Shown: positions 1-64,000 of the stretch, in pieces
How positions within the stretch are numbered: the stretch's first letter is position 1
Layout: the number at the start of each line of letters is the position of its first letter
DNA from: Ranitomeya imitator
Lineage: Eukaryota
DNA length: 64,000 bases
NCBI RefSeq assembly: GCF_032444005.1
Contig: NC_091283.1
Location: 474,796,001 to 474,860,000 of the forward strand
Direction: 5' to 3'
The notes under the pieces: generated by a model
Seen by the model: only the letters and a program-made list of their open reading frames with translations
Told to the model about the DNA's origin: nothing
Databases searched by the model: none
Translations under genes and position numbers: made by a program

Positions 1-770
1 TGTAACAAGTCTGAAAACGTTCTAAAGCCATACGGAGCTGAAATCAACTTGGGTACTGATGAAAAATGCATTAAAAACTAATGACGAAATGTACAATCTT
101 TCAGGATAAAAGTAATACGATTTTTAAATTAGTCAAGTTAATAACGCCGACGTGTTGCTGTCAGAAAAGTCTGTGTCATAGCGACACAGAACATAATGTG
201 TTAGCGCAAAGGAGTATGCTAATACAGTGTAAGCCTAAAGATGTCAAATAGTAATCCCATAATAGGATTAAAAAATGATAAAAAAAACTGTTAATATTCA
301 ATATAAAATAAATTTTCTTCCTTATACATTACATAATACCCTAAGATCTATATATCGTATATTAGGCATATAGACACTTGTAATAAACTGAAGAATTAAT
401 TTAATGGATCATTCATTGTGAAACAGCAACACAAAAGGTGTACAGATTAGACAGTAATCTATATGAGTCCTAAAAAGCGCAAACAAATATACATCATTTC
501 CATCACATAATACAGAACTTCGTTCCCATTGTCAATGAAAAGATAAGAATACACCTGCTGAGATGCAAAAACTAAAACAGTTTAACTGGTCCTGGTCATT
601 TAGGGGTTAAAAGTCAATGGAGACCCTCAGTATCCAAAAATGGATTAATCACAGTGGCTCTGGCTTCACTATATGCAGAAGCCATGATGCAATGATGTGA
701 CTTGGTGCTCTGGAAACACCAGAAGTCGTTCTAATTAATGCTATAAAAAAGTTGCAATTAATAAAATGTT

Positions 771-1617
771 ACATCACATATATAACCAAGGAAGTCAAAT
801 GCAAAGTTTTTGAAAAATTAGACAAATTTTTATATCAAGACTGCTGAACATAACATTTAAAATACATATAAAGGGGACAGAACCACAAAGTAAACTGCAA
901 CACATTAATATGTACCAAAAAGTATTTCAGCACCTATTTCTGAGAAAAATCAATTTGTGCCGATGTGCAATAAATTATATTAGCCCACTCTATGGTATCT
1001 GAATCCACACCATCCACAGATTTATAAGGTCGATAGTTCTAATTGATATTATTCATAGGTTGCTCAGTGTATATGGAGTGCTAGTGCTAAATCACTGTTA
1101 CAAATATAGATCACTTATATATGGGTGGGTAGATTCAGCTCCATAGTGTGCCACATTTAGGCCAGATGTTCATAAAATATACAAATAGCACCCATCTTCT
1201 ACTGCCTGCCAATGCGTACACCGCAATGAGTCATGCCAAAATAAATCTCATATACGGTAATTATAAAGTGCCTACTGCATCCATACAGTGCAAAGTGCTT
1301 CCTGCATAAATATCCTCCAGTATACACAGTACTGTGCTTTTAGTAAGCAAAGACAGACATAGTTTGTACAAAAGGTGCAAATAAAGGCTTTAAGGTGCCA
1401 AGTGGTACATAACCTGTGTCAGCAGTAAAACCCCTAGGAGTTCTCAGAAATAGGTGCTGAAATACTTTTTGGTACATATTAATGTGTTGCAGTTTACTTT
1501 GTGGTTGTGTCCCCTTTATATGTATTTTAAATGTTATGTTCAGCAGTCTTGAAATAAAAATATGTCTAATTTTTTTAAAAACTTGGCATTTGACTTCCTT
1601 GGTTATATATGTGATGT
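771..1617. repeat. Inverted duplication with ~176-bp arms (771-946 / 1441-1617) and ~495-bp spacer
   Basis: ACATCACATATATAACCAAGG...TATTTCTGAGAA at 771-946 is the reverse complement of 1441-1617, with about 6 differences. No TSD or known TIR recognised. Confidence 0.9.
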
Positions 1618-2239
1618 GATTATAGTGGAAGCGCCATTTACCCAGGCCTAGAGTCTTTTTTGATATTTTTAATAAAATGTTAGCAAAATAGAACTATAGA
1701 TAAAAAAGTATTGATATTTTGTTAACTTTACATCATGTGCCTTTTCCCATGCACAATCCCCCATACAGTCTGGTCCAGTATCTTTAGGAAGATCCAAGGT
1801 GAATGATGCAGAGTGGTCAGCGGTAAGACTCTGCGGTGTGTCGTCTCTACAAATGGGTCACACTGTATCTTCCTTATACTACAGTGTTGACTTTTACTGT
1901 CTATTATAATGAAGGATGAATGTACTGTACATGTCAGGAATGTAGGGGGTTGTTGCTTTTCCTCCAGATAGCTACTGCTCATCCCATCCTTGGGTTATTG
2001 TATAATTCTCTTTATTTTCTGGATAGGATACCATATGGTTTATAGTGAACATGTTTATATTGTTTCATATTTATATTTGTTATGTTTGTATTGTTTTTGT
2101 TACCTGCAGAGGATGGTCTGATTGTACTTAATGCTTGTGAGGTCTTGCTACGGGAAAATTCAACCAAAAGCATCGTGGTGTGAAGGGATTCTCCACATCT
2201 ATCTTTCTCTTCCTAAAGCCTATTCTTTATGGTATAAGC

Positions 2240-2593
2240 AGTGAGCCTATGGACCTCTCTGCCACATAATATTCGAGCCCAGAGACAGTCAAACAGGTCA
2301 GAAGACAAGGTCGGTCACATACCAAGAGGTCCAAGGGGAGCGAATACTAAGACAAGCGAGGTGGCAGGAAAAGGAAGTCATGGGAACATAGTAAATGGGC
2401 AGAGGACAAAAACACGGTATCAAAGGGTCAGCTGCTCTAGCCTGGGAGCATGAACTATCACTGACATAGGTCTGCAGACACAGCAGACTGAAATAGCCAT
2501 ACCGATCCCAAAACTAGGCAGAGGAGGTTAACCCCTGCATGACCAGACCGGGGAGAAAATAACAAAAAACAAACCCCGGCCTTGTTCATGACA
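2240..2593. mobile_element. Degenerate LTR-like remnant
   Basis: Ends TTAACCCC...ATGACCAGA...TCATGACA, resembling the right end of the LTRs at 46990-47562 and the remnant at 38283-38724. Left boundary and TSD not found. Confidence 0.35.
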
Positions 2594-4928
2594 CTAGATT
2601 CTGTGATGGGATGTTGATCCAGGGAATGCGTTTGTTTCTATATCTGGACATGAGGAGGAATTTTTCCCCTCATATGAGCAAATTAGCATCTGCCTCATGC
2701 GGATTTACCATCTACTGGAACACCACATTAGGATTAGAGGTTGAACTTGACTTGTGTCTTGTATTCTTCTTAAAACTAGGAAAGCATGGGTGCATAAAAA
2801 TTACAAGGGCAACAAAGTACCCATGTGGCCTGCAAATGTAACCTACTCACTTTAGCTGTCCAGGTGTAGTCCAGTGTTTGACCCGTTGAGGAGACTTGTT
2901 AGGAATTGCTGCCTTTGAGCAGATTGAGGTGGAAAAGAAGCTAAGCAGAGTGCTTCCTGGTACTAGACCCATTATTGCCCCATACAGTGAGGGCGTAGCC
3001 AGTGCCATCTGGTAAGAGTAGAGACACTTGGTGTGAACACCATCATTACTGACTCTGCTCAGGAGTTCAATCCTATGTTGAGACAATTGGGTCTTACTTG
3101 TTTACACTGCATTATACATCTTATTCCCCTGAAGAACCTCCTAACGACTGAGGGAAAACGCATTGGAATCTCTTTGACTGTTACATGGACTCCAGTTGAC
3201 AGATACGTGTATATGGGTCTGAGGGAATGTAATGGCTATTATAGTATGATATTGTCATCTTGTACCTTAATATGGATCTGACATAGGTTTGTATGTTACA
3301 GTATATAGGGGAAGACAGCACGGAATGGAAGGTTCTTAATCAAAGATGGTTATGATTATGATTAAGAACCGTAGTGCTCGAAATGGGTAGGCCTTGTGTG
3401 TTTATTTTTATTTTTCCCTAGTTACTAATACATAATGTTTTTATAGTTCTTTTCATTGCAGTTGCTGGATGTCTTCCTGCCTTCCACCTGATCGATTTCA
3501 CCTGGGAGTTGGCCCATGGTCTCTGTCTGTGCACCACACCATTATTAGATTGAATGATACCTGGACGCTGAGCTGATGTGATATTTTTCTTTGCCTTGTT
3601 CATCCAATACAAAACTGGCAGTACTGTATACTAAAGTAAGTGCTCTGCTAAGAGAAGAACAAAATGCCACTTCAATTTTCCGCAGAAAATAAATTCGAAT
3701 AACGTAAAAAAAAAAACTTGAGTACATCTTATTGAGTCACATATTTCTACCAAGGACCCAAACAGAGACATCGGCCAAAGCTCCGAAAATGAGGTTGAGA
3801 TGATTAGTTTATTTTATTGGAGACAAAGAACGCCCACCTTTGTGAGCCGGCAGCCCACATGCGTTACATTATAATGATGCAGCTGTCTTTGACAGCGATA
3901 CCAGGAAGGCTAAATGCTACAAATCAGATTATCAAATCTACATTTCCTTGCTCACACAGCCAACGTGTGATGGCCCTTCATTGCTGCTAGAGATAATAAC
4001 AATTAAAATGTCAATATTTGCTATTTATAATGCATGCCACGCTAATAGGAACGTGTGTTAGATTCCGTCAAGGAAGGGAAGGCAGCAATTTCTGTTGCTA
4101 TCCAGGCAGCGGGATGCTCGGGTACACCCCCAGCGACACAATCCATTGGGCTATTTGACAACACAGTGCCAAGATGAATGATGGACCTCTCCAAGCCTCT
4201 TTAACTTGCAAACACAGGGACTAGTAATGAATACATTTCTCTTCCAGCCGTCTGAGTGATAGTTGTGTCATCTGTGCAATACAGATAGAAAGGCTGAGTG
4301 CAGAGCATGTTGCGCTGCTGGAGAGGGGAAACGCAGGGTGACAGCAGTAAAAAAAAGGCAACAGTAATGATAAGAAAGAAGAAGTGAGGGGTACAGAGGG
4401 GGTGAAGCACAGACAGGAGGTGGGGTAGATAACGTCAGGGAAAGAAAACAGATGGGGAGAAGTGAGAAGATACAGCAGATTACGTCTGGTACAGAAACGG
4501 ATAGGAGGGGGGGCAGAGTGTGCTGAATTGATGTATAATATATCATGGGGTGGATAGTTAAAACATATGGTATCATTTAATATACAGTATAACATTTAAA
4601 TGAAATCCTTAATGCTTATAGTGCCTAAATGGCTTTATTAAATAAGTGCATAAAGAGGTAGCATAGCTCATAAATGGGGCTGGCAAGGGTTGCAACAAAG
4701 CCACTCTGCCTTTTAGATATAGGACCAATTAATCTTTGCAAAGGTGACAATATTTTTTAACCTAAATATATGTACTTGGGTTTAAAAATCATTTTTGCAA
4801 TTGGGTTTCATTAAAAATGTTGCACCGTTTAGCTTTTACAGGTTTTTTGGTTCCCTGTACATACAACGTTGATGTGTTCATAAAAAAGCTGAGCGGCACT
4901 TCAAAAAAGACAGATAAAAGAGTTTTAA

Positions 4929-6194
4929 CCTCTTTCTGACCTCGGACGGGATAGTACGTCCGAGGTCAGATACCGCGCTTTGATGCAGGGCTCCGGCGGT
5001 GAGCTCGCATCAAAGCCGGGACATGTCAGCTGTTTTGAACAGCTGACATGTGCCCGTAATAGGCGCGGGCAGAATCGCGATCTGCCCGCACCTATTAACT
5101 AGTTAAATGCCGCTGTCAAACGCAGACAGCGGCATTCAACTACCGCTTCCGGCCACGCGGCCGGAAATGCGCGCATCGCCAACCATGTCACATGATCAGG
5201 GGGTCAGCGATGCTTCTGCATTGTAACCATAGAGGTCCTAGAGACCTCTATAGTTACTGATCACCGGTAGCTGTGAGCGCCACCCTGTGGTCGGCGCTCA
5301 TTGCACACCTGCATTTCTGCTGCATAGCAGTGATCTGATGATCGCTGCTATGTAGCAGAGCCGATCCTGTTGTGCCAGCTTCTAGCCTCCCATGGAGGCT
5401 ATTGAAGCATGGCAAAAGTTAAAAAAAATTAAAAAAAATTTGAAAAAAATAAAAAAATATAAAAAGTTTAAATCACCCCCCTTTTGTCCCATTCAAAATA
5501 AAACAATAAAAAAAATCAAACCTACACATATTTGGTATCGCTGCGTTCAAAATCGCCCGACCTATCATTAAAAAAGGATTAACCTGATCGCTAAACGGTG
5601 TAGCGAGAAAAAAATTTGAAACGCCAGACTTACTTTTTTTTTGGTCGCTGCGACATTGAATTAAAATGCAATAACGGGCGATCAAAAGAACGTATCTGCA
5701 CAAAAGTGGTATCAATAAATACGTTAGCTCGGCATGCAAAAAATAAGCCCTCACTCAACCCCAGATCATGAAAAATGGAGACGCTAAGGATATCGGAAAA
5801 TGCGCAATTTATTTTTTTTTTTAGCAAAGTTTGGAATTTTTTTTCACCACTTAGATAAAAGATAACCTAGACATGTCTATAAACTCATAATGACCTGGAG
5901 AATCATAATGGCAGGTCAGATTGGGCATTTAGTGAACCTAGTAAAAAAGCCAATCAAAAAACAAGTGTGGGATTGCACTTTTTTGGCAATTTCACCGCAC
6001 TTGGAATTTTTTTCCCGTTTTCTAGTACACAACATGCTAAAACCAATGATGTCGTTCAAAAGTACAACTTGTTTCACAAAAAATAAGCTCTCACATGGCC
6101 ATATTGACAAAAAAATAAAAAAGTTATGGCTCTGGGAAGAAGGGGAGCAAAAAACGAACACAGAAAAATGGAAAATTCCAAGGTCATGAAGGGG
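4929..6194. mobile_element. piggyBac-type non-autonomous element (TTAA MITE)
   Basis: TTAA|CCTCTTTCTGACC ... GGTCATGAAGGGG|TTAA. TTAA at 4925-4928 and 6195-6198. No long ORF. Confidence 0.8.
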
Positions 6195-6369
6195 TTAAAT
6201 TCCCGATTAGAAGTTGCTGTGAGCTCACTGACGGATTCTCAATTAACTCATTCTGCAGCCAGCAATCGGCACTGCAACACAAAGGTTATAGAAGGTAAAC
6301 GGTGCAAAAAAAATTAACGAAATCGAATTGCAAAAAAATGTTTTTGCACCAGTTGCATGCGTCTAGTTT

Positions 6370-6900
6370 ACAGCGCCAAATATACACATTTGGTTGGTAA
6401 TGGAGTTGTAGCAGGGTGTCCTTATGGTGAGATCATGCCTATAGTCAGAAAGAAGTGTAAGATGGGTCTCTGCATATTGTTCTGATCTGGAGGAATAATA
6501 TTGTAGTCTTTCAAAATCCAAATTGCTGTCTATGACTGCAGAAATTGATACAAGCTCATGTATGACGATGACTAGGTCACTAGTGACCCATCAGTCTACT
6601 CGTATATCTGTAGGTCAACGGAGACTGTACTGCTCAGTTATCAAGAACTGTCCCTTCCAGTTGAGGCTGTTTCCATCAAGAAGTAAATCATACTGTAGGG
6701 CTGCCAGTATCGCCTAAAAAGGCACAGTTTGGGTTGCATAAAGGGGTATTATTCTCAAATTGTCTCTTAAGCTGTTCAAAGCAGTGCAATCTTCTTACAG
6801 TTTCCTTATTTCCTGGTTTCTGGCAGGGCGGGCTCTTCTCCTTGAGTGAAAGCTCTGGTGAACAGAACAGTAGTATTAGAACTATAAAGCTCAGCTCAAG
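6370..6900 (-). pseudogene. Possible highly decayed Penelope-like reverse transcriptase remnant
   Basis: Broken minus-strand frames give PP..P, GDT, WKGQFLITEQYSL, HELVSISAV and RTPCYNSITNQM, loosely matching the order of PLE RT motifs. Many stops and frameshifts. Needs an HMM search. Confidence 0.3.
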
Positions 6901-9027
6901 TTCTGATGTAACACGTTCAGCTATCAGTGGTTTGTTCTGAGTCTATATTAATATCGCTTTGTTTATAACAGGGCATTTGAACAAGCACACAGGTCAGACA
7001 GCAAGAGCAGAGAGCCTTGACTAGGAGACCTTCTGTGAAATCTGTGGGACTGGTGATTTATAACTGCATCTCTTCCAAAGATAAGAAGGAGGAGAAGGGG
7101 GATGGCCAGCTAAATGCTACATAAATATCAATGGGCTGAAAAGAGGTGGCTGGTATGTTAAGAGTTAACCTCTCCCTCTGGAATATAACTACTATGCATT
7201 CTTGGCCAGGCAATAGAGGCTCAATGGAAACCACCTGTACATTATAAAAGATAAAAATTCTCATTGTAGGAGAATGACAGCAGATTGAAAAAGCAAGTAA
7301 ATTGAAAACTTGCTTATTTTTATACTGTCCAACTATGCCTAAACTCATATTCTTCCACATTCCACTATAAACATGGAACCTCAGTTTCATCAAACATTCA
7401 TGTTTATTCCAAGTAAGACAAGAAAATTTTTTTTGACAGGATTATCTATGCCCCAATTACCGTTAGAGAAGAATTTGGTGATCCCATGAACATAAATTTG
7501 CCTGGTCTCACCAAAATGAGGAGGTTTGGACAACTTTCATCTAATGTGTGTGTGGCTGGAGATACAAAGTAACCACTCAACTGAAATCACATGCACTTCT
7601 CTAACATGCACTTTTTTACAACAGAGCTTGTGCCATATTTCAATAGACAAGGGAAAAATAAGTAAATACCGGACACTGTCTTGGGATACCAATGGGATGA
7701 AACTTAAAAAAAATCAATTTCTTAAGATCTATATGGCACCCAAAACTGGACATCAAAAGAGAATTTCATAGCCAAAATTATGTTTGTATTGAAGGTTAAA
7801 GAGTGGAAGAATTTGATTCCACCAAGATCACTCCCCGGCTGACCACATATCAGATTCCACCCACACAAGACAGGGTGATGTCATATTGTAAACCGATCTG
7901 AATAAGATGGACAGTAATCACATCCTCTCAGCGCATTGGGCATGTCACAGTGACAGAGAACACAAGTGTAAACGTTACATAGGAACAATCCACTCACAAC
8001 CTACAACATGATTTATTCATAGTTTTTTCATAATGTCAGTTTTCTCCCTATTTTTAGCACCATTCATTTCCAGCTCCGCTTGAGGACACGCTCTGATGGG
8101 CTCCATATTAAATATTACCGGAGAACGCACTTCTCCCCTTTTTTATGTGTAATAAAAATAGAAAAGGCCAATAGCAATTATATTTTGACCAATATAGAAT
8201 AACTCAGCCTCTTCTAGCCGGCATGAAGGTTAAGATAATAAATATTCTGCATAATCTACTATATAATTGTCTAAGGGTCACTTCTGTCTGTCTGTCCAGG
8301 ATATTGATTGGTCGCGGCTAGGGTTGAGCGACCTTGACCTTTTTAGAGTCGAGTCGTGTTTCGCGAAACCCGACTATCTTAGAAGTCGAGTCGAGTGGAA
8401 TCGGCCGATTATGGCGAAAAGTCGGGTATCGCCCGAAACACGAAACCCAATACAAGTCAATGGGGGAGCATAGTCGGCAGTGAGTGGAGGCCAGGAAAAC
8501 ACCTACACTGCCCATTTTAATGGCAAAAACATCCATTCTTGTTACAGAAGCTTGTCAATCGTAATTTAGCTTATAATAATTGGAAGGCATTTGAAATTGG
8601 GGGTCATTTGGCTAAAGTTGTGGGGGGTAGGGCTGGTTCAAGTAATTAGTGGGCCCAGTAAATCTGGACCACGTCACGGCAGTGGAGCAGGGAGAGGTAA
8701 GTATTTCAACTTTGCAAGTGCTGTGATCCTGAGCAAGCAGGGGGGGCCCACTCGTTGGCATTGGCACTGGCACAGGGCCCCTCAAAGTACAGCGGTGTGT
8801 TTGAGAGGCCCTGTGCCAGTGACGTCGCCAACTAGTATTCCTCCCCCCACCTGATGAAGGAACCTGCACTTTCATCTGCACCTTCCTCTTTGTCCCCGTG
8901 TAAGGTGGTATGGTATGCGGGAAGAGGAACCTGACTTTCAGCAGGGTCACAATCTTGCTGTGTAGCGTGCATGGGGAATTTTGCGTTATGGGTCAATGTA
9001 CCAGCAGACTCATCTATCACTGGCTGG

Positions 9028-10242
9028 TAGTGTTGAGCGATACCGTCCGATACTTGAAAGTATCGGTATCGGATAGTATCGGCCGATACCCGAAAAATAT
9101 CGGATATCGCCGATACCGATATCCGATACCAATACAAGTCAATGGGACATCAAGTATCGGAAGGTATTCTCATGGTTCCCAGGGTCTGAAGGAGAGGAAA
9201 CTCTCCTTCAGGCCCTGGGATCCATAGGGAGGTGTAAAATAAAGAATAAAAATAAAAAATATTGATATATTTACCTCTCCGGCGGCCCCTGGTGAGTCCG
9301 CGGGTAACCGGCAGGCTTCGTTGTTCAAAATCAGCGCTTTTAGGACCTGAGAAACACGTCCCGGCTTCTGATTGGTCGCGGGCCGCCCATGTGACCGCCA
9401 CGCGACCAATCCCAAGCCGCGACGTCACCGCAAGCTATTAACGCGCTCATTTTTAAAAATGAGCGCGTTAATGGCTTTCAAAGACGTAGCGGGTTGTGAT
9501 TGGTCGCGGCCGCGACCAATCACAAGCCGCGACGTCACCGCAAGCTATTGACGCGCTCATTTTTAAAAATGAGCGCGTTAATGGCTTTGAAAGACATAGC
9601 GGCTTGTGATTGGTCGCGTGGCCGCGACCAATCACAAGCCGCGACGTCACCGCAAGCTATTGACGCGCTCATTTTTAAAAATGAGCGCGTTAATGGCTTT
9701 GAAAGACATAGCGGCTTGTGATTGGTCGCGGCCGCGACCAATCACAAGCCGCGACGTCACCGCAAGCTATTAACGCGCTCATTTTTAAAAATGAGCGCGT
9801 TAATGGCTTTCAAAGACGTAGCGGGTTGTGATTGGTCGCGGCCGCGACCAATCACAAGCCGCGACGTCACCGCAAGCTATTAACGCGCTCATTTTTCAAA
9901 AATGAGCGCGCTAATAGCTTGCGGTGACGTCGCGGCTTGTGATTGGTCGCGTGGCGGTCACATGGGCGGCCCGCGACCAATCAGAAGCCGGGACGTGTTT
10001 CTCAGGTCCTAAAAGCGCTGATTTTGAACAACGAAGCCTGCCGGTTACCCGCGGACTCACCAGGGGCCGCCGGAGAGGTAAATATATCAATATTTTTTAT
10101 TTTAATTCTTTATTTTACACATCTCTATGTATCCGATACCGATACCCGATACCACAAAAGTATCGGATCTCGGTATCGGAATTCCGATACCGCAAGTATC
10201 GGCCGATACCCGATACTTGCGGTATCGGAATGCTCAACACTA
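9028..10242. mobile_element. hAT-type MITE nested in the outer hAT
   Basis: TIR TAGTGTTGAGC. TSD CTGGCTGG at 9020-9027 and 10243-10250. The sister copy shows the empty site with a single CTGGCTGG near 24675-24685. Subterminal CCGATAC/GTATCGG repeats. Confidence 0.95.
9405..9960. repeat. ~110-bp tandem array of CpG-rich palindromes inside the MITE
   Basis: Five copies of AAGCTATTAACGCGCTCATTTTTAAAAATGAGCGCGTTAATGGCTT alternate with four copies of TTGTGATTGGTCGCGGCCGCGACCAATCACAA. The array is enclosed by long inverted arms (~9232-9450 / ~9895-10118). Confidence 0.93.
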
Positions 10243-10289
10243 CTGGCTGGGCAATGGGCAGGATGAGGAGGAAACACAGATATAGGCCC

Positions 10290-12962
10290 AAAGAATAAAG
10301 TTGGCTAAATGCAGTTCAAAATTGGTAACACAGGACTAACCATGGGGCATTGCAGTGGAGGATAACTGGAATGAGAGGCTGACACAGAGAGTAGGCCCAA
10401 ATCAGTAAGTAGTCGAAATGCAGTTCAAAATTGGCAACCGTAGTAAACAGGCGGCACAGCTTTGTTCAGTGGAGGAGAACAGCAAGGAGTGGCAGACACC
10501 GATAGTAGGCCCCAACCCAACTAGTAGGCCAAATGCAGTCTAACATTAACAACTACTTAACGAGAGCCTGAAAATGGAATTTCAGGACAGGAAACCAGGA
10601 GAACAGCAAGGAGTGGCAGACACCGATAGTAGGCCCCAAACAAACTAGTACGCCAAATGCAGTTGTTCCATTTAACCACAATTTAATGAGAGCCTGAAGA
10701 TAGAAGTTCATGAAAGGCAACCTGGAGAACACCTTGGAGTGTAACACACCATCTCTCTACACCCCATACCCAATTTGTAGGTCTAATGCAGTGTAGTTTC
10801 CAACAACTACTAAACGAGAGCCGGAAGATCGAAGCTCAGGAAAGGCAACCTGGAGAACACCTTGGAGTGGAACACACCATCTCTCTACACCCCATACCCA
10901 ATTTGTAGGCCTAATGCAGTGTATTTTCCAACAACTACTAAACGAGAGCATTAAGATCGAAGCTCAGGAAAGGCAACCTGGAGCACACCTTGGGGAGGCA
11001 GACACCGTTAGTAGGCCCTACCAAAGTTGTACCCCCAATGCAGTTTTAAAATTCCTAGAGGCTGAAAACAAGACTATTGACGCTCAGCTTTTTTCAAAGG
11101 AACACAGCTGAATTGAGTGGCGCAGACAGACACAGGTAGTAGGACTTAAACCAAAAATGTGGCTCACTGCAGCTTAAAAAAGTTACAGGGGTACACAAGC
11201 AGCAGTGCTCTGGGCAGTGGAGGACAATTTCAATAGTGGACCGCAGACAGACTTTGTACGCCTACTATTAAAAAAAAAGATGCTCTATGCAATTAAAAAT
11301 AGGTTCCAGGGGTCCACGGGCAGCAGTGGTGTGGTCAGTGGACGAGTATTGGAAGGAGGGACCGCAGACAGGCGTAGTAGGCCTAACATAACAAAATTAG
11401 GCTGTAGACACTGTAAAATTGGTTCCAGGGGTACACGGGCAGCAGTGGTGTGGTCAGCGGAGGAAAATTGGAATTAGGGACTGCAGACAGACTTTGTAGG
11501 CTGTCCCCTGTGGACCATGCATCCAACACATTAACCCAGTGCGCCGCAATGGACACGTAACTTTTTGTGGACATGCCTACTGGTCCATGCGTCTTTTGTC
11601 AGGTGCACCTTTCTACTGTTTGATTGCCTGAGTGCTATGACAATGCAGACTTTTTCATGCCGGTGGAGGGCTGGGATGGCTTTTCTCGCAAAAGAAATGT
11701 CGACTGGGTAGCTTGAACCGTTGCACAGCGTAGTTCATCTGGGCTTTCTTAATATAAAACAAAGAAAAAAAGGAGGCTACATGCACTTTCAGCTGGGTTC
11801 CAGGGGTACACGGCCAGCATTGGTCTGGTCAGTGGAGAACTATTGGAAGGAAGGACCGCAGACACGCTTCGAAGGCCTAACATAATAACAGATGGCTGTA
11901 GGCAATTTAAAATTGGTTCCGTGGGTACACGGGCAGCAGTGGTGTGGTCAGTGGAGGCCTAGTGGAAGGAGTGACCGCAGACAGGCATCGAAGGCCTAAC
12001 ATAATAACACATTGCTGTTGGCAATTTTAAATTGGTTCCAGGGGAACACGGGCAGCAGTGGCCTGGTCAGTGTAGTAGTAGTAGAAAGAACGGACCGCAG
12101 ACAGGCATCGAAGGCCTAAAATAAAAAAATTGGGCTGGCTGTAGGCAATTTTAAATTGGTTCCAGGGGTACACGGGCAGCAGTGGTGTGGTCAGTGGAGG
12201 CCTAGTGGAAGGAGTGACCGCAGACAGGCATCGAAGGCCTAACATAATAACACATTGCTGTTGGCAATTTTAAATTGGTTCCAGGGGAACACGGGCAGCA
12301 GTGGCCTGGTCAGTGTAGTAGTAGTAGAAAGAACGGACCGCAGACAGGCATCGAAGGCCTAACATAATAACACATGGCTGTAGGCAATTTTAAATTGGTT
12401 CCGTGGGTACACGGGCAGCAGTGGTGTGGTCAGTGGAGGCCTAGTGGAAGGAGGGACCGCAGACAGGCTTCGAAGGCCTAACATAAAAAAATAGGGCTGT
12501 TGGCAATTGAAAATTGGTTCCAGTGGTACAAGGGCAGCAGTACAATGGTCAGTGGAGGCCTAGTGGAAGGAGGGACCGCAGACAGGCATCGAAGGCCTAA
12601 CATAATAACACATGGCTGTAGGCAATTTTAAATTGGTTCCGTGGGTACACGGGCAGCAGTGGTGTGGTCAGTGGAGGCCTAGTGGAAGGAGGGACCGCAG
12701 ACAGGCTTCGAAGGCCTAACATAAAAAAATAGGGCTGTTGGCAAATTAAAATTGGTTCCAGTGGTACAAGGGCAGCAGTACAATGGTCAGTGGAGGCCTA
12801 GTGGAAGGAGGGACCGCAGACAGGCTTCGAAGGCCTAACATAAAAAAATAGGGCTGTTGGCAATTTAAAATTGGTTCCAGGGGTACACGGGCAGCAGTAC
12901 AATGGTCAGTGGAGGCCTAGTGGAAGGAGGGACCGCAGACAGGCTTCGAAGGCCTAACATAA
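10290..12962 (-). repeat. 3' subterminal ~120-bp tandem arrays of the outer hAT
   Basis: About ten well-preserved units containing GGGCAGCAGT...GACCGCAGACAGGC.TCGAAGGCCTAA (11800-12962), with more diverged related units towards 10290. Confidence 0.9.
11502..11748 (-). pseudogene. Diverged hAT transposase fragment embedded in the tandem array
   Basis: Direct, diverged copy of ~15251-15500. Broken translation gives KAQMNYAVQRFKLPSRHFF, VHLTKDAWTSRH and YVSIAAHWVNVLDAWSTGDS. Confidence 0.9.
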
Positions 12963-13426
12963 CAAAAATGTCAATACAATGGTATTGTCAGTGCCAGGCA
13001 TTGAAGGATGTCAGCGCATAGACTAAACATTGGTGGAGCTGTGAGAGATAATTTTGCAAGTGGTAGAGCACTGTTTGAGCTGGGGGGGGGAACAGTCTTG
13101 TGGCCGGCGGTACAGGCCCAGGGCCCCTCATATTACAACGGTGTGTCTGATGTTGGGTGCGCACCACCACCGCCAGAGACACTTTATTGTACTAGGAGGG
13201 ACCCAGTGGCAGTGCCGTCGACCAAAAGCGGGCACACCCACCTCTTTAGACAAACAGCACTCTCACGGGTGCTGGCGCCAAGTGGCGATGCCACGGCCCC
13301 GTGTGGGGAGTTTGGCCATTTAGTGAGGTGTAAACATGTCGTATGCTGGACAATCAGGTGCAGAAAATTACGAGATTGGAAAAGTCATTCAGAATAGTCC
13401 ACAGGCAAGACCTTTTCATAGGAAAG

Positions 13427-15944
13427 CTAGGTGTCAGCCGGGCAAGGTGGGGCAAAAGATTTCGAAATCCAGTTGTGGTTCATTTTAATGAAGGTTAGAT
13501 CATCTACATTTTGGGTAGCCAGACGAGTCCTTTTTTCTGTTAGTATTGAACCTGCAGCACTGAATACTCTTTCTGATAGGACACTAGCTGCCGGGCAAGC
13601 AAGCTCCTGCAATGCATATTCTGCCAATTCTGGCCAGGTGTCTAATTTGGATGCCCAGCAATCAAATGGGAATGACGGTTGAGGGAGAACGTCGATAAGG
13701 GATGAAAAATAGTTTGTAACCATACTGGACAAATGTTGTCTCCTGTCACTTTGAATTGATGCTGCAGTACCTGTCCTGTCTGCGGTCATAGCAAAATCAC
13801 TCCACAACCTGGTCAGAAAACCCCTCTGGCCAACGCCACTTCTGATTTCTGCCCCTCTAACACCTCTGGTCTGCTGGCCCCTGCAGCTCGTGTGAGAACG
13901 ATCACGGGCGCTGTGTGCAGGGAATGCCAGAAGCAAACGGTCAACAAGAGTTGATTGTTTGGTTGCTAATATTAGTTCCAAGTTCTCATGTGGCATTATA
14001 TTTTGCAATTTGCCTTTATAGCGAGGATCAAGGAGGCAGGCCAACCAGTAATCGTCATCGTTCATCATTTTAGTAATGCGTGTGTCCCTTTTGAGGATAC
14101 GTAAGGCATAATCCGGCATGTGGGCCAAAGTTCCTGTTCTCAAATCTGCGGTTGTGCTTGGTTGAGGGGCAGTTTCAGGCAAATCCACGTCACTTGTGTC
14201 CCTCAAAAAACCAGAACCCGGCCTTGCCGCGCCAACAATTTCCAGTGGCCCCGGAAAAGCTTCCTCATTAAAAATATAATCATCCCCATCATCCTCCTCG
14301 TCCTCCTCCTCCTCTTCGCCCGCTACCTCGTCCTGTACACTGCCCTGGCCAGACAATGGCTGACTGTCATCAAGGCTTTCCTCTTCCTCAGCTGCAGACG
14401 CCTGATCCTTTATGTGCGTCAAACTTTGCATCAGCAGACGCATTAGGGGGATGCTCATGCTTATTATGGCGTTGTCTGCACTAACCAGCCGTGTGCATTC
14501 CTCAAAACACTGAAGGACTTGACACATGTCTTGAATCTTCGACCACTGCACACCTGACAACTCCATGTCTGCCATCCTACTGCCTGCCCGTGTATGTGTA
14601 TCCTCCCACAAAAACATAACAGCCCGCCTCTGTTCACACAGTCTCTGAAGCATGTGCAGTGTTGAGTTCCACCTTGTTGCAACGTCTATGATTAGGCGAT
14701 GCTGGGGAAGGTTCAAAGAACGCTGATAGGTCTGCATACGGCTGGAGTGTACGGGCGAACGGCGGATATGTGAGCAAAGTCCACGCACTTTGAGGAGCAG
14801 GTCGGATAACCCCGGATAACTTTTCAGGAAGCACTGCACCACCAGGTTTAAGGTGTGAGCCAGGCAAGGAATGTGTTTCAGTTGGGAAAGGGAGATGGCA
14901 GCCATGAAATTCCTTCCGTTATCACTCACTACCTTGCCTGCCTCAAGATCTACAGTGCCCAGCCACGACTGCGTTTCTTTCTGCAAGAACTCGGACAGAA
15001 CTTCCGCGGTGTGTCTGTTGTCGCCCAAACACTTCATAGCCAATACAGCCTGCTGACGTTTGCCAGTAGCTGCCCCGTAATGGGAGACTTGGTGTGCAAC
15101 AGTGGCAGCTGCGGATGGAGTGGTTGTGCGACTGCGGTCTGTGGACGAGCTCTCGCTTCTGCAGGAGGACGAGGAGGAGGAGGAGGGGGTGCGAACGGCT
15201 ACAGCCAACTGTTTCCTAGACCGTGGGCTAGGCAGAACTGTCCCAAACTTGCTGTCCCCTGTGGACCCTGCATCCACAACATTCACCCAGTGTGCCGTGA
15301 TGGACATGTAACGTCCCTGGCCATGCCTACTGGTCCATGCATCTGTTGTCAGGTGCACCTTTGTGCTCACAGATTGCCTGAGTGCATGGACGATGCGCTC
15401 TTTAACATGCTGGTGGAGGGCTGGGATGGCTTTTCTGGAAAAAAAGTGTCGACTGGGTAGCTCGTAGCGTGGTACAGCGTAGTCCATCAGGGCTTTGAAA
15501 GCTTCGCTTTCAACTAACCGGTAGGGCATCATCTCTAACGAGATTAGTCTAGCTATGTGGGCGTTCAAACCCTGTGTACGCGGATGCGAGGCTAAGTACT
15601 TCCTTTTTCTAACCATAGTCTCATGTAGGGTGAGCTGGACTGGAGAGCTGGAGATCGTGGAACTAGCGGGGGTGCCGGTGGACATGGCAGACTGAGAGAC
15701 GGTGGGAGATGGTATTGTTGCCGCCGGTGCCCTAGATGCAGTGTTTCCTACTACGAAACTGGTGATTCCCTGACCCTGACTGCTTTGGCCTGGCAAAGAA
15801 ACCTGCACAGATACGGCAGGTGGTGCAGAAAATGGTGGCCCTACACTGCCGGAAGGGATGTTGCGTTGATGACTAGCTTCATTGGCCGAGGCTGCTACAA
15901 CCTTAAGGGACGTTTGGTAGTTAGTCCAAGCTTGCAAATGCATG
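13427..15944 (-). pseudogene. Outer hAT transposase, C-terminal 838 aa (interrupted by the inner copy)
   Basis: Open frame with VHLTTDAW (D), VVSDNG (D), CLAH (CxxH), TRWNST, SVLSERVFS (E) and the hATC dimerisation region. It joins 25432-26480 in frame once 15945-25431 is removed. Confidence 0.95.
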
Positions 15945-16109
15945 GTGGTTAATAGGGTTGAGCGAAACGGGTCGTTCATTTTCAAAAGTCGCCGACTTTT
16001 GGCAAAGTCGGGTTTCATGAAACCCGATCCGACCCCTGTGCGGGGTCGGCCATGCGGTACGCGACTTTCGCGCCAAAGTCGCGTTTCAATGACGCGAAAA
16101 GCGCCATTT

Positions 16110-16240
16110 CTCAGCCAATGAAGGTAAACGCAGAGTGTGGGCAGCGTGATGACATAGGTCCTGGTCCCCACCATCTTAGAGAAGGGCATTGCAGTGATTG
16201 GCTCGCTGTCTGCGGCGTCACAGGGGCTATAAAGGGGAGT
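16110..16240 (+). promoter_or_regulatory. Putative transposase promoter of the inner copy
   Basis: CCAAT at 16115, ATTGG at 16197 and TATAAA at 16228, in a CpG-rich 5' end facing the transposase ORF. Motif evidence only. Confidence 0.45.
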
Positions 16241-16699
16241 TCCCGCCGACCGCCATGTTACTGCTGCTGATCTGAGCTTAGGGAGAGGTTGCTGCAGCTT
16301 CGTCAGAAGCAGGGATAGCGTTAGGCAGGGTCCATTAACCACCAAACCGCTTGTGCTGTAGCGATTTCCACTGCCCAACACCACCTTCGGTGTGCAGGGA
16401 CAGTGGAAGCTACATTTTTTTTTTTTTTTCCCCCTCAGCGCTGTAGCTCATTGGGCTGCCCTAGAAGGCTCCCTGATAGCTGCATTGCTGTGTGTACGCC
16501 GCTGTGCAAACCAACTGCTTTTTTCAAAGCACAAATCCTCTTGTTCCTTCCTTTCTGCACAGCTATCTTTTTGGTTTGTACACACTTTTTATTTAATTTG
16601 TGCATCAGTCCACTCCTTATTGCTGCCTGCCATACCTGGCTGAGATTACTGCAGGGAGATAGTAATTGAAGGACACTCCCTGTTTTTTTTTTTTTTTGT

Positions 16700-18160
16700 G
16701 GGAGATTAAGATTGACATTTCTGCTAGAGTGCCATCCCTGTCTGTGTCATCTCTCACTCAGTGGGCCATAGAAAGCCTATTTATTTTTTGGCTTGATTTG
16801 GGTTATAAAATCTACCTGAAAAAATCACTACATCAATCAGTGGGAGAAAAATATTGGCCTCAGGGCTTGTGTGCCACTCTTGACTCCTGTGTGCATCATC
16901 ACTCACTCAGTGGGCCATAAAAAGCCTATTTATTTTTTTGCTTGATTTTGGTTCTAAAATCTACCTGAAAAAATCAATACATCAATCAGTGGGAGAAAAA
17001 TATTGGCCTCAGGGCTGGTGTGCCACTCCTGACTCCTGTGTGCATCATCACTCACTCAGTGGGCCATAGAAAGCCCATTTTTTTTTTTTTTTTTGCTTTA
17101 TTTCGGTTCTAAATTCTACCTGAAAATTCAATAAATCAATTAGTGGGAGATTAATATTGGCCTTTGGGCTTGTGTGCCAGTCCTAAGCGTGCCATCTCTC
17201 TCTCTCTCAGATAGTGGGCCATAGAAAGCCTATTTATTTATTTTTTTATTGGGTTTATAAATTTTCCCTGGAAAAAAAAAAAAAAGTGGGAGATTAATAT
17301 TGGCCTCTGGGCTTGTGTGCCAGTCCTGAGCGTGCCATCTCTCTCACAAATAGTGGGCCATAGAAAGCCTATTTATTTTTTTTTTTTTGGTTTTATAAAT
17401 TCTCCCTTAAAAAAAAAGCGAGATTAATATTGGCCTTTGGGCTTGTGTGCCAGTCCTAAGCGTGCCATCTCTCTCTGTCTCTCAGATAGTGGACCATAGA
17501 AAGCCTATTTATTATTTTTTTTATTGGGTTTATAAATTTTCCCTGGAACAAAAAAAAAAAGTCGGAGATAAATATTGGCCTCTGGGCTTGTGTGCCACTC
17601 CTGACTCCTGTGTGCGTCATCTCTCACTCAGTGGGCCATAGAAAGCCTTTTTTTGTTTTCTTTGGTTTCTAAATTCTTCCTGAAAAAATCATTTTATTCT
17701 ATTTTTTTTTTTCCTAAAGTCTCCCTGAAAAAAAAAAAAAAAAAAAAAAAATCAGTGGGAGATTAATATTGCCCTTTCTGCTTGTGTGCCAGTCTTGACT
17801 CCTGGGTGTGCCATCTCTCTCTCTCTCTCTCCAATTGTGGGCCATAGAAAGCCTATTATTTTTTTAGCTTGATTTGGGTTCCAAAATCTACCTGAAAAAA
17901 TCACTACATCAATCAGTGGGAGATAAATATTGGCCTCTGGGCTTGTGTGCCACTCCTGACTCCTGTGTGCGTCATCTCTCACTCAGTGGGCCATAGAAAG
18001 CCTTTTTTTTGTTTTATTTGTTTTCTAAATTCTCCCTGAAAAAATCATTTTATTTTATTTGGTTTCTAAATTCTTCCTGAAAAAATCATTTTATTCATTT
18101 TTTTTTTCCTAAAGTCTCCCTGAAAAAAAAAAAAAAAATCAAATCAGTGGGAGATTAATA
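16700..18160 (+). repeat. 5' tandem array of the inner hAT (9 units, modal period 149 bp)
   Basis: Anchor GGGCCATA at ~16763, 16912, 17061, 17216, 17355, 17491 (variant), 17633, 17839 and 17988. Each unit has a variable poly(dA:dT) tract. Confidence 0.92.
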
Positions 18161-18369
18161 TTTACATTTGTGCTTCAGTGACAGTCCTGCGTGTGTGGCA
18201 TCTCTCTCATTTGTTGCCACCAACAACAGAGTGTGTAACATTGTGCCTGATTTTCGTTGTGGTCTCACTCACCTGTAAAGGGGTAGCTAAATCATACTGA
18301 AGTTATAGCTCACCGTGTAATTTGTGTGACAGCAACAAATACCGTTAGTTTGTTTACGTTTTTAAAACA

Positions 18370-21300
18370 ATGAGGAAGTATGGTGGAAGAGGTCGTGGCC
18401 GGGGGCGTTCATTGTCAGCTGGTAATGAGGGTAGTGGTAGTGGTGGAGCATCAGTTGGTCGTGGGAAAAAAAATATTGCACCTAAGTCTGGAGCTGTGGA
18501 GCCAGGTTCGTCGTCTGGCTACACAAGGCCTCGAACGCTCCCTTTTCTGGGAGTAGGAAAACCGCTTTTAAAGCCGGAGCAGCAAGAGCAAGTTTTGGCT
18601 TATCTTGCTGACTCAGCCTCTAGCTCTTTTGCCTCCTCTCGTGAAACTGGTAAATGTCAAAGCAGCGCGTCGTTAGTGGATGTTCATGGTCAGGGACAAG
18701 TCGCTTCCTTGTCCTCTTCAGCAAAAACAACAACAGAGAAGAATGCAGCAGGCGACAACGGGTTACTCCACGGAGCTCTTTACACATACCGTCCCTGGCT
18801 TAGAAAGTGAAGCAGTTAACAGTCCATGCCCATTACAAGTTGAATCTGACATGGAGTGCACTGATGCACAGCCACAGCCAGACTACTATGCTGGTCCTTT
18901 GACTCAGACCACAACATTGCCCTCGCAGGGTGCTGATCAAGAATCAGACCCTGATGAGACTATGTTGCCCCATCACGAACGCTATACCACCGACCGACAC
19001 GGTGACACAGACGAAGTTGCACACGAGCTACAAGAAGAGGTAATAGATGACCCAGTTCTTGACCCCGATTGGCAGCCATTGGGGGAACAGGGTGCAGGCG
19101 GCAGCAGTTCTGAAGCGGAGGAGGAGGGGCCGTAGCAGGCATCAACATCGCAACAGGTTCCATCTGCCGGGCCCGTATCTTGCCCAAAACGCGTGGCAAA
19201 GCCAAAACCTGTTGGAGGACAGCATGGCCATCCGGTTAAAGCTCAGTCTGCAATGCCTGAAAAGGTATCCGATGCTAGAAAGAGTGCAGTCTGGCATTTT
19301 TTTAAACAACATCCAATTGATCAGCGCAAAGTCATCTGTCAAAAATGTTCAACTACCTTAAGCAGAGGACAGAATCTGAAAAGTCTCAATACAAGTTGCA
19401 TGCATAGACATTTAACCACCATGCATTTGCAAGCCTGGACTAACTACCAAACGTCCCTTAAGGTTGTAGCACCCTCGGCCAATGAAGCTAGTCAGCAACG
19501 CAACATCCCTTCCGGCAGTGTAGGGCCACCATTTTCCGCACCACCTGCAGTATCTGTGCAGGTTTCTTTGCCAGGCCAAAGCCGTCAGGGTCAGGGAATC
19601 ACCAGTTTCGTAGTAGGAAACACTGCATCTAGGGCACCGGTGGCAACAATACCATCTCCCACCGTCTCTCAGTCTGCCATGTCCACCGGCACCCCCGCTA
19701 GTTCCACGATCTCCAGCTCTCCAGTCCAGCTCACCCTACATGAGACTATGGTTAGAAAAAGGAAGTACTTAGCCTCGCATCCGCGTACACAGGGTTTGAT
19801 CGCACACATAGCTAAACTAATCTCGTTAGAGATGATGCCCTACCGGTTAGTTGAAAGCGAAGCTTTCAAAGCCCTGATGGACTACGCTGTACCACGCTAC
19901 GAGCTACCCAGTCGACACTTTTTTTCCAGAAAAGCCATCCCAGCCCTCCACCAGCATGTTAAAGAGCGCATCGTCCATGCACTCAGGCAATCTGTGAGCA
20001 CAAAGGTGCACCTGACAACAGATGCATGGACCAGTAGGCATGGCCAGGGACGTTACGTGTCCATCACGGCACACTGGGTAAATGTGGTGGATGCAGGGTC
20101 CACAGGGGACAGCAAGTTTGGGACAGTTCTGCCTAGCCCACGGTCTAGGAAACAATTGGCTGTAGCCGTTCGCACCCCCTCCTCCTCCTCTTCGTCCTCC
20201 TGCAGAAGCGAGAGCTCGTCCACAGACCGCAGTCGCACAACCACTCCATCCGCAGCTGCCACTGTTGCACACCAGGTCTCCCATTATGGGGCAGCTACTG
20301 GCAAACGTCAGCAGGCTGTATTGGCTATGAAGTGTTTGGGCGACAACAGACACACCGCGGAAGTTCTGTCCGAGTTCTTGCAGAAAGAAACGCAGTCGTG
20401 GCTGGGCACTGTAGATCTTGAGGCAGGCAAGGTAGTGAGTGATAACGGAAGGAATTTCATGGCTGCCATCTCCCTTTCCCAACTGAAACACATTCCTTGC
20501 CTGGCTCACACCTTAAACCTGGTGGTGCAGTGCTTCCTGAAAAGTTATCCGAGGTTATCCGACCTGCTCCTCAAAGTGCGTGGACTTTGCTCACATATCC
20601 GCCGTTCGCCCGTACACTCCAGCCGTATGCAGACCTATCAGCGTTCTTTGAACCTTCCCCAGCATCGCCTAATCATAGACGTTGCAACAAGGTGGAACTC
20701 AACACTGCACATGCTTCAGAGACTGTGTGAACAGAGGCGGGCTGTTATGTTTTTGTGGGAGGATACACATACACGGGCAGGCAGTAGGATGGCAGACATG
20801 GAGTTGTCAGGTGTGCAGTGGTCGAAGATTCAAGACATGTGTCAAGTCCTTCAGTGTTTTGAGGAATGCACACGGCTGGTTAGTGCAGACAATGCCATAA
20901 TAAGCATGAGCATCCCCCTAATGCGTCTGCTGATGCAAAGTTTGACGCACATAAAGGATCAGGCGTCTGCAGCTGAGGAAGAGGAAAGCCTTGATGACAG
21001 TCAGCCATTGTCTGGCCAGGGCAGTGTACAGGACGAGGTAGCGGGCGAAGAGGAGGAGGAGGACGAGGAGGATGATGGGGATGATTATATTTTTAATGAG
21101 GAAGCTTTTCCGGGGCCACTGGAAATTGGTGGCGCGGCAAGGCCGGGTTCTGGTTTTTTGAGGGACACAAGTGACGTGGATTTGCCTGAAACTGCCCCTC
21201 AACCAAGCACAACCGCAGATTTAAGAACTGGTACTTTGGCCCACATGGCGGATTATGCCTTACGTATCCTCAAAAGGGACACACGCATAACTAAAATGAT

Positions 21301-21937
21301 GAATGATGACGATTACTGGTTGGCCTGCCTCCTTGATCCTCGCTATAAAGGCAAATTGCAAAATATAATGCTACATGAGAACTTGGAACTAATATTAGCA
21401 ACCAAACAATCAACTCTTGTTGACCGTTTGCTTCTGGCATTCCCTGCACACAGTGCCCGTGATCGTTCTCACACGAGCTGCAGGGGCCAGCAGACCAGAG
21501 GAGTTAGAGGGGCAGAAATCAGAAGTGGCGTTGGCCAGAGGGGTTTTCTGACCAGGTTGTGGAGTGATTTTGCTATGACCGCAGACAGGACAGGTACTGC
21601 AGCATCAATTCAAAGTGACAGGAGACAACATTTGTCCAGTATGGTTACAAACTATTTTTCATCCCTTATCGATGTTCTCCCTCAACCGTCATTCCCATTT
21701 GATTACTGGGCATCAAAATTAGACACCTGGCCAGAATTGGCAGAATATGCATTGCAGGAGCTTGCTTGCCCGGCAGCTAGTGTCCTATCAGAAAGAGTAT
21801 TCAGTGCTGCAGGTTCAATACTAACAGAAAAAAGGACTCGTCTGGCTACCCAAAATGTAGATGATCTAACCTTCATTAAAATGAACCACAACTGGATTTC
21901 GAAATCTTTTGCACCACCTTGCCCGGCTGACACCTAG
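18370..21937 (+). pseudogene. Inner hAT transposase with frameshift and premature stop in its N-terminal region
   Basis: Relative to the outer copy: a 2-bp deletion near 18756 (GGCGACAACGGG vs GGCGACACAACGGG) and CAG>TAG at 19133-19135. The downstream frame is open to 21937. Confidence 0.92.
19253..21937 (+). CDS. Residual 894-aa ORF (from MPEKVSD) with complete BED, DDE and hATC motifs
   Basis: First in-frame ATG after the nonsense codon. All catalytic motifs are present. Expression is not shown. Confidence 0.55.
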   Translation: MPEKVSDARKSAVWHFFKQHPIDQRKVICQKCSTTLSRGQNLKSLNTSCMHRHLTTMHLQAWTNYQTSLKVVAPSANEASQQRNIPSGSVGPPFSAPPAVSVQVSLPGQSRQGQGITSFVVGNTASRAPVATIPSPTVSQSAMSTGTPASSTISSSPVQLTLHETMVRKRKYLASHPRTQGLIAHIAKLISLEMMPYRLVESEAFKALMDYAVPRYELPSRHFFSRKAIPALHQHVKERIVHALRQSVSTKVHLTTDAWTSRHGQGRYVSITAHWVNVVDAGSTGDSKFGTVLPSPRSRKQLAVAVRTPSSSSSSSCRSESSSTDRSRTTTPSAAATVAHQVSHYGAATGKRQQAVLAMKCLGDNRHTAEVLSEFLQKETQSWLGTVDLEAGKVVSDNGRNFMAAISLSQLKHIPCLAHTLNLVVQCFLKSYPRLSDLLLKVRGLCSHIRRSPVHSSRMQTYQRSLNLPQHRLIIDVATRWNSTLHMLQRLCEQRRAVMFLWEDTHTRAGSRMADMELSGVQWSKIQDMCQVLQCFEECTRLVSADNAIISMSIPLMRLLMQSLTHIKDQASAAEEEESLDDSQPLSGQGSVQDEVAGEEEEEDEEDDGDDYIFNEEAFPGPLEIGGAARPGSGFLRDTSDVDLPETAPQPSTTADLRTGTLAHMADYALRILKRDTRITKMMNDDDYWLACLLDPRYKGKLQNIMLHENLELILATKQSTLVDRLLLAFPAHSARDRSHTSCRGQQTRGVRGAEIRSGVGQRGFLTRLWSDFAMTADRTGTAASIQSDRRQHLSSMVTNYFSSLIDVLPQPSFPFDYWASKLDTWPELAEYALQELACPAASVLSERVFSAAGSILTEKRTRLATQNVDDLTFIKMNHNWISKSFAPPCPADT

Positions 21938-22410
21938 CTTTCCTATGAAAAGGTCTTGCCTGTGTGGACTATTCTGAATGCCTTTTCCAATCTCGTAATT
22001 TTCTGCACCTGATTGTCCAGCATACGACATGTTTACACCTCACTAAATGGCCAAACTCCCCACACGGGGCCGTGGTATCGACACTTGGCGACAGCACCCG
22101 TGAGAGTGCAGTTTGTCTGAAGAGGTGGGTGAGCCCGCTTTTGGTCGACGGCACTGCCACTGGGTCCCTCCTAGTACAATAAAGTGTCTCTGGCGGTGGT
22201 GGTGCGCACCCAACATCAGACACACCGTTGTAATATGAGGGGCCCTGGGCCTGTACCGCCGGCCACAAGACAGTTTCCTCCCACCCCACCTCAAACAGTG
22301 CTCTACCACTTGCAAAATTATCTCACAGCTCCACCAATGTTTAGTCTATGCGCTGACATCCTTCAATGCCTGCCACTGACAATACCATTGTATTGACATT
22401 TTTGTTATGT

Positions 22411-23582
22411 TAGGCCTTCGATGCCTGTCTGTGGTCACTCCTTCCACTAGGCCTCCACTGACCACACCACTGCTGCCCGTGTACCCCTGGAACCAATTTA
22501 AAATTGCCTACAGCCATGTGTTATTATTTTAGGCCTTCGATGCCTGTCTGCGGTCACTCCTTCCACTAGGCCTCCACTGACCACACCACTGCTGCCCGTG
22601 TACCCCTGGAACCAATTTAAAATTGCCTACAGCCATGTGTTATTATTTTAGGCCTTCGATGCCTGTCTGCGGTCACTCCTTCCACTAGGCCTCCACTGAC
22701 CACACCACTGCTGCCCGTGTACCCCTGGAACCAATTTAAAATTGCCTACAGCCAGCCCAATTTTTTTATTTTAGGCCTTCGATGCCTGTCTGCGGTCCAT
22801 TCTTTCAACTACTACTACACTGACCAGGGCACTGCTGCCCGTGTACCCCTGGAACCAATTTAAAATTGCCTACAGCCATGTGTTATTATTTTAGGCCTTC
22901 GATGCCTGTCTGTGGTCACTCCTTCCACTAGGCCTCCACTGACCACACCACTGCTGCCCGTGTACCCCTGTAACCAATTTAAAATTGCCTACAGCCATGT
23001 GTTATTATTTTAGGCCTTCGATGCCTGTCTGCGGTCACTCCTTCCACTAGGCCTCCACTGACCACACCACTGCTGCCCGTGTACCCCTGGAACCAATAAT
23101 AAAATTGCCTACAGCCATGTGTTATTATTTTAGGCCTTCGATGCCTGTCTGCGGTCACTCCTTCCACTAGGCCTCCACTGACCACACCACTGCTGCCCGT
23201 GTACCCCTGGAACCAATTTAAAATTGCCTACAGCCAGCCCAATTTTTTTATTTTAGGCCTTCGATGCCTGTCTGCGGTCCATTCTTTCAACTACTACTAC
23301 ACTGACCAGGGCACTGCTGCCCGTGTACCCCTGGAACCAATTTAAAATTGCCTACAGCCAGCCCAATTTTTTTATTTTAGGCCTTCGATGCCTGTCTGCG
23401 GTCCATTCTTTCAACTACTACTACACTGACCAGGGCACTGCTGCCCGTGTAGCCCTGGAACCAATTTAAAATTGCCTACAGCCATGTGTTATTATTTTAG
23501 GCCTTCGATGCCTGTCTGTGGTCACTCCTTCCACTAGGCCTCCACTGACCACACCACTGCTGCCCGTGTACCCCTGGAACCA
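22411..23582 (+). repeat. 3' tandem array of the inner hAT (10 units of ~120 bp)
   Basis: TAGGCCTTCGATGCC at 22411, 22530, 22649, 22772, 22892, 23011, 23131, 23254, 23378 and 23498. Two unit types in the order AAABAAABBA. Confidence 0.95.
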
Positions 23583-23902
23583 ACATCAGAAAATATAAAA
23601 ATAAGTATTTTGCTTATAAAAAAGAAAATACTGGAGAGATATCAAATGCAGACATTTTAACATTAAAAACAAACACATACAACAAAAATCTGGTACAGTA
23701 CTAAAAATGGCCACCAGCTACAATAACTTTCTCCTGCAAGTAGTTAACTGAAAGGTTTTTTCAATTTTAAACACAGATATGGCATCCACCGAGTGTTGTC
23801 CTGTCGCGTCTTCTTTATATTATTGCCAAGAAGATGCAAAACAATGAAAATAATAAAATCATTATTTACCAAAAAAATAGAGTAAGTCAAAACCACATTG
23901 CA

Positions 23903-23999
23903 AATAAACATTCATTACAAATAAAGAAGCAGGGCGCGTCCGAGGGTGAGTATATACCTAATAAGAATATAATCACCCTCGGACGCGCCCTGCTTCTTT
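23903..23999 (+). terminator. Two AATAAA signals followed by a perfect 27-bp stem-loop
   Basis: AATAAA at 23903 and 23920. Stem AAAGAAGCAGGGCGCGTCCGAGGGTGA (23923-23949) pairs with 23973-23999 around a 23-nt loop. The structure is certain; the 3'-end function is inferred. Confidence 0.45.
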
Positions 24000-25431
24000 C
24001 CGACAGCCTTCCTTCCTAAGAATCAGCCCTTCCGTGGTGTAGAGAGAGGGTTTGTTACACTCCAAGGTGTTCCCCAGGTTGCCTTTCCTGAGCTTCGATC
24101 TTCCGGCTCTCGTTTCGTAGTTGTTGGAAACTACACTGCATTAGGCCTACAAATTGGGAATGGGGTGTAGAGAGATGGTGTGTTCCACTCAAAGGTGTTC
24201 TCCAGGTTGCCTTTCCTGAACTTCTATCTTCAGGCTCTCATTAAATTGTGGTTAAACGGAAAAACTGCATTTGGCGTACTAGTTGGTTTGGGGCCTACTA
24301 TCGGTGTCTGCTACTCCTTGCTGTTCTCCTGGTTTCCTGTCCTGAAATTCCGTTTTCAGGCGCTCGTTAAGTAGTTGTTAATGTTAGACTGCATTTGGCC
24401 TACTAGTTTGGTTGGGGCCTACTATCGGTGTCTGCCACTCCTTGCTGTTCTCCTCCACTGAACAAAGCTGTGCCGCCTGTTTACTACGGTTGCCAATTTT
24501 GAACTGCATTTCGACTACTTACTGATTTGGGCCTACTCTCTGTGTCAGCCTCTCATTCCAGTTGTCCTCCACTGCAATGCCCCCTGGTTATTCCTGTGTT
24601 ACCAATTTTGAACTGCATTTAGCCAACTTTATTCTTTGGGCCTATATCTGTGTTTCCTCCTCATCCTGCCCATTGCCCAGCCAGTGATAGATGAGTCTGC
24701 TGGTACATTGACCCATAACGCAACATTCCCCGTGCACGCTACACAACAACATTGTGATCCTGCTGAAAGTCAGGTTGCTCTTCCCGCATACCATACCACC
24801 TTACACGGGGACAAAGAGGAAGGTGCAGATGAAAATGCAGGTTCCTTCATCAGGTGGGGGGAGGAATACTAGTTGGCGACGTCACTGGCACAGGGCCTCT
24901 CATAGTACGCAAAAGTGTTGCTGCCGGTGGGAGGCGCCCCCGCCGTGCAAACACACCGCTGTACTTTGAGGGGCCCTGTGCCAGTGCCAATGCCAACGAG
25001 TGGGCCCCCCCTGCTTGCTCAGGTTCACAGCACTTGCAAAGTTGAAATACTTACCTCTCCCTGCTCCACTGCCGTGACGTGGTCCAGATTTCCTGGGCCC
25101 ACTAATTACTTGAATCAGCCCTACCCACCACAACTTTAGCCAAATGACCCCCAATTTCAAATGCCTTCCAATTATTATAAGGTAAATTACGCTTGACAAG
25201 CTTCATTAAGAAGAATGGATGGTTTTGACATTACAATGGGCACTCTAGGTGTTTTCCTGGCCCCCACTCACTGCCGACTATGCTCCCTCATTGACTTGCA
25301 TTGGGTTTCGTGTTTCGGTCGATCCCGACTTTACGTCATAATCGGCCGATTTCACTCGACCCGACTTTTGAGATAGTCGGGTTTCGCGAAACCCGGCTCG
25401 ACTCTAAAAAGGTCAAGGTCGCTCAACTCTA

Positions 25432-26480
25432 GTGGTTAAATGTCTATGCATGCAACTTGTATTGAGACTTTTCAGATTCTGCCCTCTGCTTAAGGTAGTT
25501 GAACATTTTTGACAGATGACTTTGCGCTGATCAATTGGATGTTGTTTAAAAAAATGCCAGACTGCACTCTTTCTAGCATCGGATACCTTTTCAGGCATTG
25601 CAGACTGAGCTTTAACCGGATGGCCACGCTGTCCTCCAACAGGTTTTGGCTTTGCCACGCGTTTTGGGCAAGATACGGGCCCGGCAGATGGAACCTGTTG
25701 CGATGTTGATGCCTGCTGCGGCCCCTCCTCCTCCGCTTCAGAACTGCTGCCGCCTGCACCCTGTTCCCCCACTGGCTGCCAATCGGGGTCAACAACTGGG
25801 TCATCTATTACCTCTTCTTGTAGCTCGTGTGCAACTTCGTCTGTGTCACCGTGTCGGTCGGTGGTATAGCATTCGTGATGGGGCAACATAGTCTCATCAG
25901 GGTCTGATTCTTGATCATTACCCTGCGAGGGCAATGTTGTGGTCTGAGTCAAAGGACCAGCATAGTAGTCTGGCTGTGGCTGTGCATCAGTGCACTCCAT
26001 GTCAGATTCAACTTGTAATGGGCATGGACTGTTAACTGCTTCACTTTCTAAGCCAGGGACGGTATGTGTAAAGAGCTCCATGGAGTAACCCGTTGTGTCG
26101 CCTGCTGCATTCTTCTCTGTTGTTTTTGCTGAAGAGGACAAGGAAGCGACTTGTCCCTGACCGTGAACATCCACTAACGACGCGCTGCTTTTACATTTAC
26201 CAGTTTCACGAGAGGAGGCAAAAGAGCTAGAGGCTGAGTCAGCAAGGTAAGCCAAAACTTGCTCTTGCTGCTCCGGCTTTAAAAGCGGTTTTCCTACTCC
26301 CAGAAAAGGGAGCGTTCGAGGCCTTGTGTAGCTAGACGACGAACCTGGCTCCACAGCTCCAGACTTAGGTGCAATATTTTTTTTCCCATGACCACCTGAT
26401 GCTCCACCACTACCACTACCCTCATTACCAGCTGACAATGAACGCCCCCGGCCACGACCTCTTCCACCAGACTTCCTCAT
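25432..26480 (-). pseudogene. Outer hAT transposase, N-terminal 350 aa including most of the BED zinc finger
   Basis: MRKSGGRGRGRGR... AVWHFF..VICQKC..MHRHLTT, continuing as MHLQAW at 15943. Joined length is 1049+2518=3567 nt, or 1188 aa plus stop, with no internal stop. Confidence 0.95.
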
Positions 26481-26689
26481 TGTTTTAAAAACGTAACCAA
26501 ACTAACGGTAATGTGTTGCTGTCACACAACTTACATGGTGAGCTATAACTTCAGTATGATTTAGCTACCCCTTTACAGGTGGGTGAGACCGCAAGGAAAA
26601 TCAGGCACAATGTTACACACTCTGTTTTTGGTGGCAACAAATGAGAGAGATGCCACACACGCAGGACTGTCACTGAAGCACAAATGTAA

Positions 26690-28050
26690 ATATTAATCTC
26701 CCACTGATTTGTTTTTTTTTGTTTTTTTCAGGGAGACTTTAGAAAAAAAAATAGAATAAAATGATTTTTTAAGGAAGAATTTAGAAACCAAATAAAATAA
26801 AATGATTTCTTCAGGGAGAATTTAGAAAACAAATAAAACAAAAAATAGGCTTTCTATGGCCCACTGAGTGAGAGATGACGCACACAGGAGTCAGGAGTGG
26901 CACACAAGCCCAGAGGCCAATATTGTTCTCCCAATGATTGATGTAGTGATTTGTTCAGGTAGATTTTGGAACCCAAATCAAGCAAAAAAAATAATAGGCT
27001 TTCTATGGCCCACAATTGGAGAGAGAGAGAGAGAGAGATGGCACACCCAGGAGTCAAGACTGGCACACAAGCAGAAAGGGCAATATTAATCTCCCACTGA
27101 TTTGATTTTTTTTTTTTTTTCAGGGAGACTTTAGAAAAAAAAATAGAATAAAATGATTTTTTCAGGAAGAATTTAGAAACCAAATAAAATAAAATGATTT
27201 CTTCAGGGAGAATTTAGAAAACAAATAAAACAAAAAAAAGGCTTTCTATGGCCCACTGAGTGAGAGATGACGCACACAGGAGTCAGGAGTGGCACACAAG
27301 CCCAGAGGCCAATATTTATCTCCCACTGATTGATTTATTGATTTTTTCAGGTAGAATTTAGAACCCAAATCAACCAAAAAAATAAATAGGCTTTCTATGG
27401 CCCACTATTTGTGAGAGAGATGGCACGCTCAGGACTGGCACACAAGCCCAGAGGCCAATATTAATCTCCCACTTTTTTTTTTTTTTATTCAGGGAAAATT
27501 TATAAACCCAATAAAATAAATAATAAATATGCTTTCTATGGCCCACTATCTGAGAGAGAGAGATGGCACGCTTAGGACTGGCACACAAGCCCAGAGGCCA
27601 ATATTAATCTCCCACTGATTTATTGATTTTTTCAGGTAGAATTTAGAACCCAAATAAAGCAAAAAAAAAAAATAGGCTTTCTATGGCCCACTGAGTGAGT
27701 GATGATGCACACAGGAGTCAGGAGTGGCACACAAGCCCTGAGGCCAATATTTTTCTCCCACTGATTGATGTAGTGATTTTTTCAGGTAGATTTTGGAACC
27801 CAAATCAAGCAAAAAAATAAATAGGCTTTCTATGGCCCATTGAGTGAGAGATGGCACACACAGGAGTCAGGAGTGGCACACAAGCCCTGAGGCCAATATT
27901 TTTCTCCCACTGATTGATGTAGTGATTTTTTCAGGTAGATTTTAGAACCCAAATCAAGCAAAAAAATAAATAGGCTTTCTATGGCCCACTGAGTGAGAGA
28001 TGGCACAGACAGGGATGGCACTCTAGCAGAAATGCCAATCTTAATTTCCC
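26690..28050 (-). repeat. 5' tandem array of the outer hAT (8 units)
   Basis: Anchor TATGGCCC at ~26855, 27004, 27247, 27396, 27537, 27682, 27831 and 27980. Confidence 0.92.
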
Positions 28051-28494
28051 ACAAAAAAAAAAGGAACTGTCCTTCAATTACTATCTCCCTGCAGTAATCT
28101 CAGCCAGGTATGGCAGGCAGCAATAAGGAGTGGACTGATGCACAAATTAAATAAAAAGTGTGGACAAACATACAAGATAGCTGTGCAGAAAGGAAGGAAC
28201 AAGAGGATTTGTGCTTTGAAAAAAGCAGTTGGTTTGCACAGCGGCGTACACACAGCAATGCAGCTATCAGGGAGCCTTCTAGGGCAGCCCAATGAGCTAC
28301 AGCGCTGAGGAAAAAAAAAATGTAGCTTCCACTGTCCCTGCACACCGAAGGTGGTGTTGGACAGTGGAAATCGCTACAGCACAAGCGGTTTGGTGGTTAA
28401 TGGACCCTGCCTAACGCTATCCCTGCTTCTGACGAAGCGGCAGCAACCTCTCCCTAAGCTCAGATCAGCAGCAGTAAGATGGCGGTCGGCGGGA

Positions 28495-28625
28495 ACGCCC
28501 CTTTATAGCCCCTGTGACGCCGCAGACAGCAAGCCAATCACTGCAATGCCCTTCTCTAAGATGGTGGGGACCAGGACCTATGTCATCACGCTGCCCACAC
28601 TCTGCGTTTACCTTCATTGGCTGAG
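28495..28625 (-). promoter_or_regulatory. Putative transposase promoter of the outer copy
   Basis: Mirror image of 16110-16240: TTTATA at 28502 and CCAAT-box motifs near 28534 and 28616. Confidence 0.45.
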
Positions 28626-29464
28626 AAATGGCGCTTTTCGCATCATTGAAACGCGACTTTAGCGCGAAAGTCGCGTACCGCATGGCCGACAACGCACAGG
28701 GGTCTGATCGGGTTTCATGAAACCCGACTTTGCCAAAAGTCGGCGACTTTTGAAAATGAACGACCCGTTTCGCTCAACCCTAGTCGCGGCCTCTGTGTGT
28801 CATGGAATCCAAGTCGCTGATTGGTCGTGGCAAAACGCCCATGACCATTGCCACGACCAATCAGCGACGGGCACAGTCTGGCGGCAACATGGCCGCTCCT
28901 TCTTTCCCGCAGTCCGGGCCCGCTCCGTACTCCCCTCCAGTCAGCGCTCACACAGGGATAATGGCAGCGCTAATGGACCGTGTTATGTCGCGGTGTAACG
29001 CACTCCATTAACGCTGCTATTAACCCTGTGTGACCAACTTTTTTACTATTGAGGCTGCCTATGCAGCCTCAATAGTAAAAAGATCTAATGTTAAAAAAAG
29101 TAAAAAATCATCATATACTCACATTCCGGCGTCTTTCCCGCTCCTTGCGACGCTCCGGTAACAGCTCCATGCAAGCGGCAGGTTCCGGTGGCAAGGATGG
29201 TATGCGACAAGGACCTGCCATGATGTCAATGTCATGTGACTGCGACGTCATCACAGGTCCTGCGAGAAAGACCTGCCATGATGTCACGGTCATGTGACCG
29301 CAACGTCATCACAGGTTCTGCACCCATATCAACCCTGGGACCGGAAGCTGCCGCGTGCACCGCACACAGGGTCAGGACTTCAACGGAGGGTGAGTATATG
29401 TTTATTTTTTATTTTAAGTCGGTATACTACATGGCTCTGTGCTGTATACTCCGTTGCTTTGCAG

Positions 29465-29657
29465 TATACTACGTGACTGGGCAATATACTACGTGGCTGG
29501 GCAATATACTACGTGGCTGGGCAATATACTACGTGGCTGGGCAATATACTACGTGGGCTGTGCAATATACTACTTGGCTGGGCAATATACTATGTGGTTG
29601 GGCAATATACTACGTGGCTGGGCAATATACTACGTGGCTGGGCAATATACTACGTGG
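29465..29657 (+). repeat. 20-bp minisatellite (GGGCAATATACTACGTGGCT), ~10 copies, within the Helitron
   Basis: Direct tandem units just upstream of the Helitron 3' terminus. Confidence 0.92.
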
Positions 29658-30879
29658 ACATGCATATTCTAGAATACCCAATGCGTTAGAATCGGGCCAC
29701 CATCTAGTGTAGTTAATAACAGTAAATATAAAGGGAATTAATTGTTATGAAGCAAAAGGAATAAAAAACAAAGAAGAAAAAAGAAGATAACAAGATTCTT
29801 AAAATGATGTACTGTATAATATTAAAATAATATAGCCCCTATATTTATATGTATAAATAATATTATTCTCATGTTTCTATGTAGTCGGGTTCTAAGCTCT
29901 TAGGGTCTGTTCACACTGAGTCTTTTTCCATTGTTTCACTGTGTCCGCTCATAAAAATGCTGGAAAAAGCACTAACAAAATGCTCAAAAGAACAATCCTA
30001 TTGATTTATATGTAAAAAATTATTTTTTTGTTCATATGTTTAGGCTTTTCAATGTCTTTGAAAGGCTCCAGGCTTTCAAAGACGCCAAGCATTGAAAAGA
30101 AGTAGCATGTACATTCTTCAAGCATTTTTCGTTAGGAGATGCTCAATACTTAACATCTCAATGGGAAGACTAAAAAAAATGCCCAGAAGGTGCTAGGGCA
30201 AGCTTTTAAGTATATTTTCAGTGTTTGCGCCAGAAAAAAATGTTGACACTTTCTATTGTTTCATGGATTTAATAAAAGGTGAGTAAAATGACAATAAAAA
30301 GACATCTAAAAAAAAACCTGAAAAAACAACGCTACAGGAAACCAACCCAAAAAATGACCTTCTGCCAAGATAAGAGCATTCTCCAAAAATTCCTCTACAC
30401 AAGTCAATAACCCAGAGCAAGTCTATTGCTGCCATGTACAGGTGACTGTTGACCAGAACAGGAAACATTAGCCTAATATTAGATTTAGGGACCAGTGTGA
30501 AAATTGTAAAAAATCAAGATTTTTTTTTAACATAGTGTTTTTTCCATGTGTTTTTTTGCAAAATTTTGACTTGACAGTGTCAGAATTCTAATAGTTTCTG
30601 TGGGGAATCCACATCAAAGAAGTGACATGTCACATCTTTTTCTTCTCGGTAAGGTTTCAGACTTTGTGTGAACATGCTCAAGGGTATATTTACAGGGAGT
30701 TTTTTCAAGGACTTTGAAGCAGATCTGCTCCAAAACTCACATCAAAGAGTATCCAAAGAGTATCTGAGGCAGTTTTTGCTGAGGCGTTTGGAGAAGATTT
30801 GCTTCAAAATCCTCATGGAAAAAAAACTCCATGTGATCATACCCTAAGCAACATTCAGTTGCATGAGTTTTTCTCATAA

Positions 30880-31074
30880 GGCCACGTTCACACATTGAGT
30901 ATTTGATGAGATTTTTTACCTCAGTATTTGTAATCCAAAACCAGGAGTGGCTGATAAATACAGAAGTGGTGACGTGTTTCTAATATACTTTCTCTCTGAT
31001 TGTTCCACGTCTGATTTTGGCTTGCAAATACTGAGGTAAAAAGCTCACCAAATACTGAACGTGTGAACGTGGCT
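30880..31074. mobile_element. Harbinger/PIF-like MITE
   Basis: TIR GGCCACGTTCACAC / GTGTGAACGTGGC, preceded by TAA. Fold-back arms. Confidence 0.7.
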
Positions 31075-31461
31075 TTTCGCTCTTACCTATTATAGTCTAT
31101 GGTGCTGCTCACTTACCGAGTAATTTTGCTGACCAGGTGGTCTGCACCAAAACACAAAAACATGTCCACTATTGATCCGAGTTGCAGTTCAAATTTGCCA
31201 ATGAAAATTTGTTGGTACATGAAAAAAAACAATGCACAGCACTTAGATTCTATCCAGGTGCCATCCATATTTCATGGACTGTTTGATAGGAGAAGGTTGA
31301 GAAACTTCCATAATTTTTTTTTATATGATAAAAATTGATGAGACTCTAATGATAGAAGTGGACAGTCTGACCAAACACTGATGAAAATCTGATCCAAAAC
31401 ACTGGTGAAACTTGGACCATTTTTCACGTACGAGAGAAAACACATCTGAATGAATCCTTAA

Positions 31462-31668
31462 GGCCGGGGTCACACTTGCGAGTGTGATGTGAGAAACTTG
31501 TGCGAGTCTCTTGCATCAATACCCGGCACTGCCGCCGACACTTGGGACCGGAGTGTGAAATACATGCAGCCGCACACTCCAGTCCTGAGTGCCGGCGGCA
31601 GTGCCAGGTATTGATGCGAGAGACTCTTGCGAGTTTCTTGCATCACACTCGCAAGTGTGACCCCCGCC
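31462..31668. mobile_element. Fold-back MITE (Harbinger-like TIR)
   Basis: GGCCGGGGTCACACTTGCGAGTGTGATG ... CATCACACTCGCAAGTGTGACCCCCGCC, with TTAA on both sides. Confidence 0.8.
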
Positions 31669-31692
31669 TTAAGCACATTCTATGCCGCCTAA

Positions 31693-32472
31693 GGCCTGTC
31701 CCACACATCCAGATTATTCCGGTACCGGAAAAATCAGTACCGGAGTTTTCCGTGTCCGTGTGCTCATGTGGCACATCAGTGTGGCACACGTGCGGCAGCC
31801 GTGTGCCGTCCGTGTGCCGACTGGGTACCACACGCACCGTGCAGGAGACAGGGCTACAGTTAAGCGCTGTCCCCTGCTTTGGGTGCTGAATCCAGAATTC
31901 ATTCCTTCTTCCCAGCAGCGTTCGCTGGAGAGAAGGAATGAAAAATCTTTTTTTTTGTTGTTAAAATAATGTTCCCGGTAATCTCCCCCCTCCCTCTCAT
32001 GTGAGCCCGCCCGCTGGCATTAAAATACTTACCCAGCTCCCCCGATGCTTCCTCTCAGCGTCGCAGCTCTTCCTGTATGAGCGGTCACGTGGTGCCGCTT
32101 ATTACAGTGATGAATATGCGGCTCCACCCCTATGGCAGGTGGAGCCGCATATTCATCACTGTAATGTGCGGCACCACATGACCGCTCATACAGGAAGAGC
32201 TGCGACGCTGATAGGAAACATCGGGGAGCTGGGTAAGTATTTTAATGCCAGCGGGCGGGCGCACAGGGGGAGGGAGGGGGAGATTACCGGGAACTTTATA
32301 TTAACAAAAAAAAAAAAGATTTTTCATTCCTTCTCTCCAGCGAACGCTGCTGGAGAGAAGAAATGAATGGGGCTTCAGCACCACAAGCTGGGGGGACAGC
32401 GCTTACTGTAGCTCCGGTACGTGAGGAAACTGACACCTCACGTACCGGAGCCACTGACTTGTGAAACCGGCC
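31693..32472. mobile_element. Harbinger-like fold-back MITE
   Basis: TAA|GGCCTGTCCCACAC ... GTGAAACCGGCC|TAA. Long internal palindrome centred near 32130. Confidence 0.8.
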
Positions 32473-32475
32473 TAA

Positions 32476-32628
32476 GGCTATGTTCCTAAAATTAGCATGT
32501 GGTGAGTTTTTGATGTTGCAGATTTTCTACACCATTTCTGCACCCATTAAGTAAAATAAGTTACTTGCATTTTTCGAAAATAAGCAGTGCAAAAAAACTC
32601 ACCAAAAGTTCATCGTGGGAATGTAGCC
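32476..32628. mobile_element. Short Harbinger-like MITE abutting the previous one
   Basis: GGCTATGTTCC ... GGAATGTAGCC. Separated from 31693-32472 by a single TAA. Confidence 0.65.
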
Positions 32629-33493
32629 TTAAGGTCTCTAAATGTAATTCTAACAAAAAAAATGAAGATGGCAGCTTGTTATTTCAATAAATAGAATATC
32701 TAACAGGCCTCGTGGAATGAGTTTTTATGAAATGAGTTTTACTCTGTAGATTTTTGATTACTTCGGCCAGACTTGTGCATTTCTCATTAGCTGGGAAATT
32801 CTAATTTGGAAGGAAAAGGTTGAGCGATAACGTCAGCAGGCAAAGACTCTTCTATTTCCTAAGCACAAATCCCTTAGACAGAAATGTATTTTGTTCACGA
32901 CACATACTGCAATATATTCTTATCTCTGTGGAAAGCACTTAAAATGGATTCCATCATCTAATAGAGCAAAGCAGCTATTTCCTCAGCAGAACGGCCAGGT
33001 ATAGAGTACAATTAAATAATCCTTTATGCTTCCTATACAATGCCACCCTCACAACAAAATAACAATCTTTAGCAAACACTTAACGCAGTCTTCTGATTTG
33101 GCTTCATTATTGTGAATGGAGACAGGCACCACCGCTGATCGCTGCATCACGTTTTCTCCGGCTTTTTACTTGCGTGGTATGGAGTGCGATAATACCATAC
33201 TTTGTAGTATCAGAGTGAGAGTGTAGGAGATATGGGGACGCTCATAAGAGAGAGGGGCGCAGGTCGAGAGGAGGAAACACAGGGGGGAGGATGGAAAAGA
33301 AAACAATAAAGCACTAATGGGCTTAAACACGAACAATGCCAACTATGGCAAAAGTGGAAAGTTCTGTGGCTTTGTTCAAACTATGGAAGTATCAGTTACA
33401 TAAAGCATGCATAATTATAAGCAATTTGCTGATAATAATATGCTTCTTCATTTCGATAAAAGATCAGTTTTTCATGGTTCCCTTGAGACATAT

Positions 33494-34151
33494 ATAACGT
33501 ATGGACAAACGTACTGGAACACCTAAGCAACTAATGTTTTCCTGGCATATTCCAAAGCCAGACTCATCAATTAGATGTCAGATAGAGAAGACAGATCCAT
33601 CACTGCACAGGGCACGTTTTTACTGCTGCAGATTCTAGTGGCGGCGTTACACCACTCCATCTGACACTTGGCATTGTGCTTGGTGATGTAAGGCTGCATG
33701 TGGCTGTTTGGCCATGGAAACCCATGTCATGAAGCTCCCTGTGCACTGTTTTTCTGCTGATGTTAATGGCAGACGATGTTTGCACTCTACAGTTCTGGAG
33801 TAAGCAGAGCGCTGGTGACTTTTATGTCTTCTGCTCCTCAACACTTGGTGACCTTGTTGTGTAATTTTATGATGTCTTCACTTTATGGGTGAGTTGCTGC
33901 TATTCCTAAATGATTCCACTTCCCAATAATATTACTCAGTTGTTCTTGGTGAAATTGTTAGGAGGTCTGAAATTAAAACAATGGCACTGGTATCAGGGAG
34001 CTCTTTAGAACAAGCCATTCTTTAAAAAATGTTAGAAAATATGACATGACGAGGGATGGATTATATACAGTATACCGGGGGGCAATGGGGGTGGATAAAT
34101 ACCTGAATTCAGTGATTAAGAATTGTGTCTCGGTACTTTTGTTCATCTACT
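33494..34151 (-). mobile_element. Internally deleted, decayed Tc1 element
   Basis: ORF remnant QTSSAINISRKTVHRELHDMGFHG (Tc1 DNA-binding region). Degenerate TIR-like ends ATGGACAAACGTACTGGAACAC and GTACTTTTGTTCATCTACTG. Confidence 0.7.
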
Positions 34152-35040
34152 GAAATTAAATGATAAAATACCACCAGTCTGCCCCCACCACTTGGAGACA
34201 CATAGCAGAGTACCAAAGACCAATTTACAAGGGTTATTTGAGTCCATTAATAATCCTCAATATTTTTAAATGTAAAATAATTGTAAAACTTTTGTAATTG
34301 CACTTATGGACAGATTTTGTTACCCAAAGTGGCCCCAGAGTGGAGCTCTTGGTTCTGAGTGATGACATTCCAAGTCCTTCCTCCACCTCCTCCGATGTGT
34401 CAAGCACAAGGTGAATGGTTCTCTGAGATGATTAGGTAATCATGGGCCTCCATCTGTCTTTGCATTAGTTGTGATGGAGAAGGAGGCTGGCTTAGCTAAT
34501 GAACTGAACCAGATACAGGCTTGATGTCATTTGATTTCCATAATTCCTTCCATATAAGAATATTTTATATTAAATATCCATGAGTCCAGCTCATAATTAT
34601 AGTGTACCAATGATTAATTATTTTAGGATTGTTTTATTATTATTAGTGTTATTCATTACAATTCCCAGCTCAGCACTTGGCCACAGATGGATAATTCTGT
34701 ATGCAGTATCTTTTTCTGACTACATATTTACTTATCACAAACCTATATTTACCAAAAAATAGAAGAATATTTTTCAAGGTATGAAAATGAAGTACAAAGA
34801 TGAATATTAAAGTATAATTTATTTAATAATACTAGATAAAAAATAATGAAAATTGGAAAGGTGCTAGGAAAGAAAAAGGAAGCTAATCAAGTCAAAGCTT
34901 CTGATATATTTATTGATATGTATTTTATGTATCTTTGTAACATATTTATCTTAATTACAATAATTGCCATTCTTATATTATTGGTCGGATACACATCATG
35001 TAAATGGCTTATATCTTTAGTACCCAAATTGCTATTGGAA

Positions 35041-35057
35041 TCTAATATATAAAGCTG

Positions 35058-35090
<33 letters not shown>

Positions 35091-37062
35091 CCGGGAATGG
35101 CATCTGCACCGTCGCAGCTAGAGCCACAAAATTTTGCACAGTCACACGTCTGGACCCCGAGAGCGTCATAGGCTATGTTGTGAGGTGAAATTTAACCCCG
35201 CGCTTTCCAATTCACCAAACAATTTTGCCCCTATCTACATAATGGGGAAAAGTGAAAGGAAAAGTGTTGGAGGCAAATTGACAGCTGCCAGATGTGAACA
35301 AGAGCGATGGCGCCAAAGAGTATATACCGTACAGTTGCTAAGGTGGGGCCCCGACATGGGATACTCACCACACACGGGGATATGAACACACACACAAAAT
35401 GGGCCACACACTACCACGTGCTTGAACACATATACCACCCTCAGCACACATTTCACCACACATACACCAAGCTCGCCACATAAAAGTCGAAACACAAAAG
35501 TCGCCACTCAAAACTCGCCACACGCAAAACTCGCCACATGCAAAAACTAGGCTCACGCAAAACTCGCCACAAGTGCAAAACTCACCTCATGGAAAACTCG
35601 CCACACGCAAAACTTGCACACGCAGAAAAATTGCCACATGCACAAAAGTTGCAACATATGCAAAAGTTGCCTCACACAAAACTTGCACATACTCAAAAGG
35701 CACCACACATAAAACTCGCCATGCGCAAAACTCGCCACGTACAAAACTTGCTGCACACAACTTGCTACACTAACCTGTCACATGCAACTCGACACAAAAA
35801 GTTGCTACACGCATGTTGCCACACAAAACTCATCTCACAAAAGTCGCTACATGCATGTCGCCACAAGCAACTCAACACACACAACTTGACACATGAAACG
35901 CGCCCTAAAACACACACAAGTCTGGTATTATCCTTCAAAAATAAAAATCTGATTAATAAGCAGACAAACTACAAGAGCAACAAATGTACCATATAGGAAA
36001 TACGGCAGCTGTCAGTCACATGACCTGTCTATTATGTGTATGTGTGAGCTAATATATACTGCCAGGGGGAGGGCTTCCTGTTGGCTGGGGATTTATCAGG
36101 CTGCCAATTTAGCTTACAAATACTGAGGTAAAAATACTGAGCAAATAACGTGTGAACGAGGTCTAATACAGGAGATGACACACAGGTATATACTATATAC
36201 AGGAGGAGATGACACACAGATATATACTATATACAGGAGAGATGACACAGGTATATACTATAAAGAGGAGGAGATGACAAACAGGTACATACTATATACA
36301 GGAGGAGATGACATACAGGTATAAACTATATACAGGAGGAGATGACACACAGGTATAAACTATATACAGGAGGAGATGACACACAGGTAAATACTATATA
36401 CAGGAGCAGATGACCTACAAGTATGTACTATATACAGGAGGAGATGACATACAGGTATATGCTATATATAGAAGATGACATACAGGTATATACTATATAC
36501 AGGAGGAGATGACACAGATATATACTATATACAGGAGGAGATGACATACAGGTATCTACTATATATAGAAGGAGAGGAGATACAGGTATATACTATATAT
36601 AGAAGATGACATACAGGTATATACTATATACAGGGGAGATGACACACAGCAGGTATATACTATATACAGGGGAGATGACATACAGGTATATACTATATAC
36701 AGGAGATGACATACAGGTGTATATTAAATATAAGGGAGATGCAAACATGTATATACTGAGGTGAAAATGAGGGGTGTGAGGTGAAAATGAAAAGGTGTGA
36801 GTGCAAAATGAGAGGAGCGAGGGAAAATAGTGGAGTGATCGGAAAATGACAGATGTGAGGTCGAAATGACAAGTGTTAGGGGGGAATGAGAGGAGTGAGG
36901 GAGAAAATGAGAGGTGTGAGGGAGAAAATGAGAGATGTGAGGGGGAAAATGAAAGATGTGATTGGGAAAATGAGGGGTGTGATGGGAAAATAAGAGAAGT
37001 GAGGTGCTATAACTAACCACAGATATTTACTATGCCCAGGCAACGCCGGGCTCTTCAGCTAG
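35041..37062 (+). mobile_element. Non-autonomous Helitron with three internal minisatellites
   Basis: A|TCTAATATATAAAGC at the 5' end and hairpin GCCCAGGCAACGCCGGGC followed by CAGCTAG|T at the 3' end. Arrays AAAACTCGCCACA (~35480-35900), GGAGATGACATACAGGTATATACTATATACA (~36165-36730) and GAAAATGAGAGGTGTGAG (~36760-37000). Confidence 0.85.
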
Positions 37063-37324
37063 TCTGATATAAAATAATGGCGGTGGTTTGTCTTCTTCAC
37101 ATCTTCTGATCTATTTTGTAAATTTCCAATTTTATCAGTAGTTATAGACTATCAGAATTTTTTAAAACTAGGAATGTGGATATCATTGAGTTTCACATCA
37201 CCCACTGAAATACTGCATGTACGAGAACTATCATGTATTAGTTTGCAATCTATGAGCAAAAAATGGGTAACACGAAAAATAGAAAGTGCTTATTCTGTTT
37301 GGTCTAGCCATCTTTTATATTAAA

Positions 37325-38130
37325 GGGAACCTGTCACCAGGTTTTCTCCATATAAAGAACGGTTATCACCTGTAAGCCCTGTGTTACCGCATTCTAGAAT
37401 GCTGTATATATGGCCTCAATCCACTCTGCAAGGCACAGAAAAGAGATTTTAATACATGCACACACAATGCAGTCCGGTCAGATATACGTCTCTGGTCTTT
37501 ATCCGGTGCCTACTCTCTTCTTATGATCGCCGTCTTCCTTCCTTTCTTCGTGAGGATGATGCATTCTACGTTACCTACAGTGTCCCCATCGCACTCCTGC
37601 GCAGGTGCACTTCTTTCTGTAGTGCACATGGGCCGGCTTTACCTACGGGCAGTGTTGGACTGGGATGCCAAAGGCCCACCAGTAACATTGACCTTTTGGG
37701 TGGCCCACTTTTCACCTGAATACAAATATTACACTGCTGTCATTCAGAAATTTACCTATATCTCTATATAATAATAAACTGGGTCGTTTAGTTAATGAAT
37801 GACGAGATGCTGCTTTTTTTCTGTACAGAGTGAATCAAGTGAATTATGCCAAGTACTGCCCCATACAGTGGAGTTGGGGGCCCAGATCTACCCAGATCTG
37901 CGCAGGGGCCCATCGGGGGATTCCCCTGTTACCCTATGGGCCAGCCCGAGCCTGCCTACGGGACTTTGGCGCTCTTTGACCCTTCACGACAGCACTTTGC
38001 TCTGCCCTTGGCAGAGCTAAGAGAAGTGTGCCTGCGCAGGAGTGTGATGGGGACAATCTGTGGATGATGTAGGATGCGTCATTCACATGAACCAGGGAAA
38101 GAGGATGATGGAAGACATAAGTTATGTTTT
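37325..38130. mobile_element. TTAA (T2/Kolobok-like) fold-back MITE, right end lost
   Basis: TTAA|AGGGAACCTGTCACC at the left end. Inverted arms ~37520-37620 / ~38020-38125 surround a nested insertion. Confidence 0.55.
37650..37954. mobile_element. Small hAT-type MITE
   Basis: 8-bp TSD CCTACGGG at 37642-37649 and 37955-37962. Imperfect TIR CAGTGTTGGACTGG / CAGGCTCGGGCTGG. Confidence 0.75.
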
Positions 38131-38282
38131 TTTTCCTGAGGAAGAAGTATGGTGCATCGAAATGTGTAGACAAAATAAAAGAAACTGTCATGCCGCAGCT
38201 ATGTAGGTAGATGCACGCTCCAATAGATGGCAGTAGAGTGGAGTGAAGACTGCAACACTTGCCAAAGCAGACCTGCAGCGCT

Positions 38283-38724
38283 GCAGTGAGGCCACCACTA
38301 GGTGGCAACAGGGTAGTCAAACAAGCCGCGTCAAAATCAGGAGAGTAATGTATTACTAAGGGGGAAATCAACTCAGAGTCAGAGACGAACCAGAGGGTCA
38401 ATACCAGATGGAAGCATAAGTACCAAGAGCCAAAGACAGAGTCAGGTCAGAGTCAAAGCCGAGTCAAGTACCAGAGAGTCCAAAGATGAAGGGAAAACGC
38501 TGAGTCAGAATGGGAGAGGGGAATGAACAGATCGCAGCAGGACAAATCAGGATATAATCAAAGTCAGCTACTCACGCTGTAGGCAAAAGCTATAACTGAC
38601 CCAGGACACAACAGAGATAACTAGCAAACCTGAGACCAGACTGAGGCTGAGAAAAGTTAACCCCTGACATGATCAGACCGAGAAAAGGAAAGACAGGACT
38701 CAAAACCCAATCTGGATCATGACG
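38283..38724. mobile_element. Degenerate LTR-like remnant
   Basis: Ends GTTAACCCCTGACATGATCAGACC...GGATCATGAC, similar to the LTR ends at 47562, 50100 and 2593. Confidence 0.35.
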
Positions 38725-38999
38725 GAAATGCATAATATCCTAGTGTGGACCTGGATCTGTTACCATCTACCTGCAGTGCGAAATTTTCCACTTTTTTCTT
38801 TCCACATATTACTGCTCGGTGTTTGGACCGGTGGACCTGCTGCAGCTGGGATTACATTGTCATTTAAATGTCATGTGAAAACAATATTACAACATTATAA
38901 GGTTAGCAGAACCTTTAATTATTTTATCTATCTTAACCGGATAAGACCCTATTGTCTAGTTCTCTCTTAGCTTGGGAGTTATGGTAGTCCCACAATTGG

Positions 39000-39200
39000 A
39001 AAGGGAAATATCAAGTTTAGGTGGGTTAGTAAAAGACAGTTTCAGACAGAAGGAGGACATGAGGTTAAAAACAGCACAAAGGTAATTTGTATTAATGCAG
39101 TGGTGATGTAAGGAGAAGATGTGTACAATTGGGTGTCATCAGCAGAGATATAGGGGTTGTATAGAGAGATAAGAGCAGGGGGTCTAGGATTAAATCCTGA
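39000..39200 (-). pseudogene. L2/CR1-type LINE reverse transcriptase fragment
   Basis: Minus strand reads QDLILDPLLLSLY then SADDTQLYTSSP, matching the QGSVLGPLLFSLY and YADDTQLY motifs. Confidence 0.65.
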
Positions 39201-39363
39201 TGATGAATCATGACAATAAGGGCATAAGGACAGGAAACAGAAACTATCATAAATGTTCAGTAATACAATGATGAGCTCCTGGAGTGTAGAAACATCAAAA
39301 TCCTGACAGTGAGTGCTTTACACACTGCTAGAATTCCACATGTTATATTTCAGTCCCTGCTAA

Positions 39364-39868
39364 GGCCTCTTTCACACTTCAGTCTTTTGGCGTCAGTTTG
39401 AATCCGCCGTTTTAGTCAAATAGCGGATCCGCCATTTTTTTTTGCGGATACGCTATTTTCCCATAGACTTGCATTAGCGACGGATTGTGGCGGATGGTCG
39501 CCCGTTCCATCCGCCATGTGACGGATCCGTCGAAATTTGGCGGACGTCATCTAGACATTGCCGGACATTGCAACGTTTTTTGTCTGCGCCAAAATGGCGG
39601 TTCGCGATGGATCTGTCGCGTTCGCCATTTCATAGAATGGCCGCCTATGGGGGACACATCCGTCGCGACCGTCATTTGGCGGATCTGTCGCCCCAATCCG
39701 CTTTTTCAATTGAGCATGCTACAAAAAGTACATACTTTTCCCAGATACACGGATGCGTCAAAAAAACGGATCCGTTAGAACCGTTTGCTCAACAATTTTG
39801 ACGGATCCGTCGATCCGTCACAATGTCGGAGCAGACTGACGCCAAACAACTGAAGTGTGAAAGAAGCC
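39364..39868. mobile_element. Harbinger-like MITE
   Basis: TAA|GGCCTCTTTCACACTTCAGT ... ACTGAAGTGTGAAAGAAGCC|TAA. Internal GGATCCG/CGGATCC repeats. Confidence 0.85.
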
Positions 39869-40175
39869 TAAGGTGTAGAAATGTCCAGCACAACTCCTTT
39901 AAATGCTGGGTGCTAAATCTTTAAATGAATTTTGGCCATTTCCATGTTGTAGAAGAAATAGGAAAGAGTGAGCGTTATCATTTTTTTACTGACTTTTTTA
40001 TACATTGTCAAAAAGTCTAACAGAAAAGCTATGAATTAGTTAGGCAAATGGAAACTTCCTCATACTATACTCCTTTCGAGCTGCTGATCCTCACTGTGGC
40101 CCCGTTGATTTGGGCCAGTGCTCTGAATATGTCTGCTTGCTAAGACAACGGCAACAAACATGTTAGTCTATTTAA

Positions 40176-41808
40176 CCCCTTAATGACAGAGACAATTTTG
40201 ACCTTAATGACCAAGCCAATTTTTACAATTCTGACCACTGTAACTTTACGAGGTTATAGCTCTGGAACTCTTCAACGGATTCCACTGATTCTGACACTGT
40301 TTTTCTTGATATATTGAACCTCATGTTAATGGTAACATTTCTTCGATATGACTTGCGTTTATTTATGAAAAAAACAGAAATTTGGCCAAAAATTTTGAAA
40401 ATTTTGCAATTTTCAAACTTTTAATTTTTGTGACCTAAATTCAGAAAGTGGTGACACAAAAAATAGTTAATAAATAATATTTCCCACATGTCTAATTTAC
40501 ATCAGCACAATTTTGAAAACATGATTTTTTTTGTTAGGAAGTTATAAGGGTTAAAATTTGACCAGCGAGTTCTAATTTTTCCAAGAAAATGTACAAAACC
40601 ATTTGTTTCGGGACCACCTCATATGTGAAGTGAGTGTGGGGGTGAATATGACAGAAATACTCAAAAGTTACACCATTCTAAAACCTGCACCCCTCGAGGT
40701 GCTCAAACTCGCATTCAAGAAGTTTATTAACCCTTCAGGTGCTTCACGAGAACTAAATCAATGTGGAAAAAAAATGAACATTTTGTTTAACTTTTTTATT
40801 TTCACAAGGGTAATGGGAGGAAATGGACTACAAAATTTGTTGTGCAATTTCTTCAGAGGACACTGATACCCTGTATGTGGGGGAAAGCCACTGTTTGGCA
40901 GGGCTCAGAAGGTAGGGAGCACATTTGACGTTTTGAAAGCAAAATTGGCTGTAATCAATGGCGAGCACCATGTCATCTTTGGAGACCCCCTGATGTATAG
41001 TACCTAAACAATGGAAACCTCAACTCCAACCCTAACACAGCCCTACCCCTAACCCTAATTCCAACTCTAACTCTAACCACAACAATAACCCCAACCACAA
41101 CCGTAACCCTAACACAACCCTAACCCTATCCCCAACCCTAGCTCTAACCCCAACCCTTACCCTAGCTCCAACCCTAACCCTAGCTCTAACCCCAACCCTA
41201 ATCCTAACTGCAAAGAATGGAAGAAAATATTTTATTTTATTACTTTTACCTAACTAAGGAGGTGACAAATGGGGGTTTGATTTAATATTTTTTTTATTTT
41301 GATCTCTTTGATAGGGTCTATCACAGTGATCAAAATTGACCAATAGGAAAAATCTCCTATTGTTGCCGGCTACCAGCCAGCAGATCTTGGCTGGTGCACT
41401 GCGCATGTCCCTGCCATTGTCTTCCAGGAAGAAGACGCTGAGGTCTATGGGACAGAGCCAGAGGGTCCAGGGCTGGTGAAGATACCGGGGAGGCTCGGGG
41501 GACCCCATTTCTCTCTCCTCTGGTGTGCTAGATCATATCAGAGGAGAGAGGAATTAATAGGAAATCTGACTTTTTTTTTTGCAATCATTATTCGGTAAGT
41601 AACAGCGATCACAAGACTAGGGGTGGTAAAAACTGACCTGAATCATGTTCTCCAGGGTCTCAGCTAACCACGGTAGCTGAGACCCCAGAGATTTTCTGAT
41701 GCTGGGCGTCGAAATACCCTTATTTCTCAAAGCCATTAAAAAGAGGCGCTGAGGAATACATACCCTTAACTGCCACTATTAAAAGGTGTATCGGCGGTTG
41801 CTAAGGGG
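40176..41808. mobile_element. piggyBac-type non-autonomous element
   Basis: TTAA|CCCCTTAATGAC ... GTTGCTAAGGGG|TTAA. Confidence 0.8.
41021..41209 (+). repeat. Degenerate telomere-like (CCCTAA)n array
   Basis: About 31 hexamers: CCCTAA mixed with CCCCAA, CTCTAA, CCCTAG and CACAAC variants. Confidence 0.85.
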
Positions 41809-41812
41809 TTAA

Positions 41813-42185
41813 AGGGATTGTCCGGCCTTAAACTACAAGTGGGCAGTCACTTTATGTGAGTGCAGACTTGTGAATCCTCACATTGTGCGCACTGAGCGCT
41901 GTGAGGATTGTCTCTGCTGGGGCCAGGAAGGGTGGCCATGTGACCGCAGGTTTGCGGTATGCATACTCCTGACCACATTCTGCCTAGACTATTTCTGGGG
42001 TCACTTAATACACTTGTCACATCCATGTAGTTGGAATGTGGCTGGGAGTATGCATATTGTATTCTTGTGGTCACATGATCACCATTCCTGGCTCCGGAGA
42101 ATCCTCACAGAGTGCAGTGCACATGATGTGAGTATTTTCAAGTCCGCAGTTACATATAGTGACTGCAGATTTGCAGTTTAGCTCT
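41813..42185. mobile_element. TTAA fold-back MITE, degenerate right end
   Basis: TTAA|AGGGATTGTCC directly after the previous element, sharing its TTAA. Inverted arms ~41840-41950 / ~42065-42180. Confidence 0.55.
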
Positions 42186-42899
42186 CTTTAGCTTTACATC
42201 TTTCTCATCCTTGGCCCAACACAAACCTAACTGCTCTCCTGGTGATGGGCTTTGGCTCTTTAACTGTCTACTTTTGCATCAGGGCATCAACTGAAAGTTT
42301 ATGACTTTACTAGGAACTGCAATCTCTGGAATTTTGTTGCAGCACAGTCCATACCTTATTATGGCAGTTTATGGTGAAAAACTTCAGGAACTCTTCAAAT
42401 CCAAGACCTACCCTAACCAGCTCCTAATGGTTTGTGGTCAATAGAGTCCATGATCTCCACATCATTTGACGAAAACCTCTATTCGCATGCAGAAATGTTA
42501 CATGTACCCACTATCCCAGCCCCATCATAATGCTATAATATATGATTATAATACATACATTTTTTCCAGTTTCTGGCTGCCATAATGCTTACCTAAACTA
42601 CACTGGTCTCCTATGGGATGAAATAGGATCATTGCAAAGTCACCAGCCACAGCTGTAAGTGTGGATAACTCGGTTGTTCTGAAAAAGATGGATGACTGCA
42701 TGGCTTCTCTCACTGCCAATGATCAGAGGTTATCGCTGGGCAAAGCTGCGGCCAGCCACACTAATTAAGGGTTGTCAATGTACTGCAGAGCCGAGCCAAA
42801 TCCTACAGAGTGGGAGACCTTTTTTTCAGAATATCTCCCTGCTCTGACTCATGTAAGAGGTCTAAGCTGGAGACCCCCTTCAGTGACATCTATATCTCT

Positions 42900-43330
42900 T
42901 CAATGACTAGAATTGCCATGGTGAGATAATCACTTCAAGATTTTGCTTTCCTTTTATGCCAAACACAAAATGTTGCCCATACACAAAATGTTTTTTTGGC
43001 AGATATAAGGGTGTTCTAATGGGCATATATCATAGATCGTACTCTGCTTAGCATCCCTTTCCAGGTATATAGATGATGTCTCTTACGCTGGCAGTGGAGA
43101 AGGAGCCGAGAATCCTTTCTGGTGGCTGGACAGCTCCTCATCAGATAATATGCAAGCAATACTGTACAGACCATGAGCTGGGTCAGTAACTCAAACATAT
43201 CCCATCCATTGATCTATTAATAAAAGAGCTCTGTGGACGGGGGAGGACCAGGGTTAACAAGGGGTGGCTCTGGAGATTAGGGCTTTGATAGAAATTGTGA
43301 AAGCAGCAGATGTTCAAACGATTAAGTGGA
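42900..43330 (+). pseudogene. Penelope-like reverse transcriptase remnant
   Basis: RIAMV (GTAMG-like), then RYIDDV, then SIDLLI (FLDL-like), in the order expected for a PLE RT. Stops and frameshifts present. Confidence 0.45.
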
Positions 43331-43720
43331 ATAATGTGAATTTGCAGCGGGCAGATGCAGCGAGGGCGTCCCACGTGTACGGCTCATGGATATGAAACCC
43401 CATTGACATATCATATCTCTCGATTATTGTTAGTGGTATTTATAGAAGAGAACTAATTAACCCATTCACCTTCTGTCAGCTCATGTTAAAAGTCACTTGT
43501 TCAGCACTTTATTAGGACAAATAACCACAGAACTGGAAACACTTAGGTCATAAAACAAAACATTGCACAGGCCACCTATGGCAGATCTGGGCATTTGTCA
43601 TTGCTCATTTCTACATATATATTTATACAGTGCAGAGATCAGCACCAGTGCTGTACCATGTATATGCATTTTCAAGCAGGTTTCACAAGTACACAAGTGA
43701 CAGTGACACTAATGCAACAT

Positions 43721-44062
43721 GGTGGCTCAGTGGTTAGCACTGTTGTTTTGCAGCTCTGGGGTCTGTGGTTCACATCACACTAAGGACAATATCTGCATTG
43801 AGTTTGTATGTTCTTGCAGTGTTTGTGTGAGTTTCCTCCTACACCCTAAAGAAATGCTTATAGGAAATTTAGATTGTCAGTCCCAATGGAGACAATGATG
43901 ATCATGACTGTACAACACTGTGAAACTAATGGTTCCATTCCAAAGACATACTGATACGGAATTAAGATTGTGAGCCCCATCGGGGACAGCAATGATAATG
44001 TGTGCAAACTGTAAAGCGCTGCGGAATATGTTAGCGCTATATAAAAATAAAGATTTATATTA
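43721..44062 (+). mobile_element. tRNA-derived SINE with L2-like tail
   Basis: A box TGGCTCAGTGG at 43723 and degenerate B box GGTTCACATC. Tail GCGCTGCGGAATATGTTAGCGCTATATAAAAATAAAG. Confidence 0.75.
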
Positions 44063-44787
44063 TAATTTTTATATAAGAAAGTAAAGAATTTACCAACCAT
44101 ACACATTTATAAATGCTGGCATACAAACAAGAGTAGTGTAGTATGTAAATTTTCCACAAGATGGCAGAGACTGATTGAGTGCAGCACAACTGCTTAAAGA
44201 GGACCATTAAATGTTTTTAATTTAAACTGTGTATGTCTTCCAATTGCCACAGATCCTGGAACCAGGGCATAACAATCGCGGTCACAGAGCCCGCCGATGG
44301 CAGTGCAAATTTCAACTGGCTGTGCGTCGCAAGTAGCTGACATTGGCATTCACAACACCTGACTGGGGGCGCATGGCAGTGACGTCATGCGCTTCCGTCA
44401 CTTGCACGCTGAAGTCAGATGCCAGCTTCAAAGGAGGACATTATGAGGCAGGGGAGCAATGAAGTACAATGGCAGAATGAGGGACGTATATACAAGAAAG
44501 GGGATATATACACCAGGATGGGATACATACTAGGATGGGGAATATATATACCAGGTTAAGGGACATATACACATGTGGTCAAAATTGTTGGTACCCCTCG
44601 TTTAATGACAGAAAAACCCACAATGGTCAAAGAAATAACTTGAATCTGACAAAAGTAATTATAAATTAAAAAAAACTATGAAAATGAGCAAATGAAAGTC
44701 AGACAGTGCTTTTTCAACCATGCTTCCACATAATAAAAAAAAAAAACTCATTAAATTGGCCTGGACAGAAATGATGGTACCCTTAAC

Positions 44788-46765
<1,978 letters not shown>

Positions 46766-47564
46766 GTTGAGTGTGATACACACCATGTCATCAAACAGCA
46801 CAGTGAGTATCTGTAGCCCTATATACAGGCCTGTTCATTGATTCCAAGATTGTAGACACCTGTGATGCTAGCTAGTGGACACATTTTGATTTAACATGTC
46901 CCTTTTGTCAAATTATTTTCAGGGGTACCATCATTTCTGTCCAGGCCTATTTCATGAGTTTTATTTTTTTTACATTCTGTGGAAGCATGTGTCATGCCGT
47001 TTACGGTGATAAAGGGGCAGGACGGCATACTGGAACACGCACCTGTCCCTGCCACTATAAGGGGTCCTGGCTTGCCCTTATCTCGGGGGTACCTATGATG
47101 GTTAGGAGGCCCGAGCCGCCAGTGTCTCTGTGCAGGCCTTATCAGTGACCCCCTCTCCCCCGCAAGGGAGGTGGACTGCACCAGTGTATAAATATCACAA
47201 TAAACAGGTAAACAGACAAGGTAAAGGAAAACCACACTTACATTAATGCTGCAAGGCACAGAACAGCAGGATGAAACACTAGACACTGGACACAGCTGTA
47301 GAACAACAGTTCCCAGCTAGCTCCTACTCCTGGCTTGGTCGCTGAAGAATGAACTAATACCAACAGTCAGCTGATGAACCAGGTGACCTCTTAAAGGATG
47401 GAGGGAGTGGTCAACACAAACATCAGCTGACCCAGCAGCAATGCAGTAACATCAGCGGCCACCAGGGGGAGGAAAAACATTAACCCCCGATGACCAGAAA
47501 TGAAAAAGGTCTAAAACTGAGGCAAACCAGATCTGCCACAAATCCAAAATTGGATCGTGACAGT

Positions 47565-48600
47565 ACCCCCCTTTCAATGAGGGGCCTCTGGACCCTAAAC
47601 ACTGGACCTCACCAGTAAACAACCTACAGTGAGGATGACTCGATTCACCAGAGTTCACCTCCCCAGTCACCTGACCCTCAGGTTTAAGGTGGACACAGCA
47701 CGATAGAGTAGACAGCGTAGGCGGCACAAATCTCAAGAGCATCGACCTGAGGAATGAGTTGTGTATGGGAATTACTGAGGGTAACTCCAACTGGTAAGTC
47801 TTCGGACTGACAATGGCTGACACCCGATATGGTCCAATTACCCTCGAACTCCAGATCCCAGTTCCACACTTCCACCTGATATTTTTGGTGGACATCCATA
47901 CGTAATCATTCACACACAGGTCCGGACCTGAACGTTTATTTTCACGCATGTGTCTGCCACAAGATGGTGAACTCTTTACAGAACCGACAACAGAGGTGTC
48001 CCCCTGTGTCACCAAACTCACACCCCCACTATGCACTGAGGGAACCACCACCCTCCTCTGACCCCTCCTCCTTAGAGGTCTCTGACATACCGGGTTAGAA
48101 TGTAGTGACGGTAGAGTCTTGTCCCTACTTCCTTTAAGCACCTCTTCTGCCCACACTGGATAAGAAGGGGTAGGTTGTAGAAGGACGGCAGAGATCGTAG
48201 CTCCAGAGCAACAGTCCTCACACGATTGACCCCAGCTGATTACTTCTCTGGACCGCCAGCCTATGACAGGGTTGTGTCTTCTCAACCAAGGGAGACCTAA
48301 GACAATGGGATGCCCTCCAAGACGTAACATGACAGGAACTCTTCATGACAAGCCCCTATACGCAGATGTATATTGTCAACAACTTGGATAATGGTCCCAT
48401 GGCTGAGCAATGGCCAGGATGCTTAGTGGTCTAGCTAGCGACCTACTCTTCAGACCATGGGTCTGGGCAAAATGTGCATCCACCAAATTGACTCCTGCTC
48501 CACTGTCCACCAGCGCCGGAATATTCTCAGTTACCCCACCAACAACCACCTCAGCAGGTAAAGTACACTGAGGAGAAAATGGAGGAAATATACACTCCCT
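47565..48600 (-). pseudogene. Pol remnants: aspartic protease plus integrase C-terminal tail; RT, RNase H and integrase core absent
   Basis: ALVDSGAGVNLVD, LGLPWLRRHNPVIGW, then VWMSTKNI..IGPYRV..TYQLELP..IH. No YxDD motif in the ~2-kb internal region. Confidence 0.85.
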
Positions 48601-49479
48601 GGCCGCTTCCTTCCACACAACCAGAGGTACACGGCTTTTTAGATGGAACAGGTATTTTGGTGCGAGCTGGGCAGACATTAATAAAATGACCAGTCTGCCC
48701 ACAGTAGAAACATGCCCCCACACCACGGCGAACCCCAGACAACCCCATTTGGGAACCAACTCCTCCCAGCTGCATGGGTTCATCCGTCTGCCCAGGTGTG
48801 TCCTCCTCCATAGCAAGGACTATAGGGGGTACATTTGGTGTATGCCTCTCCCTCAAACGTCTATCCACCCGGATGGCAAGGGACTTGGCGGCCTCCAATG
48901 ACTTGGGGGCTGTGTACTGTACCAGAGTATCTTGTAACCTAGGGGACAGACCCTGCACAAAATGGCTCCTAAGAGCTGGGTCATTCCACTGTGTGTCAGT
49001 GGCCCACCTCCTGAACTCTGAACAGTACTCCTCCGGCGGCCGACCCCCCTGCTTGATCTTACAGAGTCGGGATTCCGCCAAAGAGACGCCGTCCGGGTCA
49101 CCATATACCAGCGCCAGAGCTGCAAAAACTTGTCCACCGACCGTAGAGATGGAGAACCGGTCGGCAGAGAGAAGGCCCAGGATTGGGGATCACCCTTAAG
49201 ACGGGAAACGATGATACCCACCCGTTGTTCCTCACTCCCTGATGAACGAGGGCGGAGCCTGAAGTATAACTTACAGGCCTCCTTAAAAACCAAAAATTTA
49301 TCTCTCCCACCAGAGAACCTGTCAGGAAGAGATAACTTGGGCTCAGGTTGAGCATGTACCTGGGCCGAAGCCCAAAACCCCACCAACTGCTGCAGCTGCT
49401 GCACCACCTCACCACGCAGCACCTTAAACTCGTCGGTGAAGGTCTGAAACAGTAGGGCAAAGCCCGGCATTTGAGCCAT
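48551..49479 (-). pseudogene. Gag of the Gypsy element (one frameshift near 49125)
   Basis: PEPKLSLPDRFSG, QGGRPPEEYCSEFRR, WNDPAL..F..GL, EPMQLG and zinc knuckle CFYCGQTGHFINVC. Confidence 0.88.
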
Positions 49480-50357
49480 GGCTCACCAGAAATAATGTGA
49501 AGGTCGGTGTTAATGGCACGCCGTTTACAGCGCTAAAGGGGCAGGACGGCGTACTGGAACCCGCACCTGTCCCTGCCACTATAAGGGGTCCTGGCTTTCT
49601 CTTATCTCGGGGGTACCTATGATGGTTAGGAGGCCCGAGCCGCCAGCGTATCCCTGTCTCCTGTGCAGGCCCTATCAGTGACCCCCTCTCCCCCCCAAGG
49701 GAGGTGGACTGCACCAGTGTTTAAATATCACAATAAACAGGTAAACAGACAAGGTAAAGGAAAACCACACTTAGCTTAAAGCTGCAAGGCACAGAACAGC
49801 AGGAAGAAACACCAGACACAACGGACACAGCTGTAGAACAACAGTTCCCAGCTAGCTCCTACTCTTGGCTTGGTCGCTGAAGAATGAACTAACACCGATA
49901 GTCAGCTGATGAACCAGGTGACCTCTTAAAGGATGGAGGGAGTGGTCAACACAAACATCAGCTGACCCAGCAGCAATGCAGTAACATCAGCGGCCACTGG
50001 GGGGAGGAAAACTGCATTAACCCCCAATGACCAGAAATGAAAAAAGGTCTAAAACTGAGGCAAACCAGATCTGCCACAAATCCAAAATTGGATCGTGACA
50101 GCATGGTTGAAAAGCAATGTCTGACTTTCATTTGTTTATTTTCACAGATCTTTTATCTTTTATTTCTGTGACTATTCTGGGTTTTTCTGTCATTAAATGA
50201 GGGGTACCAACAATTTTGACCACGTGTGTATACCAGGATGGGGGATTTACAGTATGTACCTGGATGGGGTACATATAACAGGATGGGGCCCAGAATAAGA
50301 GACATATCTACCAGGATGGGGGATATACCAGGGTGGGGTCAGGATAAGGGACATCAT

Positions 50358-50455
50358 GGTGGCTCAGTGGTTAGCACTGCAGCCTTGCAGCACTGGGGTC
50401 TTAGGTTCAAATCCCACCAAGGACAACATCTGCAAGGAGTTTGTATGTTCTCCCC
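50358..50455 (+). mobile_element. tRNA-derived SINE head, truncated
   Basis: A box TGGCTCAGTGG at 50360 and B box GGTTCAAATCC at 50404. Same family as 43721. Confidence 0.75.
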
Positions 50456-50781
50456 AAAAAAGTCATTTTGAAAATGGCGCCTGCGCAGTACCAGATATTG
50501 GTTTGTATAGAGATCCAATAGCTGTTGTTGCGCAGATGCCGACGGCGCCATCTTGCTGGAGAACAAAAAATGTCTCCACCTAGATGGCGCCGCTCGCACC
50601 TACGCAATAGCAGCTCTAGGAGATCGCCGACAGCTGCTATTGTGCATGCGCAGGTGGAGCCATCTTAGTGGAAGACATTTGTTTTCTTCTCCAGCAAGAT
50701 GGCGCTGCTGGTGCCTGCGCAACAGCAGATATCAGATCTCTAGCTGCTACTGTGCAGGCGCCATTTTCAAAATGACTTTTT
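50456..50781. repeat. Fold-back (palindromic) MITE-like element
   Basis: AAAAAGTCATTTTGAAAATGGCGCCTGC ... GCAGGCGCCATTTTCAAAATGACTTTTT, centred near 50620. Confidence 0.8.
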
Positions 50782-50929
50782 CTTTACCTCGCTCAAGTAA
50801 ATCTGCAAAAGGGAATAAGTGCAAAGTACACCTGCACCTGCCTGCAGAGGCATTTTTTTTTAATTTTTATTCAGTATGTGATAGTATTCATTATGCAAAC
50901 TAGGGGCAGGTTAGTGAGGGATCAGTGAC

Positions 50930-51536
50930 TTGTCAGCAGTCTACCAAAACAATCCTGTAGGAGAATTTCTGGACATCTTTTCATGAACTCAAGCTGAAGT
51001 GCACTTGGGTTATGTAGCAGGACAAGGATCCAAACCCCGCCAGCAAATCCACCTCTGAATGGCTTAAGAAAAACAAAATTAAGACTTTGGAGTGGTCTAG
51101 GCAAAGTACTGACCATAATCAGATTGAGATGCTGTGGTATGACCTTAAAAAGGTGGTTCATGCTCGCAAACTCTCCAATGTGGCTGAATTACAACACTTC
51201 TGCAAAGATGAGTGGGCTAAAATTCCTCCACAGTGCTGTAAGACATTACCAGTTATCATAAATGATTGATTGCAGTTGTTGCTGCTAAGGGTGACCCAAT
51301 CAATTACTAGGTTTAGGGGGCATTCACTTTTACTCACAGTGCTCAGTAGATTTGCATTTCTTTTTTCTTTAATAATAAATACCTTAATTTAAAAACTGCA
51401 TTTTTGCATTTTGTGGTTACATGTGTTATCTTTGTCTAATATTTAAATTTGTTTGGTGATCTGAAACATTTCAGTGTGACAAACATGCGAAAAAATCCAG
51501 AATCAGGAAGGGGGCAAACACTTTTTTACGCAACTG
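50930..51536 (+). mobile_element. 3' fragment of a second Tc1 family
   Basis: QDKDPNPASKSTSEWLKKNKIKTLEWSRQSTDHNQIEMLWYDLK. Terminal ...CAACTG|TA. Confidence 0.8.
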
Positions 51537-52364
51537 TACGAGTTATGTACTGATGGTGATTATGGTGATGGATGTATGTTCTGACGGTGGTTCTAGTGTT
51601 ACATTCATGTGCTGATAATGGTTATGGGGTTGGATTCAAGTACAGACGATGGTTCCAATCTTCTACACATGTAGCAATCCATAACTGTTCAGATGATGTG
51701 TTATATGGCTGTATTAACACTCAAAAAATCTCTGAATTTATAGTTTTAAGATTTTGAGGAGTATTTGGACAGTTTTTGCACAGTTTCTGCTCCGAAAACT
51801 CAGTGTGAGTTAGGGTGCATTGACACTGATTTGTTGCAGCAGGAACGGAGCAGAAAAATCTTCCTCAAATACTCAAAACTTGGTTGTGGTGATGTATTTA
51901 TGTTCTGACAGTGGTTCTGATGATGTATTTATGTAATTATCCCATTACATTTTTTGAGATTGGTTCAGAATGACAATGTGGCACTTGGACAAAAAAGTTG
52001 TGTAACCCTGCCCTAAAGGTTAATGCTAGTGTGCAGCATACAAAACTAGCTGAATCAGTAAGGTGGAAATATATGACAATATATGCTAATAGCTGTATAA
52101 AACACTTACATAGAAGTACAACAGATTAATATTACATTTACATATTTAGTAAAGTTGAACAAAAATATTTTCAGGACTCTGGTCCAACAGCAACATTGGT
52201 TGTTAATGGCCGCCAGATCAGAGCACTGCACACCTCCTATTACCTGTAGCACCCCTGGAACATTTTCTGCTCTGTAAACGTGCAATTTATTCCTAAGTTC
52301 TCCGAAGGATGCTGCAGGAAGTAGCAGGTTCTAGCCTGGTGACCTCTAAGGAAAACATTATATG

Positions 52365-52870
52365 TACCTCAAAAAAGTACCATTAAAAATTACAGCTCAG
52401 CAAGCAAAAAGTAAGCTTCACCAATGAAAAAATAAAAAAAAAGTTATGCTTCTTGGAAAATGGTGACACAAAAAAACAAAGTTAAACGTTTTTTTAAATC
52501 ACTAGATTAATACAAAGAATTTGGTATAATAATAATAAAAATAATACTAATTTCACCGAAATTGTACTGAACCGGTGAATCATGTTAACAGATAATTTTT
52601 CACAAAAAAATAAATGCCGTAAAAACGAAATCTCCCAAAAAAAAAAAAATTGCGGAATTGAGGGTTTTTTTCACCAATTCATCTCCCTTCTAATTTTTTC
52701 TAATTTTTCAGTACATTATAGGGTAAAATGAATGGTGTCATTCAAAACTACAATAATTTCCGTAAACAAAACAAGCCTTCATACGGCTATGACGGCATTA
52801 ATATAAAAACTGTTTATGGCTATTGGAAAAAGAAGAGGAAAATAGAATACAGGGGAAAAGACTAAAATTG
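52365..52870. mobile_element. Decayed relative of the piggyBac-type element at 4929-6194
   Basis: Shares blocks such as AAAATAAAAAAAGTTATG and TTCAAAA.TACAA with 5690-6190. Confidence 0.45.
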
Positions 52871-52883
52871 ACTGCTTCTTTAA

Positions 52884-53302
52884 AGGGAATCTATCAGCAG
52901 GATTTTGCCCGCTAATTTGAAAACAGCATGATGTAGGGGCAGAAACTCTGATTCCTGTGATGTGTCACTTACTGAACTGCTTGCTGTAGTTTTGATAAAA
53001 TCACTGTCATTTCAGCAGGAGATTATCACTAGGGGACTAGTAAACCTGCTGCCATATAGTCCTCCTTATTCATGAGCTCTGTATAACCCTGCCCCAACAC
53101 TGATTGGCAGCTTTATGCCTATGCACAGTGTACACAGGAATCTGCTAATCAGGGGTGTGGGCGGTTTATACAGAGCTCAGCATTTATATAACTAAAAGTG
53201 TAGCAAGCATCCCATTAAGAGATACATTGATATACGAGGGTTTCTGCCCCTCCATCATGCTGCTCTCAGATGGGATATAAAAAATCTGGTGACTGATTTC
53301 CT
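52884..53302. mobile_element. TTAA (T2-like) MITE
   Basis: TTAA|AGGGAATCTATCAGCAGGATTTT ... AAAATCTGGTGACTGATTTCCT. Inner inverted CAGCATGATG.AGGGGCAGAAAC. Confidence 0.6.
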
Positions 53303-54269
53303 ATAAATGCTTAAAACTGACACAAGGGAAAAAAGGAGCAGTTTCTAATGACAACTAATTAGGTCCCTGTTTTAATTTTTTACTAAAAGGGCCACTAATA
53401 AAATTGTGATCTGCATGGTTGCCATGGGCAAATGTTTCTCTTGCACTGAGTTTAAAACATCTCCTCCACTGGATCTCAAATAAAATAAAATCCCCCAAAA
53501 ATCTGACAATGTTTTTTTTAGGTGAACTATATATCTGCATTTAATCTAGCACGGCATTTGTATTGTGGATTTTTTGTTTCGGTCTATATACTTAATTGAG
53601 GAATGCGTTGAGCGGTCAGGGTGCTGGGTGCCAGTTCATTTCTCGTTTGAAGCTGTTAGTGCAGTCTGTAGCCAGAGTTTTTGTCTCTGACACTAAATAG
53701 GGTTGCTGCCACTATTGTGCACAGTGGCCAGCCTGGATCTACGCCCAGAAAGTGTACAATGATGGATATTTGCAGACTGTATGAAATTGTACTAATCGCG
53801 TGTCTGGTCATGGGACAGAGAGAGCCCTGTGGTAAGATGCTGCTAAAAGCCATTAATTAATTTGGTTGGCAGCATTGGGAAACATTTTAATTATGTTTCT
53901 AAAAAAGAGGACTTTGAATAAGGCCTCTGTAAAAAAAAGCATCCCGTGGCAGAACCTGACATCTCATGTACATTTGCTTTCCATTAGGCTACTTTCACAT
54001 GCGTGACTTTCGGTCTAGTTTAATTAAGTATCTGGCTGCTATGTAAATCAGAAACTGTTTAAATATTAACAACTTCTGCAATATCGCGGAGCTTTAGGCC
54101 AAATTCACACCTTAGTTTCTCACATAATGTACTGCCAATGTTTTTCAGTCACAGAACATCTATTGTAGTCAGTTTCGTTTTTTCAGTAAGATGGTTTACT
54201 TAAAAAAAAATAAAGATATCGCTTACTTTGCTCCAATTTTGACCATTCTAGTGATTTGATCAGTGAAAA

Positions 54270-54912
54270 GTTGACAATAAAAAAGGTTCCTAGGCTGCAA
54301 GAGCTCTGAAAAATGACAGAGCTTCCAAATGGGTGAATATAAAACTTTTTTAATAGGACTACTTGTTTCGAAGCCGCTCCAGCTCATTCTCAGGTGTGTA
54401 CAAACAGGAAGTGACAGATGAGGGTAATCAATGTCATTTCCTGTTTGTTCTTACCTTAAAGGGAACCTGTCACCTGAATTTGACGGGACTGGTTTTGGGT
54501 CATATGGGCAGAGTTTTCGGGTGTTTGATTCACCCTTTCCTTACCCGCTGGCTGCATGCTGGCTGCAATATTGGATTGAAGTTGATTCTCTGTCCTCCGT
54601 AGTACATGCCTGCGCAAGGTAAGATTGCTTTGCGCAGGCGTGTACTACGGAGGACATAGAATGAACTTCAATCCAATATTGCAGCCAGCATGCAGCCAGC
54701 GGGTAAGGAAAGGGTCAATCAAACACCCGAAAACTCCGCCCATATGACCCAAAACCAGTCCCGCCAAATTCAGGTGACAGAGTCCCTTTAAGAAGAAGTT
54801 GGATCAACTGCGAAATGCGAAGTCCTAATTAAAAAGTTTTATATTCACCCATTTGGAAGCTCTGTGATTTGGCAGAGCTCTAGCAGCCCAGCAACCTATT
54901 TTATTGTCAACT
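54270..54912. repeat. Older fold-back element hosting a younger MITE
   Basis: AGTTGACAATAAAA...GAGCTTCCAAATGGGTGAATATAAAACTTTTTAAT (54270-54355) is inverted at ~54825-54912. Confidence 0.75.
54460..54787. mobile_element. Near-perfect fold-back TTAA (T2/Kolobok-like) MITE
   Basis: TTAA|AGGGAACCTGTCACCTGAATTTG ... CAAATTCAGGTGACAGAGTCCCT|TTAA. Arms of ~160 bp. Confidence 0.9.
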
Positions 54913-56559
54913 GCTCCAGTCTCGGATCATGCCTATTCAAGGTCCAGCAGGCGTAGCTGCAGCCATTAGAGAGATCCCTCCTGTGTTTCTCAGTGTTGTA
55001 CCTTACAGCGCACAATATCACCAGGTGAGTGATTTCACTCGCTTAATCAGCGGTATAGCCATACGATTTACGCTAGGAGCACTTTTTCCGTTTTATCTTG
55101 AACAGCGAAAAAAAACAAAACAAATGGAGTTGAATCTCTGTGCTATCCATTTTTTCAGTAACTGATTGCTAGAAGAAACTTGGGAAACCTCCATCATTTT
55201 TTTTAATAAGAGAGTAACAGATGACACATGAAAAGGTATAAATGCAAGAACCCAAAAACTGAAGCAAGTGAAAACTTTATCCAGCGCAATGATGAAAATC
55301 AATACTTTTTTGTCATGATTAGGTGAAGGTTAGATTATGGCTTGGAGGGTAATAGGTTTTTTTCTTTTATCTCTATTGTTAAACTTTGACTTAATAAGCC
55401 AATGGCGACATGAATATGAAATAAAATTGTGCGACTAGTGGCAACCAAGGGTGGACTACATTTCAGATGACTGGCCTGCTGCACAATGTGGTCTCACCCT
55501 AACTAGAAGTTCAATTGTTATGCACATACACAATTGTGCTGTCAGTCATTGTATCACAAATTTTTTCTCAGCAATCAAGATGAAATGCTGGTAGATACAG
55601 ATTTCACCATTGATGGTATTCTTCATTACTCTCTTATATCAATCCTATGTTGCTTTGGCACAGCATCTCATGACAATTTAGGGTCAGTATCATCTCTATC
55701 TGCTGATAGGACATTATGATTATTCTTTCCTCTATATTCTTTTACCGTAATTATGCTACTGTATTTTAAATATAAATTAAGGAGGATGAGCTTTCAATTT
55801 CTACATTATAAGTGTGTGACATAAGCTAGAAGCTATGCAGTCATCATCAGTAACTGTGATAGAAGCTTTCTTGTACACACAGTTTCATCATAAAGAAACT
55901 TCTGCTGACTGTATTTCATGTACTTCACTCAGAGAACTTAAAGTCATGTAATTCCCAGTGGGACACCATGAGATCAAATAACCAAACTAAGAAGTATATC
56001 ATGAATTTCCACATAGAAATAATAAACAGGTGCAACTAAATATGGTAACACTATCTGAATCATATATTCATTATACACTCCTCAACATTATTGAAATTGC
56101 AATACCAAGAAGCAAAAGTTGTGGAATTATGAAAATCCCAGGATCAGTAGATGTGTTAACAGCACATTTTAAAAATATCTTGATGTATTCAGTACCGAAT
56201 ATAAGCATCAATGGTTGTCTGAGGAATGTTCTGAAATGATGAATGCACCTGAGCTCTCAAATCATCAAGATACATAGCTGATAGCTTCCTTTGCAATTAT
56301 TGACCAAATGTGCTGGATGAAAGACAACTTTGGAGACATTGCAGGCCATGGTAGCTTGTTTTGGCCACAAGGCTGCTCACAAAAGCATGAGCAACATGCG
56401 ACCTAGCATTTTTGTGTTGCTGGGACCTTTTGGAGAAATGGCCATATGACTGGTTCAATAAATCTATAAATCAGTGTTACACCAAGCTGTTAGCGTATTT
56501 TAAATGAAGCCTAAAAGAGGTTGGCTACCGTACATTATGCCACCTTCCATACCATAGTC

Positions 56560-57200
56560 CCAGGAGTAAGAACAATGTGATGTTTCCTCATAAATGCTTT
56601 TTCATGGCGTTGTCCATGTTGTCTCATGAAATTTGAAGAATGGTGCACAGTGATCCATTCTGTACTGCAAGTGATATTGAAGTCACATATCAACTCTAGG
56701 GAGTCAAGCAGTGCCTACACAATTCAATAGTAGGCATTGGCTTAACATTGGACTAAAAGCAAGACTTCCAGCTACGCCACCACTCTCAAAGACTATCAAG
56801 CAAGATGGCAATGGAGGTTGAAATGGAGGTCTATCATCTTCAGCAATGAGTCCAGCTTTTGTGTTGGACACAATGATTACTGGAGATTGGTCTGGAGTAG
56901 AGACCACATGGGCACTGCCATAAAGAGACATTTTCAAGGGAACGTCAAAAATTTTCTAGGAGCCGTTTCTCAGCACAACTCCAGGCCACATGTTGATCAT
57001 GTTACATTGAGCAGCCTGTGTGGCCTAAACGTTTTACTATGGCCTGAAGTATCTCTACATTTTTGTCCCATCAAGCACATATGGGATGTCATTGGTCAGC
57101 AATTGCAAAGAGAGCTGCCAGCAGGAGATCTTGATGATTTGTGTGCCAAAATGCATTCAGCATGGTAGAACATTCCTTAGACCACCATTAATAACTTAAT
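56560..57200 (+). pseudogene. Decayed Tc1/mariner transposase fragment
   Basis: WRSIIFSNESSFC, QHNSRPH and WPEVSLHFCPIKHIWDVIG, corresponding to FSDESRF, QDNARPH and WPxxSPDLxPIEHxWD. Confidence 0.75.
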
Positions 57201-58240
57201 AACTTTATTGATAGCAGATGAGGTGTCTAAGTATCAGTATTTTATGCATGTGGTGCGAATACATGCTACATAAATCGAACTGTTTTGAAAATGTTGTTCC
57301 CATTTTTCAAACAGGTACAATAAATAAGGTAATACTAGCTGTATTCTATATATTTGGGTGACTAGTGAGAAAATGAAATAAAAAAATAATTGAAATGTAA
57401 GTCTATTTGCAACAACTTCTTTATAAAAGTACCTCTTATGTACCAACACATTACCTGTGGCACTTTGTGCAGTAAATACCAAGTCATTGAGCTGAGATCT
57501 AAATCTGCACTTGAGCCACCACTGAGGCCATTTTCCTGAAGACCTCTGGAGGTCGATCTGCGCATATGCTGCCACCGATGCCATCTTCCTGAAGCCCGCC
57601 ACCAGATTAATCTGCGTAAGGGCCACTATCAGCTAGGATGATGCCAGTGTGAAATTTAAATGAGGGAGAAGATAGAGACAATAATGGCAGAGGAGAGGCC
57701 ATGGCAAACCTGAAAACTCTACCCACAGTCCCAGTCCGATGCACAAAGAGTTTAGTAATGCAAGACTTTTAATGATGATTTGAGAAAAAACAGGGGTACT
57801 GTTCTGGAACTTTTTTTTAACTGTTCGGCCGAACCCGGTGAACCCGAACATCCAGGGGTCCACCCATCTCTATATACTCTATTACATAACGATATATTTA
57901 TTTGTATGAGATATATCAAGGTTTATTTCATCAATAAATAAAACACAGACAGGCAGACCAATAAACAACAATATAAAAACAGTCGACAAAAAGCAAGAAC
58001 GCAGGTATTTACAGCAAGTGGTCCAGAATAAAAAGTGGACCCTTCTCAAGAGTACAGATTGCCTAAAGTGAAACAGTCTCTGTCCATCCTCCTTCTATGC
58101 ATCATTTTAACAATTATTACCACAACATGATTGCAAAAAAAGTATTGAAACATGAAAATACATTTTTAGTGCAATCAGTATTAGAAAGGATAGTGGTTGC
58201 TCCATATCACTCTTCGCTTATGATATTGAGTAGACCAGTA

Positions 58241-58516
58241 AATTATTATTATTAATTATTATTATTATACATTTTTATAGCGCCATTTATTCCATGGCGC
58301 TTTACATGTGAATACGGGGCAAATATAGACAATTACATTAACCATGAGCAGATAACAAGGCACACGAGTACATAAGGAGGGAGGACCCTGCCCGCGAGGG
58401 CTCACAGTCTGCAGGGGGTGGGTGAGGATACACTAGGAGAGGGAAGAGCTGGCTGTGCGGCTGTTCAGTAGGTTGAGGATCACTGCAGGCTGTAGGCTTG
58501 TCGGAAGAGATGAGTC
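58241..58516 (-). mobile_element. L2-type LINE/SINE 3' end
   Basis: (ATT)n-like tail followed by TTTATAGCGCC...GGCGCTTTACA and CCCTGCCCGCGAGGGCTCACAGTCT, similar in reverse to the tail at ~44000-44060. Confidence 0.7.
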
Positions 58517-59356
58517 AGGTTAAATTTCAACCTCCATACATTAGCCTTCTGCTAAGTATATTTGTACTTTGACACTGCTGGCTATACATGACAGATGTTG
58601 ATATTCAGGAATCTCAAGGTCACTAATCAGAGCTGTAAAACAAGCAATCCATTTAATCTTTCCATTCCAAGGACACATATCTAGTCACTTAACAGATGTG
58701 GCTCTTCATATTGATGAATAAATTGAATCAGTCCCTATGAGTCTCATTTACCCTAAAGTTAAAGCACTTCAATCGCTTCAGGTGATTTTTAGAATAAATC
58801 GTGGTGAGTGTACATGAGGTACAAAATTGTTTCTTTTTTCAATTGTATCCGGCATGTTTCACAAGTTTTTTCCTCTACATGCTCCATCTCGAATTTTCAG
58901 TTGCCTCTGAGCTAGTGGGTGGAATTTAGCTGCTATAATGTCTCCCATACACAGTACATAGAGACGTGTGTATCTATCTAGTACATGTTCTTACACAGCA
59001 GCATCATGGAAGTCATTTACCTCTTCCATATGTTAGATCAGCAATATCAGATAGGTGGGAGTCCAACACCTGTCACCACCACCAAGCAGCTGTTATCTGC
59101 TCCTCCACCAGACGGATGTAAACAATGTATGGAGCCAGAATAGCATGGCTTTGTACACTATTTAGTAGCACAATTCAGATGCTGAAGATCAATACTAAGC
59201 GAATTTATTTCAGTGGAATTGACTTCTTGAATTTCACAAGAATTTGTATTCTCTAGAGTACAAACTTTCTGCTATTCGCTATGTGCAGATTCAAAAATTT
59301 GGCAGCCAACTCTGGCCACCATTTTTCTGAAGCATAGATGGCTGGCAAAAGGTTAA

Positions 59357-59820
59357 TCTATATATATAATTGCCTAAGGGTTTTTCCGTCTGTCTGTCTT
59401 TCTGTCTGTCTGTCTGTCTGTCCTGGAAATCCTGCCTCTCTGATTGGTCGAGGCCGCCAGGCCTCGATCAATCAGCGACGGGCACAGCGACGATGATGTC
59501 ATAAAGGACGTAGACATCCCGCGTCCCTGATTGGTTGAGGCCGCCAGGCCTCGACCAATCAGCAACGGGCACAGCGATGATGATGTCATAATGATGTCAT
59601 AAAGGACGTAGAAATCCCACGTTTCTGATTCAGCGACGGGCACAGTATCGACGTAGATGTCATAATGGTTGCCATGGCGACGATGATGTCATAAAGGTTG
59701 CCTCGACCAATCAGCGACGGGCACAGTCTGCCGTGAATTCTGGAATTATCTTTGTCCATATACTACGGGGACATGCATATTCTAGAATACCCGATGCATT
59801 AGAATCAGGCCACAATCTAG
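59357..59820 (+). mobile_element. Short non-autonomous Helitron, same family as 8255-29707
   Basis: A|TCTATATATATAATTGCCTAAGGG ... CCCGATGCATTAGAATCAGG..CAATCTAG|T. Internal GATTGGTCG/CGACCAATC repeats. Confidence 0.85.
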
Positions 59821-60380
59821 TAGTATATAATAATACTCACCTGACCTCTTAACCCCTCCACTAAATACCTGTTGCTTTTTCCCCACCGCCTACCTTACTT
59901 TGCCGTCCTCCATCTCTTCTTTTCACATTTTCACGCGCATTCTCTTTAGCTTGCTTTTACTCTGTGTTTGATAAGAAGGCCTCTGGCATTGCTACACAGA
60001 CCACGCCTTAGGCAACACATGTTATAGCATCATGGCATCACAACGTGTGTGGCGACGGCACAGTACGTAGTGACATCTGAGGTCTAGACAGTGCTGTAGG
60101 ACCTGGAATAGAGAAAAAGCAGGCCAAAGAGGATGAACACGCTATGAGTGAAGGTGAAAAGAAGAGGCTCAAGAGACTGGATGGTGGGCTGCGGGGTCAG
60201 GTAAGTAGTGTGGTAATATATATTTTTTGTATTATGCTCTGGGTTCTGGAGAGACCACAGAGTATAATAAGGAACATTAAATTAGCAGGGAATAACTTTA
60301 ATGCAAATCAAATATCCCTGTAAAATCTTAGTTATTTGGGAATTTGTAACTTGGTAGATTCAATGATTTCTAATCAATAC

Positions 60381-61169
60381 TGTTATGATCTGGTGGTTTA
60401 GGAACAACATGAGACAAGCTCTGAAGGAGGTGGTATCTGTACTGACCGCAAACCCTGAACCTAGCAGCACAACTAAAAATAGCCGTGGGGGGTACCTGAC
60501 GCTCCCTAGACCCCTCGGCACAGCCTAAGATCTAACTTCCCCTAAAGATGGAAACAGGAAACCTATCTTGCCTCAGAGAAAATCCCCAAAGGAAAGATAG
60601 CCCCCCACAAATATTGACGGTGAGAGGAGGGGGAAAATAACATACGCAGAAATGAAATCAGATTTTAGCATAGTAGGCCAGTCTAGCTTGATAGATAGGA
60701 CAGGAAAGGATACTGTGCGGTCAGTATAAAAACTACAAAACAATCCACACAGAGTTTACAAAATCTCCACACCTGACTAATGGTGTGGAGGGTAAATCTG
60801 CTTCCCAGAGCTTCCAGCTAACATAAAAAATCCATACTGACAAGCTGGACAAATATAGAATGCACAGAACAATAAGTCCATAACATGTGGACTGAAATGA
60901 GCAAGGCCAGAACTTATCTTTGCAGAACTGGTCAGGAAACCAGGAGAATCCAAGCAGAGATGTGAATCCAGCCAGGAAACATTGACAAGTGGCACAGGCT
61001 GAAGAAAGAGCCAGACTTAAATAGCGGACAATAAGTGGGGGCAGCTGATGACAGCTAACTCCAAGGAGCAGCCATACCACTAGAAACCACAAGAGGGAGC
61101 CCAAGAGCAGAACTCACAAAAGTGCCACTTACAACCACCGGAGGAAGCCCAAGAGCGGAATTCACAACA
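60381..61169. mobile_element. Solo LTR (789 bp)
   Basis: TGTTATGATC ... TTCACAACA termini, flanked by direct repeat CAATAC (60375-60380, 61170-61175). No internal coding sequence. Confidence 0.75.
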
Positions 61170-64000
61170 CAATACCTATTCATGTGAATGGGAGCTGATA
61201 CGGAGTAGCCGGGAGCATCCACTGTGCAATGTACGCAGCTGTGCTGTTCCAGCTCCAAGCATTGTCTACATCTGGACCCCGCTGGTGAAAATCCACAACT
61301 GATCACTATTCTGAGGGTAGGTCATCAATATCTTGGTCCTGGACCACACCTTTAAATAAATATGGGATTATCAAAGATTGTGACTATGTTGTCAAGAGGC
61401 CAAAGTTGGCACCAGCAGGAGTTGATGCTCTTTACAGAACTGATGTGTGAATAAGTAGCATTTTGTTCATTTTATTAAATTTCTCTTTCGAAGGTTTTAC
61501 TGCTTTCTACTTTTTAATCTTGTTATAGGCAACGTTTAAATGTACTTTTCCTTTAGGTCCAAAGCAATTTTTTTGCACCAGAAAAAAATTCTGTTTAGTG
61601 AGCGGTAATGTAATATTCAGAGACCTGCTGTTTTTATGTATTTACATTATTCCTCAGTAGTTCTAGATTATTTTTGGACTCAGTGGCAGAGGTTGAGAGA
61701 TGCCCATTTATTTAATTACCTTGAATGTATATCTGAACGGATTTACAGAGCACCATTTAAGCTCATGAATAGAGCCGATGTTTCAAAGTTTCTTATGAAA
61801 TGTGAATTCTTAGTCTACACACGACTATCGCATTTTAATTTCTGAACAGATGCAAAATTTAAGACTGAAACTGTATTTAGCCTACATAAGGCATTTTCTT
61901 ATAATGGAAGTGATGGAAAGCAATTTTACAGTAATGCTGTATCTTCATAAACGTGTAGCAGAATTTTAATGCTTCTTTTCCAGAAGAAAGCAGAAACCTA
62001 GACATGAATGCCGAATATTTCCCCCCTCCTCATGCCTCATTTTCTACTTATTTCAAAACTTTCCAAGACCTACACCTAAAAGCTATGGTAGATATAGTGG
62101 TAGATGGTGTTCGTAATGTGGATTAATGATTGGTCTGAACATAATTCAGCGACTATCACATTTCTTGCATGATGCATTTTTTCTTTTCTTGTTTACTAAT
62201 TTTTAATCTTCACTTTTTAATTACCATGATGTAGACATACGGCAATTATTTAGTAACATATCGTGTGACTATACTTCAGACTGGCTATAATGACCATTGT
62301 ATAAACGTAGCACATTACTTAGATACCCACATGAGCGCTGCGGACAGTCACAGGAGCTTGGGACCACTAAAGTCAGTGATTGGCTGCAGCGGTCATATGG
62401 GGTGTGCAGGATGTCACTGCTGGAGCCAGGAAAAAAGAAGACTGACGGAAAAAAGTGAGGAGTGGGACATGGTATTGGAACAGCAGGGTTTAAATGGGTG
62501 AAATTATAATTTTAGTCATTTGATCACTAATAGAGGCTGTAGGAAATACACGTTAATAGACTAAACCAGTAACATTGACTCTGGGAGCCAACGTTATATG
62601 CAAATATTGCATTACCCTTCTTCACAAATTTGCCTATGCTTTTATATAGTAATAAATGGGGGTAGTTTGTTAAATTAATGACAGCATGTCTATTCACATG
62701 TCTTTGATGAATTGATTTTTGTCTAATAATGGCCACTGTATCACTTATTTTGGGACATATGTGTTTTGGATAATTTTTTTGCTAAGTGATACGGCTCTAT
62801 TCATTCTGCCTCTTAACTATCATTGTAATACAACTTGGGCAGTGGGGTGGTCCATGGGGTTGGATATCATGTCATTGGCATTGCCTTTGTTTTATTTTAT
62901 GTTCCCCATGGTCTCCCCTTTATTTACATTCTGTATTATGCATCTCCCATTTTTTTAATTGTTTGGCCCTTTTTTACATGCCCAGTGTTCCCTACGGTAC
63001 TTTTTTGCTATGTCTAGTGCTTTTTTACCTTTTGCTTTTTAGAAATTATTGCAATAAAAATTAAATTTGAACTTTACCAGAGGATCTCTTCGTGTTTTCC
63101 CATTTTTTATATCTTAAATGGGTTTGATGCTACCATGCTAGTAACAATAGCACATGTATTTTTTTTATTTAAAAACAAAAACCCTTGAGGATTTATATGG
63201 CTCCCTGACACCACACTGCCCCTGATGTATTTATTAGTGATTTTACACAGTGACACGTGTGATCAGTGCAGGAGCACTCACTCAGCTAAAATATAATGGA
63301 TGCTGGTCCTGAAGCTCCTTCATTCTTAACTAGTGCAGCCTGCCTTTGTCACAGGCTCAGCAGCCATCTTCTGCGAGGTGGTCAGGTGACAGCAGAGCAA
63401 AGTTTTCCTCGCCCTCATGCACCTCTCTCTGCAGCATGATGATGTGAGAGGCGGGGCAGAGAATAGAGGCACACTGATTGGAGCAGGGGCAGCGGCAGGT
63501 GACTTTAACTTGCTGCCTCCGCTCCAATCACAGCACTTTTATTGGTGGTTCTGACATATAGGCTTTGGGGGGAGGGAAAGGAGCCGCAGGAGACAGCAAG
63601 TTATCTTCACAGTCTCCCGCCAAAGTCTGGCCACCAGTGCCAACATATATAAGTATAAGAGCTGTGATTGGAGACAAGACAGCAATTAAATTTAACTTTC
63701 TGACTGCCTTCGGCGCCCCCATTGAAGCATGGCAGCCGTCGCGCTGTTGCACATGACTAAGACCGGCCATGCTGACAGCAATTGTATTAGCATTTTATTA
63801 GAAGTGAAGAAAATTTAGTGAAGGGAGGTAGCGACGGCTGGGGCCTGTCACTGTGCTGCATGCCTGTGGCCAGAGGAAGTTACAGGGCGGCCAAGAATTG
63901 AGTACTGACAGGTTTTTTTTTTCAAATCTGCGCACCTTGGGGAGGCAGGAGGTAGCGCTCTAGGTGGGCGCCTACTCTGCTTACCCCTCCTTCTGGCCCT

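What the first reader, a model, noticed from the sequence alone, without database searches (positions are those of the whole stretch)
8319..28782. A vertebrate double-Ds: full-length hAT inserted inverted into a sister copy of itself
Seen: inner element 15953-25431 (TSD GTGGTTAA) lies in opposite orientation inside outer element 8319-28782 (TSD GTCGCGGC). It splits the outer 1188-aa ORF between the two His residues of the BED finger. The copies differ by only about 12 aa over the 838-aa C-terminal part. All four ends are present. This gives two pairs of directly oriented 3' and 5' ends (8319 with 15953; 25431 with 28782). Established: in maize this nested inverted arrangement is double Ds, McClintock's chromosome-breaking state, where transposase acting on directly oriented ends of sister chromatids makes dicentric and acentric products. 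Inference: this locus could be a transposase-dependent breakage or rearrangement site, and could also move as a 20.5-kb macrotransposon. I know of no described animal counterpart built from near-autonomous elements, but could not search.
Basis: partly seen in the sequence, partly recalled or inferred. Interest (0 to 1): 0.9.

Follow-up and report, generated by a model that had tools for sequence, protein, structure and literature searches.

The report
Frog hAT transposon nested in itself
A 9.5-kb cut-and-paste (hAT) jumping gene of a poison frog sits upside down inside another copy of its own, very abundant family, giving the same layout as maize "double Ds", but nothing shows that the site breaks chromosomes.

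Summary
The outer hAT is 8319-28782, with perfect 12-bp TIRs and TSD GTCGCGGC. It carries an inverted copy of the same family at 15953-25431 (TSD GTGGTTAA). That copy is inserted exactly between the two zinc-binding His residues of the BED finger of an otherwise open 1188-codon transposase ORF. All four ends keep their subterminal motifs.

Three corrections apply.
1. The copies are not replication "sisters". The 838-codon C-terminal part has 21 synonymous and 12 non-synonymous differences (dN/dS 0.17, p about 1e-6), so they diverged as functional lineages before nesting.
2. The inner copy has a -2 frameshift and a nonsense codon. Neither copy now encodes full-length transposase.
3. A third, small hAT (9028-10241, TSD CTGGCTGG) lies in the outer copy only.

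The genome is Ranitomeya-like, and the family is extremely abundant there: more than 100,000 contig pieces at 95% likeness or better were laid on 6 kb. A same-family nest is therefore expected by chance. Reads hint at another one.

Both TSD pairs are intact, so no aberrant transposition has happened on this haplotype. The double-Ds topology is real. Breakage, macrotransposition and hairpin silencing remain untested potential.

This is a new instance of a known kind, of modest interest.

The parts
8311..8318 (.). left copy of the outer element's 8-bp target site duplication, GTCGCGGC
   Evidence: identical octamer at 28783-28790
8319..15944 (-). outer hAT, 3' part: 3' TIR TAGGGTTGAGCG (8319-8330), subterminal motifs, tandem arrays (119-, 128-nt units), and the C-terminal 838 codons of the transposase
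9028..10241 (.). third, small non-autonomous hAT-like element. TIR TAGTGTTGAGCG / GCTCAACACTA, TSD CTGGCTGG at 9020-9027 and 10242-10249. Present in the outer copy only; the inner copy has the empty site with one CTGGCTGG
13427..15943 (-). outer transposase, C-terminal 838 codons plus stop. Catalytic core with TTDAWTS, SDNGRNF, CLAHTLNL, TRWNS and SERVFS motifs, plus the hAT dimerisation domain
15945..15952 (.). left copy of the inner element's TSD, GTGGTTAA
15953..25431 (+). inner hAT of the same family, inverted relative to the outer. 5' TIR TAGGGTTGAGCG at 15953, 3' TIR with one mismatch (TAGAGTTGAGCG on the - strand) at 25420-25431
18370..21937 (+). inner transposase gene, broken by a -2 frameshift at about 18755-18757 and CAG->TAG at 19133-19135. 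There is also a +3 in-frame insertion. The 914-codon remainder from 19193 still holds the BED finger, core and dimerisation domain
19412..19419 (.). single TTAACCAC in the uninterrupted inner copy, at the position corresponding to the site hit in the outer copy
   Evidence: arms I1 and I2 overlap by these 8 nt
25432..25439 (.). right copy of the inner element's TSD, GTGGTTAA
25432..26480 (-). outer transposase, N-terminal 349 codons, ending inside the BED finger (...CMHRHLT)
26481..28782 (-). outer 5' leader with 149-/392-nt arrays, CpG-rich 5' subterminal region and 5' TIR (28771-28782)
28783..28790 (.). right copy of the outer TSD, GTCGCGGC

Best explanation
This is an ordinary, recent nested insertion within a very high-copy hAT family of a Ranitomeya-type poison frog.

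A member of about 9.5 kb, from a slightly different lineage of the family, was cut and pasted in inverted orientation into the BED-finger codons of a member of about 11 kb. The event made the canonical 8-bp duplication and killed the host copy's transposase gene. A small unrelated-cargo hAT also landed in the host copy.

The composite has the exact topology of maize double Ds: four ends and two directly oriented 5'/3' pairs. In principle it is a substrate for alternative transposition, for movement as one 20.5-kb unit, and for hairpin RNA formation. On this haplotype none of these has left a trace.

Shown: the anatomy, the family membership, the pre-nesting divergence, the youth of the event and the abundance of the family. 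Inferred: that the nest arose by chance or local hopping, and that it is currently inert or only a potential substrate.
For: - **Canonical insertion signatures.** Three elements have TIRs plus perfect 8-bp TSDs. The outer is exactly collinear with the inner after removing the insert and one TSD. Read contigs show the uninterrupted state at 15952 in other copies.
- **hAT identity.** zf-BED and Dimer_Tnp_hAT are found. Hermes transposase structures match at E about 1e-16, with the D, D, CxxH, RW and E motifs aligned. The TIR fits YARNG.
- **Divergence before nesting.** dS 0.037, dN 0.006, 21 synonymous against 12 non-synonymous differences, binomial p 8.7e-7. Non-coding blocks differ by 3-5% and the CDS by 1.3%.
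- **Youth.** The outer ORF is still open over 1188 codons apart from the insertion, and the TSDs are perfect.
- **Abundance.** 121,159 and 102,698 contig pieces at 95% likeness or better were laid on 6 kb from two DNA runs of the same organism, and 55,840 from another species. The best protein hits are chimeric Ranitomeya imitator gene models at 94-98% identity. The scan has 68 hAT notes in this genome.
- **Other nests.** A joint 14058->15953, linking a family TIR end to another CDS position, appears in X1 and X2.
Against: - No read or contig spanning a nest junction was shown. The only hint is that one run holds 3 of 5 sampled junction-region words where every other run holds at most 2.
- The copy number is not measured, so 'expected by chance' is semi-quantitative.
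- hAT local hopping, rather than random insertion, could equally have made the nest.
- RNA-library contigs identical to the CDS suggest that the family may still be expressed, so 'inert' is not proven.
Confidence: 0.8

Rival explanations
1. The site is an active double-Ds-like breakage or rearrangement site. Transposase from intact family members pairs the directly oriented 3' and 5' ends (8319 with 15953, or 25431 with 28782) on sister chromatids. This makes chromatid bridges, breaks, and flanking deletions or inverted duplications. Alternatively the transposase moves the whole 20.5 kb as one unit.
For: - The topology matches the substrate of sister-chromatid transposition described for Ac/Ds (PMC3744419; PMC7584900).
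- All four ends keep their TIRs and subterminal GAAACCCGA / AAGTCGGG motifs.
- The family looks recently active: open ORF, dN/dS 0.17, perfect TSDs.
- RNA-library contigs match the CDS perfectly over about 100 nt.
- Other notes in this scan report hAT elements of 21-25 kb that moved as units (not checked here).
Against: - Both TSD pairs are intact, and no rearrangement ends at the TIRs here.
- Neither resident copy encodes full-length transposase.
- The inner 3' TIR has a mismatch at position 4.
- Ac/Ds end choice depends on strand-specific methylation after replication (PMC3744419), and this is unknown for animal hATs.
- In maize, nested Ds elements are rare, and this is thought to reflect selection against them (PMC3260210). 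The survival of this nest therefore argues for low activity.
Confidence: 0.1
2. The site is a hairpin-RNA (Mu-killer-like) silencing locus. A transcript started at the outer 5' end reads through the inverted inner copy. It folds into a 2.5-kb stem (13400-15952 with 19412-21964, 99% complementary) plus a 0.66-kb stem. These feed small-RNA pathways that silence the whole family.
For: - The near-perfect long inverted arms are shown.
- In maize, an inverted duplication of Ac made by alternative transposition triggers siRNA silencing (bioRxiv 10.1101/2020.01.07.897926). Mu killer works through a hairpin of about 4 kb (PMC3440606).
- The same stretch was independently noted this way (s1-307421; unchecked).
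- RNA-library contigs cover the region.
Against: - No RNA contig was shown to cross a nest junction.
- There is no small-RNA data.
- The RNA run shows no A>G excess that would suggest dsRNA editing, though family-wide mixing makes this uninformative.
- In so abundant a family, many other antisense sources must exist, so this locus would not be special.
- Vertebrate germlines rely mainly on piRNA clusters (general knowledge).
Confidence: 0.12
3. True double-Ds origin: the element inserted into its own just-replicated sister copy, so the two were identical at birth.
For: Double Ds elements are said to form through local hops of Ac/Ds (PMC7584900). The copies are 98-99% alike.
Against: The 33 CDS differences are strongly biased to synonymous sites (21:12 against a neutral expectation of about 8:25, p 8.7e-7). 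Decay after nesting cannot produce that bias. The array copy numbers also differ.
Confidence: 0.04
4. Assembly artefact: two separate family copies were wrongly joined.
For: The family is very repetitive, so assemblers are at risk. No spanning read was shown.
Against: - A false join would not create full TIRs flanked by a perfect 8-bp duplication on both sides.
- It would not leave the outer ORF exactly in frame once the insert is removed.
- The copies differ by about 2%, enough for accurate long reads to separate them.
- There are no N runs in the window.
Confidence: 0.03

Closest known systems
Maize double Ds (chromosome-breaking 'state I' Ds of McClintock; Doring et al. 1989, Weil and Wessler 1993, English et al. 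1993, as cited in PMC7584900 and PMC3744419)
   Same: Both are in the hAT superfamily. One copy sits inside another copy of the same family in inverted orientation. There are four ends and two directly oriented 5'/3' end pairs a few kb apart.
   Different: Double Ds is built from two identical 2-kb deletion derivatives, and its breakage is shown genetically. Here the copies are 9.5 and 11 kb, near full length, 2% diverged and from different lineages. They carry satellite-like arrays, and no breakage is shown. The host is a vertebrate.
Drosophila P-element hybrid element insertion and self-insertions (Gray et al. 1996, Preston et al. 1996, cited in PMC3744419; self-insertions in PMC4744444; head-to-head P dimers in PMC5932611)
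   Same: This is an animal case in which ends of two copies of one DNA transposon family lying close together are used together, or in which an element lands in its own kind.
   Different: It belongs to the P superfamily, not hAT, and was demonstrated experimentally. No natural vertebrate locus is involved.
Mu killer and the Ac inverted duplications that trigger silencing in maize (PMC3440606; bioRxiv 10.1101/2020.01.07.897926)
   Same: A long inverted duplication of transposase sequence that could be transcribed into a hairpin.
   Different: Those loci are shown to make siRNAs and to silence the family in plants. Here there is no small-RNA evidence, and the host is an animal with different pathways.
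Ordinary nested transposon insertions in repeat-rich genomes (for example Ds-l4 inside Ds-l3-15 in maize B73, PMC3260210)
   Same: An insertion with TSD of one element inside another, as a by-product of amplification.
   Different: Here host and guest belong to the same family and lie in inverted orientation, which gives the special end geometry.

Membership tests
hAT superfamily DNA transposon | 8-bp target site duplication | tested here: met
   GTCGCGGC, GTGGTTAA and CTGGCTGG flank the three elements
hAT superfamily DNA transposon | short terminal inverted repeats beginning YARNG | tested here: met
   The 12-bp TIR is TAGGGTTGAGCG. It has 5 matches in the window against 0.13 expected
hAT superfamily DNA transposon | transposase with BED finger, RNase-H-like DDE core with CxxH and RW motifs, and the C-terminal hAT dimerisation domain | tested here: met
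   Pfam zf-BED and Dimer_Tnp_hAT are found. Hermes structures match at E 1e-16, with SDNGRNF, CLAHTLNL, TRWNS and SERVFS aligned to the Hermes counterparts
double Ds-type composite | two copies of one family, one inserted inside the other | tested here: met
   The TSD-flanked inner copy interrupts an outer copy that is collinear with it
double Ds-type composite | inverted relative orientation, giving directly oriented 5' and 3' ends of different copies | tested here: met
   The ORFs lie on opposite strands. The TIR reads on the + strand at 8319 and 15953, and on the - strand at 25431 and 28782
double Ds-type composite | the two copies are identical products of one element (self-insertion into the replicated sister) | tested here: not met
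   There is 2.1% divergence, with dN/dS 0.17 and p 8.7e-7
double Ds-type composite | transposase-dependent chromosome breakage at the site | not testable with these tools
   This needs genetics, cytology or deep long-read data. The intact TSDs show only that this haplotype is unrearranged
Mu-killer-like hairpin silencer | long inverted duplication of transposon sequence | tested here: met
   The arms are 2553 nt and 665 nt, both 99% complementary
Mu-killer-like hairpin silencer | read-through transcript and derived small RNAs that silence the family | tested here: inconclusive
   RNA-library contigs lie on the region, but none was shown to cross a junction and there are no small-RNA data

The most novel reading that the evidence does not exclude
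In a vertebrate whose genome carries thousands of copies of a still-expressed hAT family, inverted self-nests like this one may be natural double-Ds-type substrates. With trans-supplied transposase they would cause chromatid breaks, flanking deletions or duplications, and 20-kb macrotranspositions. Alternatively, they may be the hairpin sources that shut the family down. Either way, the maize phenomena could be studied in a frog.
Probability: 0.07. Interest if true: 0.75.

Novelty: new member of a known kind. Interest (0 to 1): 0.3.

Why it matters
If the family is active, this locus and others like it would be natural vertebrate substrates for alternative transposition. That mechanism is well established for Ac/Ds in maize and for P elements in flies, but I found no report of it for a native vertebrate hAT. 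It could contribute to structural variation in giant amphibian genomes.

As it stands, the locus is mainly a clean, datable example of how densely and how recently this hAT family has been inserting. It also gives a useful internal clock: host ORF still open, guest copy with two lesions, dS 0.037 between lineages.

Tried and rejected
- **Fetching other family copies.** The aim was to look for intact ORFs and count nests. The look-up of encoding contigs on P0001 and P0006 returned places but no DNA because the files were too large.
- **Junction-specific run search.** A 60-nt query held too few indexed words. A 90-nt query gave 5 words. One run (X2) holds 3 of them and all others hold 2 or fewer, which is suggestive but not proof.
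- **Read laying.** So many family contigs were laid that the tables were truncated, and no junction-spanning piece was listed. This cannot count as absence.
- **Copy number from summed word depth.** Rejected, because the tool states that the figure is not a copy number.
- **Paralogous empty site for the outer element.** BLAST found only short matches. By eye, a related repeat at 59360-59480 has a single GTCGAGGC at the corresponding place, which is weak support only.
- **Literature searches for a vertebrate double-Ds-like hAT.** Searches found none. This is absence in that library, not proof of novelty.
- **Sister-chromatid self-insertion origin.** Rejected on dN/dS.
- **Misassembly.** Rejected as unlikely because of the TSDs and the frame continuity.
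Full report
**1. The observation**

- At 8311-8330 the sequence is GTCGCGGC followed by TAGGGTTGAGCG.
- At 28771-28790 it is CGCTCAACCCTA followed by GTCGCGGC.
- At 15945-15964 it is GTGGTTAA followed by TAGGGTTGAGCG.
- At 25420-25439 it is CGCTCAACTCTA followed by GTGGTTAA.

The 12-mer, allowing one mismatch, occurs five times in the window against 0.13 expected. Four of these are the ends named. The fifth, at 9028, turned out to be a third element (section 2).

The repeat finder gives inverted arms 13400-15952/19412-21964 (2553 nt, 99%) and 25432-26096/18755-19419 (665 nt, 99%), plus further arms down to both termini. The first two arms overlap by exactly 8 nt (19412-19419, TTAACCAC) in the inner copy. 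That is what a target-site duplication predicts.

I removed 15945-25431 in silico for comparison only. The outer is then collinear with the reverse complement of the inner along its whole length. The outer is 10,977 nt without the insert, and the inner is 9,479 nt.

In public contigs of the same organism, sequences reaching 15952 continue with ATGTCTATGCATGCAACTTGTAT, which is window 25440 onward (loose ends). Other family copies are therefore uninterrupted at this site.

**2. A third element**

The only large outer-specific segment, 9028-10241, has its own ends, TAGTGTTGAGCG...GCTCAACACTA. It has its own 8-bp duplication, CTGGCTGG, at 9020-9027 and 10242-10249. The inner copy shows the empty site with one CTGGCTGG.

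It is a small non-autonomous hAT-like element with different subterminal repeats (TATCGG type), a 242-nt internal inverted repeat and a 110-nt array. Subtracting it leaves 9,755 nt against 9,479 nt. The remaining difference comes from array copy number.

**3. The genes**

The outer ORF lies on the - strand. It has 349 codons from 26480 to 25432, ending ...SCMHRHLT. It has one codon split by the insertion, then 838 codons from 15943 to 13430 beginning MHLQAWT. The total is 1188.

The uninterrupted inner copy reads ...CMHRHLTTMHLQAWT.... The insertion therefore lies between the two His of the H-x4-H half of the BED finger. Pfam finds zf-BED in the N-terminal piece, cut at profile position 39 of 44, and Dimer_Tnp_hAT in the C-terminal piece.

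Hermes transposase structures match at E about 1e-16. SDNGRNF, CLAHTLNL, TRWNS and SERVFS align to the Hermes catalytic D, CxxH, RW and E motifs. These motifs and TTDAWTS are present in both copies.

The inner gene (+ strand, start 18370) carries three changes:
- a +3 in-frame insertion;
- a -2 frameshift, GGCGACAACGG against the outer's GGCGACACAACGG, at about 18755-18757;
- CAG->TAG at 19133-19135.

Contigs with the unshifted state at 18757 exist in the genome (loose end in X1). Neither resident copy can now give full-length transposase. The inner retains a 914-codon open stretch that includes the BED finger, the core and the dimerisation domain.

**4. Relationship of the two copies**

Over 5,700 nt of gapless blocks there are 119 mismatches (2.1%). 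The CDS differs by 1.3% and non-coding blocks by 3-5%. Twenty-four mismatches fall at CpG sites.

In the 838 C-terminal codons there are 21 synonymous and 12 non-synonymous differences: dS 0.037, dN 0.006, ratio 0.17. With 77% of sites non-synonymous, 12 of 33 has binomial p 8.7e-7.

This pattern cannot arise by decay after nesting, because the outer gene was dead from that moment. Most of the divergence therefore predates the nest. The two are members of distinct, then-functional lineages of one family, not replication sisters as in the classical origin of double Ds.

The nest itself looks young. This is inference. Apart from the insertion, the outer ORF has no stop or frameshift in 3,564 nt. 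I assume roughly 4% of substitutions create stops and that frameshifting indels occur at about a tenth of the substitution rate. The open ORF then bounds neutral change since the insertion at about 0.7% per site (95% limit).

**5. Whose genome, and how common is the family**

The best protein matches are chimeric gene models of Ranitomeya imitator at 94-98% identity, followed by R. variabilis at 76-88%. More distant 'ZBED4/6-like' hAT proteins come from other frogs. Earlier notes of this scan call the genome poison-frog-like and list 68 hAT notes, several on 15-25-kb array-carrying hATs (not checked here).

I laid contigs of two DNA runs of the same organism on 13400-19399. This placed 121,159 and 102,698 pieces at 95% likeness or better. 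A DNA run of another species placed 55,840. At roughly 80 nt per piece, that is on the order of a thousand distinct sequence variants over every position, so the family has at least thousands of copies.

With such coverage, insertion of one member into another is expected several to many times per genome under random insertion alone, and half of those would be inverted. hAT local hopping would add more. A contig joint 14058->15953 seen in both X1 and X2 has only 22 nt on its short side. It fits another locus where a family 5' end abuts a different CDS position in the same relative orientation.

No other family copy lies elsewhere in this window.

**6. Is the nest real DNA?**

I could not show a spanning read. 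The junction-region search gave one run (X2, possibly the assembly's own sample) with 3 of 5 sampled words, while every other run held 2 or fewer. The read laying tables were truncated by the mass of family contigs.

The sequence itself argues strongly against a false join:
- both sides have complete TIRs;
- the 8-bp duplication is perfect;
- the reading frame is exactly continuous;
- the copies differ by 2%;
- the window has no N runs.

**7. What it can do**

This section rests on established knowledge, cited from papers.

[quoted passage not shown] Reversed-ends transposition gives deletions, inversions and duplications. Drosophila P elements do the analogous hybrid element insertion (PMC3744419). 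Double Ds elements are said to form through local hops (PMC7584900). In the B73 maize genome, nested Ds are rare and no double Ds was found, which the authors attribute to selection against breakers (PMC3260210).

Here the outer 3' end (8319) and the inner 5' end (15953) are directly oriented and 7.6 kb apart. The inner 3' end (25431) and the outer 5' end (28782) are directly oriented and 3.35 kb apart. All four ends keep the subterminal GAAACCCGA and AAGTCGGG motifs, which occur nowhere else in the window. The inner 3' TIR has one mismatch.

The geometry is therefore right. What is missing is any evidence of action. Both TSD pairs are intact, nothing in the window ends at a TIR in an unexpected way, and transposase would have to come from elsewhere.

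RNA-library contigs match the CDS without a mismatch over about 100 nt. The RNA-to-DNA depth ratio is several-fold higher over the 5' arrays than over the CDS. That argues against pure DNA carry-over, but it does not show an intact message.

**8. The rival consequence: a hairpin**

A transcript from the outer 5' end that reads through would contain the inner gene in antisense, followed by the outer C-terminal part in sense. This gives a 2.5-kb, 99% stem.

In maize, such inverted Ac duplications and Mu killer trigger small-RNA silencing (bioRxiv 10.1101/2020.01.07.897926; PMC3440606). The same stretch was noted this way by another first-stage note. I have no small-RNA data and no junction-crossing RNA, so this too is only potential.

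**9. Context**

The outer element itself sits in another repeat. A related copy at 59360-59480 shows the same 'tatataattg.ctaaggg...ctgtctgtc...gattggtcg' series with a single GTCGAGGC where the outer's GTCGCGGC duplication lies.

**10. Verdict**

It is wrong about sisterhood and unproven about function.

In a genome where this family is so abundant, the nest is best read as an expected by-product of amplification that happens to have the double-Ds layout. I found no described natural vertebrate hAT counterpart in the searched library. The mechanism class is known in animals through P elements.

I score it as a new member of a known kind with modest interest. The interesting experiment is the genome-wide census of such nests and a search for breakpoints at their ends.

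Noticed in passing
window 9028-10241: A small non-autonomous hAT-like element with a TIR one base off the big family's (TAGTGTTGAGCG) and TSD CTGGCTGG. Its subterminal repeats are TATCGG-type. It has a 242-nt internal inverted repeat (9218-9459 / 9893-10134) and a 110-nt palindromic array (9401-9951). It is present in the outer copy only.
   Followed up: partly
window 11500-11693 versus 15251-15443: A fragment of about 190 nt of the transposase coding region (83-87% identical, same orientation) lies between units of the outer element's 119-nt array. It was also flagged by another first-stage note (s1-307476).
   Followed up: no
window 9401-9951, 8300-8318 and 28783-28870: The 110-nt array unit of the small element ends in GATTGGTCGCGGC. 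The outer element's left flank ends in the same 13 bases, of which GTCGCGGC is the outer's target-site duplication. The right flank is full of CCAATCA/TGATTGG palindromes. The outer element may therefore have landed in a relative of that small element or of its array.
   Followed up: partly
window 59360-59630: A repeat related to the outer element's flanks ('tatataattgcctaaggg', a CTGT run, and GATTGGTCGAGGCC...GATCAATCAGCGACGGGCACAG palindromes), present here as about two tandem units.
   Followed up: partly
window 47452-49479, - strand: Two ORFs of 292 aa and 208 aa with a Tf2-1-like SH3 match above Pfam's cut-off and a DUF4939 match below it (19.8 bits against 29). They are remains of an LTR retrotransposon. 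73-nt inverted arms at 44566-44638 and 50160-50232 bracket the region.
   Followed up: partly
window 54455-54792: A near-perfect palindrome with 168-nt arms, 94% complementary, and a 2-nt spacer. Further inverted arms lie at 54269-54390 and 54791-54912.
   Followed up: no
window 14855-15460 (+) and 19904-20509 (-): A 201-codon ORF antisense to the transposase core is open in both copies. It is probably a by-product of the codon composition of the sense frame.
   Followed up: no
window 16400-18200 (inner 5' leader arrays): In the RNA-library run X19, summed contig depth over the 149-nt arrays is 3-8 times higher relative to DNA runs than over the CDS. The arrays, or look-alikes elsewhere, may be transcribed more than the transposase gene.
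   Followed up: no
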